Below, piece after piece: positions 1 through 64,000 of a stretch of 64,000 nucleotides of DNA. This DNA is from a virus. The notes below the pieces were generated by a model, which saw nothing but the letters and a program-made list of their open reading frames with translations, had not been told where the DNA came from and made no database searches. Numbering within the stretch: position 1 is the stretch's first letter; each line of letters opens with the position of its first letter. The position numbers and the translations under genes were made by a program. The stretch is from the UHGV virus genome UHGV-0036853; one strand, 5' to 3'.

Positions 1-5
1 AAAAT

Positions 6-23
6 GATAAGTAAGTACTTATA
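6..23. repeat. motif family 1 (ATAAGTAnnTACTTAT-type imperfect palindrome)
   Basis: gataagtaagtacttat; other copies near 3528, 10137, 14851, 17794, 21315, 24750, 28978, 33761, 40675, 42641, 44555, 46064, 51355 and in the cores of palindromes A and B. Confidence 0.6.
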
Positions 24-66
24 TATTTTCAAGAGATAAAAAAGGCGTCCTGTGGACGCCTTGTGT

Positions 67-1140
67 TTACTCTTCTACTGACTCGGTGGGATTGTCTTTT
101 GATCTCCGGTCGTCGATTGCCTGTAAAGCCGCAATGATTTCAGCTAGTGGCTTCTCCCGATACATCTCGACGATCTGTGATTTGGTGTATTTCTTGTCAC
201 CAATTTCTACGCGCCCGCTGGCGTTCTTTGGCAGGTATCCTTCATCCAGCATGTACTCGACGAGCGATTCGATAACGTCGAGGCCACGAGTAGGATCGAA
301 GTAGAATTTCCAGGTGCACTTGCCATACGGTGGTGCAACTTTGTTTTTGATGCACTCTGCGCCTACGTCCTGACCGATCTTCTCTTTACCATCCTTCATC
401 ACCGATGCACCGAGACGGATGCGCACAGAAGCGTAAAACTTCGGTGAATCGCCGCCTGGTGACGTCGTAGGGTCGCCAAACATTACACCGATTTTTGTGC
501 GAACCTGATTCAAGAAGATGATGCAGGCGTTATATTTGCGTGCCCACAAAGCCAGAGTGGGGAAGTTCGCGCTCGTCGCACGAGCAAGCGCCGTATTGTC
601 GTTCATGTTTAGCTGATCTTTGTCTTTGGCAGTGCCTTCAGCCATCTTTTCGAACTTCTCGGCTTTGGAGTTCGGAACCATAGACGCAAGTGAGTCAGCC
701 ACGATACAGATAGGTGCTGATTCAGGAATAAGCTCTTCATCACGTACCAATTTAAGTATTGTGCCGATCAACTCTACAGAGTCTTCGAAGGTATCTGGCT
801 GCTTGTATACCCACTGACCGTCATCCTCATCTGCATTCAAGCCATTGGCTACCGCCAGGCCAACGTCAAAACTGTTCTCATGATCGAGGAATACCGCCAG
901 ACCATCTTGTTTCTGAGCGGAGATCATTGCTGCTGTTGCCAAAAAGGTTTTCCCCGCGCTTGGCGGGCCGAATACTTCTACGATACGACCACATGGGAAA
1001 CCGCCATCGTAACGACCGGAAATAGCTTTGTTTAACGGAGGAAAGCCTGTGTCAATCCAATGAGTTACTTTCTGAATTTCGTCGTTGCTACCGATTTTCT
1101 TTTTCAGAGCAAGTGCCAGTGCGGATTTTCCTTTTGCCAT
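67..1140 (-). CDS. RecA-family recombinase
   Basis: Walker A GPPSAGKT; FLNQVRTKIGVMFGDP and GGDSPKFYASVRIRLG align with the RecA core. Confidence 0.85.
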   Translation of the reverse strand: MAKGKSALALALKKKIGSNDEIQKVTHWIDTGFPPLNKAISGRYDGGFPCGRIVEVFGPPSAGKTFLATAAMISAQKQDGLAVFLDHENSFDVGLAVANGLNADEDDGQWVYKQPDTFEDSVELIGTILKLVRDEELIPESAPICIVADSLASMVPNSKAEKFEKMAEGTAKDKDQLNMNDNTALARATSANFPTLALWARKYNACIIFLNQVRTKIGVMFGDPTTSPGGDSPKFYASVRIRLGASVMKDGKEKIGQDVGAECIKNKVAPPYGKCTWKFYFDPTRGLDVIESLVEYMLDEGYLPKNASGRVEIGDKKYTKSQIVEMYREKPLAEIIAALQAIDDRRSKDNPTESVEE

Positions 1141-1142
1141 GA

Positions 1143-1415
1143 TCAGGCTCCTTTTGTTTTGTTGATTCGTTTTAAAGCGGCGGATTCGTCGAATACAATC
1201 GCATCGTGGTTAAGGAGTCTGGATACACGAGCGAGGATTTTTACGACCTGCTCGCTGACTAATCCAAACTCGCGATCTGTCGCTTTAATTCCGGCAGCGC
1301 CTAGAATTGACGGCAGTGCGATGACAGCGTACTCACCGTGATAAAAGACAATCTCTTTTGCCAGTTGGGTAGGGGTGGTTGTAGCGCCATTAATAATCGA
1401 TTTAAGCATTAGCAA
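1143..1415 (-). CDS. hypothetical protein
   Basis: ORF translationally coupled to flanking genes. Confidence 0.35.
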   Translation of the reverse strand: MLMLKSIINGATTTPTQLAKEIVFYHGEYAVIALPSILGAAGIKATDREFGLVSEQVVKILARVSRLLNHDAIVFDESAALKRINKTKGA

Positions 1416-2353
1416 TACCTTTCGAATGGAAGAACAAACACTTCAAGGTCTTCAAGGAACGAACGGAAATTCAGCTCGTAGCACAGTTGCTCGAATGCTT
1501 TCACGTCACGATTGCCTTTGATTGTTTCGATTTCGGTAGGCGGAAACTTCGTCTCAATCAGGTTCATTAGCGTGATGTTTCTCTTGAACGCTTCGAGCAT
1601 TCGACAGCCTGTTTTCTCGTTGAAGGCATTCTTCGCTAGTTTGTTGAAGGCGGTCTTATGACGCCCTTTATTAACCACGATTGAGCCGTCGTTGATGCCG
1701 CGTACCATCGTTGCGACACTTCCCCATTCATGCAGCAGCTCTTTCGCGCCGCCAGCACCAATGCCACCAACACCGCTAATGTTGTCCGAGTTATCGCCTT
1801 GTAATGCTTTTGCTTCCAAAAATGCGCGAGGCGTGGCGAATCCTGTCAGCTCCGCAAATTGCTCAAAATTAACCTGCTTGTTTTTGGCGTCTTCACGCAG
1901 GCTTACCCAGCTTACGTTTTCGCGAACTAACTGAAGCCAGTCGCTATCGCCTGTTAACAGATAGATGTGTTCAACGGTTGGCTGCGGTGCCATGCGGGAT
2001 ACCAGCAGCCCGGCCAGATCATCCGCTTCTGCATCTTTTGCAATGATTTGGTTAACACCAAGCGCGGTCATCATTTTGAGGATGTATGGCTTCTGGACAG
2101 CAAAGCCTTCCTTCATCTTTTTCATATCAGGATCGTCGTCGCGATTTGCTTTGTAGTCCGGGTAAAAGTCGCGACGCTTGTCACTAAATCCATCCCAAAG
2201 AATCATAGGTCGGGCATGGAGGATGGAGGCATAACGACGGACGTTCTTAACAAAGCCGAAAGCAGCCTGTACTTCCATTTCGCCGTTGTGCAATTTGTCA
2301 GATTGTTGGTGGTAATAACCCAGGCTATTGCCATCTACGAAGAGATAATTCAC
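1409..2353 (-). CDS. 5'-3' exonuclease / flap endonuclease (PIN plus H3TH)
   Basis: FVDGNSLGYY N-terminus, LLTGDSDWLQL and GVGGIGAGGAKELL motifs; start moved from track GTG 2404 to in-frame GTG 2353 behind GGAAGGA because a terminator hairpin lies at 2374-2397. Confidence 0.75.
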   Translation of the reverse strand: MNYLFVDGNSLGYYHQQSDKLHNGEMEVQAAFGFVKNVRRYASILHARPMILWDGFSDKRRDFYPDYKANRDDDPDMKKMKEGFAVQKPYILKMMTALGVNQIIAKDAEADDLAGLLVSRMAPQPTVEHIYLLTGDSDWLQLVRENVSWVSLREDAKNKQVNFEQFAELTGFATPRAFLEAKALQGDNSDNISGVGGIGAGGAKELLHEWGSVATMVRGINDGSIVVNKGRHKTAFNKLAKNAFNEKTGCRMLEAFKRNITLMNLIETKFPPTEIETIKGNRDVKAFEQLCYELNFRSFLEDLEVFVLPFERYC

Positions 2354-2413
2354 CGGTACATTCCTTCCAAAAAGTAAGGCGTCCGTAGACGCCTTACTGG
2401 TCACGTAATGGGA

Positions 2414-3436
2414 TTACAGAGAGTCCAGCTCTCTCAGTAGGTCATCCAGACCTTCGTCTTCCGTCGCAGATGCGGCTGCTACAGATGTCGTTGCGTCTGC
2501 TTCAGACTCTTTGGCTGATGCGGCAGCAGAACTTGTTTCTGATTTAAATTCAGATTCCATTGCTCGCAGAACTTCTTCATCAACCAGACTGGTTGGTTCA
2601 GAAGCTGGAGTGTGGGCGGTTGCTACAGCCGTCGCTCCTTCCGTATGACCAGTGATCGAGCCAAATCCAGGCAGTGCAGAGGCCGATGTTTTCGCTGTTG
2701 AGGAAATTGCTGGTGCCGATGCAGTGGCAGTTGGTGCAGCGATGCCAATCAGACGACCCATAGTGCGAACTGTCGCAAGAAGGCGAGTTTCATCGGCCTG
2801 ATTCACATAAGCAATCAGGTCATGTTGGTTGTTCCAGAATTTATCTTCGATATCACCTTTGAAGACTTTACGTTTTGGTGAAACGTCATATTCTGTATCG
2901 CGACCAGAGCCTGTGCGCTTAATTTGAAATGCGTAACCTTCCTCTTTGCTTAATGGATTGCCGATATCGTCAGCGATGTCTTCGGTGATTGCTTTGCAGA
3001 TATCATCGAACACAGTGGAAGGCAGTTCGATTAACTGACATTTCTCTGCATCGGAGAAATCCTCACGAGTTGAAAGAATGCCGTTTACCAGGTAGCGAGG
3101 GGTTGCACGCATTTGACCGATGCGCTCTTCCATTGCTTTGTTACCCTTGTGACGAGCGCGACCTTCCATCACCATTTCGCATAGCTGACAAGCGCGACCG
3201 TGAGTATGTTGCTCACAAATATAAGCATTGGTTGCTTCTTTACCTTCCTCGTTCTGATACTTAATGTAGTGCATACCAAAAGTCTGGAAGAACTTACCAT
3301 TCGGGTCGTCTTTATTAGGGAAGATGCGGATATAGTTGATGCCGTCTTTTAAGCGGGTCAAATCAGTGTTTTTGCCACGTTTGGCGGCAATGTCTTCACG
3401 AGTTTTGTTAAGCAAATCAAGTAATGTCTTAGACAT
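2414..3436 (-). CDS. gp32-like single-stranded DNA-binding protein
   Basis: YIRIFPNKDDPNGKFF N-terminal block, His-x17-Cys-x8-Cys-x2-Cys zinc pattern, acidic C-terminal tail. Confidence 0.55.
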   Translation of the reverse strand: MSKTLLDLLNKTREDIAAKRGKNTDLTRLKDGINYIRIFPNKDDPNGKFFQTFGMHYIKYQNEEGKEATNAYICEQHTHGRACQLCEMVMEGRARHKGNKAMEERIGQMRATPRYLVNGILSTREDFSDAEKCQLIELPSTVFDDICKAITEDIADDIGNPLSKEEGYAFQIKRTGSGRDTEYDVSPKRKVFKGDIEDKFWNNQHDLIAYVNQADETRLLATVRTMGRLIGIAAPTATASAPAISSTAKTSASALPGFGSITGHTEGATAVATAHTPASEPTSLVDEEVLRAMESEFKSETSSAAASAKESEADATTSVAAASATEDEGLDDLLRELDSL

Positions 3437-3553
3437 GTGTTTCTCCTTGTTGTGATTTGGCCGATGGCGCTATGCGCGTTGGGCTTTCGTTCATTCGTGG
3501 CTCTTTCGAGCTGTTAAATGATAGATCAGTACTTACTTATTATCTATCAAAAA

Positions 3554-3985
3554 TCAACGGGGAGTAATAAAGCGTTCAGAGCCTAATCGATCTAACTCAA
3601 CGATGGCCATCTTCGACGCCTGAACGATCATGTCTCGGCGATGCGAAAAGGCGGCGACAGCATGTTTGTATATGTCTGCGATGTGCCGTGCTTCATCCAA
3701 CTTCTGCCGTTTAGACAGATACTGTGGGTTTGTTTTAACCTTAGCGTCCAGTACAGACTCGTTGAACTTAATGCCGTTCATACTCAAGTTCTTACGCTCT
3801 GTGTCGTATAGCTTTGCTTCAACAGCTTCAAGGTTAAGTTTTGCCTCTGCGACACTTCTTTCTGCATGAGCGAGTTTTGAGCCATACTCCATTAAAAGGC
3901 GGGGTTGTCTACGCCAGACTTCCTCCAGATTGTCTCGGTCAAACTCGAGATCAGACATTATTTTCTCGTAAATATCGGTGATCAT
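3554..3985 (-). CDS. hypothetical protein
   Basis: ORF only. Confidence 0.4.
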   Translation of the reverse strand: MITDIYEKIMSDLEFDRDNLEEVWRRQPRLLMEYGSKLAHAERSVAEAKLNLEAVEAKLYDTERKNLSMNGIKFNESVLDAKVKTNPQYLSKRQKLDEARHIADIYKHAVAAFSHRRDMIVQASKMAIVELDRLGSERFITPR

Positions 3986-4361
3986 AGTGATATATCCATA
4001 CTTATTTTTACGTATTAATTATATCAAAGAAAGGAGTGTTATTTTGTTTAGGAGAGAGTTTTATTAGGGTGCAATAGGTCGAATGTTACATGGTTCAGTG
4101 AGTCGTAAACTTTTGCTTCATGGAGTGGTTTTCAACCTGACAATTTTTTTGTTAATATCAATGAGCTACTTGCATTTTGCTCCGATGATGCAACGTTAGT
4201 TATTGAGTACCGCAGGACATGTGGGAATTAACGCCTGTGGAGAGAACGGTCAGATAGGATCACTCATGGAAGCAGGAACTCTTGTTCGTTAGTACATAGA
4301 GAATGTCAATACTGAAATTGATTCGTAACTGCTCTTTTTCTATATAGTTGAGGATATTACG

Positions 4362-4694
4362 GTGAAAAAAGTATTAGGTGCTATTTTTGGTGGTTTGCTT
4401 CTTCTGCCAGTTGTAAGCAATGCAGCGGATGCACAAAAAGCCGTCGACAATAAAAAACCTGTTAACGCTTGGACCTGTGAAGATTTCTTGGCTGTGGACG
4501 AATCTTTCCAGCCTACAGTTGTAGGTTTTGCTGATGCTCTGAACAAGAAAGGCAAACCCGAAGATGCTGTTTTAGATATTCAGGGGGTTGCTACTGTAAC
4601 TCCTGCGGTCATTCAGGCTTGCACTCAGGATAAAAAAGCCAGCTTTAAAGATAAAGTTAAAGCCGAATGGGACAAAATTAAGAAAGATCTATAA
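4362..4694 (+). CDS. hdeA: acid-stress periplasmic chaperone HdeA homologue
   Basis: signal peptide MKKVLG..LLLLPVVSNAADA; near full-length match to the E. coli HdeA sequence as I recall it; GTG start. Confidence 0.85.
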   Translation: MKKVLGAIFGGLLLLPVVSNAADAQKAVDNKKPVNAWTCEDFLAVDESFQPTVVGFADALNKKGKPEDAVLDIQGVATVTPAVIQACTQDKKASFKDKVKAEWDKIKKDL

Positions 4695-4780
4695 TTCATA
4701 GAGTACGTTTTATCGTATTCTTATTGAATATTGAGCGAGTAAATCTCCTGTTAGGATGTTTTTCTTGAATGGGGTGTAAA

Positions 4781-5107
4781 ATGACAGTTTCATCTCTACG
4801 TAAGGCCATGATTTTTTTAGGTGCAGTAGCTGCTCTTTCGCTGGTGAATGCACAATCTGTGTTGGCTGCCGGTGGTTCAGCTAATGATATGACTTGTCAG
4901 GAATTTATTGACCTGAATCCAAAAGCGATGACGCCAGTTGCTTGGTGGATGCTCCATGAGAAAACAGTATATAAAGGCGGTGATACTGTAACTCTGACTG
5001 AAACGGATCAGACTCAGATTCCTGAAGTGGTTGAATACTGCAAGAAAAACCCACAAAAAAACTTGTATACCTTCAAAGATAAATTGGCAAATGTCCTGCC
5101 TAATTAA
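4781..5107 (+). CDS. hdeB: acid-stress periplasmic chaperone HdeB homologue
   Basis: SSLRKA.IF.GAVAALSLVNAQS..MTCQEFIDLNPKAMTPVAWWMLHE matches HdeB; start taken at internal ATG 4781. Confidence 0.85.
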   Translation: MTVSSLRKAMIFLGAVAALSLVNAQSVLAAGGSANDMTCQEFIDLNPKAMTPVAWWMLHEKTVYKGGDTVTLTETDQTQIPEVVEYCKKNPQKNLYTFKDKLANVLPN

Positions 5108-5113
5108 CTAATA

Positions 5114-5138
5114 AAACCCGCCAAATGGCGGGTTTTTT
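5114..5138. terminator. bidirectional intrinsic terminator
   Basis: hairpin cccgccaaatggcggg flanked by T-runs on both strands, between hdeB and the polymerase gene. Confidence 0.7.
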
Positions 5139-5139
5139 A

Positions 5140-8100
5140 CTATGTCTTAATAGTTTCTGCTACGTCGGCTAATATCGCTTCTAGTCGTTCTCCCTCTTCA
5201 GGTCTGAAGTAAAGAATGTTGGGGTTAAACCCGTAAAAGACAGTAACGTCAAGGTCTGGAAGATACTCCTTCCTGCCGACTAAATCGGATGGCTTGTTTT
5301 TGTTGTTAAACATTGCCGTTGCCCGGCTGCCACACGTCAGCACATAGGTCGGACGCACCAGATTGATCTCTTCACGCATAAAGTCGGTGAACTGGCCGAT
5401 CTCGTCTTTGGTGTAGTCCTTTTCTTTGTCTTTCACCTTTTTGCAAACGCCTGTGACATAGAGATCGCCCATGCGCAAATCCCCAGCCGTCAACAGCTTG
5501 GCCTTAAAATCGTCGTATCCGTTTTCCATAAAGTAACCGGTTCGAGCATCATTGCCGTTCGCATTGTCCAGAATGATCATGATTTTCGGCTTAATACCAA
5601 TGCTGGGGCGGATTAGTTCATCACCCAAGCCCATTTCAGCCGCCATCCGTGTCATGAGCACGTTAATCTCAGCCGAACGTTTGGGGTTCATCTCAAACGG
5701 ACGTGAGGCTTTAACTGCATCTATGACAAGGTTTCCCATCAATTCAGCCTGGTCGCGGAGGCGCTCTGGATCAGTTGCTGGCAGACTACCTGGCTCGATG
5801 GATGCAAACGCCCCTACTTTTTGCAGCGATTCGCGCACTCGACTATTACAGGCACGTTTCTCGACAGCTTCTTCGAATTGCGCAAGTGATTCGAATTTGC
5901 CGCCAACCTTTTCTCGCGCTCTCATGATGGCCAGGCAGCCATTCTCAGAACACCCTTTCACAGCAGAGAAGGGCGCATACAGCACCTGGCTACCATCTTC
6001 AAGCGTGCGGATCTCGATTCGGTTAGATGACACGTTAACGTCTGGTGGCAATACGCGAATACCATAGGTCAGCGCATCTTTAACCAGCCCCTGGTGTTTA
6101 TCTTCGCCAAGAATAGTGAGAGCAGCAGCGAAAAACTCTGCGGGATAATGAGTTTTCAACCACATAGATTGATAACTGATTAAGGAGTAAGCAACAGAGT
6201 GTGATTTGTTGAACTGGTAGGCACCATTCTTTTCGAATGCGGTCCAGATCTCCTTCGCTTTCATCTCTGATAGCCCTGGATGTGACGCTGTAACGCGTAC
6301 TGCGTTTATAGGTAGTTTTGCGCCGTACTCAAGTGCCTCTTCGACAGTTTTCAGAGTTCCGTCTTCGCATTTAAAATGTTCCGCACGGTGAATGCGCTGT
6401 GTAGTGCCATCTTCCAGCTCAACGTCTATCCAGCCAGCTTGAGCCTGAACGATGAACTTCTCGCCCATGCTCTTCATTTTTTCCATGTCTTTTTTGCCGA
6501 TCGCTTTACGAACGCCGTCAGCTTCAGCCATTGTGAAGCCAGCAAGCAATCGAGTCGCGTTCATCGTCTGTTCCTGATAGAGAATCACGCCATTTGTTTC
6601 TGCGGTAAGTTCATCAAGAACGGGGTGTAATGATTCCGGCGTCATAAAGCCTTTGGCGACAGAAACATAATCATCCAACATGCCTGACTGAATTGGTCCC
6701 GGCCGGAAGAGCGCAGTCGTAGCAACGACCGTTTTAAAGCTCATTGGCTCAATTCCACCACCTAAATCTTTAAGCAGCTTGCGCATTGGGCCTGATTCAA
6801 GCTGGAAAACACCTTGAGTGTACCCAGCAGCAAAACCATCCAGCACCTTGCGATCTTCAAGAGAAATGGCATCAAGATTGATATCTTCACCTCTGTTCTC
6901 TTTTATGTAGCGTTTTGCACTATCGAGCAAATCGAGAGTTGCTAGGCCAAGCACGTCCAGCTTAATTAGGCCCATAGCCTCGCAGTAACGCTTGTCAAAT
7001 GCGATACAACGCGCGTCACCACGTCGTTCAACCGGTGTACGTTCTGTCAGAGGAACACCTGCTACGATCATCCCTGCCGCATGTCTACCAAAGCCACGCA
7101 TAAGGCTTTGTAACTTGCAGGCTGCATTGAATGCATCAGGGTATTTTGTCGCGTATTTGTCGAGACTTGCCAGTTGTTCGCGCAGCTCCTCCAATGGAAG
7201 GCTATCATCCTCGACGTTCTTCAGTTCTTTTGATACCGCCATATCTGCGGACTCCACACCATAAATACGAGCGGTGTCACGTAGTGCAGAGGCCGCGCCC
7301 AGGTAGGTGAAGTTCGGAATGCCTGCAACGTAATCTTCGCCGTAGCGTTCATTCAGATACTCGATCACCTCATGGCGACGTGCCTGGCTGAAGTCCAAGT
7401 CCGCATCTGGCAAGTCGAGACGCTCAGGGTTGATGAAACGCTCAAACAGAAGACCGTGACGGATTGGGTCGACGTTGGTTATGCCTATGCACCACGCCAC
7501 CAGAGAACCGGCAGAGGAACCACGACCAGGCCCAACGGGAATGCCAGTTTCACGACTATGATTCATCAGATCGCGCACCATCAGGAAGTAACCACAGAAT
7601 CCCAGGCGAGTAAGCGTGTCCATTTCGTACTTTAGCCGCTCAACATAAACCCTGTTCTCAGAAGCTGGTGGTGTGTAGCCAAACTCTTTTGTGGTAAGAC
7701 GTTTACGCAGCCCTGCAACAGCCAGTTTCATCAGCGTTGCAGGTTCGTCGTCTGCCATCTTGGGCAGTGCTGGTGGCAATTCATGCCAGCGCCATGTACA
7801 GGCTTCGATAATGGCGTCCTGCGTTGTTGAGGCCATTGCAGCTGTTACCGGCACATCCATGCGAACGGAGAAGGCTTTAAGCGCCTCAAGGAGATGGCGG
7901 CGACCATTGACGGCGTTATCTCGCTGGTGGGGGATACGCAGACGATGCGGCTGGTCGATTTTGATGTTGTTCGTAACCATGTGCGCAATGTCTTTAATGT
8001 CTGCATCGTCGATCGATTCGTAATAAGCGGGATAAAACGCTACTGGCTCTATTTTCAGTGCGCTGGCGACTTTCATCGCCCGGAAGTTAATCTGGTCGTA

Positions 8101-8658
8101 GAATGGGGTAGGGTGCGGATAAACCACACTATAGAAGTTGTCTTTTCCACCCGCTGTAATCAGTGTGCTTATAATTTTTGCAAAATCGTTGCGTTGGAAC
8201 ACGCTACCGATGTCGGAAGTGAGCAGGATGATGTTGCCTTTGGCATATGTAGAAACCAACTGTTCGAGCGAGAGACGCGGTACAAAGTAGAACTGTTCTC
8301 GTGTGTTGGCCACCGTCATTAGTTCGCAGATGTCGCGATATCCTTGCTCATTTTTAATTAGAGCGGTAAACGAGTAGTTACGTCCTCGCTCTAATGATTC
8401 CATACATCCCTTAGACTCTTTAGCAAGTTTAGCCCGGTACTCGTATGTGGGATCATCAACGATATTTAGTTTCACACCACAAATAACCGCCATGTCGTCA
8501 CCAGCGGCACGTTGTAGTGGAATAACACTCGCAATATTCATGCTATCTGCTGAAATTACAGCGGTGTAGCCAGCTTCTCTGGCAATCTTCACCGCGTTTT
8601 CCGCTTTTAACGCCGACTCCCCAAGTGAGAAGTCAGTTCGAACCATCAGTGCCTTCAT
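5140..8658 (-). CDS. DNA polymerase III alpha-type (DnaE-like) replicative polymerase
   Basis: 1172 aa, N-terminal PHP-like region, polymerase-core conserved blocks. Confidence 0.85.
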   Translation of the reverse strand: MKALMVRTDFSLGESALKAENAVKIAREAGYTAVISADSMNIASVIPLQRAAGDDMAVICGVKLNIVDDPTYEYRAKLAKESKGCMESLERGRNYSFTALIKNEQGYRDICELMTVANTREQFYFVPRLSLEQLVSTYAKGNIILLTSDIGSVFQRNDFAKIISTLITAGGKDNFYSVVYPHPTPFYDQINFRAMKVASALKIEPVAFYPAYYESIDDADIKDIAHMVTNNIKIDQPHRLRIPHQRDNAVNGRRHLLEALKAFSVRMDVPVTAAMASTTQDAIIEACTWRWHELPPALPKMADDEPATLMKLAVAGLRKRLTTKEFGYTPPASENRVYVERLKYEMDTLTRLGFCGYFLMVRDLMNHSRETGIPVGPGRGSSAGSLVAWCIGITNVDPIRHGLLFERFINPERLDLPDADLDFSQARRHEVIEYLNERYGEDYVAGIPNFTYLGAASALRDTARIYGVESADMAVSKELKNVEDDSLPLEELREQLASLDKYATKYPDAFNAACKLQSLMRGFGRHAAGMIVAGVPLTERTPVERRGDARCIAFDKRYCEAMGLIKLDVLGLATLDLLDSAKRYIKENRGEDINLDAISLEDRKVLDGFAAGYTQGVFQLESGPMRKLLKDLGGGIEPMSFKTVVATTALFRPGPIQSGMLDDYVSVAKGFMTPESLHPVLDELTAETNGVILYQEQTMNATRLLAGFTMAEADGVRKAIGKKDMEKMKSMGEKFIVQAQAGWIDVELEDGTTQRIHRAEHFKCEDGTLKTVEEALEYGAKLPINAVRVTASHPGLSEMKAKEIWTAFEKNGAYQFNKSHSVAYSLISYQSMWLKTHYPAEFFAAALTILGEDKHQGLVKDALTYGIRVLPPDVNVSSNRIEIRTLEDGSQVLYAPFSAVKGCSENGCLAIMRAREKVGGKFESLAQFEEAVEKRACNSRVRESLQKVGAFASIEPGSLPATDPERLRDQAELMGNLVIDAVKASRPFEMNPKRSAEINVLMTRMAAEMGLGDELIRPSIGIKPKIMIILDNANGNDARTGYFMENGYDDFKAKLLTAGDLRMGDLYVTGVCKKVKDKEKDYTKDEIGQFTDFMREEINLVRPTYVLTCGSRATAMFNNKNKPSDLVGRKEYLPDLDVTVFYGFNPNILYFRPEEGERLEAILADVAETIKT

Positions 8659-8842
8659 GTGTTTTTACCTTTCTGGTTTTTTTGATTTTGTCATTGGGGA
8701 AGCCTACGAACTTCCCATGCATCGAAATCGCAACTTCTTTTGCTGATTGGTGACAATCGGGCTTGTCTGGACACACCAGACAAGCCTTACCAGTTTCAGA
8801 AGCAGCGATAAGAGAGCCGAAACATCCTTTACGCACGATCAA
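8633..8842 (-). CDS. small Cys-rich (zinc-ribbon-like) protein
   Basis: CLVCPDKPDCH; coupled between the AAA+ gene and the polymerase gene. Confidence 0.35.
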   Translation of the reverse strand: MIVRKGCFGSLIAASETGKACLVCPDKPDCHQSAKEVAISMHGKFVGFPNDKIKKTRKVKTHEGTDGSN

Positions 8843-10074
8843 CCAAATATTTTTTGAACAACTTCACGAGCCGCTTGTGCAGAAGCTGAAGGGAGTTTGT
8901 TAATGAAAGAACGCTCAATACCTGTCACGAAGTCGCCTCGCATCATTCCAATCTTGGCCGACAACAAAAGCTCACGAGGCCCAATCGGTTGGCTGATGTT
9001 GTGTTCTTCGTAACCATCGCGAACGATACCGGCAAACTTAACCATCTTTTCAGCGTATTCATCCACGATGCCGGCATTTATCAACATGTTGATCTCTGCC
9101 TCTTTGCTCATGTATTTCACATTTGAAACGATGCCAAAACGCGAAAAGTTCGCTGCGTTCTGGATGTTTGTCCCCTGGTACAAGCCAGTTTCATCACCAG
9201 AACCGTTTGTGTTGCCAGTGCCAATGAAAGCAAACCGTTCATGCGGAGTAATGCGACGCCATTCTGGTGTTGCCTCTTTGATGACCAACGCCTCACCTTC
9301 CAGCACAGGCTGATACACGCCAAGAATTTGTGGAAACGCAAAGTCGTATTCATCCGCGAGGTAAACCCAGCCATGCTTCATTGCGAGCGCAAGCAAGCCT
9401 GGCTCGAAATACGTAGAGCCATCACGCGCCAGAATTTGACCCGTAACATGAGCCTCTTCCATTGATGCTGTATGTTGGGCACGGATCAACGGACGATTGA
9501 GCAAAGCACATAGCTGTGTAGGCAATGACGATTTGCCTGTTCCTGCATGACCCCACAAATAGCCAGGTATGCCAAGTTCAAGCATCATGAAAATATCTTT
9601 GATCAGTTCGAAGTCGCCATATACGTAGCCTTTCTTCACTTCGGGAACGAACTCTGGAAACGGCGTATTGACGTTGACGCTAACCATGAGCGGCGTCCCA
9701 CGTTTTGTTCCGAGTTCTTCCACCGTTACGTCTAGCAGTTCGTGAGCTGCGACCAGATCTGTCTTGTACTCAACTGTGCCTATGTAGCCTGGGCTACTGG
9801 TCACGCCAGAAGATTTGGCCATTTCGCTTTTTTGCTCGGCACGTTTAGCTTGAATTGCATCCAGTGCCTTTTTCGATAGCGTTGGTTCATCTGGAAACTG
9901 CGTTGTGTACATTTTCAGTACGGTGTCAGGATCGGCATCTTTTACCGACTCAGGAATGCCTTCGCAATTACCATAGGCTACATGGGACTTAAAATAGTGA
10001 AATGATTTTCCGCACCACTTGCAAACAAGGTAATCAGAAGGATTTTTTTCATTTTGCAGTGCAGTAGTAGTCAT
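8839..10074 (-). CDS. MoxR/CobS-like AAA+ ATPase with N-terminal zinc finger
   Basis: Walker A GHAGTGKSSL, Walker B VYLADEYD, CKWCGKSFHYF N-terminus. Confidence 0.75.
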   Translation of the reverse strand: MTTTALQNEKNPSDYLVCKWCGKSFHYFKSHVAYGNCEGIPESVKDADPDTVLKMYTTQFPDEPTLSKKALDAIQAKRAEQKSEMAKSSGVTSSPGYIGTVEYKTDLVAAHELLDVTVEELGTKRGTPLMVSVNVNTPFPEFVPEVKKGYVYGDFELIKDIFMMLELGIPGYLWGHAGTGKSSLPTQLCALLNRPLIRAQHTASMEEAHVTGQILARDGSTYFEPGLLALAMKHGWVYLADEYDFAFPQILGVYQPVLEGEALVIKEATPEWRRITPHERFAFIGTGNTNGSGDETGLYQGTNIQNAANFSRFGIVSNVKYMSKEAEINMLINAGIVDEYAEKMVKFAGIVRDGYEEHNISQPIGPRELLLSAKIGMMRGDFVTGIERSFINKLPSASAQAAREVVQKIFG

Positions 10075-10169
10075 GCGTTTTTCCTTTGTTCTCTAATGAG
10101 CGTTCAACTTCTTATATAAATATATCATTAACTATCATAAGTAGTTACTTATCATTAAGGCTGTTTTAA

Positions 10170-12278
10170 TCACTTCAAAATGATACGAGATAGTTCAGTA
10201 ACTACAGATGAACCAAGACTATCAACGCTCGTTACCAGGGCATGATTTGCGTAAAATCTCTCCGGTGCGTCAGTCATTATGCCAATTGCCATCAAATCAA
10301 TGTCAGTCTGCGTTTCAATTTGCTTCGCAACCGAACGCAAATGAGCGTCAAAACCTCTCCCAACAGCCCACGGCGCGCCATCACTCAGAATAAGCATGAT
10401 CTTCCTGTCCTCCATGCGACCGGAAAATAACGATGCAAGGCTGGCTATGCTTTCACCATCCACGTTATTAAGAAGTGGGAATGTGTAGCCTACGCACCCC
10501 ATACGTGAGCGAACTTCGCGAGAATTTACCTTTTCATTCCAATTTTTGATGATAGGTAGCATTAAAGATTCAAAGCGAGAGAACTCATACTTGACAGCCT
10601 TAAGTTCTCCTGCCGCCATATGACTACCAAATGTAGTGAAGCCGGTGATAATGTTGGGAACATTTATTCGATCAAGGGCATCGGCGATGGTATATGCACT
10701 TGCAAGAGCCAATTGTATCGTTATACCACTCATTGAACCTGATAAATCAATCACTTGTTGAACACAGGCGTTAACGGCTTTAGATTCTTCTTTTTTACGA
10801 AACACGCGATCATCATTCATTGCTAATCTGTAGATACTAGAACCATGAATGCGCCCCCGACGCTGGCCCGGTATAAACTGAACTCTGTTTCTGCTTGCTA
10901 TTGCACGTTCCAGGTCTTTTGCTAGCGTCGACGAAACACCTGACGAAAGATGCTTTTCAATATATTTGTCGAAGAGCTGGTTGCCTTCAGGAACGATGCG
11001 ATAGCGGCTGATTGGATATCCTCCTAAATCAATATCGGAGAATGTTTTAATAAGCCGTTTGATATGGGCTTCTGCCTGATCAATCGAGCCGATGAAGTCG
11101 TATGAGCGATTGTATGGCCTGTATTCGCTTTTCGAGCTTTCTGTTAACTCGCTTTTAATCGTTTCGGATAGAGCATCTTCTGTCATGCCTCCGACTTCAT
11201 CTTCTATGCTATCCAGCTCCTCTAAAGCCTCTTCCAGACTCATTTTTGACGGAGTTGGAATATCTGAAGAGCCGTCTTCTGTCGTTTTTCTTTTTTCGTG
11301 GTCAGCGGTTAATGATTCTGACGCCGCGTTATCAGAAGCATCAGAATCTGATACCTCTTTATCATTTTCTGTATCATCGAATATTGTTTCTGATGATTCA
11401 GAATTATCTGAATCATCACTGTCGTTATTATCATGTTTGTGCTTACTATGTGATTCTGAGTTGATAGATTTGTGATTATCTAACGCTGAGGGTGTCTCAT
11501 GATCTTCGTTGTCTTCATTGTTTTCTCCAGAGGCATCCGTCTGGTCAGCGTCTGAAGGATCGGAAGTTTTTCCCGGAGCTGACTCCTTACCTTTGCTTTC
11601 ACTTTCAGTGTCTTTGAGGATCTTAGCTATGGTCGCAGCCACCTTTACACAATCCTCGGTGCAAGACATGTTACGCACGGCCACATCGATACCATGTTCT
11701 TTTAATAATGAAATTGGTTTCTCAATGACAGGCCAATATTCATCCATGAAATCTACGAACGGTGCTTGGCCATCCCAGGCTCTTACAACCGGACAGAGAA
11801 AGAAGTTTAGAAAAAGCGCGCGCTGATCTTTGCCACAATAAGCAATAGCCTCTGAAGCCTTTGGTTTAAAGACTTTTTCGATAATAAGGCGCTGAGTTGC
11901 CATCAGATTACGTCTTGTTCCGTTAAAGACCTGACCCATTTTTCGCTCGATGAACACGTCTTCTAAGGCATTCCATAGCGACCAGGAAGGAACGCGTCCT
12001 TTTCCTCTCATTTTGTTGGACACACGAATATCGGTAAACAAAATGTGAGCAACCTCATGATCGAGAAATCCGCGCACAGCATTCATCAATGCCGGTGTTG
12101 CGTTATCCGGGATTGATGGGATGTTTACGAGAATTGGCTCTCCATCATCGTTATAGCGTACATAAGCGTCGTCCCCTCGTTCTGCAACAGGGATGTTTTT
12201 ACCTGAAAGGAGAGCGACTACTCGTTTTACACTGTCACGGAAGTCCTGAACCTCTTTGATGGAACGTTTTTTAGACAT
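10170..12278 (-). CDS. CobT-like von Willebrand factor A (vWA) domain protein
   Basis: MIDAS motif DLSGSMSG; long acidic Ser/Asp-rich low-complexity insert (about 11200-11600). Confidence 0.7.
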   Translation of the reverse strand: MSKKRSIKEVQDFRDSVKRVVALLSGKNIPVAERGDDAYVRYNDDGEPILVNIPSIPDNATPALMNAVRGFLDHEVAHILFTDIRVSNKMRGKGRVPSWSLWNALEDVFIERKMGQVFNGTRRNLMATQRLIIEKVFKPKASEAIAYCGKDQRALFLNFFLCPVVRAWDGQAPFVDFMDEYWPVIEKPISLLKEHGIDVAVRNMSCTEDCVKVAATIAKILKDTESESKGKESAPGKTSDPSDADQTDASGENNEDNEDHETPSALDNHKSINSESHSKHKHDNNDSDDSDNSESSETIFDDTENDKEVSDSDASDNAASESLTADHEKRKTTEDGSSDIPTPSKMSLEEALEELDSIEDEVGGMTEDALSETIKSELTESSKSEYRPYNRSYDFIGSIDQAEAHIKRLIKTFSDIDLGGYPISRYRIVPEGNQLFDKYIEKHLSSGVSSTLAKDLERAIASRNRVQFIPGQRRGRIHGSSIYRLAMNDDRVFRKKEESKAVNACVQQVIDLSGSMSGITIQLALASAYTIADALDRINVPNIITGFTTFGSHMAAGELKAVKYEFSRFESLMLPIIKNWNEKVNSREVRSRMGCVGYTFPLLNNVDGESIASLASLFSGRMEDRKIMLILSDGAPWAVGRGFDAHLRSVAKQIETQTDIDLMAIGIMTDAPERFYANHALVTSVDSLGSSVVTELSRIILK

Positions 12279-12295
12279 GTCTAATCCTTTGTTAT

Positions 12296-12330
12296 GAAAA
12301 CAAATTGTTTACTAGTGTGTTTAATGTAGC
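12296..12330 (-). promoter_or_regulatory. conserved AAACAAnTTGTTT-type motif upstream of vWA gene
   Basis: motif family 2. Confidence 0.5.
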
Positions 12331-12376
12331 ACTGCGCGAACAGGGAACTAAGCCATTCGCGCAGGGAGAAGAGGGG

Positions 12377-12589
12377 TTAACAGATTCTGACGGCTAAAGA
12401 CCCGGAGCCGGTATTGAGAAGCGTGAAGCGTTTGTTGTTAAGTTCGAATATAAAGCCAGTTGTGTCATTCACACCAACCTGAATCTGCTCATTCGGTAGA
12501 TCGGTGAGGATGTCAGCTACACACTCATCAGCTAATTTCTGTACGTGTCCGATCTCAAGAGCGATTAGGCTGGAAATAGTGGTTTTCAT
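12377..12589 (-). CDS. hypothetical protein
   Basis: ORF only. Confidence 0.3.
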   Translation of the reverse strand: MKTTISSLIALEIGHVQKLADECVADILTDLPNEQIQVGVNDTTGFIFELNNKRFTLLNTGSGSLAVRIC

Positions 12590-12840
12590 TCAATCAATCC
12601 ATTCTAACTTATACTATGGTAAGGAATACTACTAAAATTTGTATCAATACTGAATACATCCATATCAGATGCAAGTTAATTTTCTTACCTATTTTGGGCT
12701 AGTTTTTCTCCATGCATGGACCTTTACTCGGTCTTACAAGTGCCTGCCGAAAAAAATGATAATAGCTTTACAACCCTAACCTTTGATGTAATATCGGTAA
12801 GCACTTACCAGAGAGAATTAAACGCGCAAAGGTTGTAACA

Positions 12841-13227
12841 ATGTCTGACAACAAGATTGAATTTATAGAAAGTCGCTATGCTGCTTTTATCGCAGGGCTG
12901 ATTGAATCCTCACCTATGAGTCAGGCCCAAATAGCCAGACTTATTGGTTATAAAAATGCCAACAACCTTTCTTTAATTAAAAGTGGCAAAATTCCTTTGC
13001 CTATCGATAAGGTTCGTCCGTTGGCGCTGGCGCTGGGTATTGAGCCAAGTCGTCTTATGATGATGGTGCTGGAAGAACGCCAACCTGAACTCGCAGCATT
13101 TTTATACAAAGAAGGCACCGCTCCTCTTAACGAGGACGAAAAACAGGTTCTTGCTGCATATAACGAGCGATTCGGTAAAGAGAAAGGCGCATCACAAAAG
13201 GTTGTTGAGGCCATAAAGTCTCTATGA
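12841..13227 (+). CDS. HTH (XRE-like) transcriptional regulator
   Basis: helix-turn-helix signature SQAQIARLIGYKNANNLSLIKSG; convergent with integrase. Confidence 0.55.
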   Translation: MSDNKIEFIESRYAAFIAGLIESSPMSQAQIARLIGYKNANNLSLIKSGKIPLPIDKVRPLALALGIEPSRLMMMVLEERQPELAAFLYKEGTAPLNEDEKQVLAAYNERFGKEKGASQKVVEAIKSL

Positions 13228-14325
13228 AAAATTTACACGAATAAGCTCTGTTGATAGACGATCTCCCTTGAATTTGTGGTCAATTTCGTCTAAATCCGGT
13301 TGCTCTACGATTGATGCGATGTACGTCGAGAAACTTTCTAAGGCGTCTCGCATCTCGTCCATATAATCGTGCCGGTCGTAGACCCGATCTATCCCCTCAA
13401 GACTGTGGTTCATGATTTTGCGTGATACCTCCTGGCTTATGCCTAATGCTGGGAAGTAACTACGCGCAGTACGGCGCAAATCTCGGGGTGTAAATGGCTC
13501 AAGCTCCATCAGTTCTGGTCTTTCCAGAATACGACGTAATGCCTGGGCTATTGCCACTTTGGACATAGGAAGGTCTTTCCCGATTTTTTTATTCGAAGGC
13601 ACGAGCCACTGGCTGTCTTTACCGTATTCGAACAACTCTTCAATGCATGTGCGCATTAATGTGCTTAAAGGCAGCGAATGCTCACGTGCTGACTTGTTTC
13701 TCTTGCCTTGATTCCAAACCCCACGCTTAAGATTGAACTCACTTTTTTTAGCCCGCAGTACTTCGTCAGGTCGTCTTGCTGATACAAGACACAGCCTGGC
13801 CGCCCATTTTGTACCAGCGCACACATTGAAGTAGTCCCATATATTCCAGAACACCCATACCTCTGCGTCGGTCAGCTTCCGCTCGCGAGGTGTGGGCTTT
13901 GCGCCACCGGCAACTTTGTTTAGTGACATATCGTTTAACGGTGACACGTCTATCATCCCCTGGAAGGCGCACCAGCTAAGGAACTGCTTCATCAGAGAGA
14001 AAACGCGGCGGCCCATAACAATTTTGCCATCCAGTATTAGTGGGTTGACCAGTTGGTTCACCATGAACCTATTAATGTCACTTACTTTTACATCGGCAAT
14101 GTGCGGCAAAACATGTATCAAAATACAATGAACAGCGATCTCTGGCCGACGTCTGGTTATCAGCAGAGATAAGCGAGTGAATAACATGAATGCGTCCGAG
14201 AATCTCATATCATTGCTAACCTGCGAGATCATAACGGCCTGCATTTGAGATGCTCTTTCGAGATACTCAATCGCCTCTTTTGAGGTGTTCTCCGCAGCGC
14301 GTGCTCTGTCAAAGCTATTTTTCAT
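13222..14325 (-). CDS. tyrosine recombinase / integrase
   Basis: C-terminal catalytic region with RDLRRTARS, NHSLEG and Y in DRHDYMD. Confidence 0.75.
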   Translation of the reverse strand: MKNSFDRARAAENTSKEAIEYLERASQMQAVMISQVSNDMRFSDAFMLFTRLSLLITRRRPEIAVHCILIHVLPHIADVKVSDINRFMVNQLVNPLILDGKIVMGRRVFSLMKQFLSWCAFQGMIDVSPLNDMSLNKVAGGAKPTPRERKLTDAEVWVFWNIWDYFNVCAGTKWAARLCLVSARRPDEVLRAKKSEFNLKRGVWNQGKRNKSAREHSLPLSTLMRTCIEELFEYGKDSQWLVPSNKKIGKDLPMSKVAIAQALRRILERPELMELEPFTPRDLRRTARSYFPALGISQEVSRKIMNHSLEGIDRVYDRHDYMDEMRDALESFSTYIASIVEQPDLDEIDHKFKGDRLSTELIRVNFS

Positions 14326-14413
14326 ATGACAATCACCGAGTTACGCCGATTCACTGTATAAGTAAACAGTATATTAGGCATAGATTCTTATAGGATCAAG
14401 AGTAAAAGTAACT

Positions 14414-14446
14414 CATTTTCACTAATGATTCCATACATAGTAGGTA
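14414..14446. promoter_or_regulatory. perfect 13-bp-arm inverted repeat, candidate operator
   Basis: aatgattccatac atagtag gtatggaatcatt; half-site copies near 17238-17254 and 18251-18267. Confidence 0.5.
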
Positions 14447-14509
14447 TGGAATCATTTAGACGTTGTTTTTTGAATTTTAAGGGAAACAGGAGTGAGTTTG
14501 GTGGGAATA

Positions 14510-14533
14510 AAAAAACGGCTCCTGTGAGCCGTT
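14510..14533 (-). terminator. intrinsic terminator downstream of glutaredoxin gene
   Basis: hairpin cggctcctgtgagccg followed by T-run on minus strand. Confidence 0.55.
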
Positions 14534-14537
14534 AAAA

Positions 14538-14783
14538 TCAGAGGGTGCTGACGTATGCAGCCAGTTCTGTGTATCCGCCAATCGGCTGGCCATCGATCAG
14601 CACCTGGGGGATAGTCTCTACCGGTTTACCAACAATTTCACTTAGTTTTTCCTTGTCGATACCGGCAGTGGTGATGTCGATGTACTCATAATCACCGTAG
14701 CCATGTCCCTTTAGTTGCTTCGCCAGCTCGACTGCACGTTTGCAGTATGAGCAGTTATCTCGTCCGTAGATAGTGATCGTCAT
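14538..14783 (-). CDS. glutaredoxin (GrxA/NrdH-like)
   Basis: CSYC active site; KPVETIPQVLIDGQPIGGY matches the glutaredoxin fold. Confidence 0.8.
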   Translation of the reverse strand: MTITIYGRDNCSYCKRAVELAKQLKGHGYGDYEYIDITTAGIDKEKLSEIVGKPVETIPQVLIDGQPIGGYTELAAYVSTL

Positions 14784-14956
14784 AACCTAACAAATACCTT
14801 TATAAATATTGATTCGAACATATCAGACTATACTACAAACAGATTTTTTTGATAAGTATGTAGTAACTTATTGATTGACTGGTAAACAATTGAAGTGATT
14901 ATGACAATAGATTACAGTAAGGATTGCCTTGAAATGTACATTTTATAGAGGTTTTA

Positions 14957-15865
14957 ATGATTGGTAAGTTGTCTGATTCTTTGATTGAAAATAAATACAA
15001 CGAATTTAGAGAAGAAATATCTTTACTTTTTGACTATTTAAATCAGATAAATGATACAACAAAGAAAAATATAAAACGTCTTCTAAAAGAAGTGGAGTAT
15101 GCACAGAATCCAGATACTATTATTAATATTAATGAAACTATTAAGATTAAGTGTGGCACAACGTTAGCTCGCCATTTATGTTCAAACCCATATACAGGTT
15201 CAACATTAGAGATAGGTAACAGCGCCATTGATTTAGAAGAAAAGATAAGATTGTGTAATGTTTTGAAGAATAAACAATATCAGTGGGTTATTACTGAAGC
15301 CTATGAGTTACTGGAAGACTATATTGAGGCAATATATGTCTATACTGTATGTGTTCGAAATGATTTCTGGTCCTCAAGTAATTTTGGTAAGGTTGAAGAT
15401 GATGACATTGGGAAAGGGGAAGTTTATTACAAATTATTAAAAGCAAAAAGTAACCCATCGAAAAAAATAATTAAAATTTTCAGAAATAAAATACCTGGCT
15501 TCAAAGAGATAGAAATAAACAACAAGATTGGTAAAAACTATCGCTTTAACATCAAGCTAATTGAACTACTAAGACATACAATAGTACACAATAGTGGACG
15601 ATTCAATGATACAGAAAAATTTATAAATAAGGTTTTAGATGAATCTGAAATAAACGGTAAGAAAAGAGTTATTGGAGAAAGAGCTGTTAGAAGTTACATT
15701 GCTAAAGTGCAAGAAGATGATATTGTAATGCTCTTAGAAAGACCATCTGAAATTTTTGGTTCTTTTGGTGGTTATTTTAACAGAGCAAAATTTTTACTAA
15801 GTGATATTTTAGAATACTCACTAATCATTAAAGAAGAACTAAAATCATATCTAGGCAATCATTAA
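14957..15865 (+). CDS. AT-rich accessory protein, possible HEPN-type (Abi-like) protein
   Basis: 302 aa, low GC by eye, Rx4H motif RHTIVH, own terminator; functional call is weak. Confidence 0.4.
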   Translation: MIGKLSDSLIENKYNEFREEISLLFDYLNQINDTTKKNIKRLLKEVEYAQNPDTIININETIKIKCGTTLARHLCSNPYTGSTLEIGNSAIDLEEKIRLCNVLKNKQYQWVITEAYELLEDYIEAIYVYTVCVRNDFWSSSNFGKVEDDDIGKGEVYYKLLKAKSNPSKKIIKIFRNKIPGFKEIEINNKIGKNYRFNIKLIELLRHTIVHNSGRFNDTEKFINKVLDESEINGKKRVIGERAVRSYIAKVQEDDIVMLLERPSEIFGSFGGYFNRAKFLLSDILEYSLIIKEELKSYLGNH

Positions 15866-15869
15866 CAAA

Positions 15870-15896
15870 AAAAGGGGCCGAAGCCCCTTTGAATTT
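15870..15896 (+). terminator. intrinsic terminator
   Basis: ggggccgaagcccc hairpin followed by T-rich tract. Confidence 0.7.
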
Positions 15897-16044
15897 TGCG
15901 CTGAAAAAAGTGTTGCTAGGATGTTAGCAAGCTATGGTTAAGAACGTCTGCCGTAATTGTCTATCACAGCGTTGAGCGGTCTGGTTTATGTTAGCGGAGT
16001 CTTAATCTGGGTGATTAAAAGGCCAAACCGCTCAACGCTGTGTC

Positions 16045-16131
16045 TGGCGGAGAGTAATGGAATCGAACCATCATCGCTTGCGCAATGGGACGGTTTTCAA
16101 GACCGCTTGAGCACCATGCTCCCTACTCTCC
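16045..16131 (-). tRNA. tRNA-Ser (anticodon UGA), long variable arm
   Basis: cloverleaf by hand: acceptor GGAGAGT/ACTCTCC, anticodon loop CTTGAAA, T-loop GGTTCGATTCC, encoded CCA. Confidence 0.7.
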
Positions 16132-16799
16132 GGCCGTTGTGGTGGCCGGTACTGAATCTCCGGCATACGGTGCAGCCAATTAGGACTACGGACGATCACC
16201 GCTCGCGAAAGGGAAGATTTGCGGCCGCATTTCCCTAACATCCAAGAAAGCTATCGCATCAGTCTGCGAATCCACCACAACGGAAAGAGCATTCACGTCT
16301 CGCGTGCCACCACGAATGGCAACTCAGAGAGTCGAACTCTGAAAATGCTCTTACCTGTTGTGTGCTGTGTCACTCCCTCCGCTATTACCTGGCTTTGCCT
16401 CGACCTTTTAGGTTGCGTCCGATGATAAACAGGGCTGTCGGAAATTTGTCTGTGACACAGCGATAAGAGAACTCGATGCATTTAAGCCAAGCCCCATATG
16501 GGAAGTTCTCTTATCTGTTGTGCGCTCCGTTTCGTGGAGCTAACGGCGGGTGAACAGGCCGCACCAGGTTGGACATATTTCAGCGTTATGCTGTTGCAAG
16601 AGAGCCAAATTGTGATGGTCGGTGCTGAACTCCGACACAGGGTTGTAGCAAGCCCCGCAAAGCGCGCACTACTGTAGTTGCGGCACATCAGCCTGTGCAT
16701 TCACCACAATGTTGAGAACACTGGTTGTCACGCTGCAACGCAACATTTATTCATAGATTGGGATATGACCCCGTTACGCCAATGTTCTCAATATTATGT

Positions 16800-16875
16800 T
16801 GGTGCCGGTTAACGGACTTGAACCGCTGACCATTCGCTTACAAAGCGACTGCTCTACCAACTGAGCTAAACCGGC
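16800..16875 (-). tRNA. tRNA-Thr (anticodon UGU)
   Basis: acceptor GCCGGTT/AACCGGC, D-arm TAGCTCAGTTGGTAGAGCA, anticodon loop TTTGTAA, T-loop GGTTCAAGTCC, CCA. Confidence 0.75.
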
Positions 16876-16879
16876 AATT

Positions 16880-16966
16880 TGGTGGGGAGTGATGGAGTCG
16901 AACCACCCGAGTCGCAATGACAGTAGATTTACAGTCTACCCCGCTACCCCTACGGACTAACTCCCC
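16880..16966 (-). tRNA. tRNA-Tyr (anticodon GUA), long variable arm
   Basis: acceptor GGGGAGT/ACTCCCC, anticodon arm GTAGA-CTGTAAA-TCTAC, T-loop GGTTCGACTCC, CCA. Confidence 0.7.
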
Positions 16967-16971
16967 TAAAT

Positions 16972-17046
16972 TGGCGATGGTGGGTGGATTCGAACCACCG
17001 ACCAGTTGGTTAACAGCCAACTGCTCTACCGCTGAGCTACACCATC
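16972..17046 (-). tRNA. tRNA-Asn (anticodon GUU)
   Basis: acceptor GATGGTG/CACCATC, anticodon arm GTTGG-CTGTTAA-CCAAC, T-loop GGTTCGAATCC, CCA. Confidence 0.7.
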
Positions 17047-17824
17047 AATTCGGCACTGCCAGTATTTATTACTCAACAGTGCCAATCGCGACGGTTTAGT
17101 TTCTGCCAGGAAACGCACCGCTACTTGCACTTTTCGTTAGTGCCAGACGCTTTCGACTTCGCTCAATAGTAGAAGGCAAACTCTTTAAGTAGATGATGTT
17201 TCTGAGGACAGCACCTACTTTGTAATTTATACAATGTGATGTATGGAATCATTTGTTGTGAAAACAGGCACCAATGGCAACAGTGGTTAAACCTACACAA
17301 CTATTCTGTCTTCACAACGTTGAGGCCACTACTCCGATTGAATGTTTGCCCAACATGTTACATATCAACGCTCGCCGGTATCTCTGTGAATAGAACCTTA
17401 GAATTGATAAAAATGTAATGGCCTCAACGTTGTGTGCTGGCTAACCATACCAGCCGGGCTACGTCGCCGCTTTTTAACCCAGTATAAACGACATAATTGA
17501 ACAAAATGACGTAACAGAATGGGCGGTCAGTGGCTAAGAATCCGGGAGTCATATGGAGTTGAAAATATACCGACCGCCCATTCTGTTACTTCATCGGAGG
17601 GAACACTCATGTTCCCTCCTGCGTTCTGCAATCACACTCGCTCAGTGTGTCCCATTTCGGTAACGAGGCTGGAAACTGACCTCGCTGGTGTTTGGCTTAT
17701 TAGGCTACTGCCAGATAGACTTCTTCGTTTGCACTTGTATTTAAGTTCAAACAGTCGCGTCTCAACGAAAACAAAGTCATCTTATACACAAAAGATAAGT
17801 AAGTAAATACTTATCAATATGTTT

Positions 17825-18115
17825 TTATTCGGTTGTGACTTTTTTGATCAAGGCCACTCTAGGACTAGGTGTTCTTGTAATGGTGGCAGTGAATCGTTTC
17901 GCTTGGATAGTAATGGTTTCGTTCTCCTTAAGTTGCCCGTAGCGAGTTTCCACCAGGGTGCCAAGACGCCACAGACCATCATCGATACGTTTATGACTAG
18001 CAAATTTAATCAGCAACAGTTTTACGACTAACTGACCTACGTAAAAGGCGAATGCGACTCCGGCCGCTAAGAAATAGGTGGCCAACCACCAGTCCCAAGA
18101 AGTTAAATTGCTCAT
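17825..18115 (-). CDS. small membrane protein (hypothetical)
   Basis: N-terminal hydrophobic helix WWLATYFLAAGVAFAFYV. Confidence 0.4.
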   Translation of the reverse strand: MSNLTSWDWWLATYFLAAGVAFAFYVGQLVVKLLLIKFASHKRIDDGLWRLGTLVETRYGQLKENETITIQAKRFTATITRTPSPRVALIKKVTTE

Positions 18116-18260
18116 TTTCTAACCTTTGTTTCATGAACTACCCGATACACACGCTTTCCGATGCACAGTGTTTTGGTTTTAAGTTCCTGCTTAATTAAGT
18201 CACGACAGATGCCGAAGCCGATAAGGAAGCCACCCATAAAAGCTAATGAGATGTATGGAA

Positions 18261-18476
18261 TCATTTTAACACTCCTGATTCTACTAATTGCTGTAGCAAT
18301 ACTTTCCCTTTATCAGTTAACTGGTAGTTGGCCGAACACTTCGTTTCAGAAACGTTTGCAACCAACCCTAACCGCTCTAACTTAGCCCGCGTTTTAGGCT
18401 TCCAGTACTCAGGGAACTCTGACCACTTACTGATTTCATGAAGCGTTTCCTTCTCCCGCTTACTTAATACGATCAT
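18261..18476 (-). CDS. hypothetical protein
   Basis: ORF only. Confidence 0.35.
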   Translation of the reverse strand: MIVLSKREKETLHEISKWSEFPEYWKPKTRAKLERLGLVANVSETKCSANYQLTDKGKVLLQQLVESGVLK

Positions 18477-18635
18477 CCTTAATCTCCTTCACTGTGTGGG
18501 TTATTTCTACAATGCGATAAATACGACCGCGTCGTTCTATAACACCGCTTTTAATGTAGTCATTGATGCAACTGGACATCACCACAATACCGATTAAAAA
18601 ACCAACCGCTAAAAATGCAATCATCCAGCCGAGCA

Positions 18636-19958
18636 TCATTCTTTATCTCCGATTCGATCTTCTGTATCGCGTAAGCAACGCGGCCATTTCAGTCGTGGGT
18701 GGCGTAAGCTGCCATCCGGCGTTTTCTCGTGACAATGAACCTCGACAATACGACCACGGTACTTCTCTTTATTGTTCCAGATCTCGTCCAGATATTTATG
18801 CTTAATGCCGCTCGCACGAACAATCACACCGTTTTCAAGTCGAATAACAATTTTTCCAAGCGTGTTGGCAAAACCAGAGTCCGGGTCGCCCGGCTCAAAG
18901 TCGATAATTTCACCATCTTCTGAATCTTCGTCTTTTAACTTCCACCAGCTGCGGGTACGTTTAAACTCGTAAACAGAGTTCGGATCTTTGCCCATCTCCC
19001 CTTCTTCGTTATCGTCCAGGCGTTTCATGAAGCGTTCGATGAAGTCTTCGTGGCTATGGATGATGTAGAACGGATGTAGGTGAATGTCTTGCGCGTAGTC
19101 TTCACTGCGATCGTTTTTGAACAACGCCACGAGAATAGCCAGGCGCTCTTTCAGCTTCATACCTGTCTTTGCATACTCTTTGGATTTAGCCTGTGCCCGC
19201 CATTCCGGTAGGAAGAAGTCGAAAACATGATAAATAGCGCCAATTGCCTGCACGTTCTTTTTGCGCAATGCAGATACGGACTGGTTAAATGAACCGGCTG
19301 TTCCTTCACCATCGAAGAAGATGTGTTTGTGGCCTGAAAGTTTGCCTAATTCGAGCATGGCTGGCTTTAGGTGATCGAGAGACGTGATTGGATTACCAGT
19401 ACGAGAAAGGAAGTTCACCTCTTCCTCGTCAACAATAACCTCGCAAATTACTCGCAAACCATCGAGCTTAAGGCTGCCAATCATCGGCCATTTTGCTTTA
19501 GGATTTGGCTTGAAGGGGTATTTGTCGCCTTTTTCTTTATACGGTGACGCCAGCTGCACCTCGAATTTCGGAATGGGATTTTCAAAAACCTTGTTGCATA
19601 GGCTAATCCCAACGCCAGCTTTCGGATCTTTTAAGAGGAAACGACGGAACACGTCCTGCCCATCGGCGCACATTGACGCCACGATAGACTCAACAGCAGC
19701 TATTGCTGCGTTCCCCGTCAGCTCGCGAGAGGCCAGCTTATTCAGTATATCAATGGCTTTTTCGTCACTTGGGACGGACTCACTAAGCGGCTCTGCCACT
19801 TTGTATTTCTTTACCCCAAAACGGATGAAAGGGTTGAGCATCAATGAAACCATGCTTTGCTCGAAGTCATCCATGTTGGCCAATGCCTCTTTTTTTGCAT
19901 TGGTTCCCATAGTTTTCATTTCGTCCAGCTTATGCTTAAGTGCGATCAACTTTTTCAT
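18636..19958 (-). CDS. ATP-dependent DNA ligase
   Basis: adenylation motif I KLDGLR; FFDGEG; basic C-terminal block. Confidence 0.8.
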   Translation of the reverse strand: MKKLIALKHKLDEMKTMGTNAKKEALANMDDFEQSMVSLMLNPFIRFGVKKYKVAEPLSESVPSDEKAIDILNKLASRELTGNAAIAAVESIVASMCADGQDVFRRFLLKDPKAGVGISLCNKVFENPIPKFEVQLASPYKEKGDKYPFKPNPKAKWPMIGSLKLDGLRVICEVIVDEEEVNFLSRTGNPITSLDHLKPAMLELGKLSGHKHIFFDGEGTAGSFNQSVSALRKKNVQAIGAIYHVFDFFLPEWRAQAKSKEYAKTGMKLKERLAILVALFKNDRSEDYAQDIHLHPFYIIHSHEDFIERFMKRLDDNEEGEMGKDPNSVYEFKRTRSWWKLKDEDSEDGEIIDFEPGDPDSGFANTLGKIVIRLENGVIVRASGIKHKYLDEIWNNKEKYRGRIVEVHCHEKTPDGSLRHPRLKWPRCLRDTEDRIGDKE

Positions 19959-20437
19959 TGTTGTTTTGCCTCCATATGTTGATCGATTTGCTCATGTGTT
20001 TCTTTTGTTGTTTCTTCAAGCAACGCCGCATACACGTCAGTGATCGCTGTTTGTGATGTGGTGCTCTTCTTAACCATGCTATTAATCGTTACACTGTCAC
20101 GTTTTCGTTTTATAGTTCTGGCTTGTTTATTCCGTTCTTCAACCTCCTTAATGAGCGCGGTCATATCTTCGAAATACAGAGATTCTCCTTTACGAATCTC
20201 TTCAACCATCATTTTTAACGCCTTGCATTTGCCTGCTTTGATAGCGGTTGCGCACGACTGGAATGAAGTTCGAGGAAGACGGTTTTCTTTGAAGGCAAGA
20301 ATGGTGTGCTGGCAAACGGAGTAGCTGCAATATGCCGACTCACCGTTTATCTTTACTTCCTCACAACGAAGTGAATAACCATTATTTCCTGAAATAGAGG
20401 GGATTTTTGACAAATCAGCTTTCACAACTACCGCCAT
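19955..20437 (-). CDS. hypothetical protein
   Basis: ORF coupled to ligase gene. Confidence 0.4.
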   Translation of the reverse strand: MAVVVKADLSKIPSISGNNGYSLRCEEVKINGESAYCSYSVCQHTILAFKENRLPRTSFQSCATAIKAGKCKALKMMVEEIRKGESLYFEDMTALIKEVEERNKQARTIKRKRDSVTINSMVKKSTTSQTAITDVYAALLEETTKETHEQIDQHMEAKQQ

Positions 20438-20492
20438 AAATAATCTTGTACTTACCTATCGTTATTTGCGTAAAAAACGACGCGCGGAGAGA

Positions 20493-21275
20493 TTACCAAC
20501 TTCCCCAGCTAACCATCTTGCGCTGATTGCTTTCTAAGCGATAGGGGACAAGAAGCTCTGTGACATGATTGGTGGCGTATGATTTAGCCTCTTGCTCTAT
20601 CATCGGTAATTCGTTAGCAATCCTGACCATCTTCCCAGCAAATTCCGCCATTACGCCATCACATGCCTTCCCAGCATCAATAACGATATGCACCAGATCC
20701 AACTGGCTTTTGCACATGTCGCAAAGAGACGCATACTCACTCTCTCTGATTACATTTACGGCATCATTAGCCCCTTTATTAAGCAAGACTTCCAACAGGT
20801 TTGTCGGGGTAACAAAATCGGCTTTAAGTGACAATGTTCTCTCACCTTTTATCGACCGTAAGTACTCTTCGTAGTTTTGCTTGTCTTCCAGCAAAACTAA
20901 GCTATGCATAGTTAGAAGTGATTCCTGAATAGCCTCTTCAATAATACTGTCGTTTGGCGCACAAAAAACGGTATTTGTGTAGATCACTTTTCCATCCATC
21001 CATGCACCAACCTGCACTTTAAGACTGAGCGGGTTTTCTTTGCTAATAAAAACAACTAATGCAGAACGCCGTGCACAAGAAGGTTCACCCCATACGTGTA
21101 ACTCAACCTTCAGATAAGGTAGCCCTGGTAGCGGGATCTCAACCAAACGAGTGGCGATATGATCCATTGCCGTTTTTACCGCTTTTTCAATGATGTCTAG
21201 TCGATTGCTCTCGCTGATTTCTAAACCAGTTTTATCAATGATGTCGCAGGCTAATTTCTGAATTTCGTCTTTCAT
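20493..21275 (-). CDS. hypothetical protein
   Basis: ORF only. Confidence 0.45.
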   Translation of the reverse strand: MKDEIQKLACDIIDKTGLEISESNRLDIIEKAVKTAMDHIATRLVEIPLPGLPYLKVELHVWGEPSCARRSALVVFISKENPLSLKVQVGAWMDGKVIYTNTVFCAPNDSIIEEAIQESLLTMHSLVLLEDKQNYEEYLRSIKGERTLSLKADFVTPTNLLEVLLNKGANDAVNVIRESEYASLCDMCKSQLDLVHIVIDAGKACDGVMAEFAGKMVRIANELPMIEQEAKSYATNHVTELLVPYRLESNQRKMVSWGSW

Positions 21276-21350
21276 ACCAACTCCTAGCTAACAGATGAAA
21301 GTATTCTTACAGAAAGATAAGTAATCATCTACTTATTTTAGCGGCACTTG

Positions 21351-22604
21351 TTACGATAGCGCCTTAATGCCCAAAACCTTGCTTTGCAACTCCAACTGTT
21401 TGGTATACGGTTTTGCCCGATAATAGGCTTTGATAATTTGTTCTGGCGTTGCACCGCCCGGGTCGAGTCCTTCCTCACCCAAACACGCAACTTTGACATT
21501 AAGACCGATACTGGTCAGTCGCCTGGCTGCGGCCATAGTGTTGCGTATAGCTTGCTTTTCACTATCCCACATCATGATCACATTACGTAACCCACGCGCC
21601 TTGAGCGTCAGGAACGCGCCTAACTGATCTTCTGCATCCTGAGTGGTGTTACCAGATAGATGCATCCCGAACGTTCCTATCGGTTCCACGTAATCACGTA
21701 ATGTTTCTTCATCAAAAATAGCTCGTTTAACCCCCATAACATCGAACGCCCCCTCACAGACAACTACAGTCTGTTTGCCGACCGCATTATGGCCGTTGTA
21801 GAGAAACTTACCTGAAGCTGGAAGCTGCATAGGAAAGAGGTAGCGGCGTTCTGCTGTACCGGTAATGTCTCGTCCCTGAAATGTCTTCATTACCCCATCC
21901 AGATCGTAAACCGGTATCAGTATTCGCATATCGAATATCTGTCCTTTAACCTGATCTGTATACGGATCTACATAAGCGTGCTTGCCTTCGACGCAGTATC
22001 GTAGGTCAAAATACTTTGCCATTTCAGGCGATATGTTTCGTTCAACCAGATAGTCTGGAAGACGGCCATCTATAGGAAGTTCGTAATGACGAGGGAGTGC
22101 AAGTGGTCCCTCTAACTCGACTGTGCTTGTAAGCACTATCTCTTCTTTCTTTGGTGCCCACCCCTGGGAAAGAAGAGCGTTCTGCACATATTCCTCGAAC
22201 TGTCGTCGTGATTTACCGCTGTAGTGCTTGAGGAAGACCAGCTTATTGAACTGAATCTCTTCGGGATGATCACCAGCGAAGCATTTGCCGACGCCACTGG
22301 TCAGATTGAAATATACCTTCCAGTTGGAGCTGCCGCATACCGGACACTCCTTGATATTCACTTCACGACCGCGAGCACTCACGCCTCCACGTCGATAAAC
22401 GATACCTTCAGTGTCCAACCATTGTTCAAAATCTAATTCGGTAATTAGCTCTTTCAGCTCGCTCACGATAATTCCACTTTTAACAGGCAATATTGTGACC
22501 AACCTAAATGTTGATATAACATAAAGGCTCATGTGTTTTTCTTTTGTGGTTTGGCAAAAGAAAAGTTGTTTCACCAATGAATCAAGCGTGGAGGTGTTCT
22601 CCAC
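21351..22604 (-). CDS. DNA primase (zinc finger plus TOPRIM)
   Basis: CPVCGSS..KCFAGDHPE zinc motif; TOPRIM VVVCEGAFDVMG. Confidence 0.75.
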   Translation of the reverse strand: MENTSTLDSLVKQLFFCQTTKEKHMSLYVISTFRLVTILPVKSGIIVSELKELITELDFEQWLDTEGIVYRRGGVSARGREVNIKECPVCGSSNWKVYFNLTSGVGKCFAGDHPEEIQFNKLVFLKHYSGKSRRQFEEYVQNALLSQGWAPKKEEIVLTSTVELEGPLALPRHYELPIDGRLPDYLVERNISPEMAKYFDLRYCVEGKHAYVDPYTDQVKGQIFDMRILIPVYDLDGVMKTFQGRDITGTAERRYLFPMQLPASGKFLYNGHNAVGKQTVVVCEGAFDVMGVKRAIFDEETLRDYVEPIGTFGMHLSGNTTQDAEDQLGAFLTLKARGLRNVIMMWDSEKQAIRNTMAAARRLTSIGLNVKVACLGEEGLDPGGATPEQIIKAYYRAKPYTKQLELQSKVLGIKALS

Positions 22605-22613
22605 GCTTATTTT

Positions 22614-23954
22614 TTAGGTAACGTCTAAGATCCGCTCAATGAAGCGCATTTGTTCGAGGTTTTGTTTAACACGAATGCTGATCCCTCCCTGCTGGTTACG
22701 TGAACCAGCAAAGTAGAGACGAGCCTCTCCTTTCGCTTCTTCTTCTTCGGTTTTGTTGATCGTTATTACCAGGTCAGCAATACGTACTTTTTCGATGTTG
22801 TCGGCGGCGTGCATCATTGTGGCAACTTCTGACGCGCCACCTTCACGGTTTGTCTGCGATGCCGTGATTCCAGCAACGTTATGTTTGTCATAAAGAGCAC
22901 GTAAATCGGTGTAGATACTACGAATGTTGGCGCGATCATCACGAAGGTCATAACTGGCACGCATCAAATCTGCGTAGTCGACAACAAGCATGTCAGGCAC
23001 CATGCCATTGGCTTTCATACTGTTAAGCATACGGTCCAGATCTGCCGGTGACATACTTCCTGACGGACGCTCAACAACCCACAAACTACCAATCCCCTTA
23101 GTGGCTCCCAACTCTGCCAACTTACGATGAACTTCATCGCGCCGTTCCACCAGCTTGGACATTTCCGTCTCCGACAATCTTGCATCAAAGCGGTCGGACA
23201 AAATGTTGGTGTGAACCTCCAGCGAGAGATACAGAACATTGTAGCCAGCAAGCGTTGCGTTTATGGAAAACTCACCCATTGCGGTCGATTTACCGGATTT
23301 AGCGAACCCCATGAAGAGCACCATTTCGCGCTTTGCCCAGCCTTTTTGGTACAGCAACCTATCGAGAAGAGGGAGTCCTGTTGTAATACTGTTTGGTACA
23401 TACTCCTCTGAAGCCTCATATTCACGCGCTTTCAATCGCTCACTTGCGGAGGTGTAGTAGTCATAGATTCCGGTCGCTTCGTTCGATCCAATCTGCTGAA
23501 CCTTGGCCATGATTGCCATCGCCCCCTGAAAGTCGCCTTTCTCTTTCAGTTCAGCAGCCTTAATCAGAGCATCATCAAACGCTACGCTTTTTGCGAAGGT
23601 TGATACCTGGTCAACCATGTACGAGGTATCGGACAATTTTTCTGCAAGGATGCGCTTAAACGCAGCAACAACATCGGCGAATAGTTCCTCACGGATAGTC
23701 TTATCGCGTTTCGCACGCTTAAGCATATCCAGAATTGCAGATGAAGAGGGCGCGCTCTTGTACATACGGTAATAGCCCGAAACCATATTAACCAATATGG
23801 CATTGGCCGCATTGGCAAATTGGCTAGGTACAACAAGATCTCCCGCACGAGTAAGAAACTCGTGATCACGACAAAAATAGGCCGTCAATCTGTTCTGAAA
23901 ATCTTCATCAAACTCTTCGGACAGCCCGCGTCCTGTATGGCAAAGTTCTGTCAT
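22614..23954 (-). CDS. DnaB-like replicative helicase
   Basis: Walker A GFAKSGKST, Walker B LVVDYADLM, RecA-fold C-terminal domain. Confidence 0.7.
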   Translation of the reverse strand: MTELCHTGRGLSEEFDEDFQNRLTAYFCRDHEFLTRAGDLVVPSQFANAANAILVNMVSGYYRMYKSAPSSSAILDMLKRAKRDKTIREELFADVVAAFKRILAEKLSDTSYMVDQVSTFAKSVAFDDALIKAAELKEKGDFQGAMAIMAKVQQIGSNEATGIYDYYTSASERLKAREYEASEEYVPNSITTGLPLLDRLLYQKGWAKREMVLFMGFAKSGKSTAMGEFSINATLAGYNVLYLSLEVHTNILSDRFDARLSETEMSKLVERRDEVHRKLAELGATKGIGSLWVVERPSGSMSPADLDRMLNSMKANGMVPDMLVVDYADLMRASYDLRDDRANIRSIYTDLRALYDKHNVAGITASQTNREGGASEVATMMHAADNIEKVRIADLVITINKTEEEEAKGEARLYFAGSRNQQGGISIRVKQNLEQMRFIERILDVT

Positions 23955-23970
23955 GTGCTTTCCTTTGTTT

Positions 23971-24002
23971 TTTAAACAAATTGTTTTCTAGTATTAGTTA
24001 AT
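23971..24002 (-). promoter_or_regulatory. motif family 2 copy upstream of DnaB-like gene
   Basis: ttaaacaaattgttttctagtattagttaatt. Confidence 0.5.
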
Positions 24003-24747
24003 TAGATAGGGGATCAATAAACCGCCGTGCTTCTTCCAGTTCTTCTGGAAAGTGGGCGGAAATAAGGCGCTCTGGAACTATTTCCATTAGCCAGATAGCG
24101 GAGAAAATTGCGCGTATGCGCTTGCTGCGGGGGATGGTGCGTAAACGCTCCAGAATCCACTCAAAATAGCTTTCCTGGATCGGGTTAAACTGCATGTCTC
24201 CCATATGCTTAAAACTAACCAGAGAGTCATCCAGACGGGTTGTTGCGCGTCTGGCTAATTTCTCTTCAAATATCTCAATCAGTTCTGGCTGCCACAAATG
24301 CTGTGGGCGAGGCAGCTTGTCCCACAGACGTCGTGCAGCTGCGGAAAGCACGGTGGAGATAAAGTAGTCGTATGAGCAGCAATAGCGGTCAGCAAACTGG
24401 CGTGCTTTCCATAGCGACGTTTTATTGGCAGTCGACAACTCCTGATAAGGCAGGCGTTTTAACCCGGTGGTGAACGGAGCTGTTTCAAAGTGTTCACGAC
24501 CGTGCGTCAGCATAATATTTGAGTACTGACGTTTGTATGCCTCCGTAAAAAGACAGGTGGCCATCAGAGGATGCATGTCGCGGTAATCAAACCACTTCGT
24601 CTCGAAGAGTTCAGCCTCGTCTTTACAGCGCGACAAGCCAATGTTTTCAGCGACCCACTTGTCCATAACAGCGGTATTCCACTCTGTCATGAAGTCGTAC
24701 TGGTCGTTGTCGATGGTATCGAAAAAGATTTGGCTCATGTGGCTCAC
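23998..24747 (-). CDS. hypothetical protein (replication-module associated)
   Basis: ORF only. Confidence 0.45.
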   Translation of the reverse strand: MSHMSQIFFDTIDNDQYDFMTEWNTAVMDKWVAENIGLSRCKDEAELFETKWFDYRDMHPLMATCLFTEAYKRQYSNIMLTHGREHFETAPFTTGLKRLPYQELSTANKTSLWKARQFADRYCCSYDYFISTVLSAAARRLWDKLPRPQHLWQPELIEIFEEKLARRATTRLDDSLVSFKHMGDMQFNPIQESYFEWILERLRTIPRSKRIRAIFSAIWLMEIVPERLISAHFPEELEEARRFIDPLSN

Positions 24748-24855
24748 CTGGTAGGTAGTTACTTACTTATCACAATGAGCGGATGATAGCGACTGGTGTC
24801 AGTTTTTGGAAGTGAAAACGGAAGGGAGTTGTTCTGGTGGGTGTCTTTTAAAAGA

Positions 24856-24910
24856 CCTGCTTCCGTATATATATTTAATAAGTTACTTATTATTTAAATA
24901 CAGAAACAGG
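24856..24910. repeat. large imperfect palindrome A with flanking conserved tail (agctgccagaccgg)
   Basis: arms cctgcttccgtatatat / atacagaaacagg around the TAAGTTACTTA core. Confidence 0.7.
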
Positions 24911-24940
24911 TTCTGATTGAAGCTGCCAGACCGGAAGTTG

Positions 24941-25300
24941 TCAGCCTTTTTTCATGAGTTCTCGCTTGATTTCATCGGTACGCATCGTTACATCGGCAGC
25001 TGTGATCGCCTCGTTAAGTTTCACGATGTCCTCGATTTCCTGCGGTGTCTTCTCCGCAAGATGGAAAATAGCAGCACGAATCACATCAGAGCGGGTGAAT
25101 TTCTCGAAGCGAGGGATGAACTTCATCATCTCCAGCAGTTCGAAGTATTCGTCTTCCAGTGACATTGTGCGGCTTTTAATTTTCTCTTTGCCACGAGTCG
25201 GGCGTCCCTGTGGTCTGACTGGTTGGCGCAAAGGAGTTGTGTTCTTAGCCGGTGCATCAGGCTCTTTGCGCTTTGCTAGGTCACCCATTTTCATGGACAT
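24941..25300 (-). CDS. small partition-associated DNA-binding protein (ParG-like, putative)
   Basis: small basic protein immediately downstream of and coupled to the ParA gene. Confidence 0.4.
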   Translation of the reverse strand: MSMKMGDLAKRKEPDAPAKNTTPLRQPVRPQGRPTRGKEKIKSRTMSLEDEYFELLEMMKFIPRFEKFTRSDVIRAAIFHLAEKTPQEIEDIVKLNEAITAADVTMRTDEIKRELMKKG

Positions 25301-25968
25301 TATTCTTCTTCCTCCAGACTCAACAGATAATCTACAAATTCTTCAAACTCGGCTTCCGCCTTTTTGTCGCGCTCGCTACCGGTCATTTCAAAGATAGAAC
25401 GACCAGACTCTTCCGCATCATCGTAGACGTTGCGGTTATATAGATTGACAGGCGCAGACTCGATGCCAAACGTCTCAACAATCTCTTTAGCCGCCAGAAT
25501 GCGAGACACTTGTGATGGCAAAGCCGGGCACTGGTTCATGACCGCGCGGACCTTCACTTTATCGTTTACATTGCGAACATTGTCGATAATAGGATCGATG
25601 TCACGTAAAGATTTCAAATCACGACGCTTAGGACGCAGCGGGATAATGATAACGTCGGCCATCAGCATCGCTTGTCGCTGAATTTCGGAGTCAAAGCCAC
25701 CAGCATCTACCACTACAAACTCAGCTCTACCCTGAAGCGATTTTAGGTGCTTAATGATGTCATCCTGAACGTATGCAAAAGGAATCAGCTCAAGATCTTC
25801 GTTCTGTCGACGGTCTTCACACCAGCTTGTTGTAGTGCGCTGAATATCTATATCAGTGATATAAACCTTCTTCTTCTTTTTGACTTTCAGGCAAACGGCA
25901 ATTTGCTGGGCAACAGTAGATTTGCCAGGCCCGCCCTTTGTGCCGCCAACCACAAAGATCTTGGTCAT
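25300..25968 (-). CDS. ParA/ParF-type partition ATPase
   Basis: deviant Walker A GGTKGGPGKST. Confidence 0.8.
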   Translation of the reverse strand: MTKIFVVGGTKGGPGKSTVAQQIAVCLKVKKKKKVYITDIDIQRTTTSWCEDRRQNEDLELIPFAYVQDDIIKHLKSLQGRAEFVVVDAGGFDSEIQRQAMLMADVIIIPLRPKRRDLKSLRDIDPIIDNVRNVNDKVKVRAVMNQCPALPSQVSRILAAKEIVETFGIESAPVNLYNRNVYDDAEESGRSIFEMTGSERDKKAEAEFEEFVDYLLSLEEEE

Positions 25969-25986
25969 TGGAGAGTTCCCTTTGCG

Positions 25987-26035
25987 TATATAATTATCGT
26001 CTGAAACAACTTGTTTTCTTATATGTGATATAGCC
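25987..26035 (-). promoter_or_regulatory. motif family 2 copy upstream of ParA gene
   Basis: gaaacaacttgttttcttatatg. Confidence 0.5.
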
Positions 26036-26105
26036 TAAATGCCTACGGCTGTGGTGTAAAGGTTTAATGATAGGTACATAGATTTGGTAAGGACTTAATA
26101 ACAAA

Positions 26106-26125
26106 AAACCCGCCGTAGCGGGTTT
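26106..26125 (-). terminator. intrinsic terminator
   Basis: cccgccgtagcggg hairpin followed by T-run on minus strand. Confidence 0.6.
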
Positions 26126-26130
26126 AGGAA

Positions 26131-26907
26131 TTAGTGGTTGGTAGACCTGGCATCAAATGTTGTAACGCCCACTTCAATGTGGCGGTCTTCTTTGGAGATG
26201 ATGGTGAGAATCTGACTAGATGGGTCTATGCTGACAGCCATAGGGTTCCAGTGACGTAACTGAGCCTCGCTGTTCAATAGCAGCGCATCCCACGGTTTGA
26301 CGCCATTCTGCCCAATACCACCTTCAACAAGGACATCTATAAATTCTTTATTTAAATTGTCATAGATTTGGACACGCCCGACCAGAAGCATACCGACCGC
26401 CCAAATTCTGGCACCGTAAACCGTCTGATGGTCATCACATACCACATGGTCATGCCAATTGAGAAGGAAATTGTAAACTCTTCTAGCAAGTCCCTTTTGT
26501 TCCTTTGAAGGGGTTACAAATGCCCCTTTGATCTGGACCCCAAGGTGAGAGCCTTTTTGTGAGCGAAACTGGAAACGTTTGTAGACGAACCTGGCAATCT
26601 GAATGCCGTCATCATCTTCTTGTTCATCACCAACTAACTCACGAACACTATGAACTATCTCTGCTTCTGAATACCCCTGCTCGTCAAGATCCATTGCATG
26701 TTCTTGAAGCCAATCTGCATCAGGGTCGCCTACAAATGATACTGTCAAACAGTAATCATAATTAGATCCCGTCAAGGACCATTCTGTGAGCCGTAAAACA
26801 GAAAAATCAGAGTTAACCATGTAGCCAACTCTGATTTTTTCTCTTGTTTCACATTCAGGGAAATCAGACAGTACTTTTGAATACTCTGCTATGAATGATG
26901 GTGACAT
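26131..26907 (-). CDS. hypothetical protein
   Basis: ORF only. Confidence 0.45.
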   Translation of the reverse strand: MSPSFIAEYSKVLSDFPECETREKIRVGYMVNSDFSVLRLTEWSLTGSNYDYCLTVSFVGDPDADWLQEHAMDLDEQGYSEAEIVHSVRELVGDEQEDDDGIQIARFVYKRFQFRSQKGSHLGVQIKGAFVTPSKEQKGLARRVYNFLLNWHDHVVCDDHQTVYGARIWAVGMLLVGRVQIYDNLNKEFIDVLVEGGIGQNGVKPWDALLLNSEAQLRHWNPMAVSIDPSSQILTIISKEDRHIEVGVTTFDARSTNH

Positions 26908-27306
26908 TTAGTTCGCTAGCCGCATATCCGTAGGTGAATCCAGTTTCGCTATTTTAACATCTACGCGGTATTTATCTTTGATAAATTTAGCTATTTTGCT
27001 TTCAATCTCATAGAAAGCATCCGGTTCACAACGCACAACATCGGGAAACTGTTTTTCTGGCTTAACAAGGAAACGTAACCGATTGTTGAGCACCATCATT
27101 TCTGCAAACAATTTGATGGTAAACTTGCCTTCTTCAACGTCACTTTTAAGGTTAACGATGAAACGCTGATCCTTAAGCATACCTGGTTTGTTCATTTCAC
27201 GAATTTGGAGCGAGTCATCCCAGTACCGCAACGGAACCGATGCGATCATCTTGGTACAGTCTCTTATCGTCTGAATAGAACGAGATGCGTTAAGTGCAGT
27301 ATGCAT
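26908..27306 (-). CDS. hypothetical protein
   Basis: ORF only. Confidence 0.45.
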   Translation of the reverse strand: MHTALNASRSIQTIRDCTKMIASVPLRYWDDSLQIREMNKPGMLKDQRFIVNLKSDVEEGKFTIKLFAEMMVLNNRLRFLVKPEKQFPDVVRCEPDAFYEIESKIAKFIKDKYRVDVKIAKLDSPTDMRLAN

Positions 27307-27480
27307 GTTTCCACCTTAGCCGGTAATAACTTTATGTCATAGCGGCGACCTTGTCGGTTTAGAGGCTACGAGTATGCGTCGATTTATTAAAACAAGGTAT
27401 GATTTACTTGACATCCATGCATCAAATCTACCTTGTGCTCTAATAATATGCAAATTTTATGTTAGAAAACGCCACTTTTG

Positions 27481-27711
27481 TTATGGCACTTTTCTGCCCC
27501 ATCCACACAATCGCTCCCCAATCATATTGTGAAAAAGCACCTCTCTTTCAGTCTCTTCGGTCATGAGATCATCACGGCTGATGTATAGCGGTGTAGCCGC
27601 ATCGCAGAAAAGCACACCAGCGGGTTGAGGCTTAATCACGCAACCACTTATTGTGCAACTCATGATGAACAGTAGAAGCATCCTTGCGCCGTAACTCATC
27701 AAGTGTTTCAT
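27481..27711 (-). CDS. putative o-spanin (Rz1-like lipoprotein)
   Basis: lipobox ISGC after MKHLMSYGARMLLLFIMS; start taken at the internal Met of track ORF 27481..27789. Confidence 0.4.
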   Translation of the reverse strand: MKHLMSYGARMLLLFIMSCTISGCVIKPQPAGVLFCDAATPLYISRDDLMTEETEREVLFHNMIGERLCGWGRKVP

Positions 27712-27883
27712 TTTTGACGTCCACTGTGCTTTGAAGTCGTTTCCTGTCTTCCTGTTTTGCCTTCTCTTCCATTGCTCGTCGCGCCGCATTTCCGCCCATC
27801 GTGTAAGCGCCGACCAGAACGAAAAGAACGGCAGCCAGCGTAATCAAAGCAACTTTTAGCTTTGTCATCAGGCTGCCTAGCAT
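27632..27883 (-). CDS. putative i-spanin (Rz-like)
   Basis: N-terminal TM helix then charged coiled-coil region; overlaps lipoprotein ORF in another frame. Confidence 0.4.
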   Translation of the reverse strand: MLGSLMTKLKVALITLAAVLFVLVGAYTMGGNAARRAMEEKAKQEDRKRLQSTVDVKNETLDELRRKDASTVHHELHNKWLRD

Positions 27884-27884
27884 A

Positions 27885-28604
27885 TTAGACCATCCCTTTC
27901 TGGTGTCTTCTCACCTGCGACCAGGCGATAAATCCAGCCACAACAATAGTGGCAATACCGAAGATGATGCGTACTGTATCCCCGCTAGAGATATGACCTT
28001 GTGCTTTATCCATAGCAGCGGAAACCTGCGGCATAACATCGGCCAGCTGCGCCAGACCAATACCTGCTGTAACAGTTGCGCCTGCTGTTTCTTTAGTTAC
28101 AGGAACAGCCTTCACGGTTTTCACCGGCTTAACGACGCCAGCTCGACGCAGACCTTCCTCAATAACTTCTGCCGCATACCAGGTGTTCAGCGTTTTTAGC
28201 GGACCTCGCCCATTCTCATGGCGAATGATTGCCTCAACCAAAGGTCGAAGAATGTCGTAATCATGCAGATCGATAATCATGTCTGCGGTTACACCAACGG
28301 CTTTAGACACCTCATTAATGTAGGCGTCAGTGTTGTTTTCATTCGGCGGTGCCCAACGTTCAATAACTTCACGAATGGTATCGATACTTGAGCCGTCTTT
28401 TGCGCGACGTTTGTCGTGGTAGGTAATTAGAGTCACCGCCAGCGCACGAATCCCCCAAACAGGGTCTTTAAACGTGCAAAAGCGCGGTTCGTCTGGATTC
28501 GCAACCAGACCTTGCCACGGTGATCCTTTATCAAGATTACCGGGGTTATTATTACGAATGCCTCTCGGAGTCTTCATCCTTGATCTCCTGTTATTGCAGT
28601 CCAT
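27885..28604 (-). CDS. lysis-cassette protein with C-terminal membrane anchor (endolysin-like, uncertain)
   Basis: position next to spanins; hydrophobic C-terminal helix; no catalytic motif recognised. Confidence 0.3.
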   Translation of the reverse strand: MDCNNRRSRMKTPRGIRNNNPGNLDKGSPWQGLVANPDEPRFCTFKDPVWGIRALAVTLITYHDKRRAKDGSSIDTIREVIERWAPPNENNTDAYINEVSKAVGVTADMIIDLHDYDILRPLVEAIIRHENGRGPLKTLNTWYAAEVIEEGLRRAGVVKPVKTVKAVPVTKETAGATVTAGIGLAQLADVMPQVSAAMDKAQGHISSGDTVRIIFGIATIVVAGFIAWSQVRRHQKGMV

Positions 28605-28926
28605 TTTTTACGCCATACGCGGCTAACCCCAAAAGCAGTGCAGTAATAATGAACGACGTTATTTTAGAAACAATGCCGCCAAAGAACCCACTGGAGATGG
28701 AATCTAACCGGTTAAGGAGCTTGTCCAGATTGGAGTGTTGAATACTATGTTGCGCCGGGGTCATATCACCAAAGTAGGTTTTCAGCTGATCATTGACCTC
28801 CTGGCCAATTTCTTCACGTAGCTCTTTACCTAATTTGCCAACAACCTCCCGAGCAACGATCGCGGCAATACGCTCAACTTGCTCTGTTGTAACGCCCGCC
28901 ATCTCGTTCGACATGTTTTCCTCCAT
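28591..28926 (-). CDS. small membrane protein (C-terminal TM)
   Basis: hydrophobic C-terminal helix ITSFIITALLLGLAAYGV. Confidence 0.35.
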   Translation of the reverse strand: MEENMSNEMAGVTTEQVERIAAIVAREVVGKLGKELREEIGQEVNDQLKTYFGDMTPAQHSIQHSNLDKLLNRLDSISSGFFGGIVSKITSFIITALLLGLAAYGVKNGLQ

Positions 28927-28995
28927 GAAAAGTCAAATCGGGATGGCGGATTTATATCACATTTCACCCTTTTGTTGTAGGTGTGTACTTACCTA

Positions 28996-29229
28996 TCATT
29001 CAGCATTGCAACGGACTGATGAGAAAGCACCTACTCCTACCCATCGCCAGTTATAGATGCTACCCGCTTTGTATAAGGTATAGTCGTTCACTTTTTTAAC
29101 AGCATATATGGGTATGACTGTCTCCTGTCCACCAATGATAGCCTCACCATAACATATAGGTGTCGGCAATTTCTGGCAGCCAGTAAGAGAGAGAACAACA
29201 GCTATTGTTAGAAATAATCTTTTCATCAT
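28996..29229 (-). CDS. small lipoprotein
   Basis: signal peptide with lipobox LTGC. Confidence 0.5.
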   Translation of the reverse strand: MMKRLFLTIAVVLSLTGCQKLPTPICYGEAIIGGQETVIPIYAVKKVNDYTLYKAGSIYNWRWVGVGAFSSVRCNAE

Positions 29230-29236
29230 TTACTCA

Positions 29237-29845
29237 TCAGTTATACAGATTTCTATTTATTACCGGTACTCTGCCATTTACGCTAAAACTATGGCCGCCA
29301 TTAAGTTGGTTTACGAATATCGAGCTAACAGTATTTCCATATGCCGCATATCCATAAACCATTGTCATGGCTCCGCCCGGTACTGGAACAGCGAACACAT
29401 TCGCATATGTTGGGATTATCGCTGGTGGGTAATCAAAAACATGCCCTCCAGAGCTGTTCCACTCCGTATTATTAAGAAAGGTAAATGAAAGTGGGATATT
29501 TGCCGTATTATAGATTTCCTCCCCTTGTGCATTGAAAAAACTCATGCCCCAAGTTTCTTTTTTGGCTATACCTTTCGAAAATACGTATATCGTGGCACTA
29601 GAGTCGCTACCCTGACCTCCGAAACTGTAAATCACCTGGTTGTTACGCACTATTCTGTTGGCTATTAATGAAACAGCTTTCGAATAGGCAACAAAAATCA
29701 TCGGTGAACGATCTGGAGATATTTGGGTGTTAAACTCTGTCCCGCCGGACAAAGAAACAACCTGCTTTCTCTGAAAAACGATAGGAGACAAAGAAGGAGA
29801 CATCCAGACCTTCCCGTCAGATCGATATATCTTGCTTCCGTACAT
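29237..29845 (-). CDS. hypothetical protein downstream of tail fibre
   Basis: ORF; start overlaps upstream stop (TAATG). Confidence 0.4.
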   Translation of the reverse strand: MYGSKIYRSDGKVWMSPSLSPIVFQRKQVVSLSGGTEFNTQISPDRSPMIFVAYSKAVSLIANRIVRNNQVIYSFGGQGSDSSATIYVFSKGIAKKETWGMSFFNAQGEEIYNTANIPLSFTFLNNTEWNSSGGHVFDYPPAIIPTYANVFAVPVPGGAMTMVYGYAAYGNTVSSIFVNQLNGGHSFSVNGRVPVINRNLYN

Positions 29846-30099
29846 TATTTTTGAAAAACCAATATGTTTAAATTACCACTAGCTCCAGACCATGAAATGG
29901 TATTTCCAGAAACCGTAAGACTTGTGTATTTCCCATTGGTTACGTCCATTATGTAATAGTCGATTCCCAATCCCGCCTCAACATCATATGTTCTACTTCC
30001 AGAACCAGAGGGAGTAAAATAATCGAGGTAATAAACAGGGGCCAACGCATCGACCATCTCCTGTCTTGATGGCGACCAAACCTGTGCACCATAGCTCAT
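29845..30099 (-). CDS. hypothetical protein downstream of tail fibre
   Basis: ORF. Confidence 0.4.
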   Translation of the reverse strand: MSYGAQVWSPSRQEMVDALAPVYYLDYFTPSGSGSRTYDVEAGLGIDYYIMDVTNGKYTSLTVSGNTISWSGASGNLNILVFQK

Positions 30100-30189
30100 A
30101 AATATATCCTTATAACTGCGGTTGTGAGGCCATATTTATCGACCTCACAACCATCTTATAAATTATCCTTATTAGAAATAATGTCTAAA

Positions 30190-33100
30190 TCAGTTGCTTG
30201 TTGCCCCAACAGTACCGGCAAATTTCAGCCATTGACCTGACGGACTTCTATTACTACGGTAGTGATAAACGAGGATTGCGTTTGTCACTCCACCGTAGTC
30301 AGCTTTATGTGACGTTGTTAAACGAATTGTATAATCACCGTTAGGTAGATTAAAAACTTCGATTATAGATTCTGCTAATTCTACAGCACCAAATCCCGTT
30401 ATATTGTTGATACTGCCAGCATTGAATCCCATAGCATCGCCAAAGCCAATCCAATAACTTTTGCTAAATGCCCCATTTGATTTAAGGTGGCTAATGAATG
30501 TGGACAAACTCATGCCCATATCCCCACCAGAAACAGAGGAAGTTCGCACAGTCATGCTTGGAAGAGAACTACTCTTCACATAGGAACTGAGAAGGTTTGT
30601 TACCTCTGTTTTCGTATAAGCATTAAGGTTAGCCGCAGTCAAAGTTATATCGGCAGAGCCATCAAACGCCACACCAGCAATTTTCCTTGCTGTCTGCAAT
30701 TTTGTGGCGGTTGCAGCATTACCAGTAGTGTTCTGATTACCGGTCGTATTCACACCAGGTAAGTTAATATTGGCTGTACCGTTAAAACTAACACCACCGA
30801 TAGTACGAGCCGTTTGTAACTTCGTGGCTGAAGCTGCGTTACCAGTCGTATTCTGATTACCCGCTATATTAACACCCGGCAAGTTAATATTGGCGGTACC
30901 ATTAAACGACACACCTCCAATTGTTCTGGCTGTCTGCAACTTCGTTGCAGAGGCTGCGTTGCCAGTAGTGTTCTGATTACCGGTGGCATTGACACCTGGA
31001 ATAGAGTCTTTGGACGTATAAACTTGCGCCCATTCAGACCAACTGGATGCATCCGTATCTCGTCGCGAACGTACATGTACAGGCGCATGAGCACCACTTG
31101 TACCGCTCCAACCTATGAACAACTCACCTTCACCAACGGCCGTTGCGCCCTTAAGATGAAGCACATTCCCGTAAGTCGAAGGGTAGCCATTGTTATATGC
31201 CTCGTACATCTGCAATCCAGTCGCAGCACCTTGTGTTGTACCGGTGAGCGCAGTAACGCGTCCTCTGGACGTAATTGTTGGTATTGAAATATTCGCAGAG
31301 CCGTTAAACGACACCCCGTTAATAGTTCTAGCAGTTTGCAACTTGGTCGCTGTGGCCGCGTTACCGGTAGTGTTCTGATTACCGGCAGCATTAACACCAG
31401 GCAAATTAATATTCGCAGTGCCATCGAAGCTAACACCACCGATGGTTCTTGCTGTCTGCAATTTAGTAGCTGTAGCAGCATTACCTGTGGTGCTTTGGTT
31501 GCCAGCTTTGTTAACTCCGGGCAAGTCGATGTTGGCAGTTCCGTTAAATGAAACGCCACCAATCGTTCTTGCCGTTTGAAGTTTTGTAGCGGTTGCGGCA
31601 TTACCAGTAGTGCTCTGATTACCTGCCGTGTTTACACCAGGCAAATTTATGTTCGCAGATCCATCGAAGGCCACGCCGCCGATAGTTCTTGCAGTCTGCA
31701 ATTTCGTGGCGGTACTCGCATTGCCATTCAATGAACCAGTTAATCCACCAGTAACAGACAACGGACCTGAAACCGTCCCTCCTGATGTTGATAATGCACC
31801 TATATCCGATGGCGTAGGTTTGTATTTTGTATTGTAGTCTCGTCGCCAGCCTGGAGAATAATCTGTCCCGTGGTTAATATAAGTAAATTGAGCGTTAGCA
31901 GTACCACCACCGCTAGATGTTGTTGGTGTGGTAACGCGGATCGTCATTGCTGACTTTATCCCCATTACCTCAATTACTGCCCCGGCAAGATGAATATTGC
32001 CACAACCAGTATCAGTAATGATTTTGTTGTTGCCATACGACCATGAGCCTTTACACATCCAGTACGGATGATTAAACGCCCCTTGAGAGTCCAACCATTC
32101 GACAAACTGTGCCGTAGTCCAGTTTCCTGCTGTTGTACTTACAGAGCCTCCAAATGCTCGCCCAGCGCCAATATTTTTCGTGAAGGTATCCTTACCTGGT
32201 ATATCAGCACCATTCTGGTTCTTCGCCAATCGGCTATTCGCATTGTCATTCGCAGCTTTAACTGCCTTTGGAGTTGCAGCCAGTGATTCGCTGGTGCTAT
32301 CGACAGCACTGCTAAGTTTCACAACACCTTTAGTTGTAAGGCTTGCGTCTTCCATCGCAACTGCACCGGCAATCTCTTCAGCACGATCAGCGGCAGCTTC
32401 TGCACGGGTCGCAGCGGATTCAGCAGCAGTTTTGCTCTGAGATGCAGCCGTCGCACTGCCTGCCGCCTCTGTTGCTTTCGTGGATGCCGTTGAAGCACTA
32501 CCCTTCGCAGCTGATGCCTGCTTGGTCGCCTCATCCTTTGAAGCAGACGCCGAGGTGGCTGATGCTGACGCAGAACTTGCAGATTCAGCAGCCGCAGTCT
32601 TAGAGGAAGCGGCATTGTCTTCTGAAGACTTTGCATTTGTTTCAGAGGTTTTCGCTGCTGATGCTGAATTTTTAGCGGCTGTAGCCTGATTCGTCGCCTC
32701 AGTCGCTTTTGCGGTAGCTGTTGCCGCTGATGACGACGCGCTTTCCGCAGATTTTCCTGCCGCAGTTGCACTTGATGAAGCACTATCCGCACTTGCTGAG
32801 GCTGCGCTTGCTGACGCTTCTGCCGCAGATTTCGAACTGTTTGCAGACGATGCACTCTGCCCGGCTGCCGTTTCAGATGCTTTTGCGTTTGTCTCTGACG
32901 CTTTTGCTGCCTTAGACGAATTTTCAGCTTCTGTTGCAAATGATGCCGCCGCGTTTGCACTCGATGAAGCGTTAGCCTCTGATGCTTTAGCCGCATCCTT
33001 AGATGCAGAGGCACTGGACGCAGATGTGGCCGCCTCCGATGCTTTAGTCGACGCTACAGATGCTGATTCTGCTGCCGCGACATATGCTGATTCTGCGTTC

Positions 33101-33717
33101 GTTTCAGATTTTTTCGCAGCAGTTGCACTCGCACTTGCAGCACTTTGTGAGGATTCCGCAGCGGATGCACTTTGAGACGCTTGAGAGGCTTTTTCTCCAG
33201 CGGTATTGGCGCTTTCTGCTGCTGCGGCAGCACTGGCCGCCGCCTCACGAGCTTTGTCGCCAGCAGCGTCAATCGCATCGGTGTTATTTTTATACCACTC
33301 AACGTTTTCGTTGTGCTCGTTGACGATCTGCATCAGCGGCTTAACGGTCACTTCTGTACCGTCTTCACGCTCGATTGTCACCTCATCCAGCGCAGTCAAC
33401 CAACTGCGCATGGACTTGGAATCAGCCGACATACGCGACATTAGCGCAGTAAAGCGCGCGCTAAACTGTGTTAAGTCGCCTTCATAGGTCGTAATGATTC
33501 GGCACGGAACTTCAGACTGAGTTTCGCCGGTATAAGGTTCTGAGAGAACAATATTCGTATCGCTTGTTACGCGCTTGATCTCATACAGCTTATTGTCGGG
33601 GCCAATGACGATCATCCCCGGCAACACACCATTAGCTGTTACGTTCCAGGCTGTCCCAACCCCAACCAGAGTATTGCTACCCTGTGTAAATGTGATAGTA
33701 CCTTCCCTGTACCACAT
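30190..33717 (-). CDS. long tail fibre protein with Ala/Ser-rich stalk and tandem repeat units
   Basis: 1175 aa; about 8 copies of GVSFNGTANINLPGVN..GNQNTTGNAA.ATKLQTARTIGG; long A/S/E-rich low-complexity region. Confidence 0.75.
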   Translation of the reverse strand: MWYREGTITFTQGSNTLVGVGTAWNVTANGVLPGMIVIGPDNKLYEIKRVTSDTNIVLSEPYTGETQSEVPCRIITTYEGDLTQFSARFTALMSRMSADSKSMRSWLTALDEVTIEREDGTEVTVKPLMQIVNEHNENVEWYKNNTDAIDAAGDKAREAAASAAAAAESANTAGEKASQASQSASAAESSQSAASASATAAKKSETNAESAYVAAAESASVASTKASEAATSASSASASKDAAKASEANASSSANAAASFATEAENSSKAAKASETNAKASETAAGQSASSANSSKSAAEASASAASASADSASSSATAAGKSAESASSSAATATAKATEATNQATAAKNSASAAKTSETNAKSSEDNAASSKTAAAESASSASASATSASASKDEATKQASAAKGSASTASTKATEAAGSATAASQSKTAAESAATRAEAAADRAEEIAGAVAMEDASLTTKGVVKLSSAVDSTSESLAATPKAVKAANDNANSRLAKNQNGADIPGKDTFTKNIGAGRAFGGSVSTTAGNWTTAQFVEWLDSQGAFNHPYWMCKGSWSYGNNKIITDTGCGNIHLAGAVIEVMGIKSAMTIRVTTPTTSSGGGTANAQFTYINHGTDYSPGWRRDYNTKYKPTPSDIGALSTSGGTVSGPLSVTGGLTGSLNGNASTATKLQTARTIGGVAFDGSANINLPGVNTAGNQSTTGNAATATKLQTARTIGGVSFNGTANIDLPGVNKAGNQSTTGNAATATKLQTARTIGGVSFDGTANINLPGVNAAGNQNTTGNAATATKLQTARTINGVSFNGSANISIPTITSRGRVTALTGTTQGAATGLQMYEAYNNGYPSTYGNVLHLKGATAVGEGELFIGWSGTSGAHAPVHVRSRRDTDASSWSEWAQVYTSKDSIPGVNATGNQNTTGNAASATKLQTARTIGGVSFNGTANINLPGVNIAGNQNTTGNAASATKLQTARTIGGVSFNGTANINLPGVNTTGNQNTTGNAATATKLQTARKIAGVAFDGSADITLTAANLNAYTKTEVTNLLSSYVKSSSLPSMTVRTSSVSGGDMGMSLSTFISHLKSNGAFSKSYWIGFGDAMGFNAGSINNITGFGAVELAESIIEVFNLPNGDYTIRLTTSHKADYGGVTNAILVYHYRSNRSPSGQWLKFAGTVGATSN
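30680..31700 (-). repeat. intragenic tandem repeats (~110 bp units) in tail fibre gene
   Basis: near-identical DNA units encoding the repeated fibre motif. Confidence 0.7.
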
Positions 33718-33809
33718 GTTGAATATGCTCCTTGATTTGGCGGGCTATCCTTGCCCGCCATTAAGTAAGTACATACTTATTTTTACCGATGTAAATATTT
33801 TTTTCTACA

Positions 33810-36800
33810 TTACAGAAGGCCAATTCTTACTCGTAGGACGTTGTTATCGTCATAAACGTCAATCCGCTGACCATTTATGACCAGTCGCCCATTACCTCCG
33901 CTATTACCGTTGATCTCAAGCGTTCCATTTTTGCCGAACCGCCATCCAGATCTACCGCTAACAAAATTGGTAGATTGCAGATCGCCTACTTTTGCATTGG
34001 TGATTGTGCCATCCTTGATATACGCACCATTCATATAGGCGATACTGTTTTCGATAACAAATGGCGTGGTGATCTTCCCGTTAACAGAGTTGACCAAACC
34101 AAATCTGTCCGCCTGCACCAAAAACTGAGAAAGACCGGTGGTGTCGATACCAAGCGCAATACCGGCAACATACTTCTGCCCTCCGCTCGTTGAAGTCTCC
34201 ATTTTCAACGTCCACGCGGTTGAGACTTTTTTGTTGGTATCAGCAATGGCCGTTGCCTGCTGTTGAATTGTCGCGGTATTTCCATCCACCTCTGCTTTCA
34301 GAGTATCGATTCGCCCACTTAGAGCATTATCTGCCTGCGTTCTCGCTGTCGTTTCAGTTGTGACCGCCGCAGAAATGTTGGCTGCTGTTTGAGACTCTAA
34401 GTTTGTGATTTGAGTCGCCAGTGCCGCATCTTGCTCTGTACGCGTTTTCGTTTCGGTTGCTACAGCCGCTTTAATATCCTCTTTGTATTGAGAGGTCAGC
34501 TTGGTGATCTGAGATGACAACGCCGAGTCAGCATCAGTTCGAGCCTGCGTTTCAACTGCAACGGCCGCACTAATATCTTTCGCAGTCTGTGCTTTTAAAC
34601 TTGAAACCTCTTTTGTTAAAGCGGTATCACCATCTGCACGAGCCGTTGTTTCTCTGGCAAGAGATGCCTCGAGATCATTAGCTTTTGCTGTAAGAGACGT
34701 AATCTGAGTGGACAATGCACTATCGGCATCAGTCCTTGCCTTTGTCTCTACAGCAACCGCTGCGGCAATATCAGTTCCGGTCTGTGCTCGCAGGCTGTTA
34801 ATTTCTCGTGAGAGCGCCTGGTCAGCACTTGCCCTGGCCTCCTGCTCCTGAGTGATGGCAGCGGATATATCACCGTCAACCTTTGACTGAAGCTGGTTTA
34901 TTTGTTTGGCTAATGCAGAGTCCCCGCTTGCTCGAGCCTCCTGCTCACTACGTATTGCAGCAGAAATATCATCATCAACCTTTGCCTGAAGTTGGGTGAT
35001 CTGACTTGCCAGAGCCGAATCTTCCGTTGCTCGGGCTTCTTGCTCTTCCTTAATAGCTGCGACGATATCGTTGCTTACTTTCGACTCAAGCTGAGTGATC
35101 TGTGTCGTCAGAGCTTCATCGGCAGATGTACGAGCCTCCTGCTCTGTACTAATCGCCGCGCTGATATCTCCTTCAAACTTAGATTGCAGCTGAGTGACAC
35201 GCTTTGCCAACGCTTCATCGCCATCGGCACGAGCGGTGGACTCTTCCAGAATACTGGCCTTAATGTCTTCGCCAATTTCTACGCGAATTTCCTCAACCTT
35301 CGTGGCCATTGCAGACATATCATCAGCAAAGGTTTTCTGTGTTGTTGCGATCTTCGCGTTATTGACCATCTGCTTGTGCTGGTCTTCATCTTGACGAAGA
35401 GCCAGGTCAATATTTGTTTTGGCTAACGCCTCAATGTTCGTAGTCAGTTCTGCACTGGCACGATCGACCTCTGCAACCGTCTTTTTCATTTCTTCAACAG
35501 CAGCGGAGCTTTCCTCTACCGTTGACTGCAACACTTCCAGTTGTTTAGCGTTTGCAGCATCGCCTTCAACACGAGCCTCGCTTTCCTTAGCAATAAGAGC
35601 TGCTGCTTCATCTCTTGCAGCCTTTATTGCCTCGACTGTATTAGCGAGAGCTTTATCGTGTTCAGATACGGTGTTTTCGATTTCAACAATTGCAGCATCA
35701 GTAGCATCAATTTTTTCAAACGCTTCATTGACCTTGTCGATCGTTGCCGAAACCTCACCTTTAAGCTCGGTTTGTGCGTTCTCCAAAGCATCGCTACGCT
35801 CGTTGAATTTTATTTCAAAATCCGCGAGGTTATCGCTGAACTGCTTATCTAATTCAGCTATATCTTCCTTAACGTCGTTTACCGACCCCTCCAAAGATTC
35901 GACGCTCTGGTTGATATGCTCATTTAACTCGTCAACTGCTTCTTGAGAGGCTTTGCTGTTGATGTCCTCAAGCAGAGCCTGACCAAGCTCAGACGATGTA
36001 ATCTTACCTTCCAGGAACGACAGTACATCGCGAGTTGTCGCCTCTGTACCCAAGTTTGAGTTCGGAGGACTTAACATGCCGCGCTTGTTCGATGCTCGAA
36101 CCCAGTAATACCACGTTTCACTATCCCCAAGACCAGCATGTGTAAAGGTGGTGCTTGCAGACTCCGCGATCAGTTTCGCCGTATCCAGATTGTTGGTCTG
36201 GGATGCGTAAACATTAATGTGATCAAGGTCTACCGAATCTGGATTAACCCAATTTAGTATCACATTACGATAGTCTCCAACGGCCGTTAATGACGTTGGT
36301 GCATCCGGCGGTGTCATTGTGCCCAGCACCTGATAAACGGTACTGATAATTTCTGTTTTTTTACCGTTGAATGAAACCGCATACAGTTGGAAGTCGTAGC
36401 GTCCATTCTCCGCGACATTAACGATTTCGTATTGCTCTTCGGTTACACGCGCCGATTGCCAGTTCGATACATTGTTTTCATCAGAACGTCGCCAACTGAT
36501 CCAATACTCTGGAGATTTCCCTTCCCATGTTGCAGTCAGTTTTACTGACAGGTTTCCCGGGCTTGAGAGATAAGTCCCTTCAGTGATTTGCAAATTAGAT
36601 GGCTTGGAGTAAGTCGGGTCCAATACCGTCGTATTCTGCGGGATAAGCGTTGCACCATTGTCGATTGCCTCATATTTAGACGGATTGTTCTCAACAGCGG
36701 TGATGTCAAAGCTACCCGGCGTTTCCCCCTGCGCGATGTTAACGATGCGAACGCGCATAGGTTCGAGATCTGGTTCTGTAATTGTCCAGACACCGTTCAA

Positions 36801-38540
36801 AACAGGCGTTTCCGCTGACGACAGGGCTTTTGAAAACGTAACCTTTGTTATGTTTTCGCCAGTTTCAAGAACATCGCGTTCAACGATTTTGCCTTCCTGA
36901 TTCAATATCCGAATAAAGCTGCCGCTTTTAGCTAACGACACAGGCGCATCGAGAGTGATGCTGTTTTTGGTAAACTCCACAATTCGACCGGAGTTACGTT
37001 TACCTGCACGATATTTGTTCTGAATCAGAACGGTTTCACCGGGCATCAGAAATGAGGCGTCTAAGCCGGCAGTAAATGTAATTACATCCGACTCCATTCT
37101 GGCGGTATACAAAAGCCACAAACCAACTCGGTGAGCCTGGCCTCGGCTTGTACATCCAAATGCTACGACTTCTGTTTTACGCTCACCATAACGGCGCATT
37201 GCGTCCTGATCTTCAACGTACTCGATGTTTTGCTTATAACCGTCCTCCTTGTTGTTGTAGGTCACGAGCGCAACGGATGGGCGATCTTTACGCGCAGAAC
37301 CTTTATAGGTAAACAGTCCATCTTTGACGTTGGAGTTGGTAAACATCATTACCGGATCTGATGGGCTATCCTGCATGATGTTAACCATGCCACCAGCCCA
37401 AAACACCATGCCGCGGAATGCACCGGCAATATCCTGAATTAATCGGTATGCGTCTTGTCGACTGGTGATCTGCGTATTGATTGCAAAGCGTTTCTCTTTA
37501 CCCCCAAAGCCATCATCGACCTCTTCGTCACAATATCGACCAATCAGGTAGAGCTGGCCGAGGTCAATCATGGATTCCGACACAAATTGCCCAAGACCAT
37601 ACCGAGTATTGGTAAGCAAATCGTAGAGAATCCACGCAGGGTTTGAAGAAGACAACAGCTTAAAAGTACCGTCCCATACGCCGACATAAGTATTGGTGTA
37701 TTCGTTGTAGTTTGACGGCACTCGAATTTTGATACCGCGCACCAAATACGAACGAGAAGGCATTGTGCTACCAAACTGCTCTGAATTGACCTTTAAGCCA
37801 ACAAGTGCAGAGTTAGGGTAGTTCATGGGTGTATCTACAATCTCACCTATGGAATCAACCCATGTGTCGTTGTAGAGGTACTGGCTACTGTTATCATCTG
37901 TAAGACGAATCACCCTAACCTTGTATGCACGACCAGGCTTAGGTAGTTTCAGCTCATAGCTACGGTAATACACTCCTGTTTTCTTTGCCGTTAGCGTGAT
38001 ATCAACGCTTTTCTCACCTTCTGCCACTACATCAGAAAATGTTGCGTCTCCGTTGGCGATCTGGAATTTGTACTTCACCGTAGTGCCATTTGTATCGCCA
38101 GAGCTTTTATCAACGCTACGTAAAGAGGGGAATTTCATGATGACACGAACGCGATCAGCTTCATCGTTATCGATTGAAACCGTAACGTCGTGTGTTTTTT
38201 TAAGCTGAATATTTACGGACTTAGGCGTTTCAACAAAATCAAAACCAGCCATTGGCGTCTGGTCTTGTGAGCCGTCACGAAAATCCCATGTAATACCGCT
38301 GAAGTTGGAAGAGCCATCTTCATTCAAGATCGGTAAATCGTCGATGAAGATCGACTTTGCGCCATTTACCAGGCCACCGATAACCCCCTCACCAAGAAGG
38401 TCGAGGATGGCTGCCATAGCACGAGAATTGACAGTATCATCAGCTTCAACCGGGGTACGGCTGGAGCTTTTACTTTTCTTGCCACCAGCACCGGCAATAA
38501 GAAGCGGTAATTTTTTCTTCTTGAACTGTTCCATGTCCAA
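33810..38540 (-). CDS. lambda J-like tail tip / host specificity protein with C-terminal coiled-coil repeat extension
   Basis: NPAWILYDLLTNTRYGLG block typical of J-family; C-terminal ~30-aa repeats DISAAV..E..ART.AD.AL. Confidence 0.8.
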   Translation of the reverse strand: MDMEQFKKKKLPLLIAGAGGKKSKSSSRTPVEADDTVNSRAMAAILDLLGEGVIGGLVNGAKSIFIDDLPILNEDGSSNFSGITWDFRDGSQDQTPMAGFDFVETPKSVNIQLKKTHDVTVSIDNDEADRVRVIMKFPSLRSVDKSSGDTNGTTVKYKFQIANGDATFSDVVAEGEKSVDITLTAKKTGVYYRSYELKLPKPGRAYKVRVIRLTDDNSSQYLYNDTWVDSIGEIVDTPMNYPNSALVGLKVNSEQFGSTMPSRSYLVRGIKIRVPSNYNEYTNTYVGVWDGTFKLLSSSNPAWILYDLLTNTRYGLGQFVSESMIDLGQLYLIGRYCDEEVDDGFGGKEKRFAINTQITSRQDAYRLIQDIAGAFRGMVFWAGGMVNIMQDSPSDPVMMFTNSNVKDGLFTYKGSARKDRPSVALVTYNNKEDGYKQNIEYVEDQDAMRRYGERKTEVVAFGCTSRGQAHRVGLWLLYTARMESDVITFTAGLDASFLMPGETVLIQNKYRAGKRNSGRIVEFTKNSITLDAPVSLAKSGSFIRILNQEGKIVERDVLETGENITKVTFSKALSSAETPVLNGVWTITEPDLEPMRVRIVNIAQGETPGSFDITAVENNPSKYEAIDNGATLIPQNTTVLDPTYSKPSNLQITEGTYLSSPGNLSVKLTATWEGKSPEYWISWRRSDENNVSNWQSARVTEEQYEIVNVAENGRYDFQLYAVSFNGKKTEIISTVYQVLGTMTPPDAPTSLTAVGDYRNVILNWVNPDSVDLDHINVYASQTNNLDTAKLIAESASTTFTHAGLGDSETWYYWVRASNKRGMLSPPNSNLGTEATTRDVLSFLEGKITSSELGQALLEDINSKASQEAVDELNEHINQSVESLEGSVNDVKEDIAELDKQFSDNLADFEIKFNERSDALENAQTELKGEVSATIDKVNEAFEKIDATDAAIVEIENTVSEHDKALANTVEAIKAARDEAAALIAKESEARVEGDAANAKQLEVLQSTVEESSAAVEEMKKTVAEVDRASAELTTNIEALAKTNIDLALRQDEDQHKQMVNNAKIATTQKTFADDMSAMATKVEEIRVEIGEDIKASILEESTARADGDEALAKRVTQLQSKFEGDISAAISTEQEARTSADEALTTQITQLESKVSNDIVAAIKEEQEARATEDSALASQITQLQAKVDDDISAAIRSEQEARASGDSALAKQINQLQSKVDGDISAAITQEQEARASADQALSREINSLRAQTGTDIAAAVAVETKARTDADSALSTQITSLTAKANDLEASLARETTARADGDTALTKEVSSLKAQTAKDISAAVAVETQARTDADSALSSQITKLTSQYKEDIKAAVATETKTRTEQDAALATQITNLESQTAANISAAVTTETTARTQADNALSGRIDTLKAEVDGNTATIQQQATAIADTNKKVSTAWTLKMETSTSGGQKYVAGIALGIDTTGLSQFLVQADRFGLVNSVNGKITTPFVIENSIAYMNGAYIKDGTITNAKVGDLQSTNFVSGRSGWRFGKNGTLEINGNSGGNGRLVINGQRIDVYDDNNVLRVRIGLL

Positions 38541-38551
38541 AAAATCCTTGA

Positions 38552-39142
38552 TTACATAAGCTGGTCGATGGTGATAGAAGAACTCACGACCTGTGAGCCA
38601 ACTAAAATTTCCTCGCCATAGATAAGCTGTACAGGGTTCCCCTGGTTTGTTGTGTTTTGAGGTCCATCAAAGTAATAAGAGTTCGAGTTATCCGCCTGCC
38701 TCACACTTTCGTTAGTGGCTTGCGGAGATATGATTTGCGCTATACCGCCCATCATCAGTGACAAACCGAGAGGCGCAAGAGCGGGCACCCATATCGAGGC
38801 AACCATTAATACTGCTCCAACAACCGTCTGAAACCATCCAAAAGCAGATCCACCACTTCCTCGCGGAACAGGGGTAATGCGGATTTTTGCAATATTGTCA
38901 GACTGCCCCATCATCTGATATTCACTCTCGTCCACAGACCACTTGTGGCCCTGTTTATTGGTGATCTGGATGTGGTATCTGTCATAGGTTTTGATATTGC
39001 GCTTCATCCATGCTTTAAACCCAGGCTTGTTGGCCTCAATTAAATCCAGAGCCTGTTTTGTATTGCGCACCTTTAGATGCCAGTGGCGGCCAAAATGTTT
39101 GGCCATAGGGCCGCCAAGCTGCACATGAACTAACTCAGACAC
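38552..39142 (-). CDS. tail assembly protein I-like
   Basis: position and hydrophobic C-terminal region. Confidence 0.6.
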   Translation of the reverse strand: MSELVHVQLGGPMAKHFGRHWHLKVRNTKQALDLIEANKPGFKAWMKRNIKTYDRYHIQITNKQGHKWSVDESEYQMMGQSDNIAKIRITPVPRGSGGSAFGWFQTVVGAVLMVASIWVPALAPLGLSLMMGGIAQIISPQATNESVRQADNSNSYYFDGPQNTTNQGNPVQLIYGEEILVGSQVVSSSITIDQLM

Positions 39143-39954
39143 GTCTCATCTCCCTTGAGCAAGTCTTTGTGACGCAAGTGATGCGTCGTATGTTTCTGAT
39201 ACATCCCGCCGTAATAAGCACGACAACTTAGGCGGTCGATCTGGTGATGAAGAATCATTCCATCACCGATATAAACCGCGCAGTGGTCAGGCATTTTCCC
39301 GTATTGGATAAAGAAGATGTCCCCACGTTGAGGCTCTGTTCCGGGTGCAAGCCGTACCAATCCTTCGTTTCGGTAGTTCTGGTCGAGAATGTCGTTATCG
39401 CCGGTGTACCATGATGGAATATGCAGGTGTGCGTTCGGGTTTAGTTCGACGTTAAACTCACGCTTCAAATAGTCCCGACACAACATCCAGCAATCGAATA
39501 CGCCAAATACATACGGTCTGCCCAGGTATGGCATTTCGAAACCATCAGGAGTGATCACATTCATCTCGCTAAAATGGAAAGGGGCATCTCCCTCAACATT
39601 CTTGCGAATAGCCAGAATCATCCACGGAACTTCCGTCGCTTCGCAGCCTGCACGATCGGCATCAGATGCTTCTGCTGATTCATCAGTATGTGAATGCCAG
39701 ATTGCGATAACATCACCCGCATCCTCTGCCGCCATAATGTCGTCAACGTGCATTACAAAAGTGTTCTGCGGGTTCTCCGAAACATTCCGCGCTTCCATAA
39801 AGCGATATTTGTCGCCATTAGTTCTAACCAGAAAGCCACACGCTTCATTAGGGTAGCGATTTATGGCGCAGAGATAGATTTGCTGCATAACGTCAGAGCC
39901 AAGCTCAGGGATTGCTTTATTACCCATACCGCGTAGCTCCAATAAATCCGCCAA
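39130..39954 (-). CDS. tail assembly protein K-like (JAMM/MPN plus NlpC/P60)
   Basis: HSHTDESAEASDADR metal motif; Cys-His peptidase-like region; true start may be internal. Confidence 0.75.
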   Translation of the reverse strand: MADLLELRGMGNKAIPELGSDVMQQIYLCAINRYPNEACGFLVRTNGDKYRFMEARNVSENPQNTFVMHVDDIMAAEDAGDVIAIWHSHTDESAEASDADRAGCEATEVPWMILAIRKNVEGDAPFHFSEMNVITPDGFEMPYLGRPYVFGVFDCWMLCRDYLKREFNVELNPNAHLHIPSWYTGDNDILDQNYRNEGLVRLAPGTEPQRGDIFFIQYGKMPDHCAVYIGDGMILHHQIDRLSCRAYYGGMYQKHTTHHLRHKDLLKGDETCLS

Positions 39955-40618
39955 AATGGATCACACCGTCGGCAAAATAATTCCGACGCGCATTACAGGC
40001 GTCATAACGTTTTGTGCAGTAATCCGCACCAGACATAGACGTCTGCTGGTTATTTTTGTCGAAATATGGACCGGTATAGCCGCATTCTGGCCCTCGGTAT
40101 TTCCACGGGCAGGTGTTTTTAATGATCTGACGATACGGCAGTTGCACCCCCATCAAATCGAACACACTGGACAATTCAAACTCGACAACCTGATGAGTTT
40201 CGAGAGTTTTCTGTTCGATAAACCACATTTCATCCGGGAAATGTTGGTTTGGATCTGCTGTTGGGTTGCCGTCTTTAAAATTAACGGCATCGAGGAAGCG
40301 AGCCAGCGTCATCTTGCGAATAATGCGGCAGCCAACAAGATCGTCGTTTGCCTGAACTTCCGCAGAGACGGTTCCGGCAAAGTTCGATACCTGAATTTTT
40401 GGACGTGGCAACGTTCCCTGGCCAGTTTTATCAAAGCCTGATGCTTTGATTGGCCACGGCTCGTATGTCACTCCTTGCCAGACGACCGGTTGCATCAGTT
40501 CGTTTGTTCCGGCGTGGAAGAATAGCTTCCCCCCTGAAGTTGTGTTCGACATATCCAGTACGAACAACTCAATGAGTGCAGAGGGAGATAAGCTCTGAAT
40601 ATCAGCTTTAATTCCCAT
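39920..40618 (-). CDS. minor tail protein L-like
   Basis: VVWQG..Y.P.PIK.SGF and C-terminal CPWKYRGPECGY cysteine cluster; start moved to ATG 40618 behind AAGGA. Confidence 0.8.
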   Translation of the reverse strand: MGIKADIQSLSPSALIELFVLDMSNTTSGGKLFFHAGTNELMQPVVWQGVTYEPWPIKASGFDKTGQGTLPRPKIQVSNFAGTVSAEVQANDDLVGCRIIRKMTLARFLDAVNFKDGNPTADPNQHFPDEMWFIEQKTLETHQVVEFELSSVFDLMGVQLPYRQIIKNTCPWKYRGPECGYTGPYFDKNNQQTSMSGADYCTKRYDACNARRNYFADGVIHFGGFIGATRYG

Positions 40619-40700
40619 TGTTTCATCCTTGAAATAAGTAGGCGCTAACATCCTGTCAGCGCCACAATGATAGTAAATTAGTACTTACTTATCCAGATAC

Positions 40701-41036
40701 TTAAGCCTCAAATACTTGTCTGAATGGAGCGGTTAATACTGCGTACCCCTGATATCGCTTGACCGTATGACTGTCACATACAACTACAATCCGTTTTCCT
40801 CTTGGATTAACCCAATAGAACGACTCAACGCCTGCTCGCTCAGTCAGGAAGTCATCGATTGCATTAATTTCGTTGTATGATCTGGTAAAGGTTAACGACC
40901 ATTCTTCTTTAATACGATTAAGACCTTGAGCTTGTCGCTGCTCGTAGTCATCACCAAAATTAAGTACCGTTACATTCGGTTTTACGCTTTTTTCAGATTC
41001 GTAATCTGGATACCAATTAAACGTTTGTCTTTCCAT
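40701..41036 (-). CDS. minor tail protein M-like
   Basis: size, position, FGDDYEQRQAQGLN block. Confidence 0.7.
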   Translation of the reverse strand: MERQTFNWYPDYESEKSVKPNVTVLNFGDDYEQRQAQGLNRIKEEWSLTFTRSYNEINAIDDFLTERAGVESFYWVNPRGKRIVVVCDSHTVKRYQGYAVLTAPFRQVFEA

Positions 41037-41078
41037 CTCACATCCTTGTGAGACTGCCCCGGTCGGGGCAGTCGATAG

Positions 41079-41828
41079 TTAGTTACGTTGAGTGTTTGGG
41101 TTGAGTGATCCGCCAGGGCGTTTCTCTTGAGCGATAGTCTCAAGCGCGATTGCTTTCATCCGTTGAGCGGCATTGTTCCATATGCTTTCTGTATCGCCGG
41201 ATTCAGTTGTGCTACCGTCACTATGGACGTTGATCTCAATTGATACCGGAGAAAGAACATTTCCTCCTCCACTCATACCATCGGTACTGAGCGTTACAGG
41301 GATTGTTCGACCATCAGGCAATGGAACATACGCCTCATTCATAGAACCTTCCCCAAACAACGCTAATTGAGGTGAGTTAGCAATACCGCCTTTCTGGTAT
41401 GCCCGGAGCGGGATCACGCCGTCTTTTCCGAATATTCCTCCATTTGCAAACTTCGGGATTGCAGGAATGCCTTTAGTTCCGTCAGCCACACTGCTGGTTG
41501 CGGTTTTAGCAGAGCTTGATGTCACGCTGTCGAAACCACCGCCAGCCCAAGCTGAAACAAGACCAGATGCAACCGTTGCTCCAAAACTCAACCACTTATT
41601 ACCAGAGCCGGAAGCATTAGCTCCAAGCATTGCAAACGCGGCAGACAGCGCGCCGGTAACAGAGCTGAGGTTCTGCATCGAGAAGATGGAGTCCTTCACG
41701 GCTTTTGTCTCGGCATCTTTGGCTTCAGTGCTATCAAATAGCCCTGATACCCAGCTACCAATCGCATTTGTTGCTGTGCCAATTGCGCTGGTGGTCTGCT
41801 GTGTTGTTTGCCCCAATCCAGTTCCCAA
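41079..41828 (-). CDS. Gly/Ser/Ala-rich structural protein resembling the C-terminal part of a tape measure protein
   Basis: FANGGIFGKDGV..EGSMNEAYVPLPDG; overlaps upstream ORF by ~130 nt in another frame. Confidence 0.4.
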   Translation of the reverse strand: MGTGLGQTTQQTTSAIGTATNAIGSWVSGLFDSTEAKDAETKAVKDSIFSMQNLSSVTGALSAAFAMLGANASGSGNKWLSFGATVASGLVSAWAGGGFDSVTSSSAKTATSSVADGTKGIPAIPKFANGGIFGKDGVIPLRAYQKGGIANSPQLALFGEGSMNEAYVPLPDGRTIPVTLSTDGMSGGGNVLSPVSIEINVHSDGSTTESGDTESIWNNAAQRMKAIALETIAQEKRPGGSLNPNTQRN

Positions 41829-42595
41829 GTAACGGTTTTATTTGTTGCTCCTGCCGGCTCGACATTTGCGGTCAGCTGAACAGTTTTGTTTGCCTCAACG
41901 GTTGTGCTATTTGGGTCGATTTCGACGCCGGTAACAGCCACAACAGGCGCAGTTACTTCCACCGTTGCAGTTGCCTTTTTGCTGCCATCTTGGGAAACGA
42001 TCTCAATCGTCGCAGTGCCAACTTCTACACCAGTAACGTTCCCGCTCTGGTCTACCGTTGCCTTATCTTCATTTTTGGAAGACCAGGTAACAGCCTTATT
42101 CGTCGCATTTGACGGCTGAACATTCGCTTTCAGACTGACTGATTTCCCTTTCTCAACAGAGGTTGAGTCTGGCGTTACCGTTACGGATTGAACGGCTACC
42201 GGATTTACGGTGACTTCCACTGAAGCGGAAAGCTGGGTTTCCTGATCAGTTGCAGTAATTTTTACTTTGCCTGGTGCTACGCCAGTTACTAATCCAGTGC
42301 CGTTAACGGTTGCAATTTGATCATTGGCTGACTTCCAGGTGAATGAACTGGCACTCTTACCCATACTAATACCTGCACTAAGTTGAACAGTTTTCCCAAC
42401 CAAAACTGACGGTGAAGCCGGGGTTATGTTTACGGATTGGGAGAGGGGAACCGCCTGCAAACAAGCAGATAGCTGACTTTGTTGCCGCTCGGTTAAAGGT
42501 TCATCGGAGATAGAATTGGTAAATCCGGCGCGACACATATGCCCCGTAAAATCCGAAAATGCCTCTTCCGTAATCTTCATCTTTTGTTCTGGCAT
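41696..42595 (-). CDS. virion protein with three bacterial Ig-like (Big_2) domains
   Basis: three repeats of the type VTV.P.S.SV..GK.V.L.A.V.P..ATNK.VTWSS. Confidence 0.6.
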   Translation of the reverse strand: MPEQKMKITEEAFSDFTGHMCRAGFTNSISDEPLTERQQSQLSACLQAVPLSQSVNITPASPSVLVGKTVQLSAGISMGKSASSFTWKSANDQIATVNGTGLVTGVAPGKVKITATDQETQLSASVEVTVNPVAVQSVTVTPDSTSVEKGKSVSLKANVQPSNATNKAVTWSSKNEDKATVDQSGNVTGVEVGTATIEIVSQDGSKKATATVEVTAPVVAVTGVEIDPNSTTVEANKTVQLTANVEPAGATNKTVTWELDWGKQHSRPPAQLAQQQMRLVAGYQGYLIALKPKMPRQKP

Positions 42596-42612
42596 TTCTT
42601 GCTCCTACAAAA

Positions 42613-42637
42613 AGGGTGGGCGTATAGCCCACCCTTA
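42613..42637 (-). terminator. intrinsic terminator after capsid gene
   Basis: gggtgggc...gcccaccc hairpin followed by TTTTTGT on minus strand. Confidence 0.7.
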
Positions 42638-42668
42638 AACTTAGATAATTACTTATCTACCGCACTGA

Positions 42669-43544
42669 TTAAATTTTTACATTGGTCAGTGCAGCGATAG
42701 CCTTATCGTGCTTATTCGCCAGAGAGCAGTACCACTTCACACGGGTACGTACTGCGTCTTTGTTCTGTACAGTACCAATGTTTTCAACAACGATACCTGC
42801 GTTATCGCCGCCATACAGACCAGTAACGCCGTTCTCTTCTGACAGATGCAAGCAGTAGATGCTTGCTTTGCCAGCATCGGTCGGGATGAAGTCGTTGATG
42901 ATGAACGGAACGCCGTTATGACACAGCATCGGACGACCGAAGTTCTCCATCATGATTTCAGACGGACCTACATTTACTGTACGCAGCAGCGCACGGTAAG
43001 CACGAAGGTGCTCTGAACGCATCATGATGCAGTCAGCACCAAGATCTTTCACCGCATCGACCAGTTCGTCGAACATAGAGAAAGTCATAGATGCACCGGC
43101 GATATCGATCTTCTGATCTGCGTGCATCAGGCGTGGAATACCGTCGAACGCTTTGTTGTTGGAGCTGGAGTCACCCAAAATCAGGTTGCGGCGGAACGCA
43201 CGAGCCAGACCTTTAACTTTCTGACGAACCTGAATAGCCAACTGGTTATTGGTGTCGGCCATAGTGGTTGCCAGGAATTTATCAACGTCTACGTCACCAG
43301 CCAGAATACGCAGTTTCGCAACGCATTCTTCGAAGGTTGCTGCACCTTCAGGGATGGTGTCGTTAACGTCGATGAAGGTAGCTTCACTCAGCGTTTTTTC
43401 ACGGTTGTACAGATATGCCTTTGAATTAATTTTCATAAAAGGCAGGATGGCAAACAGGTCATCGCGATCGATGATAGTTTCGATCACACCCTGTTCAAGT
43501 TCGTTGTTAGACAGCTTTTCAGCTTCTTCACGCAGTAATGGCAT
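42669..43544 (-). CDS. putative major capsid protein
   Basis: position after scaffold-like protein, followed by strong terminator; no direct fold evidence. Confidence 0.45.
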   Translation of the reverse strand: MPLLREEAEKLSNNELEQGVIETIIDRDDLFAILPFMKINSKAYLYNREKTLSEATFIDVNDTIPEGAATFEECVAKLRILAGDVDVDKFLATTMADTNNQLAIQVRQKVKGLARAFRRNLILGDSSSNNKAFDGIPRLMHADQKIDIAGASMTFSMFDELVDAVKDLGADCIMMRSEHLRAYRALLRTVNVGPSEIMMENFGRPMLCHNGVPFIINDFIPTDAGKASIYCLHLSEENGVTGLYGGDNAGIVVENIGTVQNKDAVRTRVKWYCSLANKHDKAIAALTNVKI

Positions 43545-43569
43545 CTATCAATTCCCTTTGATTTAGATG

Positions 43570-44457
43570 TTACTTAAGTCCAATTTTCCCCAGACCGGAG
43601 GCCAACTTATCCATAGTCGACTTGTTCTTCGGTTGGGATATTGTGTAGGTCGATTTGGAATGTGAGCCTACACCCTGCTTGGCTTCGCTACGCATCAATG
43701 CGTCAGCTTCCGGATCTGCCCGCACAATGCGTTCAATCGCGGATTCAAACGGCAACGGCTTACCTTCACCGTCAACCAGAACAGCTCGTTCTTTATGACC
43801 TGCCGGTTTGTCATAACCCACTACGCTACCGTCTTCACCCACTTCAAAATGAGAACCGTAGATCACGCGGGCTTTTGCCGGAGTCATCAGAACTTTGTCA
43901 CGTAGGAAGAGAGAGTTACTGAAGGAAGCGCCCACGGTCATCTCGACTAATTGAGATTTCAGTGATGCGTTTTCACTTTCCAGTGCTGCATAACGTTCGT
44001 CACGCTGTGCCAGCTCTGCCTGGTGTGCTTCGATCATCTGTTTTTTAACAGCATCGAACTCACCACGACGCTCCAGTTCAGCTTGCTCCGCCTCACGACG
44101 TGCGTTTTCTGCGGCCTGTTCAGCTTCTAAAAGCTGGCGAGCACGCGCCGGGTCGATATCACCGTACTGAGCAAGCTGATCGGCCAATGTGCGCTCTTTC
44201 TCTTTGCGCTTCATGTTCTCTTTCAGCAGTTCAGCACCAGCTTTCTTGGTTTTGCGAAGTTCGACCAGTAACTCTTCATGAGTCATGCCAGCGTATTCGT
44301 CATCACCCTTCGGCTGCTCTTTTTGTTCACCCTGCTTGTCAGGATCTTGTGTACTCTGCTCATTATCAGCAGCTACACCGCCAGCGCCCCCACGCTCATG
44401 CGCTTCAGCAACATCCATCAGACCACGACGGGCCAAAAGCATTTGCCACAGTTTCAT
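43570..44457 (-). CDS. putative scaffolding protein (coiled-coil, charged)
   Basis: E/A/R/Q-rich heptad region between portal and capsid genes. Confidence 0.45.
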   Translation of the reverse strand: MKLWQMLLARRGLMDVAEAHERGGAGGVAADNEQSTQDPDKQGEQKEQPKGDDEYAGMTHEELLVELRKTKKAGAELLKENMKRKEKERTLADQLAQYGDIDPARARQLLEAEQAAENARREAEQAELERRGEFDAVKKQMIEAHQAELAQRDERYAALESENASLKSQLVEMTVGASFSNSLFLRDKVLMTPAKARVIYGSHFEVGEDGSVVGYDKPAGHKERAVLVDGEGKPLPFESAIERIVRADPEADALMRSEAKQGVGSHSKSTYTISQPKNKSTMDKLASGLGKIGLK

Positions 44458-44478
44458 AAAAATTCCCTTTGTTACTTA

Positions 44479-46053
44479 TCACTCGTTCTCTTGAGTAGAT
44501 GAGTCCCCATTCCCTCGGGGTTGATCTTGCCCGCTTTCTTGGGCCACACCACGATCATAAGTAAGTACTGACTTATTTTCAAGGGTATTTAGATCATTTT
44601 TTGGCGGAAAATTCAAGAGATCTTTATCAAATTCCTTTTTCATCGCCTCAGTAATGTTCGGGAAAATCTTCTCAATAAGCATTTCCATCTGGTGACGACG
44701 TACAGAGTCCGGTGCCTGAAGTAATGACAGTTTCTCGGCAACAGAAAATTCATCTGTAAGGCCACGAATATCGAAACTTTCTGGATACGCAATTAAAGAG
44801 TGGTCTTCGTCCAGATCTACCCCCATCCATTTCGCAACCAGTAGCATGATTTGGCGTTCAGCCCTTTCCAGACGCTCTGCTTTTGTGACAAGCAAGCTAT
44901 TTACACGCTGGAAGTCATACATTTTTGCGGCACCAGATGAGTTATCGATTCCCTGTGCGTTGTCCTGCTTCGTTCGCTCACCAGCTACACCAACTGAATG
45001 GTAGATTTCGTTAATCACCGTCTTAATCGTAGTGATGATCATCTGAGCTTGTTTCGGGTCTGGTGACAGATAAAACGGCTGGTTTCCACCTTCAGAATCG
45101 TAGGTGAAGACTCGCTTTGTGCCCATTTCAAGCACTTTAGTGTGGTTTTCATCACCAGGTAAAAGCGACTGTACCGGTATAGCCAACTGGCTAAATGTCT
45201 GATCCTGAATAATGGCATCAAGGTTTGACAGATAGTTTGCAACCGCACGATCAAGATAAGCGATATCATCGATCAACGATGGGCTGAAATACGGTGATTC
45301 ACTTTCTCCAATACAATCAACAGGAAACACAGGAACTACGCCGAGATTATGCTCACCGCTATCCTCTAAAATAACTTTTGCCTGACGGCGACCTGCTCCA
45401 CCAGCGCCCTTCTTCACTTCCTCACGGAACAGATACCACTCGTTTTGTGTCCACAGACGATAACGTTGGTATTCCTGACCTGTAGAAGTAAAAGGATCTG
45501 CGTCATCACGAGCGACTTCCACAATTAACGCCCACAACATATTCCCGTCGTCGTCCCATGCCACATCCAGCATTTGCTGAGGTGAAATCCAGTAGGCGTA
45601 GGCGCGAGCATCTTTCTTTTTCTCGTCAGCTACTGACTCAACATCACCACTCATCGTGCTATCGACAACAACCCATATGCGACCGTAAATAGACGACTGC
45701 AAATCAATAGCGGCCATAAATGAGTCAATAGAGGCATTCTGGCGAGTCGCACGTTTCCAGAAATTGCGGATCTGCTCTGGTGCCTCTTCGATATTTCTAT
45801 GAATGTCTTCTTTAAAGAGATATTTGTTGATGAGGTTTACCACCTCACGAGTGTGGTTGAAGCGATAAGCACGTTCAACTCGCTCCTTAAACTCCTGATC
45901 TCCCTCTTTAAAGTAACGAAAGATATTGTCTGTAAACCAACCACGCCCGCCAGCGTAAGTGCTGGCGAGGAAGTCCCAATGTTCTTTTTTCTTTTCGTAT
46001 TCCGGGTGGCGTCGCGCCACCAGATCCTTAATTTGTTTGTCGTTCAATTCCAT
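44479..46053 (-). CDS. putative portal protein
   Basis: 524 aa directly downstream of terminase large subunit. Confidence 0.55.
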   Translation of the reverse strand: MELNDKQIKDLVARRHPEYEKKKEHWDFLASTYAGGRGWFTDNIFRYFKEGDQEFKERVERAYRFNHTREVVNLINKYLFKEDIHRNIEEAPEQIRNFWKRATRQNASIDSFMAAIDLQSSIYGRIWVVVDSTMSGDVESVADEKKKDARAYAYWISPQQMLDVAWDDDGNMLWALIVEVARDDADPFTSTGQEYQRYRLWTQNEWYLFREEVKKGAGGAGRRQAKVILEDSGEHNLGVVPVFPVDCIGESESPYFSPSLIDDIAYLDRAVANYLSNLDAIIQDQTFSQLAIPVQSLLPGDENHTKVLEMGTKRVFTYDSEGGNQPFYLSPDPKQAQMIITTIKTVINEIYHSVGVAGERTKQDNAQGIDNSSGAAKMYDFQRVNSLLVTKAERLERAERQIMLLVAKWMGVDLDEDHSLIAYPESFDIRGLTDEFSVAEKLSLLQAPDSVRRHQMEMLIEKIFPNITEAMKKEFDKDLLNFPPKNDLNTLENKSVLTYDRGVAQESGQDQPRGNGDSSTQENE

Positions 46054-46079
46054 TTGAATAACCTTAGATAATTACTTAC

Positions 46080-47336
46080 CTATCGAGAACCACCAAGAAT
46101 AACACGGTTTTTGACTGGATACCTACGATGTACTGGATAGCCCAATGCGTCTGCACTATGCTCAATGCCACCTGTCTTATCCATATCTCGTGTTCCAGGC
46201 TTGTAGATGACTTTTTCCAGTGAATCAATCAAATGCTTGCACTTCGGATCGATATACAACCGGATATCTCCAGATGCGGTCATCAGCATTCGGTTAACAG
46301 CATTAACACGATCCGCAATTGGCGGGTGCTTTTTCGAATAATCGACACGTAAGAATCCCTTCTCTTTGAAAATGTCGACGTCAGACTCCCCGCGAGCATG
46401 TTGGCGATAAGCACCTGCCGGATCTGGAAATACCGTTATCTGTGATTTCCAGCGCCAGAAGCGTCTCTCAAGCTCATCACAAACCTCTGCCGTGTTAGAG
46501 GAAAAGAGCACCAATTCATCAATTGCCCATAGCTCGCCGTTTGGCTGAGGTTGCAAAATTACGGAAGACATCGGGTCAATGTTGAAGTCCTGTCCTACCC
46601 ATATAGGCAACCGAGGGTTGAATTGAAGCGGTTTAACATGCACGTTACGATCGAACGGGTAGTAAACGCGACCGGACATGTTCTCAAAGCTGGCTAGGTA
46701 CTCCTGAGCGAACGATTTGGGGTCCATATCGTTCTTAGCAGCTTCAATTTCCGCCGTAGGTACAAACGGAGAATCGGCAGTTACAAACTGCCAGCTCTTC
46801 CACTGTCCCTTTCGTTGCAGCTCTACGTTCTGACCTATAGTCCACAGTTTGTGAAATTCCGAGAAGCCTTTTGGCGTTCCAATGATCAGTGCACCGCCGC
46901 GTGTCGATGAAAGAGTTGGTCGTAGTACCTTGTACCAGGTATCAGCCTTCATATCCTGAAATTCATCAAGCACTACAAAATGCAACGCAACGCCGCGCAG
47001 AGTGTCAGGCTTATCAGCACCTTTAAGGGCGATCTCCGAACCGTTCTTCAACACGATTGTCATCGTGGTGTCGTTCTTTTTCCTAACCCACTTACGAGGC
47101 AGAACTTCCTGTAGATCGTCCCACAAAATCTGACGAGCCATCTGATAAGTCGGGGCGACATACCAGACCCTTTGCTTTTTTTCCTTTGCAGCCGCACGAA
47201 TAATAGTTGAGATCGACAACCGGGATTTCCCCCAGCGTCGACCAGCACAAACAACTTTAAATCGATGCGGTGACTGGAAGACTTTCATCTGTCCAGAATG
47301 CAACTGCACAAGACTTAGAGAGGACGGGATTGCCAT
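46080..47336 (-). CDS. terminase large subunit
   Basis: Walker A CAGRRWGKS, Walker B FVVLDEF, C-terminal nuclease-like region. Confidence 0.8.
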   Translation of the reverse strand: MAIPSSLSLVQLHSGQMKVFQSPHRFKVVCAGRRWGKSRLSISTIIRAAAKEKKQRVWYVAPTYQMARQILWDDLQEVLPRKWVRKKNDTTMTIVLKNGSEIALKGADKPDTLRGVALHFVVLDEFQDMKADTWYKVLRPTLSSTRGGALIIGTPKGFSEFHKLWTIGQNVELQRKGQWKSWQFVTADSPFVPTAEIEAAKNDMDPKSFAQEYLASFENMSGRVYYPFDRNVHVKPLQFNPRLPIWVGQDFNIDPMSSVILQPQPNGELWAIDELVLFSSNTAEVCDELERRFWRWKSQITVFPDPAGAYRQHARGESDVDIFKEKGFLRVDYSKKHPPIADRVNAVNRMLMTASGDIRLYIDPKCKHLIDSLEKVIYKPGTRDMDKTGGIEHSADALGYPVHRRYPVKNRVILGGSR

Positions 47337-47968
47337 TATTCGTCCTCCCCTTCACTTCCATCATCTGTCGCATCAAATTCGCTTAGAGCTTCTTCTTCCA
47401 AAGTCTCAAGCAATTCGTCATCGATGATTTCAGGCTCGTCGTCTTCCTGACGTAATTTCGCCACCTGGGAAGGTGTAAGCTCACCAAATACCAAGTTCGG
47501 AATTTCTTCCTCGTCATTTTCTGCATGATCCATACCCAACGCTTTGGACGAAACTTCAAAGCATTTTGCAAGGGTATTACTTGCTCTCTGTAAGCTCTTG
47601 AGAGAATCCTCAATCGCCCCTAAAGGCTTACCCTCACGTTTGGCCGTAGTGACTTCGACCATCACCATCTGCCCCAACGCATACGCCCAGCCGTCATAAC
47701 GTGTACGACGTTCTTCTATCTTTTCCGCACGGGCTTTAGCGCGAAGCTCTGCGTCAGATTTAAGAGACTCACGAACCATCTTCCCAACAGAGTCCGCGCC
47801 TTTCTCTAATCCTCGCTTTTTGAAATGTCTGGAGAGTGTTTCACGACGAATGCCGTACTCTTCCTCCAGCTTTGAGAGTGTATATTCGCCTGACGTCCAT
47901 TTGGCTTCAGCTTCGGCCCACTCAGCTGGTGTCAGGCGAGTTTTTACCTCGTCTTTTTCGACCGTCAT
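47336..47968 (-). CDS. putative terminase small subunit
   Basis: HTH-like N-terminus, acidic C-terminal tail, coupled to large subunit. Confidence 0.45.
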   Translation of the reverse strand: MTVEKDEVKTRLTPAEWAEAEAKWTSGEYTLSKLEEEYGIRRETLSRHFKKRGLEKGADSVGKMVRESLKSDAELRAKARAEKIEERRTRYDGWAYALGQMVMVEVTTAKREGKPLGAIEDSLKSLQRASNTLAKCFEVSSKALGMDHAENDEEEIPNLVFGELTPSQVAKLRQEDDEPEIIDDELLETLEEEALSEFDATDDGSEGEDE

Positions 47969-48007
47969 AGATCCCTCTAAAACACACAGAGCGCGTCCAT
48001 GCGCTCT

Positions 48008-48066
48008 AAAACAACTTGTTTACTGCATCTGCTAACCAACTTGTTTTCTGGGGTGTTTAATTAGGT
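48008..48066 (-). promoter_or_regulatory. two motif family 2 copies upstream of terminase small subunit gene
   Basis: aaaacaacttgtttac and ccaacttgttttctgg. Confidence 0.5.
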
Positions 48067-48085
48067 CTGGGCATATCTTACTAAG

Positions 48086-48140
48086 CCTGCTTCCGTATAT
48101 ATTTAATAAGTTACTTATTATTTATATATACAGAAGCAGG
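48086..48140. repeat. large near-perfect palindrome B, second copy of element A
   Basis: arms cctgcttccgtatatat / atatatacagaagcagg around the TAAGTTACTTA core; followed by agctcccagaccg. Confidence 0.75.
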
Positions 48141-48164
48141 TCTTTAAATAAGCTCCCAGACCGA

Positions 48165-48431
48165 TTACATCACCAGTAACTTCGCTTTGGCTCGACCTAA
48201 AGTGGTTAACCCAAGAGTCCGGCGGTGATAGCGATTGTCACTGCGTTGGCGCGTATGCCCTTTCTCCACCAGCCCCTTTTTTATCAGAGCGCGAATTGAG
48301 AACTGGATACTTTGCTTGGTTGTCTTGTACGGCAAAACTTCAAGCAATTCGTCCAGATCAAGTAGATGACCTCGCTCATAACCGAGATTGAGCGTTTTGA
48401 TGATGTCCTTTTGTTTATCGGTTAACGTCAT
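48165..48431 (-). CDS. small winged-HTH-like DNA-binding protein
   Basis: SIQFSIRALIKKGLVEK helix pattern; last gene of operon. Confidence 0.35.
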   Translation of the reverse strand: MTLTDKQKDIIKTLNLGYERGHLLDLDELLEVLPYKTTKQSIQFSIRALIKKGLVEKGHTRQRSDNRYHRRTLGLTTLGRAKAKLLVM

Positions 48432-48440
48432 GGCAAATCC

Positions 48441-49331
48441 TTATGCCGGTAAAGCAATTTCTAACGGTTTATCCAAAGGTTGTTTGTCGAATGCCAGCAG
48501 TGGCAGCGTGTCAGGCAGTCGACGGCCAAAGTCAGGGTTTCGGTACACACCATACAACGGAGACGTAAAGCTCAGGTTGTGAATGTCCTTGAGCAGCTTC
48601 ACAATGCTGGCCTCGTCCACCAGACTGTCGGCAATGTCCTGAATCGTCGTGCCACGATTCCGCCCAGCTTTTGCCAGGGAACTGTTCTTGTGGTAGTCCG
48701 CCACCAGATCACGCAGTGCACGGCGACGACGAGACTCGCTCATTGCGAACAACTCTTTGACGATCGCCTCGTTATCACCCGGGTCAGAACGGAAATGGCG
48801 CTGGAATACACGCAGTGCACTTTCATAGCTCTTCGGTCGCTCAGGGCGGATGAACTTAAACCCTGCTTTCATGGCGAAGGGATTGTATTTGCTCATCGAG
48901 GACTGGATCTCAATGATTGGCCGGTCATGCATCCTGCTAACCAGGTTAATCATTCGATAAGAGACGCCTACGCCACGATACTGAGTATCCACAACTGAGC
49001 GACTGATCACCGCAAAGTTGTTATTCACGTACCGACCCCAGTACTGGTTAGCCACGGTGGTATTAGTGGTTGGTTTCAACTTAGGAAACATGCGGTGGCG
49101 AGGTGCCAACAGTAGTTTCGGGTAAGCCATAACCACGACGCCCACCAGACGGTCATCAAGTTCGCAGCGATAGTAAGTTGGCGCGAAAGGTTTGCCGTCT
49201 GTTTTGTAGTGAAGCGACTTAAGAGCGTGCCAGTCCTCTACAGTTCCCTTTGTAACAGTCATTCGCTCCAGAAAGTCCAGATGACGCGGAAACTCTTCAG
49301 GGCGGTAGCGTTTAATGATGATGTCCGTCAT
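48441..49331 (-). CDS. GNAT-family acetyltransferase-like protein
   Basis: QYRGVGVSYRMIN resembles the GNAT acetyl-CoA binding motif. Confidence 0.45.
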   Translation of the reverse strand: MTDIIIKRYRPEEFPRHLDFLERMTVTKGTVEDWHALKSLHYKTDGKPFAPTYYRCELDDRLVGVVVMAYPKLLLAPRHRMFPKLKPTTNTTVANQYWGRYVNNNFAVISRSVVDTQYRGVGVSYRMINLVSRMHDRPIIEIQSSMSKYNPFAMKAGFKFIRPERPKSYESALRVFQRHFRSDPGDNEAIVKELFAMSESRRRRALRDLVADYHKNSSLAKAGRNRGTTIQDIADSLVDEASIVKLLKDIHNLSFTSPLYGVYRNPDFGRRLPDTLPLLAFDKQPLDKPLEIALPA

Positions 49332-49993
49332 GAATGGACCTCATCGTGACTACCATTGTGATATTCCACCTTCACGCGTTCTTTGTAGTGCTTGGTGATC
49401 TGCATATCCGGGCGCAGCGCGTTCTTCAGGTCTTCGTGAGTCGTCGCCACCATTACCGTCGCACCAACCTTTCGAGCGGCACGCTGGAGGTTAGACGCCA
49501 CAACCTGAGCGGTTACACGGTCGAGAACAGCGCCGAACTCGTCAGCAGCCCACACTTTAGCGCCTGACTCAATCAGTTTGGCAATCTTGAGACGATATTT
49601 CTGGCCGTCTGACATTTCAGAAGGCTTGCGAACAAACAGATATGCATCGTTCAGACCAGCCATAGATAACAACCCAAGCGCATCACTGGTCGTTTTGCCC
49701 AACTGATCGATGACGTTAACCTCATTATCGAAGGTAAAATCATCGATGGAGGCTACAGACAGCCCTTCATCCTTCATCTGTCGTTGCAACTCGCGCAGCA
49801 CAACGGATTTGCCGGAACCGGATTGGCCGGTGATGTACACCACATCGCCCTGCTTCACTTCCAGCTCCAGATTGTCGTAAAGCGTCCACTCTTTTTCGTC
49901 CAGGCCAAGCCCGAACGACTCAGCGATTTCCAACGTGCGCGTGGTTTTATTTACGCGTGTCTGAAACGATACGTTGATGATGTATTTGCTCAT
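49328..49993 (-). CDS. stand-alone ABC-type ATPase
   Basis: Walker A GQSGSGKS, signature-like MSDGQKYR, Walker B VWAADEF, H-loop TTHE. Confidence 0.7.
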   Translation of the reverse strand: MSKYIINVSFQTRVNKTTRTLEIAESFGLGLDEKEWTLYDNLELEVKQGDVVYITGQSGSGKSVVLRELQRQMKDEGLSVASIDDFTFDNEVNVIDQLGKTTSDALGLLSMAGLNDAYLFVRKPSEMSDGQKYRLKIAKLIESGAKVWAADEFGAVLDRVTAQVVASNLQRAARKVGATVMVATTHEDLKNALRPDMQITKHYKERVKVEYHNGSHDEVHS

Positions 49994-50691
49994 GCAGCCA
50001 TCTCCCCGGAAGAGATCTTCTCCGCATATGCCACAAATGCGTCTACCCCGCTTTCTCCCGTCATTTCTTCCATGTGGGCAAGCAAATCACCAACAACAAT
50101 GGCAGAGCCAGCAGGGAGCGTTTTAAAGCCCAATACGTCGACAACACGTACTTCTTCCGCTGCAACTTCACGACTGATCTCGGTGTGTTCATCCTTCTGT
50201 CGTTTAGTTTCTTCGCCAAGATCGATAACTAGCGAGTCGGTGTCCATTTCTTCTGTCATACTGCCAACGAGAACATTCAACTCACGCTCTTCAAAGCCGA
50301 AAACCTCGATATCGTCCAGAACAAGCGACTCAAGCTCTTTCTGTAGCTTAATTGCATCGTAATCAATGCTGGCAAGTCGGTTATCTTCAAGGCGCTTCGC
50401 ACGAACCTCGTCATCACTGAGATCATCGCGAACAATAACCGGTACGCGCTCAAGTCCAGCAAAAATTGCAGCCTCACGGCGGCCGTGGCCAGTAATAATT
50501 ACGTCGTTCTTATCGACCGTAATTGGCTGGTCAAATCCGCGCTTTTTAATGGCTGCGGCTAGATCTCGGATCTGCTGTTCATCATGCTTTTTGGCATTCA
50601 TCTCATAGGGAATAAGATCTGCCGGGTCGCGATATACGATTTCAAACTTTTTGGTCATTACATACGCTCCTTGTAGTAGTCGACCAGCCAC
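49990..50691 (-). CDS. ParB/Srx-like domain protein
   Basis: ParB N-domain motif ITGHGRREAA. Confidence 0.65.
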   Translation of the reverse strand: MAGRLLQGAYVMTKKFEIVYRDPADLIPYEMNAKKHDEQQIRDLAAAIKKRGFDQPITVDKNDVIITGHGRREAAIFAGLERVPVIVRDDLSDDEVRAKRLEDNRLASIDYDAIKLQKELESLVLDDIEVFGFEERELNVLVGSMTEEMDTDSLVIDLGEETKRQKDEHTEISREVAAEEVRVVDVLGFKTLPAGSAIVVGDLLAHMEEMTGESGVDAFVAYAEKISSGEMAA

Positions 50692-51356
50692 ACCAGAGCC
50701 TCACCAGCGTTCTCCATTTCATTACCGGTGTTAATAGCCTGTTCTTTGATGATGTTTTTTATGGTTTCTGCAACACGATCTGACGCATCGAAAGTTACTT
50801 TGAAGCGCATGGTCTGATGTTCCGCACCCACACGTTCGGTTTTCTCCCGTTTGTCGGTATCGACAGGCTCATCACTACCACGAGACAACGCCTCCAGTGC
50901 TTCAAGGTCGATTGCCGCCTCTTTTGCTAAAACCATCGAGATTTCGTCGTCATACGGGGCGATTTCAGACAGTTGATAGTCAAGTTCTGACTGAATTTCT
51001 TCAATGAAGCGTTGCAATGCGATTTGGTCGTCTTCACCGTATCGCTCGTTGTCCACCAGTGACATCTGTTTAGCTACGACATCGCTAATTTTGCCCACAG
51101 AAAGCACTGGAACCGTTGAAATTCCTTGCTCAATAGCGGCACGCCAGCGATGTTCACCGCCGAGGATTTCAAAAAATCCATCTTCAAGTTCACGAGCCAA
51201 AATTGGCTTAAAAAAGCCCAATTTTTCGATAGAACCTTTCAGTTTTTCAAAATTCTGCGCACCAACCGAATTGGTGTTCCAGGTATTCGGGCGAAGGTTG
51301 GCAACATCAACCTGCAAAATCGTGATTTTTACATCCATTTTATTGCTACAATCCAC
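50658..51356 (-). CDS. ParB/Srx-like domain protein
   Basis: ParB N-domain motif ILGGEHRWRAA. Confidence 0.65.
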   Translation of the reverse strand: MDCSNKMDVKITILQVDVANLRPNTWNTNSVGAQNFEKLKGSIEKLGFFKPILARELEDGFFEILGGEHRWRAAIEQGISTVPVLSVGKISDVVAKQMSLVDNERYGEDDQIALQRFIEEIQSELDYQLSEIAPYDDEISMVLAKEAAIDLEALEALSRGSDEPVDTDKREKTERVGAEHQTMRFKVTFDASDRVAETIKNIIKEQAINTGNEMENAGEALVWLVDYYKERM

Positions 51357-51420
51357 TAAGTAATCACTTACTTATTATAATAGCCAAATAACATACAAAA
51401 GGCACTAAGGAAAGAGGTTT

Positions 51421-52980
51421 ATGACTGTTCGGATTGTATCTAACGCAGTAAATGCGCTTATTTCTGGCGCAGATGACAAGGTAAAGCAACTGGTGCAGCA
51501 AATGTTGAGCTACGAAGTCGAGACTGGCGACTGGAAGGGCACAAGCACGATGTTCAACTGGAGTAAAAACTCGTTCCCTGCTGGCTTTGCCAAGCCTGTA
51601 GCGGCGAACTTGAACAAGGCGGGCATCAAATGTGTTCATATCCGCAAAGACAAAGCCCCGGCGCTTGGTAAACCAAATCCGGCGGTTAACCCATTCCCAT
51701 ACAATCCTGATTATGCGTATCAGGATCAGACTGTGGAAACACTGGTTCGAGAGGGAATGATGATTGCGCAGATCGCTACTGGTGGCGGGAAATCTAACGT
51801 TGCCTGCAAAGCAGCTGCACGTATCGGTCGAATGACATTATTTTTAACAACCCGCTCTGTTCTGATGTTTCAAATGGCCGAAAACTTCCAGAGATCCATC
51901 GACTACCGCGCCGAAAATGGCGAACCGTGGTTAAAAGACCAAAAGGTTGGAGTCATTGGCTCGGGTGAGTTCCAGGTATCACGACATATCAACGTCGCTA
52001 CAGTTCAAACTCTTGCAAGTTTCCTCGAAGAACCACCACGCGATGCAACACCAGATAAGAAAAGCTACCACCTCAAACGTCGGGAGTTGGTGAAACGCTT
52101 CCTTTCAAGTGTCTCTCTTCTTATTCTGGAAGAGGCGCATGAGTCTTCAGGCTCAAATTTCTATGACATCGCCAGATTATGTGTGAACGCAGACTATCGT
52201 CTGGCGCTTACAGCCACGCCGTTCATGAAGGATTCGACGGAAGCCAACATGCGCCTGATGGCGGTGGCCGGGCGAATTGAAATTAAAGTCACAGAAAAGT
52301 ACCTGATTGATCGAGGCATTCTGGCAAAGCCGTACTTCCTTTATCATAAAGTTGCCTACAAGCCAGACGAGGCCAGAATCAAGGCCGAACTTGCCAACAA
52401 ACACCTAAATTTTAGAGTAGGTATGAGCACTGCCTACCAAAAGGCTTATCAGCTGGGCATCGTGTATAATTTGGGACGTAACGAGGCCATAGTACGAGAT
52501 GCATTGCTCTATAAGCAACATTCTCTCAATTGTATGACTCTGGTTCGTCTTAAACGCCACGGGCAAATCCTGATGGAAATGATGAAAGAGTCCGGCCTTA
52601 GAGTTGACTTCATCTATGGGGAATCTAACCAGGCCACAAGGCAAGCAAAGCTGAACAGTTTAGCGTCTGGAGAAATAGATGTTTTAATAGGCTCGACTAT
52701 TCTGGATGTCGGTGTTGATGTGCCAAGCGTTGGCGCGGTCATTCTTGCTGGTGGTGGGAAAGCAGAAGTTGAAATGAGGCAGCGTGTCGGTCGTGGCTTA
52801 CGAGCCAAGAAGAATCAGGCAAACGTATGTTTTATCACTGATTTTATTGACATTAGCAACAAATATCTGTTGTCTCACTCTTATGAGCGAAAACACATCA
52901 TCGACACCACACCTGGCTTTGCAGAAGGTGTATTGCCTATTGATGGCGCATTCGATTTTGGAGTTCTGAAACGAGATTAG
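51421..52980 (+). CDS. SF2 (DEAD/DEAH-like) helicase
   Basis: Walker A ATGGGKS, motif II LILEEAH, C-terminal helicase domain. Confidence 0.75.
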   Translation: MTVRIVSNAVNALISGADDKVKQLVQQMLSYEVETGDWKGTSTMFNWSKNSFPAGFAKPVAANLNKAGIKCVHIRKDKAPALGKPNPAVNPFPYNPDYAYQDQTVETLVREGMMIAQIATGGGKSNVACKAAARIGRMTLFLTTRSVLMFQMAENFQRSIDYRAENGEPWLKDQKVGVIGSGEFQVSRHINVATVQTLASFLEEPPRDATPDKKSYHLKRRELVKRFLSSVSLLILEEAHESSGSNFYDIARLCVNADYRLALTATPFMKDSTEANMRLMAVAGRIEIKVTEKYLIDRGILAKPYFLYHKVAYKPDEARIKAELANKHLNFRVGMSTAYQKAYQLGIVYNLGRNEAIVRDALLYKQHSLNCMTLVRLKRHGQILMEMMKESGLRVDFIYGESNQATRQAKLNSLASGEIDVLIGSTILDVGVDVPSVGAVILAGGGKAEVEMRQRVGRGLRAKKNQANVCFITDFIDISNKYLLSHSYERKHIIDTTPGFAEGVLPIDGAFDFGVLKRD

Positions 52981-52982
52981 TT

Positions 52983-53261
52983 ATGAGCGAAAAGAAAACA
53001 ACTTATTGTCAGGTGGCATTGTCTGATAAGGCCAATGACAAACTTGGAAAGTTTCAAATGAAACTAAAAGAAAAAAACATCAAAATGTCTAAGGCTGAAG
53101 TTATCAATACCATCCTAGAGGCGATGACGATGGCTGAGTTTGATAAAGTTTCCTCTGCCGTTGGAGTCTCTGCTAAGGCTCGTGAGAAAATCATGCGCAT
53201 CTATGAAAACTCTAATATGACAAAGGAAGACCTAGAACAAATTCTAAGCAAACTGCCATAA
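52983..53261 (+). CDS. small hypothetical protein coupled to helicase gene
   Basis: ORF. Confidence 0.4.
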   Translation: MSEKKTTYCQVALSDKANDKLGKFQMKLKEKNIKMSKAEVINTILEAMTMAEFDKVSSAVGVSAKAREKIMRIYENSNMTKEDLEQILSKLP

Positions 53262-53515
53262 CATTTCGCATTCCCTCCATCCGCCAATTCCAAGATGTGC
53301 TTACTTGTAAAAGGAGCACATCAATTGATGCGGCCTAGAGAATGAATTTAATCAAGACAAACATTGAATGATTAATAGACTACGATAGTGTCCAACAGGG
53401 CATTCTCATGTGACATTTGTCACATTTTTAACCGCATAAGTCTCCGGCTGAAAAAAGTTCTTGATTGGCTGAATGATATTTGTAGGCTTATCAATGTTTA
53501 TAGCCGGAGGTGTGA

Positions 53516-54058
53516 ATGGGTGTACTTGACATTGATAGTAATTACTTAAGTGCAAGGCGAATAAAGGAATGTGTTCATATCTATTGTAAATCAAAGCAGT
53601 CTTGTTTAGAAAAGCAGGCGTACCTAACATCTTCTCAAAAAGGAGAGCACAAACTCATCAAATATAAACTAAAGGCTTCGCGCAAAGATCGTTATGAGCA
53701 CTATATATACGTAAAGGATATTGAAGGTACCAAGACAAATTGCGGTATTATCTTTTATCCCTATGATATATCAAGACTGTTCTCCATTATGAAATCCTGT
53801 GTCGGCGTAGCTCCAGGTAAATTAGAGTTGCATTCAAACTTATACGATTACCCAAATGCTCAAAAACTGATAAACGATAGCACTTCGTCCTATGGATTTT
53901 CGTTTCTCTTTAAGAATCATCTCGCATTGAAAGATTTCATCGAAAAATACAATGAAGGAATAATATCAGGCGAATTAAATTTCAACAAAATCTGCGGAGA
54001 TATAAAAAGGGACGACCTCTTAATAGATATTTACAACAGAACCCAAGTTAACGTGTAA
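53516..54058 (+). CDS. hypothetical protein (AT-rich island)
   Basis: ORF, low GC. Confidence 0.45.
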   Translation: MGVLDIDSNYLSARRIKECVHIYCKSKQSCLEKQAYLTSSQKGEHKLIKYKLKASRKDRYEHYIYVKDIEGTKTNCGIIFYPYDISRLFSIMKSCVGVAPGKLELHSNLYDYPNAQKLINDSTSSYGFSFLFKNHLALKDFIEKYNEGIISGELNFNKICGDIKRDDLLIDIYNRTQVNV

Positions 54059-54085
54059 CCATCCATTAATCATAGCCAGACAAAT

Positions 54086-54505
54086 ATGAAAGTAACAAAC
54101 CTAATTATTTTAACACTAGCCACATCACTAATTGGGTGTTCATCTTCATCTATATCTGTTTCAAAGGCAAAGTATGCACCTCAAAGCAGAATATTTAAAT
54201 ATCAAACACCACATGAGTCTAGTCTAACAATAGTTAGAGACAAAGGGCTGGTTGGTTCTGGATGTAACGCTTCCATATTCATCAATGGAGAAACGGCAGC
54301 AAAATTGGAACCTGGTGAAAAAGCAACTTTCTATCTTAATGAAGGAGATTGGATCGTTGGGACATCAATTGAAAGTTCAGGTCTTTGCGCATTTAACCCC
54401 TCTAGGATGGAGCGAGAAATAAAACTAAAGCAAGGCGACGCGAAAACATATCGGGTTTTCACTACCTGGGATGGTACAATGGATATATTGCCAACCACTT
54501 TATAA
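54086..54505 (+). CDS. lipoprotein (AT-rich island)
   Basis: lipobox LIGC. Confidence 0.5.
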   Translation: MKVTNLIILTLATSLIGCSSSSISVSKAKYAPQSRIFKYQTPHESSLTIVRDKGLVGSGCNASIFINGETAAKLEPGEKATFYLNEGDWIVGTSIESSGLCAFNPSRMEREIKLKQGDAKTYRVFTTWDGTMDILPTTL

Positions 54506-54509
54506 TGAT

Positions 54510-55034
54510 ATGACGACGAAAGACATCACCTACGGTGTGCCAGCAGAAGTCTGGCCTCGAGATTACACTAACGTTGAAAAACTACTGATGTTCTGGCGCA
54601 GAGAACAAATTCCTGTAAGGGCCACTCTCGAAGATGGTCAGGCGTTTTGCATGTACGTTTATGGCCTCATGCCATCTCGTAACAAAGTTGACCTTTGCCC
54701 AGCCCCTTTTGACAAAGAAAATCGTATAAGGCTCCCAATTGAACGCATTAGTACAATTGAATCAGGTGTGGTTGACAGTATCGCTCACGATTTCAAAGGT
54801 CGACTAACAGTTCACCCTGATTATGTCGATAATCGGCCATCACGCCGCGATTTTTTTGCAATTTGCAACCAAGCCTACAAAGCAAACAAATCTATAAGGG
54901 TGTACATGGCGGATGGCCGTGAAATTGAGGGGGTGTCAGCAGGCGCAGATGCTTGTCAGGTTACACTACGTGTCGAGAACGGTAGAAAAATAGTTGTTTT
55001 GTTCGATTGGGTTGAACGAATTTTGCCTTTTTGA
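54510..55034 (+). CDS. hypothetical protein (AT-rich island)
   Basis: ORF; start moved to ATG after upstream stop. Confidence 0.45.
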   Translation: MTTKDITYGVPAEVWPRDYTNVEKLLMFWRREQIPVRATLEDGQAFCMYVYGLMPSRNKVDLCPAPFDKENRIRLPIERISTIESGVVDSIAHDFKGRLTVHPDYVDNRPSRRDFFAICNQAYKANKSIRVYMADGREIEGVSAGADACQVTLRVENGRKIVVLFDWVERILPF

Positions 55035-55037
55035 GTT

Positions 55038-55346
55038 ATGAAATCGATATTGTTACCACCATTATTTTTACTTTGCTCAGTTGCGGCAAATGCAATGGAC
55101 TATAAGCCTGTCATTCAGTCGCTGATGAATGACGTGTGCTCAACGTCTCAGAATGTATCAGTTTGCATGTATCAATTTTCGGCAGCCGTAAAAGCAGGAA
55201 AAGCGATAGGTGAGAATGTGGAACTGTGTAAGAAAGTGGCAAATGAAGAACGAGCAATGTTGGATTGCGAATCTAGCGAGTCATCGGCACAGTTCGTTGA
55301 TGCGCTATTTGACACCAATCGTAAGGCTGTAGAGTCTGTCCAATAA
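55038..55346 (+). CDS. small secreted Cys-containing protein
   Basis: signal peptide ending ANA. Confidence 0.5.
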   Translation: MKSILLPPLFLLCSVAANAMDYKPVIQSLMNDVCSTSQNVSVCMYQFSAAVKAGKAIGENVELCKKVANEERAMLDCESSESSAQFVDALFDTNRKAVESVQ

Positions 55347-55536
55347 ATCTATAAGGTTAATAACCGGCTAAGTCCGGTTATTATTTTTCACATCACTTCT
55401 TTATATCTATAAATCAAATAATCTAAATATATATAAGGTCGAAAGCCGTAATCGATTATTTATTTAGGGAACACCTTCGACGATCTCGCTTTTATTTCTA
55501 GGACTTTCATCCCTGCAAAAAATTTTAAAAAAACAC

Positions 55537-55564
55537 TTGCAATCTTTTTTCGCGTATCGATAAT
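55537..55564 (+). promoter_or_regulatory. sigma70-like promoter for 55630 gene
   Basis: TTGCAA, 16-bp spacer, GATAAT; strong RBS AAGGA before ATG. Confidence 0.5.
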
Positions 55565-55629
55565 TGAACTCGTCGAAAGCGAAGACGCTAACGACAATAA
55601 ATTTTAAATTTACATAAGGAAAAATTATC

Positions 55630-56280
55630 ATGGCTAACATTATCATTTCTAAAAAATCCATCATTGAAGCTGCTTCCATTGTATCCGATGAACTGCGCGA
55701 AAAAGCAGATCTGGCAACTCAAACATATAACGAACATTATAAAAATGGTACGCACACTAAAGCAGACAAAGCAAATATGCAAGCTGCGACCACTAAACTT
55801 GCTTACTTCATCAACAACGTCGTAAACGCAGTAGAAGACGAAAAATTATGCTCTGTTTTCTACTATGCGATTAAAGCAAGCAAACAAGCGCCAGAAGTAT
55901 TTTTCCGTGATGCAATGACTAATAGTTATTCACTGGAAAAACTGGTTTATCTGGTTAAATCCATTAAAGCTGGTAAATGCGTTTATTCCGTCGCTGATAT
56001 GTCAGGATCTCGTGTATTCGCTTTAATCGATATGATTAACGACGAGATCGACACGTTCACTAATGGCGCTGTTTTCGATTTAATGAATGAAGCTAAAAAA
56101 GCGTGCGAAATTAAATTGGACGCTGGCTATACTCAAGCCAACCAGTTGATCAATCTTTGCGAACGTCTCGGACTTGTTGAGAAAGTCAAAGGAGCTGGGA
56201 GCGCAAAAGCTGGTACTCAGCAATATCGCTTCATTAAAAATGATTTCTACAATTATTTAGCTGATGCTTTCAAAGCGTAA
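55630..56280 (+). CDS. hypothetical protein with own strong promoter
   Basis: 216-aa ORF. Confidence 0.55.
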   Translation: MANIIISKKSIIEAASIVSDELREKADLATQTYNEHYKNGTHTKADKANMQAATTKLAYFINNVVNAVEDEKLCSVFYYAIKASKQAPEVFFRDAMTNSYSLEKLVYLVKSIKAGKCVYSVADMSGSRVFALIDMINDEIDTFTNGAVFDLMNEAKKACEIKLDAGYTQANQLINLCERLGLVEKVKGAGSAKAGTQQYRFIKNDFYNYLADAFKA

Positions 56281-56292
56281 TTAATGGAATCA

Positions 56293-56311
56293 AGCGCCCA
56301 CTATGGGCGCT
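56293..56311 (+). terminator. hairpin, copy 1 of two identical ones
   Basis: agcgcccactatgggcgct. Confidence 0.5.
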
Positions 56312-56328
56312 TTAAAGGAGCTTTAAAA

Positions 56329-56532
56329 ATGGTCAGCTATGACAAGATCCGCGCAGAATATCGCGCAAAGTATCGCGCTTATAAACTGGAATTAATCGAT
56401 GATTTGATCGCGCAACGCGACCAATTAAATTTTACGTTTTCTGATTTGCTTAACAGCAAGCGAGATTGCAAGCGCAAACGTGAATACTTACGTTTAAGCA
56501 CATTAATCGGAAAACTTCAAAATTCTATTTAA
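56329..56532 (+). CDS. small hypothetical protein
   Basis: start after AAAGGAG. Confidence 0.45.
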   Translation: MVSYDKIRAEYRAKYRAYKLELIDDLIAQRDQLNFTFSDLLNSKRDCKRKREYLRLSTLIGKLQNSI

Positions 56533-56553
56533 TTTTTTTTAAGGAGCTTAATC

Positions 56554-56784
56554 ATGTTTGTTCTTATCGCTGGCGTTAACGTCCATAATGAATATTATGT
56601 TAATCGCATCGCTGGGATCGCTGGTTACGCTGGGCGCTCAGTCGAGCTTATAGATGAAACGACGCGCAAAATTGACTTATTGAGCGACCAGGAGCGAAAA
56701 AAAGCAGACGTGAACGACGCTGATATATTTTTAATGTTAAAAGCGTTTGTAGAAATGGGATTTGAAATCAGTTTACATAAATAA
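56554..56784 (+). CDS. small hypothetical protein
   Basis: RBS AAGGAG. Confidence 0.45.
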   Translation: MFVLIAGVNVHNEYYVNRIAGIAGYAGRSVELIDETTRKIDLLSDQERKKADVNDADIFLMLKAFVEMGFEISLHK

Positions 56785-56788
56785 AATC

Positions 56789-56815
56789 GAGCGCCCACTA
56801 TGGGCGCTTTTTTCG
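56789..56815 (+). terminator. intrinsic terminator, copy 2 of identical hairpin
   Basis: agcgcccactatgggcgct followed by TTTTTT. Confidence 0.65.
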
Positions 56816-57400
56816 TTTCCAATACTTCCACCATAACGCGCCATCATTGGCGCGTTTTTTATTGTCTTTGACTCACTCCAACAACATAAAAATAAGCGCC
56901 AAAATAACGCCATAGACGCGCTTTTATATCCTTGCCAGTACATACCCATTACTTAACGCATTAACGCGCTTAAAACGCGTTATATTGCGCTATAACGTAT
57001 GGCTAATCATTAATTTTTATTCTTGCTATGTGATCCGCGTTTATTTGTCGGCGCGGATCGGCATTTTGTGTTGTTCTGTGTCCGCTCGCGTATTATGTGC
57101 GCGTGATTTTTCACATAATCACACCACTTAATCACGTATGTGATTACGCTACGAAAGAAATCTGGATGTCTCAGGCGACGAAAGTCATCATGATTTTCCC
57201 CGCTCGCCTGTCCGACAACCGCTGGTTGGATTCCACCAGCTTCCCGATGTTTTTTCTACATAAAGGCGAATGCAGCCGTTTCCCGAAAAAATCCTGGCCG
57301 TTTCCCGTCGGCTCATGAATACGTTCCTCGCCGTTTCTGAAAATTTCCCTGCGGCAGCTGGTGGCTATAGAGAAAGGGCCGTTTCTGGCCCTCTTCTCAG

Positions 57401-57883
57401 TTACACGCCATCAAGGATGTGGATGCGGTTGCTTGTGTATACATTCAACATAAAGTTAGCGCAAAACAGTTTCCATGTATCAACGCCAGCGGTATACGTA
57501 ATGTTTTTGCATTTAATTGCATTGTTGGCGATCCGCATCCCCTGCGATACTGCTTCATCGTCGGAAAATTTGAACGACGATTGAGTTTTAATCCAGACAG
57601 AAATCTGCGTAGCGAACTCAATCAGCTTGGACTGGCAGAATCGCCCGGAGCGCACCGGAAAGACGAACGTTCCGAATCCAGAATTTACCACATACGCTTT
57701 CTCAAATACCCGCGAGTAACGACGATTGCCAATGATGTCGCGTGCAATAATGCATTTTTCTTGTGCTGACAGTTCTACCGTCTCATTGTCGCGCCATGCA
57801 CCAAGTACTCGTTTTTCAATGTCAGAGAACGTTACAGCGATATTGCCATGTGCGGGTGCGTTTACAGTAGCGATAAAATTCAT
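57401..57883 (-). CDS. hypothetical protein
   Basis: ORF with conserved upstream motif. Confidence 0.5.
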   Translation of the reverse strand: MNFIATVNAPAHGNIAVTFSDIEKRVLGAWRDNETVELSAQEKCIIARDIIGNRRYSRVFEKAYVVNSGFGTFVFPVRSGRFCQSKLIEFATQISVWIKTQSSFKFSDDEAVSQGMRIANNAIKCKNITYTAGVDTWKLFCANFMLNVYTSNRIHILDGV

Positions 57884-57900
57884 GATTAATTCCTTATAGT

Positions 57901-57950
57901 AAATAACAAATTGTTTTCTTGTTGGTGTTAATTATCGTTGTACGAATAAG
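57901..57950 (-). promoter_or_regulatory. motif family 2 copy
   Basis: aaataacaaattgttttcttgttggtgttaattatcg. Confidence 0.5.
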
Positions 57951-58087
57951 GCGTCAAAGTGGAAAGTTGCGGTAGCCGGACGGGAACAGGTGGGTTTGTC
58001 GGTTGCCTGGAGGTAAGAGGTTGGTGTTTTTAGCCTGCGGGAAACAGGATGGTCATTTAAGGCCACCAGCATTGGTGACCTTATTCT

Positions 58088-58369
58088 TCAGTGGAGCAGA
58101 CCGATGTCGATGGTATCCCCTGAATCATCCACACGGATCATCAGCATGGCGAAGGCGTTTAGTGGATAGCTTGCGTGCCATTCAGGGAAGCGGTCATCTC
58201 GCATGAAGTCGGCAATGTCGTAAACGATGCCCTCAAAGTGAAAGAATCTCGTGCTTACCTGCTCGTCATATTCCACATGATCCATTTCTTGCTGTTCTGT
58301 TTCCGGCAAGTCCAGCCATGATTCGAGTAATACATTTTGTGCTTTGGTGGTAATGGTGAAATCAGTCAT
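58088..58369 (-). CDS. small acidic protein
   Basis: start moved to ATG 58369 behind AGGA; the track N-terminus would overlap the upstream motif. Confidence 0.45.
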   Translation of the reverse strand: MTDFTITTKAQNVLLESWLDLPETEQQEMDHVEYDEQVSTRFFHFEGIVYDIADFMRDDRFPEWHASYPLNAFAMLMIRVDDSGDTIDIGLLH

Positions 58370-58388
58370 GAGCATATCCTCACTGCGT

Positions 58389-58440
58389 AAACATGTTGTT
58401 TTCTTGTTGGTGTAATTATCGCAGTGTAGATAAGGCATAA
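58389..58440 (-). promoter_or_regulatory. motif family 2 copy
   Basis: aaacatgttgttttcttgttggtgtaattatcg. Confidence 0.5.
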
Positions 58441-58704
58441 AAGAAGTTAATACAGGCTGAATACACAAGAAAGGTTCTCGAAGTTGATAGCCAGGTTTCA
58501 AACTAACCTTCGGTTATTAAAAGTCATTTAAGACCACCAATGCTGGTGGCCTTAATAATTATCGCCCGATTACGCTAAGGATCTTTTCCTCAACTGATTT
58601 GTTGTTGCGACTAAACTGCCTTGCGTATCTAATGACAGAAGAGGCGTTTCGCTTTCTGACCATTTCGGCTCTTTCCTTCAGGCGTTTCTTGAAATCGCCC
58701 ATAT

Positions 58705-59079
58705 TTACCACCAGGCGCAGAACGTCAGTCTGTTATTGTGAAAGTCGTGGTTCCTGATCAGGTCTTCCACAAGTTTTTTCAGCTTGTCCACGTCATGCCA
58801 GTAACCTTCATCGTACTCCTGACTGCCGAAGAAAAAACCTTCCCGGGTAGGCAAGTACTCTTCGCAATTACTTTCGTTTATGTGCATCAAATGAGCCTTC
58901 AGAAAACAAATGTCATTCATCGTTAATTCTAAAAGCTCACAATTTTCGACTTCACCTACGTTGCGCTCCATCCACCCAACGAGCGCATTGAACTTACGGA
59001 AGTAAGCAACCCGCTTTCTGGATGCCTCATTATTCAGATCGTTTTTTGGCTGCGTCTCAATGTAAATATCAAGCCCCAT
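58705..59079 (-). CDS. hypothetical protein
   Basis: start at ATG 59079 behind AAGGAA. Confidence 0.45.
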   Translation of the reverse strand: MGLDIYIETQPKNDLNNEASRKRVAYFRKFNALVGWMERNVGEVENCELLELTMNDICFLKAHLMHINESNCEEYLPTREGFFFGSQEYDEGYWHDVDKLKKLVEDLIRNHDFHNNRLTFCAWW

Positions 59080-59125
59080 GATGGTTTCCTTATTAAGTTG
59101 CTTCAGTGAAATCATTTTCACAAAT

Positions 59126-59160
59126 CAGATAAGGCAGAAAACAAATTGTTATCGGGTATA
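59126..59160. promoter_or_regulatory. motif family 2 copy, apparent opposite orientation
   Basis: agataaggcagaaaacaaattgttatcgg. Confidence 0.4.
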
Positions 59161-59164
59161 AGAA

Positions 59165-59187
59165 AATGGCGCGGTTTACGCGCCATT
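59165..59187 (-). terminator. intrinsic terminator
   Basis: ggcgcg..cgcgcc hairpin downstream of 59197 gene. Confidence 0.5.
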
Positions 59188-59196
59188 TAAAGAGGA

Positions 59197-59592
59197 TTAA
59201 GCGAATACGCTTTCAGGGATTAAGGTGTCAGCAGGAATGCCGGAGGTAATACGCAGACCGTACTGACCAATCCAGGTGGTGCTGGTGTTCAGGCTGGAGG
59301 TGAATACGGAATTAACCATATTCATCATGGTTTCAAACACCTCTTCATCAACCTGGCGGAAGTAGTTCTCGATTTTCAGCAGCAGCGGGTCAGTTGCATC
59401 GAGAATGGACTGGTATTGAGTCGCGTACTCGCCGCCGGAGGCATCACCTTTACGCACGATCGTACTGGCCTGTACTTCGGCACCAGTTTCGGTGTTGTAC
59501 GTAACAACGGTGATTTTTGCCACATTCTTACCTTCGGCGGTTTCAGAGGCATAGTAAACATCAACTGTCAGTTTTTCGCGTTTAACGGTCAT
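59197..59592 (-). CDS. hypothetical protein
   Basis: ORF. Confidence 0.45.
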   Translation of the reverse strand: MTVKREKLTVDVYYASETAEGKNVAKITVVTYNTETGAEVQASTIVRKGDASGGEYATQYQSILDATDPLLLKIENYFRQVDEEVFETMMNMVNSVFTSSLNTSTTWIGQYGLRITSGIPADTLIPESVFA

Positions 59593-59656
59593 TTCACTCT
59601 CCGTAGTGTCTTGGTTATTTTTCTATTTTATAGTCGTAGGTATGTACTTACAATAC

Positions 59657-59684
59657 AAAAAAGCCCCGTAATGATGGCGGGGCT
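59657..59684 (-). terminator. intrinsic terminator
   Basis: agccccgccatcattacggggct followed by TTTTTT on minus strand. Confidence 0.65.
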
Positions 59685-59718
59685 GTCGTACTGTCGACTA
59701 ATTACCACTTGCACATTA

Positions 59719-60030
59719 TCAGGCTATTGCCATCACTGATGCTCTCTGAATTTCTTGCTGGGCCACGCGGTTAACTTCCATCAAAGCCAGTTCGAGCTGA
59801 TGTTCCGGCCACATTCTTTGAAATGCCACCCAGCCTTTTCCACGCTGGCGACGAACATTCATTACATAACGAGTAAAGGTGTTTTTATCGAAAGACACCG
59901 CTGTTTCACGGAACAGACGAATAGAGGTTCCATTGGCAACGATGTCCAGCAAAGTTAATTGAGCAACCAGCGCAGGCTTCTCTTTTCTCTTCTGGTCTTT
60001 GTCCAGACCAAGAACCAATGATTTTTTCAT
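59719..60030 (-). CDS. small basic hypothetical protein
   Basis: start at ATG 60030 behind GGAG. Confidence 0.45.
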   Translation of the reverse strand: MKKSLVLGLDKDQKRKEKPALVAQLTLLDIVANGTSIRLFRETAVSFDKNTFTRYVMNVRRQRGKGWVAFQRMWPEHQLELALMEVNRVAQQEIQRASVMAIA

Positions 60031-60040
60031 CACAACTCCG

Positions 60041-60080
60041 TAAACAACTTGTTTTCTCAATGGCGTAAATAATACCAGTG
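60041..60080 (-). promoter_or_regulatory. motif family 2 copy
   Basis: taaacaacttgttttctcaatggcgtaaataata. Confidence 0.5.
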
Positions 60081-60184
60081 AGAAAACGGCTACAAAGCAT
60101 ATTGATCAGGTACATGAGCGATATGCAGGTTCTTCCCTGCGGCTACAGATGAAGTTAAGCCAGCATTGCTGGCTTTGGTTGGGT

Positions 60185-60514
60185 TTACTCGAATACTTCA
60201 AGAAACTCCTGAACATCCCAATGCTGGACAAGGTGAAGATAGACCTTAGAAATCACGTCATTCTCGCTATCGCATGTGAAGTAGTACTTCTGGCTGCGGT
60301 TGTATGTGTCCACACAAAATTCGCTCATATCCATAAAGTCAGCATCTTCACCCATGTCGCAAATCATCAAAGCAGGTGCATCATCACGAGTCATCAGCTC
60401 AAGCACCCACCGCGAATTGATCAGAGTGGAAGACCAACCTTCTAACTCATAAAACTGATCAAACTCTTTTTGAGTCAATTTCTTGATTTGGTTGATGTCG
60501 ATATGTGCAAACAT
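60185..60514 (-). CDS. small acidic protein
   Basis: start at ATG 60514 behind AAGGA; D/E-rich. Confidence 0.45.
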   Translation of the reverse strand: MFAHIDINQIKKLTQKEFDQFYELEGWSSTLINSRWVLELMTRDDAPALMICDMGEDADFMDMSEFCVDTYNRSQKYYFTCDSENDVISKVYLHLVQHWDVQEFLEVFE

Positions 60515-60526
60515 AAAGCAATCCTT

Positions 60527-60580
60527 AAACAACATGTTTTCTTATTGGTGTTATTATCGCAATAACACACAGGCGAAAAA
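60527..60580 (-). promoter_or_regulatory. motif family 2 copy
   Basis: aaacaacatgttttcttattggtgttattatcg. Confidence 0.5.
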
Positions 60581-60699
60581 GGATTTTATTCCGGTGAATG
60601 TGGTTTTGGCAGTGAGTTTTCAGGTTCAGTACCGAGTACAATTTTTACATTATTCTGATTTAGTGGCCGAAGATGGCTGGTGGGCAGAATAATCCTCTC

Positions 60700-62000
60700 C
60701 CCGAAAACCTACTGAAATCGATTGTGACCCGCTGGCTGTCTGGCACAATTACGCTGTAGCTGGGCATTCAGAGGGAATCCAGCGGTAAGTAAGTCCGCCT
60801 GCACGTGAGCGTCTCTCTCCTTCCCGCACATTACAGGTGGGCAGCCGCAACTCTCCCTCACGCTATACCGGTACGCCACCGTTCCTGAACCGGCATCGAA
60901 CCTTTTCCCGAAATCCACACAGGCAACTCGACCGTTTCCCTGAAAACCTCCAGCCGTTCCCCGAAGGCAACCCAGCCGTTTCTGTAGCGGGATGCAGCCT
61001 TTTCCCTGTATGGACCGAAGGCTGACCGTAGGGGTGTTACGGGGGATAAAATCAGGAGTTGAATAAATACGAAAAAGGAGGCGACACCCCTCCTTCCCTC
61101 CCCACTTATACATACCTGGCTTCTTCGCTATACATGTTGTGTTTTATTCGTGTTTTATCTGTCTCAACCTCTCTATAGGCGTTAATGCTCACTCCTTCCA
61201 GAGCGTTCTATACGGCGACTATTCCTGTTGGTGAATTGGGTGTGTTGTTCTCTCTGTCGGTGTAAATGGTTTCGTTCGTTTTGCGGTGGTTCTTCTGTGG
61301 GGGTGTTCTCGTCGTTTTGGTGATTGTTCTTCTCCGTGTATGGAGTAATGGCAGGTGGGCGATTCCTTTCGTTATTGTGTTTGAGTTGTTTGTCTGGAGT
61401 GCGTGAAGGGCTTTTGTAGTTATTCGTGTATTGGGTAATGGCGTTTCCCGTGATTGTTATGTTTCGTGTCTTTTGGGATTGAGAGAATCCTTGCGGTTAC
61501 AGGCTTCGTTGGGTTTTCAGTGATTCTGGTGTTCTTCGCTGTTTGGGGAATGGCGTGTCGTGGGTATCGCGCGTGTGAATGTTTTCGGATTGCCTGTGAA
61601 AGTTAGGTTGGTTGTCCGGTAGCCTGGGAAGAAGAGGTGGGTCTTTTCGGTGGCCTGCCATAAAGAGGTTGGTTGTTTTTGGGAATGGCATGTGTGTTAT
61701 TTAGTTGTTTTGTTATGCCTGAAAATAAGTTGTTTATATGGTTGTGTAACGCAACGGGAGCGATTTTGAGCGTGTGTTTTTGTTGGTAGTGTGTTGAGTT
61801 GTCTGTGGTGAAAATTGGACGCTGTGGAGCTGTCTGCTGCGTAGGATTACGGGTATAAGAAGTGATGTGTGAAAACGTCAATTTTTTAGACCAAATCGGG
61901 TGAAAGCGTTGACGTTTCGTTGATCTGTTATTCAGTTGTTTTCTTGTTTGTATAAACAACTATAACCTATTGATATTTAAGGATGTGATTGCAGGCATGG
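60700..62000. other. ~1.3-kb gene-poor, strongly G+T-skewed (plus strand) region with spaced short repeats
   Basis: TTCCCnGAAA-like repeats at 60.70-61.0 kb; four spaced GGGnAATGGC-like repeats at about 61336, 61427, 61540 and 61681. Confidence 0.5.
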
Positions 62001-62087
62001 AAGGGGAGTAGTGGCGATCAACGGATTCTTATAGAAAAGAATCAAATTGTGACCGCCATTATCAACGGTTTGAATATGTTTTCAGAT

Positions 62088-62396
62088 TTACCAGTTCCAG
62101 CACTCTAGCCCTTCAACGACTGGTGCACCACAATCAAAATGTACAGAGTCAAAGCCTACATCAAGTACCTTCTGAATGTTAGCAATCGCGCCTTCGGATA
62201 TACCATATCGACGCAAGTTGTCTTTCCAGACATCATCCTGTAACCCGGCGTGGACAATACAACCGCCGTCAATTTGCGAAACCCAATCCAGCTCATTGCT
62301 TGCGATCATGAACCGGCGAGCATCTTCCTCTGATGTATGAGATGAACTGATCAATGCCACCTGGTAGGCTTGGGTAATGTTCAACATTTCAACCAC
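62088..62396 (-). CDS. hypothetical protein (last gene before chromosome junction)
   Basis: ORF with two upstream motif copies. Confidence 0.45.
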   Translation of the reverse strand: MVEMLNITQAYQVALISSSHTSEEDARRFMIASNELDWVSQIDGGCIVHAGLQDDVWKDNLRRYGISEGAIANIQKVLDVGFDSVHFDCGAPVVEGLECWNW

Positions 62397-62400
62397 TCCG

Positions 62401-62470
62401 AAACAATTTGTTTTCTTATATGGCTTATTATCTCAATTAACAAAAGTCAGAAAACAAATTGTTTTAGGCA
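62401..62470 (-). promoter_or_regulatory. two motif family 2 copies
   Basis: aaacaatttgttttcttatatggcttattatc and agaaaacaaattgtttta. Confidence 0.5.
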
Positions 62471-62547
62471 TATGTAAATCAGAAGGGATTGCGTCTATAT
62501 GAAAATGCCCAGCGTGTTGCCGGGCATTGCGAACAGAGGTTGTTTAG

Positions 62548-64000
62548 TTACTTAACCTGGTGGCCTGGTTTAGCGCCAGCATCCGGGCTTAACAGGAAGA
62601 TATCTTTCCCGCCAGGGCCAGCAGCCATCACCATGCCTTCGGAGATACCGAAGCGCATTTTACGCGGAGCCAGGTTAGCCACCATAATGGTGTGACGACC
62701 AATCAGTGCCTGTGGGTCTGGATAAGCAGAACGGATGCCTGAGAAGACATTGCGTTTTTCACCACCGAGATCCAGTGTCAGACGCAACAGTTTGTCAGAA
62801 CCTTCAACAAACTCCGCGTTTTCAATCAGCGCCACACGCAGGTCAACTTTGGCGAAGTCGTCAAAGGTGATGGTTTCCTGAATCGGGTCGTCAGCCAGTG
62901 GGCCAGTTACCGGTGCGGCTGTGGCTTTCACTTCTTCTTTGGATGCTTCCACCAGTGCTTCCACCTGTTTCATATCGATACGGTTATACAGTGCTTTGAA
63001 CGGATTCACTTTATGGCTCAACAGCGGTTGCTGAATACCATCCCAGGTCAGTTCTGTATTCAGGAATGCTTCTGCACGTTCAGTCAGTTTCGGCAGTACC
63101 GGTTTCAGGTAAGTCATCAGCACGCGGAACAGGTTAATGCCCATAGAGCAAATCGCCTGCAGATCTGCATCGCGACCTTCCTGCTTCGCCACCACCCACG
63201 GAGCCTGTTCATCGACATAGCGGTTAGCCAGGTCAGCCAATGCCATGATTTCACGGATAGCTTTACCAAATTCGCGGCTTTCCCATGCTTCGCCAATCAC
63301 TTCAGCGGCATCAGTAAAGGTTTTGTACAGTTGCGGGTCAGCCAGTTCGCTTGCCAGCACGCCGTCAAAACGCTTGTTGATAAAGCCCGCATTACGGGAG
63401 GCCAGGTTAACCACTTTGTTCACGATATCGGCATTCACACGCTGAACGAAATCCTCCAGGTTGAGATCGATATCATCAATGCGCGAAGACAGTTTGGCGG
63501 TGTAGTAGTAACGCAGGCTGTCAGCGTCAAAATGATTCAGCCAGGTGCTGGCTTTAATAAAGGTGCCGCGAGACTTGGACATCTTCGCGCCGTTCACCGT
63601 CACATAGCCGTGAACAAACAGGTTGGTCGGCTTGCGGAAGTTGCTGCCTTCCAGCATGGCAGGCCAGAACAGGCTGTGGAAGTAAACAATATCTTTACCG
63701 ATGAAGTGGTACAGCTCGGCGGTGGAGTCTTTCTTCCAGTATTCATCGAAGCTGGTGGTATCGCCGCGCTTGTCGCACAGATTCTTGAAGGAACCCATGT
63801 AGCCAATCGGTGCGTCCAGCCAGACGTAGAAATATTTACCCGGCGCGTTCGGAATTTCAAAACCGAAGTACGGCGCATCGCGGGAGATATCCCACTGTTG
63901 CAGGCCAGATTCAAACCACTCCTGCATTTTATTTGCCACTTGCTCCTGCAACGCGCCGCTGCGGGTCCATGCCTGCAACATTTCGCTGAAAGAAGGCAGA
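62548..64000 (-). CDS. metG: methionine--tRNA ligase, C-terminal two-thirds (partial, continues past window end)
   Basis: KMSKS motif, anticodon-binding and C-terminal tRNA-binding regions read as E. coli MetRS. Confidence 0.9.

Follow-up and report, generated by a model that had tools for sequence, protein, structure and literature searches.

Phage-plasmids of the SSU5 supergroup are an established class (defined in PMC7969092), for which an IncFIB rep gene has been reported (Pfeifer et al. 2021). One member, Cyrano, is the plasmid pLF82; it has a copy number of 5.5 per cell, forms virions, and is inducible with ciprofloxacin (PMC9928086), and a further relative, PhiR41_1, has been deposited as a phage. 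Phage-plasmid-borne metG genes and the plasmid pWPMR2 have also been described (PMC12452169, bioRxiv 10.1101/2025.09.12.675607), and these reports place pWPMR2 in E. coli CC131, CC23, and CC73 as well. Papers citing Tam et al. 2024 (medRxiv 10.1101/2024.10.27.24316207) give pWPMR2 of Shigella sonnei as the source of phage-plasmid-borne metG, and its additional metG is reported to help cells survive exposure to antimicrobials; the association of phage-plasmid metG with antimicrobial survival is already in the literature.

We analyzed a 64,000-nt stretch of DNA (the window), originally predicted to be a temperate element abutting chromosomal metG, with a phage-plasmid as the alternative. A whole-element search of phage and plasmid databases, a check proposed with that prediction, showed that the entire window, metG included, is collinear at 96–98% with more than 200 circular E. 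coli and E. albertii plasmids of about 105–115 kb and with phages Cyrano (pLF82), PhiR41_1, and CMS-2020a. No record identical to the window was found, the top overall matches being about 97–98%. From this collinearity with plasmid and phage records, we annotate positions 1–64000 as a stretch from the interior of an SSU5-supergroup phage-plasmid (pLF82/Cyrano, pECOH89, pWPMR2 type), and both ends of the window are judged to lie inside the element. The element class is ordinary and already described, and we are confident that the window is about 60% of an Escherichia SSU5-supergroup phage-plasmid, with metG as cargo and a recombinase that probably resolves multimers.

The phage-plasmid alternative is further borne out by circular records with element sequence on both sides of metG-apbC, and by the places in which the backbone occurs. 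A portal/terminase probe matched 240 of 5426 complete E. coli genomes (about 4% carry the element class) at 248 places, all of them plasmid, and located phage backbone at no chromosomal place in these genomes. Stand-alone plasmids of 100–120 kb make up about 95% of relatives, a few relatives sit on 190–440 kb plasmids, and 771 of the 814 related PLSDB plasmids are non-mobilizable. We found no replication initiator within the 64-kb window, beyond which the IncFIB rep gene would fall; because the window ends inside metG without an initiator, the replicon type of this copy is taken from its relatives, and the extrachromosomal state (248/248 places) is that seen for the relatives, the window copy's own replicon lying outside view. 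We read the element as a siphovirus prophage that does not integrate and persists as a circular plasmid of about 105–115 kb, low in copy number and non-conjugative. It encodes the DnaE, DnaB, primase, ligase, RecA, and SSB with which it replicates and recombines, and ParA/ParB-type proteins segregate it.

The predicted gene content (RecA, DnaE, primase, helicase, ligase, ParA-type partition, tyrosine recombinase, and a MetRS C-terminus) is real, mostly by Pfam assignment. A recombination and replication block on the minus strand (67–12278) contains RecA (67–1140), a 5′-3′ exonuclease (1409–2404), a gp32-like SSB (2414–3436), DnaE (5140–8658), a CobS-like AAA+ protein, and a CobT-like VWA protein; an ATP-dependent ligase (18636–19958), primase (21351–22604), and DnaB-like helicase (22614–23954) form a second block on the same strand (18636–23954), all by Pfam. 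The ParA-type partition ATPase (25300–25968, minus strand; Pfam MipZ/CbiA) scores 115.7 bits against NCBIfam ParA_partition, under the cut-off of 180. Two ParB_N-domain proteins (49990–51356, minus strand) were assigned from Pfam and the annotation of relatives, and an ABC-type ATPase adjoins them (49328–49993). The minus strand also carries a cluster of tRNA-Ser, tRNA-Thr, tRNA-Tyr, and tRNA-Asn genes (16045–17046), about 94–95% identical to tRNA regions of P1/P7/D6-type phage-plasmids, and a siphovirus structural module (30190–47336; annotation transferred from the relative L002) with tail fibre, TipJ, I/K/L tail-tip genes, a tape-measure remnant, capsid, portal, and large terminase.

The original prediction missed that this copy is without 8,089 bp of tail genes. 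Comparison with relatives puts the deletion junction at 41822–41826; about 3.8 kb of the tape-measure gene is gone, together with the tail tube, chaperone-like ORFs, and several head/tail completion genes. A 500-bp probe over the junction falls in two separate places in 233 of 233 matching E. coli plasmids, and pRM13322 is intact in the region deleted from the window copy. The deletion could be an assembly artefact; taken at face value, the missing virion genes (tape-measure, tail-tube, and completion) suggest a defective member of the class. Virion formation is known for the close relative Cyrano (PMC9928086). Having lost 8.1 kb of tail genes, this copy should therefore persist solely as a plasmid, a tail-less derivative that is a small and possibly new observation.

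The tyrosine recombinase (367 aa; 13222–14325, minus strand; Pfam PF00589, PHROG 1 integrase) has a P4/lambda-Int-like catalytic domain, a Phage_int_M central domain, and the tyrosine motif RVYDRHDY. Catalytic roles were assigned by motif: candidate residues R184/R185, K211, R284, and Y316 are invariant in 24 homologues of 43–87% identity, and H307 is at least 90% conserved among the 24. No arm-binding domain was detected by Pfam. In the AF2 model (pLDDT 82) the N-terminus is all-helical, with residues 1–40 at pLDDT 64–86, and its closest structural matches are lambda Int(75-356), Tn1549 Int, and Xer. In sequence and fold the recombinase is closest to true integrases (P4-like, lambda Int, Tn1549 Int). 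At its 3′ end the gene overlaps by 6 nt a convergent gene (12841–13227, plus strand) for a 128-aa HTH protein homologous to Cyrano CYRAN_45, a "putative repressor" (PMC9928086). Directly after the recombinase promoter-like sequence (TTGATC-17 nt-TAATAT) lies the sole match in the window to a LexA (SOS) box, CTG-N10-CAG (14352–14371); elements of E. coli, Klebsiella, Kluyvera, Buttiauxella, and Citrobacter all retain it, and in the Escherichia/Klebsiella branch the recombinase promoter contains a LexA box.

About 100 bp upstream of the recombinase gene lies a candidate recombination core site, AATGATTCCATAC-ATAGTAG-GTATGGAATCATT (14424–14456), a 33-bp sequence in which 13-bp perfect inverted arms enclose an asymmetric 7-bp spacer. 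Of 198 loci, 190 show a single copy per element; the spacer comes in at least 10 variants and the arms do not vary. Isolated extra half-sites lie at 8394, 17241, and 18253. The arms are also invariant in seven elements from five genera, with flanks about 67% identical, and in a Xenorhabdus/Providencia/Rahnella/Pantoea/Erwinia clade both arms change symmetrically at two positions. Arm symmetry is kept in 98% of cells and the covariation score was reached by none of 500 shuffles, the five sequences with arm covariation probably reflecting one evolutionary event. The gene and site occur as a pair, without phage or repressor genes, on replicons of 723, 508, and 437 kb, and a site probe found no chromosomal copy in 5426 genomes. 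Together, the recombinase and its lox-like site appear to fit multimer resolution better than integration. Most likely, the recombinase acts on the single 13-7-13 site upstream of its own gene and would resolve plasmid multimers; it may also circularise incoming DNA. A resolution enzyme in place of the integrase used here had been offered as an alternative in the original prediction, and the adjacent lox-like site, its covarying arms, and its occurrence on non-phage replicons all point that way.

We think it improbable that the recombinase is instead a true integrase with an alternative integrated state in some hosts, the 13-7-13 repeat being attP or a repressor operator. Such an enzyme would explain the nearest neighbours in sequence and fold, the pairing of the gene with a lysogeny repressor (the lytic isolate SSU5 has neither), and an SOS-controlled promoter, as expected of an excision function. 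However, neither backbone nor site has a chromosomal copy in E. coli, no arm-binding domain is seen, and the phage-type relatives examined are all on contigs of about 90–110 kb with the repeat intact and no attL/attR split. Where the repressor gene is missing, the site still accompanies the recombinase, and a separate multi-copy palindrome, AAACAANTTGTTT, is the better candidate operator.

Returning to multimer resolution, we speculate, while doubting that the whole scheme holds, that the repressor-recombinase module is an SOS-triggered switch and that the recombinase and the 13-7-13 site are an undescribed resolution cassette of SSU5-type phage-plasmids and of Pantoea/Erwinia/Rahnella megaplasmids. 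Upon LexA cleavage, transcription from a strong promoter would pass through the recombinase gene and continue, in antisense orientation, into the convergent gene that overlaps it and encodes a non-cleavable HTH lysogeny repressor; repressor expression would be lowered and the phage-plasmid induced, and recombinase would also be supplied to resolve multimers made in SOS recombination. Two small points here are possibly new, namely the likely recombination site of this family's recombinase, shared with megaplasmids, and the predicted SOS control of a recombinase gene convergent with a repressor gene.

The window ends within the cargo metG, of which it holds the 3′ 1453 nt (484 codons; 62548–64000, minus strand), an open frame with its stop at 62548–62550 and no other stop to base 64000. 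In relatives metG is full length (677 aa) and is followed by divergent apbC/mrp, with phage-plasmid genes on both sides of metG-apbC and HumD, pol III theta, and more lying onward. The window metG has 93.5% nucleotide and 98.6% amino acid identity to that of K-12; in a further comparison the MetRS protein was 98.8% identical to the K-12 enzyme, with eight conservative changes. The KMSKS motif is present and dN/dS is 0.02. Six substitutions are plasmid-type (S275T, V276T, S319T, V442I, R538K, and A554T), and a MetRS at least 99% identical is encoded by 192 plasmids. K-12 chromosome homology runs exactly from the metG stop to the apbC stop (3298 bp, 88.7%), with nothing beyond. We infer that a 3.3-kb host segment, metG with divergent apbC trimmed to both stops, was captured long ago into an accessory region, and that strong purifying selection has since preserved the captured metG as an intact, second gene for MetRS. 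About 90% of E. coli copies carry this second metG, which published work ties to antimicrobial survival in epidemic Shigella.

It is very unlikely that this particular copy lies within a larger replicon, either by chromosomal recombination through the 3.3 kb of metG-apbC (89–94%) or as a cointegrate plasmid. The chromosome-like DNA and the element's own RecA would provide the means, the metG alleles look mosaic, some relatives are on 190–440 kb plasmids, and the sequence past metG is outside the window; yet the window metG resembles plasmid alleles more closely from end to end and nowhere before base 64000 changes to the chromosomal type, none of the 5426 genomes has the element at a chromosomal place, and some 95% of relatives exist as separate plasmids of 100–120 kb.

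At 62.4–62.55 kb the original prediction had set the element's edge (~62470–62548) against the host gene. The non-coding spacer from the metG stop to the DUF5983 gene (62397–62547, minus strand) has a hairpin and T-run after metG whose sequence is unrelated to that of the terminator behind K-12 metG. The element-specific 13-bp palindrome AAACAANTTGTTT has 13 copies in the window, with 0.65 expected; its last two copies (62401 and 62452) fall in this spacer, right next to the metG stop, and this operator-like motif recurs beyond metG-apbC in a relative. The DUF5983 small protein gene (62088–62396, minus strand; Pfam PF19419) is the first in a run of small element genes (57.4–62.4 kb), most with the palindromic motif in front. 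The DUF5983-metG junction is common to 212 E. coli plasmids (about 96–97%) and was found on no chromosome, all 5424 chromosomal matches being to the metG part alone at 90–95% identity. By these comparisons the spacer is not an att junction, and the element runs on through metG and apbC. A prophage integrated site-specifically directly downstream of host metG, with 62.47–62.55 kb as attR or attL, can be dismissed with near certainty: a MetRS gene 93.5% identical to chromosomal metG does abut phage-type DNA and a tyrosine recombinase is present, but the identical junction is in 212 plasmids and 0 chromosomes, none of the 5426 complete genomes has the backbone on its chromosome, metG shows the substitutions of the plasmid type and throughout its length is nearer to the plasmid alleles, relatives have apbC and more element genes after it, alignment to the uninterrupted chromosomal region ends at the stop codon with even the terminator different, and the element's own promoter motif is less than 100 bp from that stop.

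An occupied versus an empty chromosomal site was considered and rejected, chromosomal matches being metG-only and the backbone having 0 chromosomal places; so was a split attL/attR beside the integrase, the recombinase being 48 kb away and the adjacent inverted repeat intact in 190 loci. The predicted distance of ~48 kb between recombinase and metG junction is correct, whereas the metG stop is no element boundary; the recombinase looks "buried" because 62.5 kb is not an att junction. A housekeeping gene beside phage DNA is not a chromosome-prophage junction when the gene itself is cargo.

Cyrano/pLF82 (E. coli LF82), PhiR41_1, CMS-2020a, and pECOH89 have 95–97% nucleotide identity to the window and the same gene order, sharing the repressor-recombinase pair, tRNA cluster, structural module, and metG; the window differs from them in cargo at 14.8–16.8, 26.1–27.5, and 53.3–55.3 kb and in having lost the 8.1 kb of tail genes. 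Salmonella phage SSU5 and pHCM2 are about 80–81% identical in nucleotide sequence over the replication and structural modules, in the same order, but SSU5 has no match to the metG-apbC region and lacks the repressor-recombinase module and 13-7-13 site that the window and its E. coli relatives have. By published description, pWPMR2 is likewise an SSU5-supergroup phage-plasmid with metG.

The catalytic and core-binding domains of the recombinase match those of P4-/lambda-type integrases, although the DUF4102/arm-binding domain is absent and occurs only among relatives whose identity is 34% or lower; unlike those integrases, no attL/attR or chromosomal state is seen in this element family. P1 Cre has no detectable sequence relation to the recombinase (Foldseek E-values of 0.1–0.4, versus 3e-7 for lambda Int). 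In arrangement, P1 Cre/loxP and F ResD/rfsF likewise pair a recombinase gene with one adjacent core site of two 13-bp inverted arms and an asymmetric spacer; the plasmid-prophage setting is that of P1 Cre/loxP, and the window-type recombinase and site are also on large plasmids. The differences are a spacer of 7 bp rather than 8, predicted control of the promoter by LexA, and a repressor gene lying convergent to the recombinase gene.

ORF mapping, a tRNA scan and Pfam scans uphold the gene list of the original prediction, from the phage genes and replication proteins to the C-terminus of a MetRS. The recombination and replication set includes RecA (67-1140), DnaE (5140-8658), a 5'-3' exonuclease and a gp32-like SSB, and Pfam scans also identify a CobS/CobT-like AAA+/VWA pair, a minus-strand tyrosine recombinase (13222-14325), an ATP-dependent ligase, a primase and a DnaB-like helicase. 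There are four tRNA genes, a ParA-type ATPase (25300-25968) and two ParB_N proteins (49990-51356), and the siphovirus tail, capsid, portal and terminase block lies at ~30-47 kb, its annotation carried over from a RefSeq relative. The minus-strand MetRS frame has its stop codon at 62548-62550 and continues uninterrupted for 484 codons, as far as base 64000.

The gene list holds, but the junction at 62.5 kb, where a temperate element was proposed to abut the 3' end of chromosomal metG, is not real. Using megablast with both window halves, we found 95-97% identity to Escherichia phage CMS-2020a, Cyrano and PhiR41_1, and ~80% to SSU5 and Klebsiella relatives; with its circular plasmid relatives, this supports the fallback suggestion of a phage-plasmid. 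In two circular relatives, PhiR41_1 (108 kb) and the RefSeq plasmid NZ_JBWDPP010000001.1 (114.8 kb), metG is full length (2034 nt), with one flank corresponding to the DUF5983 gene of the window and the other to a divergent apbC/mrp, followed by HumD, DNA polymerase III theta and many phage-plasmid genes. In 212 E. coli plasmids a 4 kb junction probe (60000-64000) is at least 80% covered with ~96-97% identity, and all 5424 chromosomal matches are to the metG part alone, at 90-95%. Similarly, a portal/terminase probe matched 240 of 5426 complete E. coli genomes in 248 places, every time on plasmids. [quoted passage not shown] We therefore reject an integrated prophage at metG, given the plasmid-shared junction, the plasmid-only backbone, the element genes past metG-apbC and the plasmid-type metG; the recombinase lies 48 kb from the supposed junction because no junction exists.

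Comparison with the chromosomal metG region of K-12 by BLAST shows that homology runs exactly from the metG stop to the apbC stop (3298 bp, 88.7% identity), the share of the window being 62548-64000 only (93.5%); the hairpin following the metG stop bears no sequence relation to the K-12 terminator. The homology thus ends at the metG stop codon, and the same junction is present in plasmids. Plasmid MetRS is 98.8% identical to that of K-12, with eight conservative substitutions, and the window MetRS has the plasmid-type residue at each diagnostic position that it covers; by tblastn, 192 plasmids encode a MetRS at least 99% identical. We also considered integration by homologous recombination inside metG, and rejected it because the window is closer to plasmid alleles throughout, with no switch from plasmid-type to chromosome-type SNPs up to base 64000. 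With a dN/dS of 0.02 against K-12, and with both the HIGH-region N-terminus and the KMSKS motif intact, metG looks functional and selected. Plasmid metG alleles (window 62548-64000 and the metG-apbC loci L001 and L003 of two relatives) differ from each other with dS of 0.15-0.30, about the same as their dS against K-12 (0.24-0.32), and in their identity to K-12 100-nt blocks of plasmid metG alternate between 98-99% and 90-92%. Divergence from K-12 is far greater in the linked apbC (82% at the DNA level, 94% for the protein). The sequences suggest that plasmid and chromosomal metG have undergone patchy gene conversion with each other.

The element, a phage-plasmid of the SSU5 supergroup, is already known, and so is its metG cargo. 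The SSU5_pHCM2, pKpn, pSLy3 and pMT1 groups make up the supergroup, most of which is IncFIB (PMC7969092); judged by host and size, membership of the pSLy3 group is likely. Cyrano, the plasmid pLF82 of E. coli LF82, is an SSU5-like phage-plasmid present at 5.5 copies per cell that forms virions and is responsive to ciprofloxacin (PMC9928086). A metG carried by a phage-plasmid is already on record for pWPMR2 of Shigella sonnei, and papers citing Tam et al. 2024 report that the extra metG, when expressed, gives an antimicrobial-surviving subpopulation, and that pWPMR2-like elements are also found in E. coli CC131, CC23 and CC73 (PMC12452169; bioRxiv 10.1101/2025.09.12.675607). With the element class and its cargo already known, the new leads are minor, and comprise the candidate recombinase site, possible SOS control of the recombinase and an apparent 8,089-bp deletion.

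Relative to NZ_JBWDPP010000001.1, the window lacks 8,089 bp, with the deletion junction at ~41822-41826. Gone are the chaperone-like ORFs, the Ig-like tail-tube gene and five head/tail completion genes; the tape-measure gene has lost ~3.8 kb, and an Ig-like decoration gene its end. A 500-bp probe spanning the deletion junction matches 233 E. coli plasmids, in all of which its halves (query 1-254 and 250-500) lie apart, and none of the 233 has the junction in one piece; in pRM13322, a relative whose portal region is 99% identical, this site is intact. Unless the deletion is an assembly artefact, the copy in the window should be unable to build tails and should persist only as a plasmid.

Several segments vary among relatives. 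A low-GC (~36%) cargo segment between grxA and tRNA-Ser (14784-16778) is absent from the compared relative, and its 302-aa ORF (14957-15865) has no Pfam, NCBIfam or PADLOC match, only PHROG 35492 (function unknown). At 26076-27498, two unknown-function ORFs (PHROGs 3307 and 2594) stand where a relative has a TacA/TacT-type toxin-antitoxin pair, a cargo swap beside the ParA gene. Cargo ORFs at 14957-15865, 26131-27306 and 53516-56280 gave no PADLOC defence matches and only unknown-function PHROGs. The tRNA cluster region (16022-17050) is ~94-95% identical to tRNA regions of P1/P7/D6-type phage-plasmids and of phage vB_EcoM-Ro157c2YLVW, a likeness that points to exchange between unrelated phage-plasmid families.

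The 13-bp palindrome AAACAANTTGTTT is present in 13 copies against 0.65 expected (12298, 23974, 26004, 48009, 48034, 57904, 58389, 59139, 60042, 60527, 61723, 62401 and 62452), most of them just upstream of minus-strand gene starts and densest at 57.9-62.5 kb, and looks like a candidate operator for an element-encoded regulator. Two copies lie in the stretch that separates the metG stop from the DUF5983 gene, and the palindrome is also found beyond metG-apbC in a relative, which places this cargo inside the element. A second over-represented motif, GATAAGTAAGTAC, occurs at 6, 3528, 17794, 24760, 40680 and 44557, and its variant GATAGGTAAGTA at 20449, 28986 and 46073; several of the copies checked are at gene boundaries. 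The 14-mer repeats at 30725, 30965 and 31367 (30725-31374) fall within the 1175-aa tail-fibre gene and point to internal sequence repeats.

Upstream of the recombinase start codon lie, in order, the grxA terminator, a perfect 13-7-13 inverted repeat (14424-14456; AATGATTCCATAC-ATAGTAG-GTATGGAATCATT) 100 bp from the start, a near-consensus sigma-70 promoter-like sequence (TTGATC-17 nt-TAATAT) and, directly after it, the only LexA box (CTG-N10-CAG; 14352-14371) in the window. Elements of Escherichia, Klebsiella, Kluyvera, Buttiauxella and Citrobacter retain the box; a strict search for CTG-N10-CAG found none in those of Nissabacter, Xenorhabdus and Providencia. Convergent with the recombinase gene and overlapping it by 6 nt (12841-14325) is a 128-aa HTH gene (12841-13227), the homologue of CYRAN_45, a putative lysogeny repressor expressed in lysogens at ~10-fold over background (PMC9928086). 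This convergent layout, overlapping or abutting, persists to 44% recombinase identity, and the lytic isolate SSU5 lacks the whole repressor-recombinase module, its tRNA-Asn directly following the CobT gene. The 128-aa protein matched no Pfam family and no LexA/CI-type cleavage domain was detected in it, so that SOS induction may run via the recombinase promoter. A LexA-controlled promoter would fire under SOS, and transcription through the recombinase gene would run antisense to the convergent repressor gene and interfere with the repressor; we regard this route as speculative and rather unlikely.

The 13-7-13 repeat is likely a recombination core site. Across Enterobacterales its arms are either constant or altered symmetrically, with a spacer that varies. 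Among seven elements from five genera the arms do not differ at all, the 7-bp spacer does, and the flanks share ~67% identity; a single copy is present in 190 of 198 loci (IMG/VR and other retrieved loci), with at least 10 spacer variants. Contig scans with the recombinase protein or alignment returned close relatives only, and distant loci were retrieved individually. Relatives whose recombinase is 44-60% identical keep the order of genes (cargo, recombinase, convergent small HTH gene, 70-aa ORF, CobT, CobS), and in those from Xenorhabdus and Providencia both arms are altered symmetrically at two positions (TGATTCCATAC to TGACTCCAGAC). Counting arm pairs, symmetry is kept in 98% of cells; two internal positions are altered on both sides in five sequences, which probably represent one event, and the covariation score was reached by none of 500 shuffles. 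The half-arm ATGATTCCATAC is found in five copies in all (0.3 expected), three of them isolated and exact (8394-8405, 17241-17252 and 18253-18264): one within dnaE, one near tRNA-Asn and one forming the start (MIPYI) of a 50-aa ORF. These positions are conserved in Klebsiella relatives, two also in SSU5.

Could the repeat instead be an operator for the adjacent HTH repressor? Stand-alone homologues (46-48% identity) on replicons of Rahnella (723 kb) and Pantoea vagans (508 kb) and on an Erwinia contig (437 kb), with no phage genes and no convergent HTH gene nearby, all retain the site 25-170 bp upstream of the gene, so that it belongs to the recombinase; the 13-copy palindrome fits an operator better, and this reading is disfavoured. 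We dropped an integron-like reading, invoking the LexA-controlled integrase, adjacent site and variable upstream cargo, because there is no match to the integron-integrase family.

A 51-bp site probe matched 252 E. coli genomes, always on plasmids, and in distant mode with E up to 10 it identified no chromosomal attB, a search that a degenerate attB with another spacer would escape. A PDB sequence search with the recombinase gave zero matches. In its AlphaFold model (pLDDT 82) the N-terminus is helical and a beta-sheet arm-binding domain is lacking, the top matches by fold being lambda Int(75-356), Tn1549 Int and Xer proteins; the PF13356 arm-binding domain is found only in homologues at most 34% identical. 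Its ancestry is integrase-like. Taking the site, stand-alone homologue and fold results together, we favour a self-contained recombinase-plus-site cassette of the plasmid multimer-resolution kind, in agreement with the resolution enzyme that the original prediction held in reserve: there is a single adjacent site, and it travels with stand-alone recombinases on non-phage replicons. We found no description of the 13-7-13 site in the searchable literature; such a cassette would follow the same logic as Cre/loxP of P1.

Follow-up and report, generated by a model that had tools for sequence, protein, structure and literature searches.

In the 64,000 nt stretch of viral DNA analysed here (UHGV-0036853; hereafter the window) a 20 bp palindrome, ATARGTAAGT–ACTTACYTAT (halves ATAAGTAAGT and ACTTACTTAT), recurs at 16–17 sites within positions 1–51.4 kb, against ~0.2 expected. 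We see an even chance that this motif is the DNA site of a dimeric HTH protein encoded by the element itself, likeliest the product of 12841–13227, which would silence the lytic block. The window is an SSU5-like phage-plasmid with ~96–97% identity to the E. coli phages CMS-2020a and Cyrano. We found no published description of the motif.

A palindrome recurs between genes throughout the window

The original prediction had reported a recurrent imperfect palindrome in about 16 copies, a number that our counts bear out. Literal ATAAGTANNTACTTAT occurs twice (7–22 and 10137–10152; 0.00 expected), and ten matches are found when up to two mismatches are allowed (0.20 expected). After re-alignment the repeating unit is the 20-mer given above, for which we obtained 18 matches representing ~16 distinct sites at up to five mismatches and 10 matches at up to four, compared with 0.2 and 0, respectively, in Markov shuffles. 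A weight matrix trained with SSU5 left out and applied at a threshold of at least 14 bits returned 32 matches in the window (both strands and registers counted) and 49 in SSU5, in each case versus 0.0 expected. Site scores range from 16 to 29 bits with a median of ~25, the large palindrome centres described below being left out.

The intergenic placement that had been noticed also holds, the non-coding ~10% of the sequence containing 16 of the 17 sites. No motif site is present in 51.4–64 kb, and the plasmid-maintenance region is avoided. The sites are as follows.

7–26, minus strand: site after recA, downstream of the recA terminator (62–42), occupying the spacer of TTGAAA-17-TATCAT; coding strand ATATATAAGTACTTACTTAT, 25.8 bits
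3521–3540, minus strand: site between the UvsY-like and SSB genes, within a sigma-70-like match TAGATA-17-TATCAT; ATAAGTAAGTACTGATCTAT, 25.8 bits; SSU5 orthologue 19/20 identical
10133–10156, minus strand: site between the CobT-like and CobS/MoxR-like genes, register ambiguous by 4 nt; 18.3 bits; Acinetobacter and Aeromonas sites at the same junction
12793–12812, no strand assigned: weaker site with a perfect core GGTAAGCACTTACC (12796–12809); seven mismatches to the 20-mer
14852–14871, no strand assigned: site in a divergent intergenic region; ATAAGTTACTACATACTTAT, 23.4 bits
17795–17814, minus strand: site upstream of the tRNA cluster; ATAAGTATTTACTTACTTAT, 29.2 bits; SSU5 20/20 identical
20440–20459, minus strand: site between two small replication-module genes; ATAGGTAAGTACAAGATTAT, 20.9 bits
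21317–21336, minus strand: site directly 3' of the primase gene; ATAAGTAGATGATTACTTAT, 21.6 bits
24751–24770, minus strand: site heading the helicase-primase operon; ATAAGTAAGTAACTACCTAC, 27.1 bits
28977–28996, minus strand: site upstream of holin/lysis genes (names from Cyrano); ATAGGTAAGTACACACCTAC, 23.8 bits
33761–33780, minus strand: site between the tail protein J and tail-fibre genes, a GC-rich hairpin coming next; ATAAGTATGTACTTACTTAA, 27.2 bits
40673–40692, minus strand: site between minor tail genes M and L, followed by a TATCAT hexamer and a GC-rich hairpin (40663–40641); ATAAGTAAGTACTAATTTAC, 26.2 bits
42637–42660, minus strand: site directly after the major capsid gene, preceding a terminator-like hairpin (42634–42618); 15.6 bits; Cyrano orthologue 21 bits
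44557–44576, minus strand: site within the portal gene, at its 3' end; ATAAGTCAGTACTTACTTAT, 28.8 bits; SSU5 20/20 identical
46064–46083, minus strand: site filling the 26-nt gap between the large terminase and portal genes, the TAG of the motif being the terminase stop; 24.6 bits; Klebsiella, Acinetobacter, Aeromonas and Moellerella sites at the same junction
51356–51375, minus strand: site between the UvsW-like helicase gene and the ParB-like operon, which diverge from here; ATAAGTAAGTGATTACTTAG, 25.6 bits; counterpart at the same place in every phage-plasmid lineage examined

All of the locations named beforehand proved correct: after recA (7–26), between the capsid and Ig-like genes (42637–42656), between terminase and portal (46064–46083), before the helicase operon (24751–24770) and near the tRNAs (17795–17814). 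So did the copy at the 3' end of the portal gene (44557–44576), where the portal gene uses the sole stop-free frame of the motif, which on direct reading of the sequence gives I-S-Q-Y-L-L-M. This same copy forms the spacer of a near-consensus TTGAAA-17-TATGAT located ~100 nt before the next gene.

The motif had further been described as the centre of two large palindromes:

24871–24897 (core 24878–24890), no strand assigned: large palindrome centre at 24.9 kb, ATAAGT-T-ACTTAT; 13.3 bits
48099–48125 (core 48106–48118), no strand assigned: large palindrome centre at 48.1 kb, preceding the small terminase gene, ATAAGT-T-ACTTAT; 15.4 bits

This is true only loosely, at 13–15 bits, as only the outer six bases of each arm are in common with the motif. 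The homologous palindrome in Klebsiella retains the arms but not the ATAAGT-T-ACTTAT centre. The centres are probably an element separate from the motif. A second palindrome family, AAACAAnTTGTTT, precedes key operons and another putative regulator; the element has at least two regulons, either of which may be the master immunity system.

Sites are conserved among phage-plasmids and missing from a lytic relative

SSU5 carries 29 good motif sites, and those orthologous to sites in the window are 85% identical whereas their flanks are 69% identical (p = 1e-7). Conservation of the motif sites thus exceeds that of the flanks, and the sites are under selection. The same motif is present in Klebsiella phage-plasmids, and other elements carry lineage variants: ATARGTA-N6-TACYTAT in Moellerella (25 clusters vs 0–3 matches in shuffles), ATTAGTAAGC–GCTTACTAAT in Acinetobacter (33 found vs ~0.7 expected) and ATCAGTAART–RYTTACTGAT in Aeromonas (31 found vs ~0.9 expected). 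Taken together, the distant phage-plasmids from Klebsiella, Moellerella, Acinetobacter and Aeromonas have 25–33 such sites per genome, intergenic and syntenic. Junctions that share sites across relatives are terminase/portal, upstream of ParB, CobT/CobS and after the tape-measure gene. The lineage-specific changes fall in the outer positions of the motif, and the core AGTAAG..CTTACT is kept across elements of different host genera. In the lytic Pseudomonas phage nickie, which has core genes and gene order in common with the phage-plasmids, a search of the genome revealed neither the motif nor an enriched dyad anywhere.

A core that stays constant across host genera is what might be seen if a DNA-binding protein common to Gammaproteobacteria recognised the motif, but we consider such a host factor very improbable. 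Among 5,426 complete E. coli genomes all 940 matches (in 252 genomes) are non-chromosomal, and the 0 matches on chromosomes indicate that there is no host regulon. The outer positions, moreover, vary with the lineage of the element, in parallel to the HTH protein. To our knowledge the motif is unlike the consensus sequences of LexA, Fur, CRP, TyrR and TrpR; a LexA box (CTGT-N8-ACAG) is not matched, the motif consensus being without CTGT/ACAG arms.

The comparison with nickie also bears on the two conserved ParB-like proteins encoded at 50658–51356 and 49990–50691, for one of which the motif could serve as a dispersed loading site; these proteins would then act as KorB- or VirB-like global regulators or as DNA organisers. 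Palindromic sites of 13–20 bp are typical of ParB/KorB proteins, each lineage examined has a motif site immediately before the ParB-like operon, and both proteins have a ParB N-terminal domain. Nickie, however, encodes both of them in the same place without the motif or any enriched dyad. This failure of co-occurrence led us to reject a ParB-parS or KorB-OB pairing, and since the sites also avoid the plasmid-maintenance region we regard the loading-site reading as improbable.

The palindrome behaves as a DNA site

In a position matrix built from 54 sites mirror positions agree and the half-sites lie ~10 bp apart, their conserved cores spaced by about one helical turn. We detected no covariation of positions 4 and 17 (Fisher p = 0.23), and G-U pairs were not in excess over A-C pairs (42 vs 40). 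Because the half-sites vary independently, the likely reader is a protein dimer that recognises a DNA site rather than an RNA hairpin. The original prediction had left the choice between a binding site and a processing signal. The former is upheld by a palindrome with independent halves, by conservation and by synteny, while weak hairpins and the lack of a pairing preference speak against the latter.

A signal acting at the RNA level (a processing hairpin, a terminator or a three-frame translational stop cassette) would suit the sites that come right after stop codons, 14 of 22 in Cyrano starting no more than 18 nt past the upstream stop, and the TAAGTAAGTAA-type consensus does have stop codons in two or three frames. 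We nevertheless find this reading hardly credible. The motif is predicted to form weak hairpins (0 to −8.3 kcal/mol) that have A/U-rich stems and no U-run; there are no compensatory changes and no sense-strand preference for G-U; the best-conserved positions (T2, A3, T18, A19, G5 and T6) exceed the needs of a stop codon; and one site (12793–12812) lies in a divergent promoter region. The A/U-rich stems and the absence of a U-run likewise led us to reject an intrinsic (Rho-independent) terminator, and the motif palindrome is not among the terminator-like hits in the window. Terminator-like hairpins adjoin three sites, at 62–42 (site 7–26), 40663–40641 and 42634–42618.

Few sites coincide with recognisable promoters

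Five of the 13 sigma-70-like matches predicted on the coding strand in 1–51 kb coincide with motif sites, and three of these five are near-consensus promoters with the palindrome as spacer. Across the motif sites as a whole, a sigma-70 −35 and −10 spaced 16–18 nt apart in the sense orientation occur at only 3–5, and on this ground a plain sigma-70 promoter was rejected as the identity of the motif. Most sites lack a recognisable −35, the mean −35 score being negative and equal in both orientations. The −10-likeness of the hexamers adjoining the palindrome does not differ between the sense and antisense strands (p = 0.78 and 0.91) and hence stems from the A/T-rich palindromic flanks rather than indicating a direction. 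Given that most sites are without a −35 and that −10-likeness is symmetric, promoter occlusion is demonstrable for only a few sites.

An activator-dependent promoter element, in which the palindrome would bind a phage activator and replace the −35 with a −10 at its downstream edge, is a rather unlikely explanation that nonetheless accounts for several observations. TATCAT, TATGAT or TATAAT-like hexamers adjoin the palindrome at many sites, the five coincident promoters agree with it, and the scarcity of −35 sequences is as in activator-dependent promoters. GC-rich hairpins start where transcripts would begin at 33761, 40673 and 42637, SSU5 keeps all its sites without the HTH protein, and there is precedent in the 11 Lpa-dependent late promoters of P1 (PMC10695390). 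The strand symmetry of the −10-like hexamers and of the −35 scores argues against an activator, as do several sites only 10–17 nt from a start codon, the terminator (42634–42618) that directly follows one site and the occurrence of the motif before early-type and late-type genes alike. Nor did we find a conserved activator limited to motif-bearing genomes: the conserved core proteins are common to the motif-less nickie, and the comparison of Cyrano ORFs brought out no conserved protein specific to motif-bearing genomes besides the HTH protein and ParA.

A small HTH protein is the candidate reader

The HTH protein and its control region comprise:

12767–12794, plus strand: sigma-70-like promoter TTTACA-16-TAATAT into the HTH gene, conserved in four genera
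12841–13227, plus strand: 128-aa HTH protein of the XRE/Cro-CI type, in Cyrano named 'putative repressor' (CYRAN_45)

The gene is convergent with a tyrosine integrase gene (13222–14325). Its product has weak Pfam matches to HTH_19 and HTH_37 and a match to PHROG 8, 'transcriptional regulator'. The structural model (pLDDT 85–89 over residues 11–80) suggests a Cro/CI/C-protein-type HTH domain; its best structural matches are C.BclI, C.AhdI, 434 Cro, P22 c2 and HigA, with SinR also close, at target TM-scores of 0.7–0.8 yet with E-values >0.001.

Three kinds of circumstantial evidence (co-distribution, phyletic profile and a site at the protein's own promoter) suggest both that the HTH protein binds the motif and that binding represses. 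First, plasmid records containing the HTH gene number 996 and those containing the portal gene 966, with the same taxon spread, and the HTH homologues listed with long contigs are all on contigs of ~100–116 kb. Second, of the Cyrano ORFs that have homologues in the Acinetobacter as well as the Aeromonas element, only ParA and the HTH protein are without a nickie homologue, which makes the HTH protein the only DNA-binding protein conserved across phage-plasmids yet missing from nickie. E. coli, Salmonella and Yersinia, which have the motif in common, also have one and the same recognition helix; in Acinetobacter and Aeromonas both the helix and the outer motif positions are different. Third, TTTACA-16-TAATAT directly followed by GGTAAG(C/T)ACTTACC is kept in E. 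coli, S. Typhi, Y. pestis and Klebsiella, among which the rest of the spacer diverges, and motif-like sites precede the HTH gene in Moellerella (23.8 bits), Aeromonas and, in degenerate form, Acinetobacter. The site at 12793–12812 (core 12796–12809) is a putative autoregulatory operator, one that matches the motif in its 14-bp core only.

Despite its 29 good sites SSU5 has no homologue of the HTH protein, which implies either that the deletion is recent or that the sites serve another function or protein. SSU5 is called virulent at one point in a published account (PMC5427195), and virulence would fit loss of a repressor.

A model of dispersed silencing

If the HTH protein is indeed the reader, in the plasmid-prophage state it would occupy the ~17 sites of the window (25–33 per genome in relatives) and silence a one-directional block of replication, recombination, nucleotide metabolism, packaging, head, tail and lysis genes. 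At the sites beginning at 7, 3521 and 44557, where the palindrome lies in the −35/−10 spacer, bound protein would stop initiation. In the very short gaps right after stop codons it might instead form a roadblock or shut off a weak promoter, and through the weaker core site at 12796–12809 it would repress its own promoter. Apparent operons (CobT/CobS and terminase/portal) contain internal motif sites, so repression there would require many internal promoters or a roadblock mechanism.

We put forward tentatively, as a possibility, that a palindromic 'stoperator'-type silencing network with an XRE-type protein separates a temperate phage-plasmid supergroup from its lytic cousins. The supergroup in that reading consists of the SSU5, pHCM2, pMT1 and pKpn types together with those of Acinetobacter ('AB') and Aeromonas, and its lytic cousins are the Nickievirus-like phages, in which the same ~40 core genes stand in the same order. 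Were it true, the plasmid-prophage lifestyle would have arisen or been maintained by means of a small HTH gene and 25–33 operators at nearly every operon boundary, and loss of the HTH gene, as in SSU5, would yield a virulent phage.

Comparison with known systems

The C1 repressor of P1 is a protein of 283 aa that binds as a monomer. Its 22 operators, 17-bp asymmetric sequences of the form ATTGCTCTAATAAATTT, are dispersed across the P1 genome (PMC8546580). The arrangement described here resembles that of C1 in having an element-encoded (candidate) repressor and many operators on a ~100-kb plasmid prophage, the repressor's own gene included. It differs in that the operator would be an unrelated 20-bp palindrome and the candidate a small XRE-type protein; membership of the C1 operator family was rejected because the motif is unrelated in sequence and palindromic. 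P1 structural genes, moreover, are controlled indirectly via Lpa, whereas here the motif lies among structural genes too. The Lpa-dependent promoters themselves combine a 9-bp inverted repeat with a −10 (PMC10695390), and many of our sites place an inverted repeat just upstream of a −10-like hexamer, mostly without a recognisable −35, before many operons. The P1 repeat serves late genes only, however, while genes for replication and nucleotide metabolism are among those preceded by the motif, whose −10-likeness is symmetric; the comparison of conserved proteins brought out no Lpa-like factor.

On RK2/RP4, palindromic KorA operators scattered over the plasmid coordinate many operons, with autoregulation (PMC2665229). 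Dispersed palindromic operators are thus a point of likeness to KorA/KorB, but the protein families and operator sequences are different, and the ParB-like proteins here also occur in the motif-less lytic relative. Small HTH dimers of the Cro/CI and restriction-modification C-protein kinds bind 14–20-bp palindromes with half-sites one helical turn apart and regulate themselves, and their folds appear closest to the modelled candidate. The motif likewise is a palindrome in this size range, and the element encodes a protein with a predicted HTH fold. These systems use 1–6 operators in one control region, in contrast to ~25 over 85 kb here.

Repressors of the mycobacteriophage L5/L1 type bind multiple operators (PMC1934351). 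As with the stoperators of L5/L1 gp71 (~two to three dozen), our sites lie in short gaps genome-wide, at early as well as late/structural genes. Brown and colleagues reportedly proposed in 1997 that bound L5 repressor stops transcription passing through stoperators. L5 stoperators are 13-bp, asymmetric and oriented with transcription, whereas the motif is symmetric and orientation-free; only a slight excess of mismatches in its downstream half (1.85 vs 0.98) was found, and an asymmetric oriented site of the L5 type was rejected. The best reading of the motif is that of dispersed prophage-repressor operators whose logic would be like that of P1 C1 or mycobacteriophage L5.

Identity and gene layout of the element

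Identity to Escherichia phages CMS-2020a and Cyrano (pLF82) is 96-97%, and to Salmonella phage SSU5 ~80%, which makes the window part of an SSU5-like phage-plasmid. Such elements are frequent in clinical Enterobacterales and in Acinetobacter and bear resistance genes (PMC9600943). Nearly all genes of the first 51.4 kb are on the minus strand; the gene names used here follow the Cyrano annotation.

Principal features of the window
1-51.4 kb, nearly all minus strand: recA, SSB, PolIII-alpha, CobS/CobT-like genes, integrase, tRNAs, ligase and primase; helicase, ParA, lysis, tail, head, portal, terminase and ParB-like genes
12841-13227: XRE/Cro-CI-type HTH protein of 128 aa, adjoining the tyrosine integrase and divergent from the CobT operon
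16045-17046, minus strand: cluster of four tRNA genes (Ser, Thr, Tyr, Asn)
about 24830-24930 and 48060-48150: two near-identical large palindromes, flanking the lysis, tail, head and packaging module

The tRNA segment matches stretches of unrelated coliphages, e.g. vB_EcoM-Ro157c2YLVW and D6, at 94-95% identity.

Motif 1 is a single 20-bp palindrome between genes

The recurrent palindrome of the original prediction is real: its literal pattern occurs twice where none is expected and, with two mismatches, ten times where 0.2 are expected. On the coding strand, every copy can be aligned gap-free to a single 20-bp palindrome, ATAAGTAAGT-ACTTACTTAT (here motif 1), and a search with up to five mismatches returned 18 matches, or ~16 distinct sites, compared with 0.2 in shuffled sequence. 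Since every copy fits this palindrome, a hairpin with variable spacer (ATAAGTA-N2-8-TACTTAT) was rejected; seeming 16-bp copies are 20-mers carrying mismatches. A weight matrix trained with SSU5 left out revealed 20 clusters in the window, 32 in Cyrano and 29 in SSU5. The position matrix of 54 sites reads ATARGTAAGT in the left arm and ACTTACYTAT in the right, with agreement between mirror positions and a weak extension of the palindrome to A(-3) and T(+23).

As had been claimed, placement is intergenic for all sites but one, though ~90% of the sequence is coding, and the exception is the copy foreseen inside the 3' end of the portal gene (44557-44576), which occupies the sole stop-free frame of motif 1. 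In Cyrano, 14 of 22 sites start no more than 18 nt past the upstream stop codon, and at 4 of the 22 the motif itself provides that stop. Zero sites were found in the 51.4-64 kb portion of the window. A possible second intragenic site (13.3 bits) lies inside the CobT-like gene at 11464-11483; SSU5 carries a 19.9-bit match (43661-43680) at a seemingly comparable position of its CobT-like gene.

Motif 1 had also been proposed as the centre of the large palindromes at 24.9 and 48.1 kb. The outermost six bases of each arm are indeed shared, but the centres score low as motif 1 sites, and in the Klebsiella homologue of the large palindrome the arms are kept and the centre is not; we treat the two centres as a putatively separate element. 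The large palindromes have inner arms CCTGCTTCyGTATAT..., outer arms GGTCTGGG/CCCAGACC and an A/T-rich centre.

Conservation of motif 1 among phage-plasmids

Twelve orthologous sites are 85% identical between the window and SSU5, compared with 69% for their 40-nt flanks (p = 1e-7). The original prediction had suggested counting occurrences in related phages; when more distant phage-plasmids were located via their portal proteins, motif 1 or variants of it proved enriched over shuffled sequence in Moellerella, Acinetobacter and Aeromonas.

Motif 1 and its variants in distant phage-plasmids
Klebsiella pfekpn2511-2: portal identity 72%; same motif as the window
Moellerella pW1-b: ATARGTA-N6-TACYTAT; 25 clusters, 0-3 hits in shuffles
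Acinetobacter p5759_1: portal identity 52%; ATTAGTAAGC-GCTTACTAAT; 33 sites, about 0.7 in shuffles
Aeromonas pKAM329_1: portal identity 55%; ATCAGTAART-RYTTACTGAT; 31 sites, about 0.9 in shuffles

The constant core of these variants is AGTAAG..CTTACT, with outer positions varying by lineage. Shared sites occur at the terminase-portal and CobT-CobS junctions, following the tape-measure gene, and ahead of both the ParB-like operon and the tail-tube gene.

The lytic Pseudomonas phage nickie (portal identity 50%) has the core genes of the phage-plasmids in the same order, both ParB-like genes included. Motif 1 was not found at its syntenic junctions, and k-mer, exact inverted-repeat and dyad counts over its genome were not above shuffles; the dyad count recovers motif 1 in four of four phage-plasmids tested. 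Of all the Cyrano ORFs for which blastp finds homologues in the Acinetobacter element as well as the Aeromonas one, only two are without a nickie homologue: ParA and the XRE-type HTH protein. Compared with Cyrano, nickie (Nickievirus) shares essentially the whole conserved phage-plasmid core, and the block of helicase, ParB, ParB-Srx and ABC-ATPase genes upstream of the terminase is common to nickie and the phage-plasmids.

RNA signals, promoters and host factors

Over the ten mirror pairs of motif 1, G-U combinations (42) are about as frequent as A-C ones (40), and no covariation is seen between the R/Y positions 4 and 17 (p = 0.23), so base-pairing is not the property conserved. On these grounds an RNA hairpin or cruciform was rejected, and the processing signal suggested in the original prediction is likewise not supported, its predicted hairpins being weak and without a U-run. 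A terminator was also discarded, the RNA hairpins being predicted at 0 to -8.3 kcal/mol, again lacking a U-run; terminator-like matches in the window do not include the palindrome itself but do include hairpins beside three sites. GC-rich hairpins (33730-33760, 40641-40663 and 42618-42634) start 2-10 nt downstream of several sites in the structural module. The last, behind the capsid gene, carries a T-run and is terminator-like; the other two have none, and a transcript initiated at the site would have them at its 5' end.

A plain sigma-70 promoter family was rejected because the description is true of only 3-5 sites. Near-consensus promoters with motif 1 in the spacer occur only at sites 7, 3521 and 44557 (TTGAAA-17-TATCAT or TATGAT), and the mean -35 score over all sites is negative and equal in either orientation. 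Hexamers resembling a -10 beside the palindrome are as good on one strand as on the other, in the window and in Acinetobacter, where the appearance of ...CTTAC-TATAAT had suggested a directional -10; we dropped that reading since the antisense flank is just as -10-like. Some promoter link remains: the coding strand of 1-51 kb has 13 sigma-70-like matches, and 5 of them coincide with motif 1 sites. Sigma-70-like matches are rarer than in shuffles, both in 1-20 kb (17 versus 30.1) and in 20-40 kb (10 versus 29.8).

The strongest rival reading takes motif 1 as a promoter element that depends on an activator, in the manner of P1 Lpa (PMC10695390). We rate it lower because -10-likeness is symmetric between strands, no conserved activator specific to motif-bearing genomes was found and nickie is without the motif. 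A phage sigma factor was rejected: the annotated sigma-70-family gene of Acinetobacter baumannii p5759_1 has no detectable counterpart in the E. coli, Salmonella, Klebsiella, Aeromonas and nickie sequences searched by tblastn and with a profile of eight homologues. This gene (17690-18355) lies between the CobS-like and PolIII-alpha genes and has only nine homologues in a large protein database.

The 30-nt consensus of motif 1 is matched 940 times, in 252 of the 5,426 complete E. coli genomes searched, and always on plasmids of about 105-117 kb; with zero chromosomal matches, a host factor or host regulon was rejected. Tyrosine-recombinase sites were dropped because ~25 recombination sites per replicon would presumably be unstable.

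A candidate repressor

The HTH protein encoded at 12841-13227 is predicted by structural modelling to combine a Cro/CI/C-protein-type HTH domain with a helical C-terminal part. By tblastn it is present in 996 plasmid records, compared with 966 for the portal protein and with the same taxon spread, and every long contig listed with a homologue in the large protein database is about 100-116 kb. Homologues in Acinetobacter and Aeromonas (33-38% identity) lie beside a CobT-like gene. The predicted recognition helix (region KNANNLSLIKSGK) is identical in E. coli, Salmonella and Yersinia and differs in Acinetobacter and Aeromonas.

The HTH gene has a promoter, TTTACA-16-TAATAT, followed directly by GGTAAGCACTTACC, the core of motif 1. 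Promoter and core are kept in S. Typhi, Y. pestis and Klebsiella plasmids while the remaining spacer diverges. Motif-like sites also precede the HTH gene in Moellerella (23.8 bits, 73 nt from the start codon), Aeromonas and Acinetobacter, the last being degenerate and within a TTGGGT-17-TATAAT promoter.

SSU5 has 29 good motif 1 sites yet is without the HTH-integrase module. Where it is aligned with a pHCM2-like plasmid (93.6% identical), homology breaks off 88 nt before the CobT-like gene, on its upstream side. SSU5 is termed virulent in a published account (PMC5427195), which would fit deletion of a repressor; the SSU5 sites could equally serve a second protein. When SSU5 (about 42600-42760) is set against window 12300-14330, the integrase, HTH regulator and small-ORF module present in about 1,000 related plasmids is absent from SSU5.

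A second palindrome family

A second palindrome, AAACAAnTTGTTT, occurs 13 times in the window compared with 0.65 expected.

Copies of the second palindrome
12298, 23974, 26004, 48009, 48034, 57904, 58389
59139, 60042, 60527, 61723, 62401, 62452

Its copies precede by ~20 nt the start codons of the CobT-like, helicase, ParA and small-terminase genes, as well as those of many small genes throughout 57.4-62.5 kb, a region without motif 1. ORF 57401-57883, which is annotated as 'transcriptional regulator/repressor' in Cyrano and SSU5, has a copy 21 nt upstream. The Acinetobacter and Aeromonas relatives showed no enrichment, and the family is restricted to the enterobacterial lineage. With two palindrome families, the element has at least two regulons.

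Proposed mechanism and relation to known systems

We propose that motif 1 marks putative sites of the candidate HTH repressor, which as a dimer would bind ~25 sites across the lytic gene block, together with a weaker one overlapping the transcription start of its own gene. At sites within a promoter spacer, bound protein would block initiation; in a short gap that follows a stop codon it may serve as a roadblock or shut a weak promoter.

We found no paper containing the motif 1 sequence or describing a repressor, operator or lysis-lysogeny control of the SSU5 group. Systems of this kind are known; neither the operator, nor its conservation over several phage-plasmid groups, nor the candidate regulator seems to have been described. 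A defined operator with its candidate repressor would give a handle on induction, curing and engineering of SSU5-like elements, and motif 1 would serve as a sequence signature for spotting intact members. It would also be a case of a small regulator and many seeded sites converting a lytic genome design into a plasmid prophage.

The repressor of phage L5 acts through stoperators, and the logic proposed here for the candidate HTH protein is the same, as it is for P1 C1: many dispersed operators under one repressor. P1 C1 has 22 dispersed operators (PMC8546580), and L5-type repressors bind multiple operators (PMC1934351). In both systems, however, the operators are asymmetric and the proteins unrelated to the candidate HTH protein, and for these reasons the motif 1 system is not a member of either family.

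Follow-up and report, generated by a model that had tools for sequence, protein, structure and literature searches.

Why do two plus-strand open reading frames lie among the minus-strand replication and recombination genes of a virus, and what could they do for its bacterial host? We addressed this question in a stretch of 64,000 nucleotides from virus genome UHGV-0036853 (the window). Its minus strand encodes a recA-like gene (67–1140), a 5′–3′ exonuclease (1409–2404), a gp32-like SSB (2414–3436), a UvsY-like recombination mediator (3554–3985; annotated UvsY in phage Cyrano; phrog_2058) and, to the right of the two plus-strand frames, dnaE (5140–8658, stop codon at 5140–5142), the DNA polymerase III alpha gene with the Pfam domains PHP, DNA_pol3_alpha, finger and HHH_6. 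The original prediction read the two frames as diverged copies of HdeA and HdeB, which are main determinants of periplasmic protein survival in stomach passage, and proposed that a phage-borne pair could change host acid survival. In E. coli, hdeAB is normally under a complex stationary-phase and acid regulon.

Both frames are present among the minus-strand genes as predicted (4362–4694 and 4769–5107, the latter probably starting at 4781), and they are intact hdeA and hdeB genes. The hdeA gene (4362–4694, plus strand) has a GTG start, a GAGGA ribosome-binding site 8 nt 5′ of it, and 110 codons for amino acids. The hdeB gene follows directly downstream after an 86-bp spacer. Its longer open reading frame, 4769–5107, encodes 112 amino acids and ends with the stop codon at 5105–5107, and the true start is most likely not at 4769 but at the ATG at 4781, because the resulting plus-strand gene (4781–5107) encodes 108 amino acids, as do E. 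coli HdeB and the PGAP annotation of an identical record. RefSeq automatic annotation already names both genes correctly in that record. Family models identify the proteins with scores far over their cut-offs: Pfam PF06411 gives 97.6 bits for HdeA and 85 bits for HdeB (cut-off 22), the NCBIfam HdeA equivalog NF007576 gives 132.6 bits over residues 1–103 (cut-off 85), and the HdeB equivalog NF008599 gives 173.4 bits (cut-off 124). The solved HdeA chain (PDB 1bg8) aligns to residues 22–110 with 84% identity across the whole mature chain, and that of HdeB (PDB 2myj) aligns to residues 35–112 of the 112-aa frame with 83% identity.

The alignments to the solved chains also bear on the signal peptides that had been predicted for each protein. 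Residue 1 of 1bg8 corresponds to HdeA residue 22 (ADAQKA), and the 21 residues that precede it comprise a basic N-terminus, a hydrophobic core and an SNA motif. As both solved-chain alignments start past the N-terminus, the first 21 residues of HdeA and the first 29 of HdeB would be, by homology, cleaved signal peptides, leaving mature chains of 89 and 79 residues. The description of the copies as diverged is apt, with 14 of 89 mature HdeA residues and 13 of 79 mature HdeB residues differing from K-12. The masses predicted for the mature chains are about 9690 Da (HdeA) and 8919 Da (HdeB), compared with about 9739 and 9063 Da in the host. Alignment had been suggested as a check for the loss of conserved residues, and none is lost: HdeA keeps Cys18, Cys66, Asp20, Asp51 and Trp16, its 14 substitutions falling elsewhere, and HdeB keeps both cysteines and the Trp-Trp pair. 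The Cys18–Cys66 disulfide and the pH-sensor residues Asp20 and Asp51 are said, reportedly by Foit et al. in 2013, to define HdeA. From these retained features, we propose that the encoded proteins would be functional acid chaperones. Such chaperones are ATP-independent, Sec-exported periplasmic proteins that form inactive folded dimers at neutral pH, partially unfold at low pH (HdeA at pH 1–3, HdeB at about pH 4–5), in this partly unfolded form hold acid-denatured periplasmic proteins, and release them upon neutralisation (reviewed in PMC8144458).

We then consider the carrier. The window is 100% identical to the circular 110-kb plasmid pECOPRAWN_FPGL2 over the compared stretches of 1155 bp and 2301 bp. 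It encodes a major head protein, a portal, a large terminase and tail fibres, its gene order and synteny are those of SSU5 and PhiR41_1, its relatives include genomes deposited as phages, and the carrier relatives have a Rep3-family replication initiator gene. The plasmid identity and the resemblance to SSU5 together therefore make the window, by its sequence, an SSU5-like phage-plasmid of Escherichia. The original prediction spoke of lysogens; the carrier is a phage-plasmid, not an integrated prophage.

The SSU5-like phage-plasmids PhiR41_1, CMS-2020a and Cyrano have the same backbone genes in the same order around the site, and E. coli relatives are 96–99% identical; in these phage-plasmids and in SSU5, however, the site is empty or holds other small genes, without hdeAB. 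Alignment with the empty-site relatives PhiR41_1 and CMS-2020a delimits the inserted or replaced segment as 4030–5145 (plus strand), which takes the place of a 125-bp intergenic region together with the last sense codon and stop codon of dnaE. The span across the site is about 1272 bp in 59 E. coli plasmid relatives among the matches listed, compared with 2301 bp here, and Salmonella phage SSU5 has three other small genes at the UvsY-like/dnaE site. Because close relatives have the 125-bp site and SSU5 has other small genes, the interval that separates the UvsY-like gene from dnaE is a slot for cargo. The hdeAB segment is a self-contained accessory cassette, or moron, in this variable slot, confirming its prediction as cargo within the replication and recombination module: it is absent from close relatives at the site, its GC content is 36–43% versus 45–55% for the backbone, and it has its own terminator.

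Like other phage morons, the cassette places small host-fitness genes between phage genes and is missing from close relatives. Unlike typical examples, its carrier is a plasmid-prophage, and the cassette runs antiparallel to its neighbours and ends in its own terminator. A tblastn search found no HdeA homologue among 50,697 deposited phage records. In IMG/VR, a lambdoid prophage contig (L039) has a 59%-identical HdeA homologue whose gene is flanked by antiterminator Q and the lysis genes, the classic moron position; the present cassette differs from it in having both hdeA and hdeB and an IS-derived leader. A further locus (L038) has an hdeA-like gene of similarity equal to that of L039.

Where hdeB and dnaE converge lies an intrinsic terminator (5113–5139) of the form AAAACCCGCC-AAAT-GGCGGGTTTT plus a T run. 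Its hairpin (5113–5136) has a folding energy of −16.5 kcal/mol (z = −5.2), and 0 of 200 shuffled sequences fold as well. The hairpin lies between the hdeB and dnaE stop codons with an A run and a T run flanking it, and therefore the predicted name, bidirectional terminator, is a fair one. It is part of the cassette and not of the backbone, and the relatives have a different hairpin here. An Rfam search over the upstream region and the terminator found no known family, giving sub-threshold terminator-like matches only, at the terminator.

The separate upstream non-coding region, expected to be about 375 bp long, measures 376 bp (3986–4361). Its first 45 bp or so are backbone sequence, the promoter region that serves the UvsY-like gene, and include a minus-strand extended −10 promoter at 4018–4026 (TGATATAAT, an exact motif) that is conserved in PhiR41_1 and CMS-2020a and adjoins the left cassette boundary. 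About 65 bp (4030–4094) and an IS609-like miniature element of about 215 bp (4095–4309, plus strand) follow, and in the remaining stretch (4310–4361, plus strand) the hdeA 5′ untranslated region is of the native type: between about +1/+2 and the start codon, it is homologous to that of the chromosomal Escherichia gene. Using blastn against eleven chromosomal Escherichia/Shigella loci, we found that homology always starts at 4306–4314, and the +1 G of K-12 hdeA maps to 4309 (a mapping that uses fragment sizes in PMC3658693). The printed 110 bp upstream of hdeA are nearly invariant in the chromosomal copies of six Escherichia species, and the window is unrelated to them above the junction. The native hdeA promoter has been replaced, at the transcription start, by the IS609-like element. 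The native control region has mapped GadE, GadX/W, H-NS and MarA binding sites (PMC3658693); in a GAD-box scan of the window, hits were no commoner than chance and none was upstream of hdeA. We considered two other origins for the upstream region. It is not the native hdeA–hdeD intergenic region, as homology with the chromosome stops at the native +1, and it is not a hok/sok leader, as the hok gene of plasmid pZH177-3 is split by a mini-element and the true sok-type leader lies further upstream.

The replacing element is decayed. It has a left-end-like part (4094–4142, its subterminal hairpin gone), a central part and a right-end-like part (4234–4309) that ends in TCAA, and it matches at 71% the mini-element that splits the pZH177-3 hok gene, whose own ends match those of IS609 at 92.5% and 97.5% identity. 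We assign it to the IS200/IS605 family by homology to both ends and by the TCAA right boundary, an assignment that is indirect through the pZH177-3 mini-element; a direct blast of the remnant against IS609 itself gave no match. It shares these two end-like stretches and the right boundary with IS609 (tnpA plus insQ/TnpB) and its miniatures, and it differs from the IS609-type mini-element by the roughly 71% identity and by a 42-nt deletion in its right part. The left-end hairpin needed for TnpA recognition, CCCCGTCC...GGGCGGGG in pZH177-3 and IS609, is absent from the window copy. The remnant is most likely an immobile relic.

The genes downstream of this junction have a long history of their own. 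With the chromosomal operon of the acid fitness island (hdeD / hdeA-hdeB-yhiD), the cassette shares the gene pair and its order, the 5′ untranslated region, the ribosome-binding site, the putative signal peptides and the key residues, with the protein identities given above (84% and 83%). In contrast to that operon, it has the UvsY-like gene and dnaE as neighbours in place of hdeD and yhiD, an IS remnant in place of the promoter and all mapped regulator sites, and another terminator. Its nucleotide identity to the chromosomal Escherichia copies compared is 78–81%, and its dS to them is 0.67–0.87, versus 0.13–0.64 within the genus, with a dN/dS of about 0.10. It is a separate, old lineage under purifying selection, placed outside every chromosomal Escherichia copy compared. 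This position and the identity of only 78–81% lead us to reject recent acquisition from the chromosome of the host. No donor species emerged when we scanned the GTDB species representatives, in which HdeB identity reached at most 86%.

Plasmid-borne relatives belong to the same lineage, and the upstream module and IS/hdeA junction of the window recur in two other hdeAB loci on plasmids. The plasmid-borne copies, L033 and the pair L034 and L035, share the window from 4119/4126 to 5115/5129 at 84–87% identity, with the IS-derived leader and the junction included. Unlike the window, L033–L035 lie on replicons that are not phage-plasmids and have no strong terminator hairpin. L033 is beside a TacA/GNAT toxin–antitoxin pair and fae/pap-type fimbrial genes, and the gene order in L034 and L035 is faeA, IS110, hdeAB, marR and an autotransporter. 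Between the window and L033, the divergence after the IS fusion has a dS of 0.29–0.44 and a dN/dS of 0.08–0.11. In L034, HdeA Cys18 is changed to Arg and the dN/dS is higher (0.22–0.25), and therefore mobile hdeAB copies can decay.

How might the cassette be expressed? Because an IS remnant stands in place of its native control region, the chaperones are probably supplied outside the host’s usual acid-response control. The candidate promoter is an extended −10 motif, TGTTAATAT, at 4150–4158 on the plus strand, within the remnant and directed toward hdeA. With transcription predicted to start at about 4164–4166, the leader would be about 197 nt long. Three homologous modules keep the motif, as TGCTAAAAT, TGCTAATAT and TGGTAACAT; by itself, the extended −10 motif occurs in the window no more often than by chance, and a consensus scan of 3900–5250 found no sigma-70 promoter with both hexamers. 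The leader contains a short open reading frame, MSILKLIRNCSFSI and a stop codon (4303–4347, plus strand), whose ATG is supplied by the right end of the IS and whose stop is 14 nt before the hdeA GTG; it is also present in L033 (14 codons) and L034 (9 codons). The long leader and the short upstream frame could keep expression low. Folding of the leader alignment (three sequences) gave three compensatory pairs. An exceptionally conserved leader block was not borne out by comparison with L033, the identical run being 49 nt and the block 89% identical, similar to the coding sequence.

The reading that we favour, and consider probable while leaving ample room for error, is that the cassette is a moron with functional HdeA and HdeB and an IS-swapped promoter, which would supply chaperones outside the acid-resistance regulon and give a survival benefit. 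By this mechanism, the arrival of the IS609-like element would have removed the GadE, GadX/W, H-NS and MarA sites together with the native promoter. Transcription would begin inside the remnant at the extended −10 at 4150–4158, pass through the leader, and end at the cassette’s own terminator. The chaperones from the plasmid-prophage would then not depend on the host regulon and could be made, for example, while cells grow and their chromosomal hdeAB is silenced, and host and element would better survive a sudden acid shock. The data show that the genes are intact hdeA and hdeB, that they are under selection, that they are cargo with a replaced promoter, and how they are distributed; the promoter used, the expression pattern and the fitness benefit are the parts of this mechanism that we infer.

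The cassette has spread stably. Exact HdeA is indexed in 213 assembly blocks, in which no carrying contig exceeds 200 kb (the longest is about 113 kb), and the genomic site was the same in 10 of 10 loci inspected. Among complete E. coli genomes, 5419 of 5426 match the cassette, nearly all of these places being chromosomal and those listed annotated as hdeAB. As chromosomal hdeAB is near-universal in E. coli, any benefit would have to come from altered regulation or dosage. Our literature search found no paper that joins hdeA with a phage-plasmid or with SSU5, and a paper on plasmid proteins by MALDI (PMC8629258) names host HdeA/HdeB only.

The same redundancy favours a different explanation, unlikely in our judgement but deserving serious weight, in which the intact cassette has no meaningful phenotype, chromosomal hdeAB being expressed in every host already, and persists as a hitch-hiker only by virtue of its small size and its place in a tolerant slot of a successful phage-plasmid clone. 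It is rare, as about 200 records in the complete-genome set match the flanks at at least 90% identity and only 1 of these SSU5-like plasmids has the cassette; carriers are 99.3–100% identical across it, which fits recent clonal spread; and the sister variant L034 is in decay. Against this explanation, the low dN/dS since the IS fusion indicates long-term purifying selection on the mobile copies, E. albertii derivatives of 62 kb, whose annotation shows no virion genes, retain the cassette, and the source names of cluster members show three host species, E. coli, E. marmotae and E. albertii.

It is improbable that native-type regulation has been kept, with a GadE/RpoS-dependent, H-NS-silenced promoter near the old position that adds dosage only, in the conditions in which the host operon is on. 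The sequence GAGAAT at 4299–4304 aligns ungapped with the K-12 −10 element TATAAC, a CAATACT that resembles a sigma-S −10 lies just downstream, and the AT-rich region would favour H-NS binding. However, GAGAAT is part of the right end of the IS (GGAGGATGTCAA in IS609), its counterpart in the sister loci is the weaker GAGGAT, the scan placed no GAD box upstream, and homology to the nearly invariant chromosomal promoter stretch is absent.

We hold it very doubtful that an IS200/IS605-type element, beyond exchanging the promoter, turned hdeAB into a transferable unit, free of the regulon, that travelled from one replicon to another among fimbrial virulence plasmids and the phage-plasmid. The IS-derived leader, perhaps still a TnpB-type guide RNA scaffold that continues into the hdeA leader, would then be maintained for its function, either as an outward promoter and regulatory leader or as a guide by which host TnpB acts on targets resembling the hdeA leader. 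If true, a transposon guide-RNA module would have been domesticated on a virus, where it would drive or guard a stress operon.

Finally, the remnant itself might be the selected part, as a TnpB guide RNA (omega/reRNA) whose guide is the hdeA leader, so that a host IS609-type TnpB acts on hdeA-leader-like targets and hdeAB is incidental. RAGATH-18-derived RNAs guide IS607 TnpB nucleases (PMC11061315); the right part of the pZH177-3 mini-element consists of the insQ/TnpB 3′ end and the IS609 right end, and that mini-element gives a sub-threshold RAGATH-18 match (29.5 bits, E = 0.0023); IS609-derived mini-element matches occur in 4982 of 5426 E. coli genomes, mostly to the right end under insQ/TnpB annotations; and the leader is conserved about equally to the coding sequence. 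This proposal is highly improbable, given that window 4050–4400 has no Rfam match (RAGATH-18 included) up to E = 10, that identity between the window copy and the IS609-type scaffold is only about 71%, with a 42-nt segment of the scaffold missing from the copy, that no TnpB is found among window frames of at least 350 aa, that leader-structure covariation is weak across the three sequences compared, and that selection on the hdeAB coding sequence is strong.

Returning to the moron with an IS-swapped promoter, the locus is an example of cargo turnover in a defined slot of SSU5-like phage-plasmids, and it shows cleanly how, in nature, a remnant of the IS200/IS605 family can take the place of a promoter at the transcription start. 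A transmissible, selectively kept hdeAB without native control could render growing cells acid-tolerant, and the phage-plasmid could spread acid tolerance among E. coli, E. marmotae and E. albertii, food-borne and animal-associated strains among them.

The two plus-strand ORFs at 4362–4694 (GTG start, 110 aa) and 4769–5107, both embedded among minus-strand genes, are diverged copies of hdeA and hdeB, as the original prediction held. Both match the Pfam family PF06411 (97.6 and 85 bits, cut-off 22), while the first passes the NCBIfam equivalog for HdeA (132.6 bits versus 85) and the second that for HdeB (173.4 bits versus 124). Translation of hdeB probably begins at the ATG at 4781; the resulting 108 aa match the length in E. 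coli and the PGAP annotation of the identical record. Mature E. coli HdeA (1bg8) aligns end to end with residues 22–110 of the first ORF and mature HdeB (2myj) with residues 35–112 of the second; consequently, the N-terminal 21 and 29 residues are predicted by homology to be signal peptides, one on each protein as proposed. The mature proteins share 84.3% (14 substitutions) and 83.5% (13 substitutions) identity with K-12 HdeA and HdeB, and the suggested search for lost conserved residues found C18, D20, D51 and C66 of HdeA, and the two cysteines and Trp-Trp pair of HdeB, all retained. The cassette's proteins are ordinary members of their families, with predicted mature masses of about 9690 Da (HdeA) and 8919 Da (HdeB) compared with about 9739 and 9063 Da for the host proteins. 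HdeA carries three charge-changing substitutions (N41K, D43G and Q71K; predicted pI 5.3 versus 4.7), and one might speculate that they shift its activation pH. Downstream, a hairpin with an A run and a T run (5113–5136; −16.5 kcal/mol and z = −5.2 by folding) separates the convergent hdeB (5105–5107) and dnaE (5140–5142) stop codons, in agreement with the bidirectional terminator claimed there. Its loop sequence (5123–5126) is AAAT in the window; the E. albertii plasmids have ATTT between the same stems, which is the pattern expected from hairpin-loop inversion.

The circular plasmid pECOPRAWN_FPGL2 (110,088 bp; E. coli S87, prawn gill) is 100% identical to the window over 1155- and 2301-bp stretches around the cassette. 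The cassette's flanks are 96–99% identical to Escherichia phages CMS-2020a, PhiR41_1 and Cyrano, the window's dnaE is 82% identical to that of Salmonella phage SSU5, and the window encodes virion proteins (major head protein, portal, large terminase, central tail fibre and tail fibres) together with an integrase, a ligase, a primase and helicases. The plasmid identity, phage-like flanks and virion genes identify the carrier as an SSU5-like phage-plasmid. A recA-like gene, a 5′-3′ exonuclease, a gp32-like SSB and a UvsY-like mediator lie on one side of the cassette, and dnaE, an AAA ATPase and a CobT-like gene on the other, so its location is indeed inside the replication module. The original prediction is upheld in all particulars, and we judge correct its interpretation of hdeAB as phage-borne cargo that could change host acid survival. 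The window's recA-like gene (67–1140) is a 357-aa intein-free form; in several cassette-bearing relatives (~4433–6779 of the loci examined, L021–L024) its product is 779 aa long and includes an intein that bears a LAGLIDADG endonuclease. A scan for GAD boxes also turned up a near-palindromic 17-mer, TTAATAAGTTACTTATT, which is present twice, 23 kb apart (24875–24891 and 48103–48119), and could be an operator or binding site.

The UvsY-like gene and dnaE are separated by only 125 bp in PhiR41_1 and CMS-2020a. By alignment, the cassette's left boundary is at ~4030, just past the retained extended −10 of the UvsY-like gene (TGATATAAT, 4018–4026, minus strand), and its right boundary is at ~5145, where the cassette has displaced the final sense codon and the stop codon of dnaE along with the terminator hairpin of the backbone. 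Among complete E. coli genomes, ~200 records match the flanks at 90–99% and only one contains the cassette; the short empty site occurs in all 59 of the listed relatives. SSU5 has three unrelated small genes at the same position, and the GC content is 36–43% across the cassette compared with 45–55% around it. The cassette is cargo in a variable slot, with the arrangement of a typical moron.

Seven ~62-kb E. albertii plasmids also contain the 1155-bp stretch, with 99.3% identity. The one examined, p3RM15116 (CP043239.1; loci L004 and L032), combines an SSU5-like replication backbone with the hdeAB cassette, carries metG and apbC, lacks any annotated virion gene and resembles a phage-plasmid that has been pared down to a plasmid. 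An HNH endonuclease gene interrupts its dnaE. GenBank labels the C-terminal 389-aa piece of the split dnaE of these plasmids ‘uracil-DNA glycosylase’, a hint that a UDG-like domain may be fused to the C-terminus of the phage-plasmid DnaE (window 5140–8658). The exact HdeA sequence appears in 213 blocks of public assemblies, on contigs that never exceed 200 kb (the longest is ~113 kb), and the genomic site is the same in 10 of the 10 loci inspected; source names within the HdeA cluster are E. coli, E. marmotae and E. albertii. A tblastn search of 50,697 deposited phage genomes found no HdeA homologue. More distant HdeA-like genes are present on IMG/VR prophage contigs. In one lambdoid prophage (L039, 4923–5303), the gene is 59% identical to the cassette's HdeA and is flanked on one side by antiterminator Q, which an alpha/beta hydrolase gene follows, and on the other by the holin and lysozyme genes, a classic moron position; the gene on a second contig (L038) is equally similar.

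Chromosomal hdeAB from E. coli, E. albertii, E. ruysiae, E. whittamii and two unnamed Escherichia species are 78–81% identical to the cassette, and HdeB of the closest species representative is 86% identical. For concatenated hdeA and hdeB, the dS between the cassette and these species (0.67–0.87, with dN/dS ~0.10) is larger than the dS among the species themselves (0.13–0.64), which places the cassette, by these distances, outside the sampled diversity of the genus. A recent capture from the host is ruled out by the same distances and identities. A protein search returned two intermediate HdeB variants (90% and 87% identity), both in other plasmid-type contexts. One mobile hdeAB locus, L033, is accompanied by a TacA/GNAT toxin-antitoxin pair and fae/pap-type fimbrial genes, and two others, L034 and L035, have the gene order faeA, IS110, hdeAB, marR, autotransporter. 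In these loci, the window's segment from 4119/4126 to 5115/5129 recurs at 84–87% identity, including ~240 bp upstream of hdeA. Between the window and L033, the dS is 0.29–0.44 and the dN/dS is 0.08–0.11, which indicates that purifying selection continued after mobilisation. In L034, hdeA has a dN/dS of 0.22–0.25, its protein carries C18R, and it looks to be under relaxed selection. The cassette may instead be a redundant hitch-hiker, as it is rare and its host almost always has an hdeAB copy of its own; long-term purifying selection and its retention in derivatives without annotated virion genes, however, make this possible but doubtful.

Homology to every chromosomal copy runs from window 4306–4314 to the hdeB stop codon. 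Chromosomal copies from six species barely vary over the 110 bp compared upstream of hdeA, and the cassette bears no relation to them in the part upstream of TCAAT. According to the fragment sizes and ‘+1 G’ given for the K-12 hdeA promoter (PMC3658693), the K-12 start maps to the G of TCAGTG, aligned with window 4309. The alignment indicates that the cassette's upstream region is not the native hdeA control region.

When this upstream segment was used as a query, a 71% match emerged on plasmid pZH177-3, adjoining a Hok toxin gene. There, hok is split by a ~272-bp insert: the N-terminus MKQPKNALTWC ends at position 3949 of the locus (L036) and the rest resumes after ...GGATGTCAA. The insert's ends resemble those of IS609, an IS200/IS605-family element with tnpA and insQ/TnpB, over the left 67 bp (92.5%) and the right 120 bp (97.5%). 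From the 71% match and these ends, we infer that window ~4095–4309 is a diverged IS609-like miniature element. A stretch like the IS left end (4094–4142) lacks the subterminal hairpin and is followed by the central part, and a part like the right end (4234–4309) lacks 42 nt and finishes with TCAA at 4306–4309. The IS right end joins the native hdeA leader at the old +1, inside the TCA(A) common to both sequences. On pZH177-3, hok (L036 3917–4349) is interrupted after codon 11 by an insert that follows TTTAT and ends in TCAA, and PGAP calls the 3′ part a complete 43-aa Hok, using an ATG supplied by the IS609-derived element. Separately, about ten large IncF E. coli plasmids contain, near faeA, a 66-bp relic of the upstream module (4119–4184) at 86% identity; it is unannotated, lies between faeA/IS3 and IS5/IS66 remnants (L030 2501–2564) and resembles a scar left where a mobile hdeAB locus was lost.

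Because the native promoter is gone, hdeA transcription would most likely start inside the IS remnant. The best candidate is an extended −10, TGTTAATAT (4150–4158), which is conserved as TGCTAAAAT, TGCTAATAT and TGGTAACAT in three homologous modules; the motif alone is not above chance in the window, and a consensus promoter scan found no two-hexamer promoter. At the right ends of IS200/IS605 elements, transcription normally runs outward, as the TnpB guide RNA extends across these ends. From a predicted start near 4164–4166, the leader would be ~197 nt long; it holds a 14-codon upstream ORF (4303–4347) whose stop lies 14 nt ahead of the hdeA GTG. Control of the native type, from a promoter close to the original position, is unlikely: the relevant bases come from the IS, and the scan found no GAD box upstream of hdeA. 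A weak GAD-box-like sequence with 3 mismatches, TTAGGATGTTTTTCTTG, occurs in the hdeA-hdeB spacer just upstream of hdeB (4751–4767), and such matches are no more numerous in the window than expected by chance. That the remnant works as a TnpB guide RNA is very improbable, as Rfam gives no match in the window, no TnpB is encoded among its ORFs of at least 350 aa, the scaffold is only ~71% identical and structural covariation is weak.

The cassette contains two intact, selected chaperone genes with export signals (by homology). Their leader and ribosome-binding site are of the native type, the region further upstream is foreign, and the cassette has a terminator of its own. Both HdeA and HdeB exist as folded dimers at neutral pH; at pH 1–3 HdeA turns into an active monomer that is partly disordered, and HdeB is active at about pH 4. 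Each captures periplasmic proteins unfolded by acid and lets them go on neutralisation, and the chromosomal operon is induced by acid and in stationary phase (PMC8144458). With transcription from within the IS remnant, the cassette's expression would be expected to be uncoupled from GadE, RpoS and H-NS control, supplying chaperones in growing cells, and both host and element would gain during sudden acid exposure.

The hdeA and hdeB genes are already named in RefSeq. A literature search for hdeA with ‘phage-plasmid’ or ‘SSU5’ returned no papers, and a broader search returned nothing relevant. What is new is a phage-plasmid sublineage as hdeAB carrier and an IS-rewired mobile hdeAB lineage whose promoter was swapped at +1. 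The main interest lies in this regulatory rewiring and in the testable prediction that it would confer acid protection independently of the regulon.
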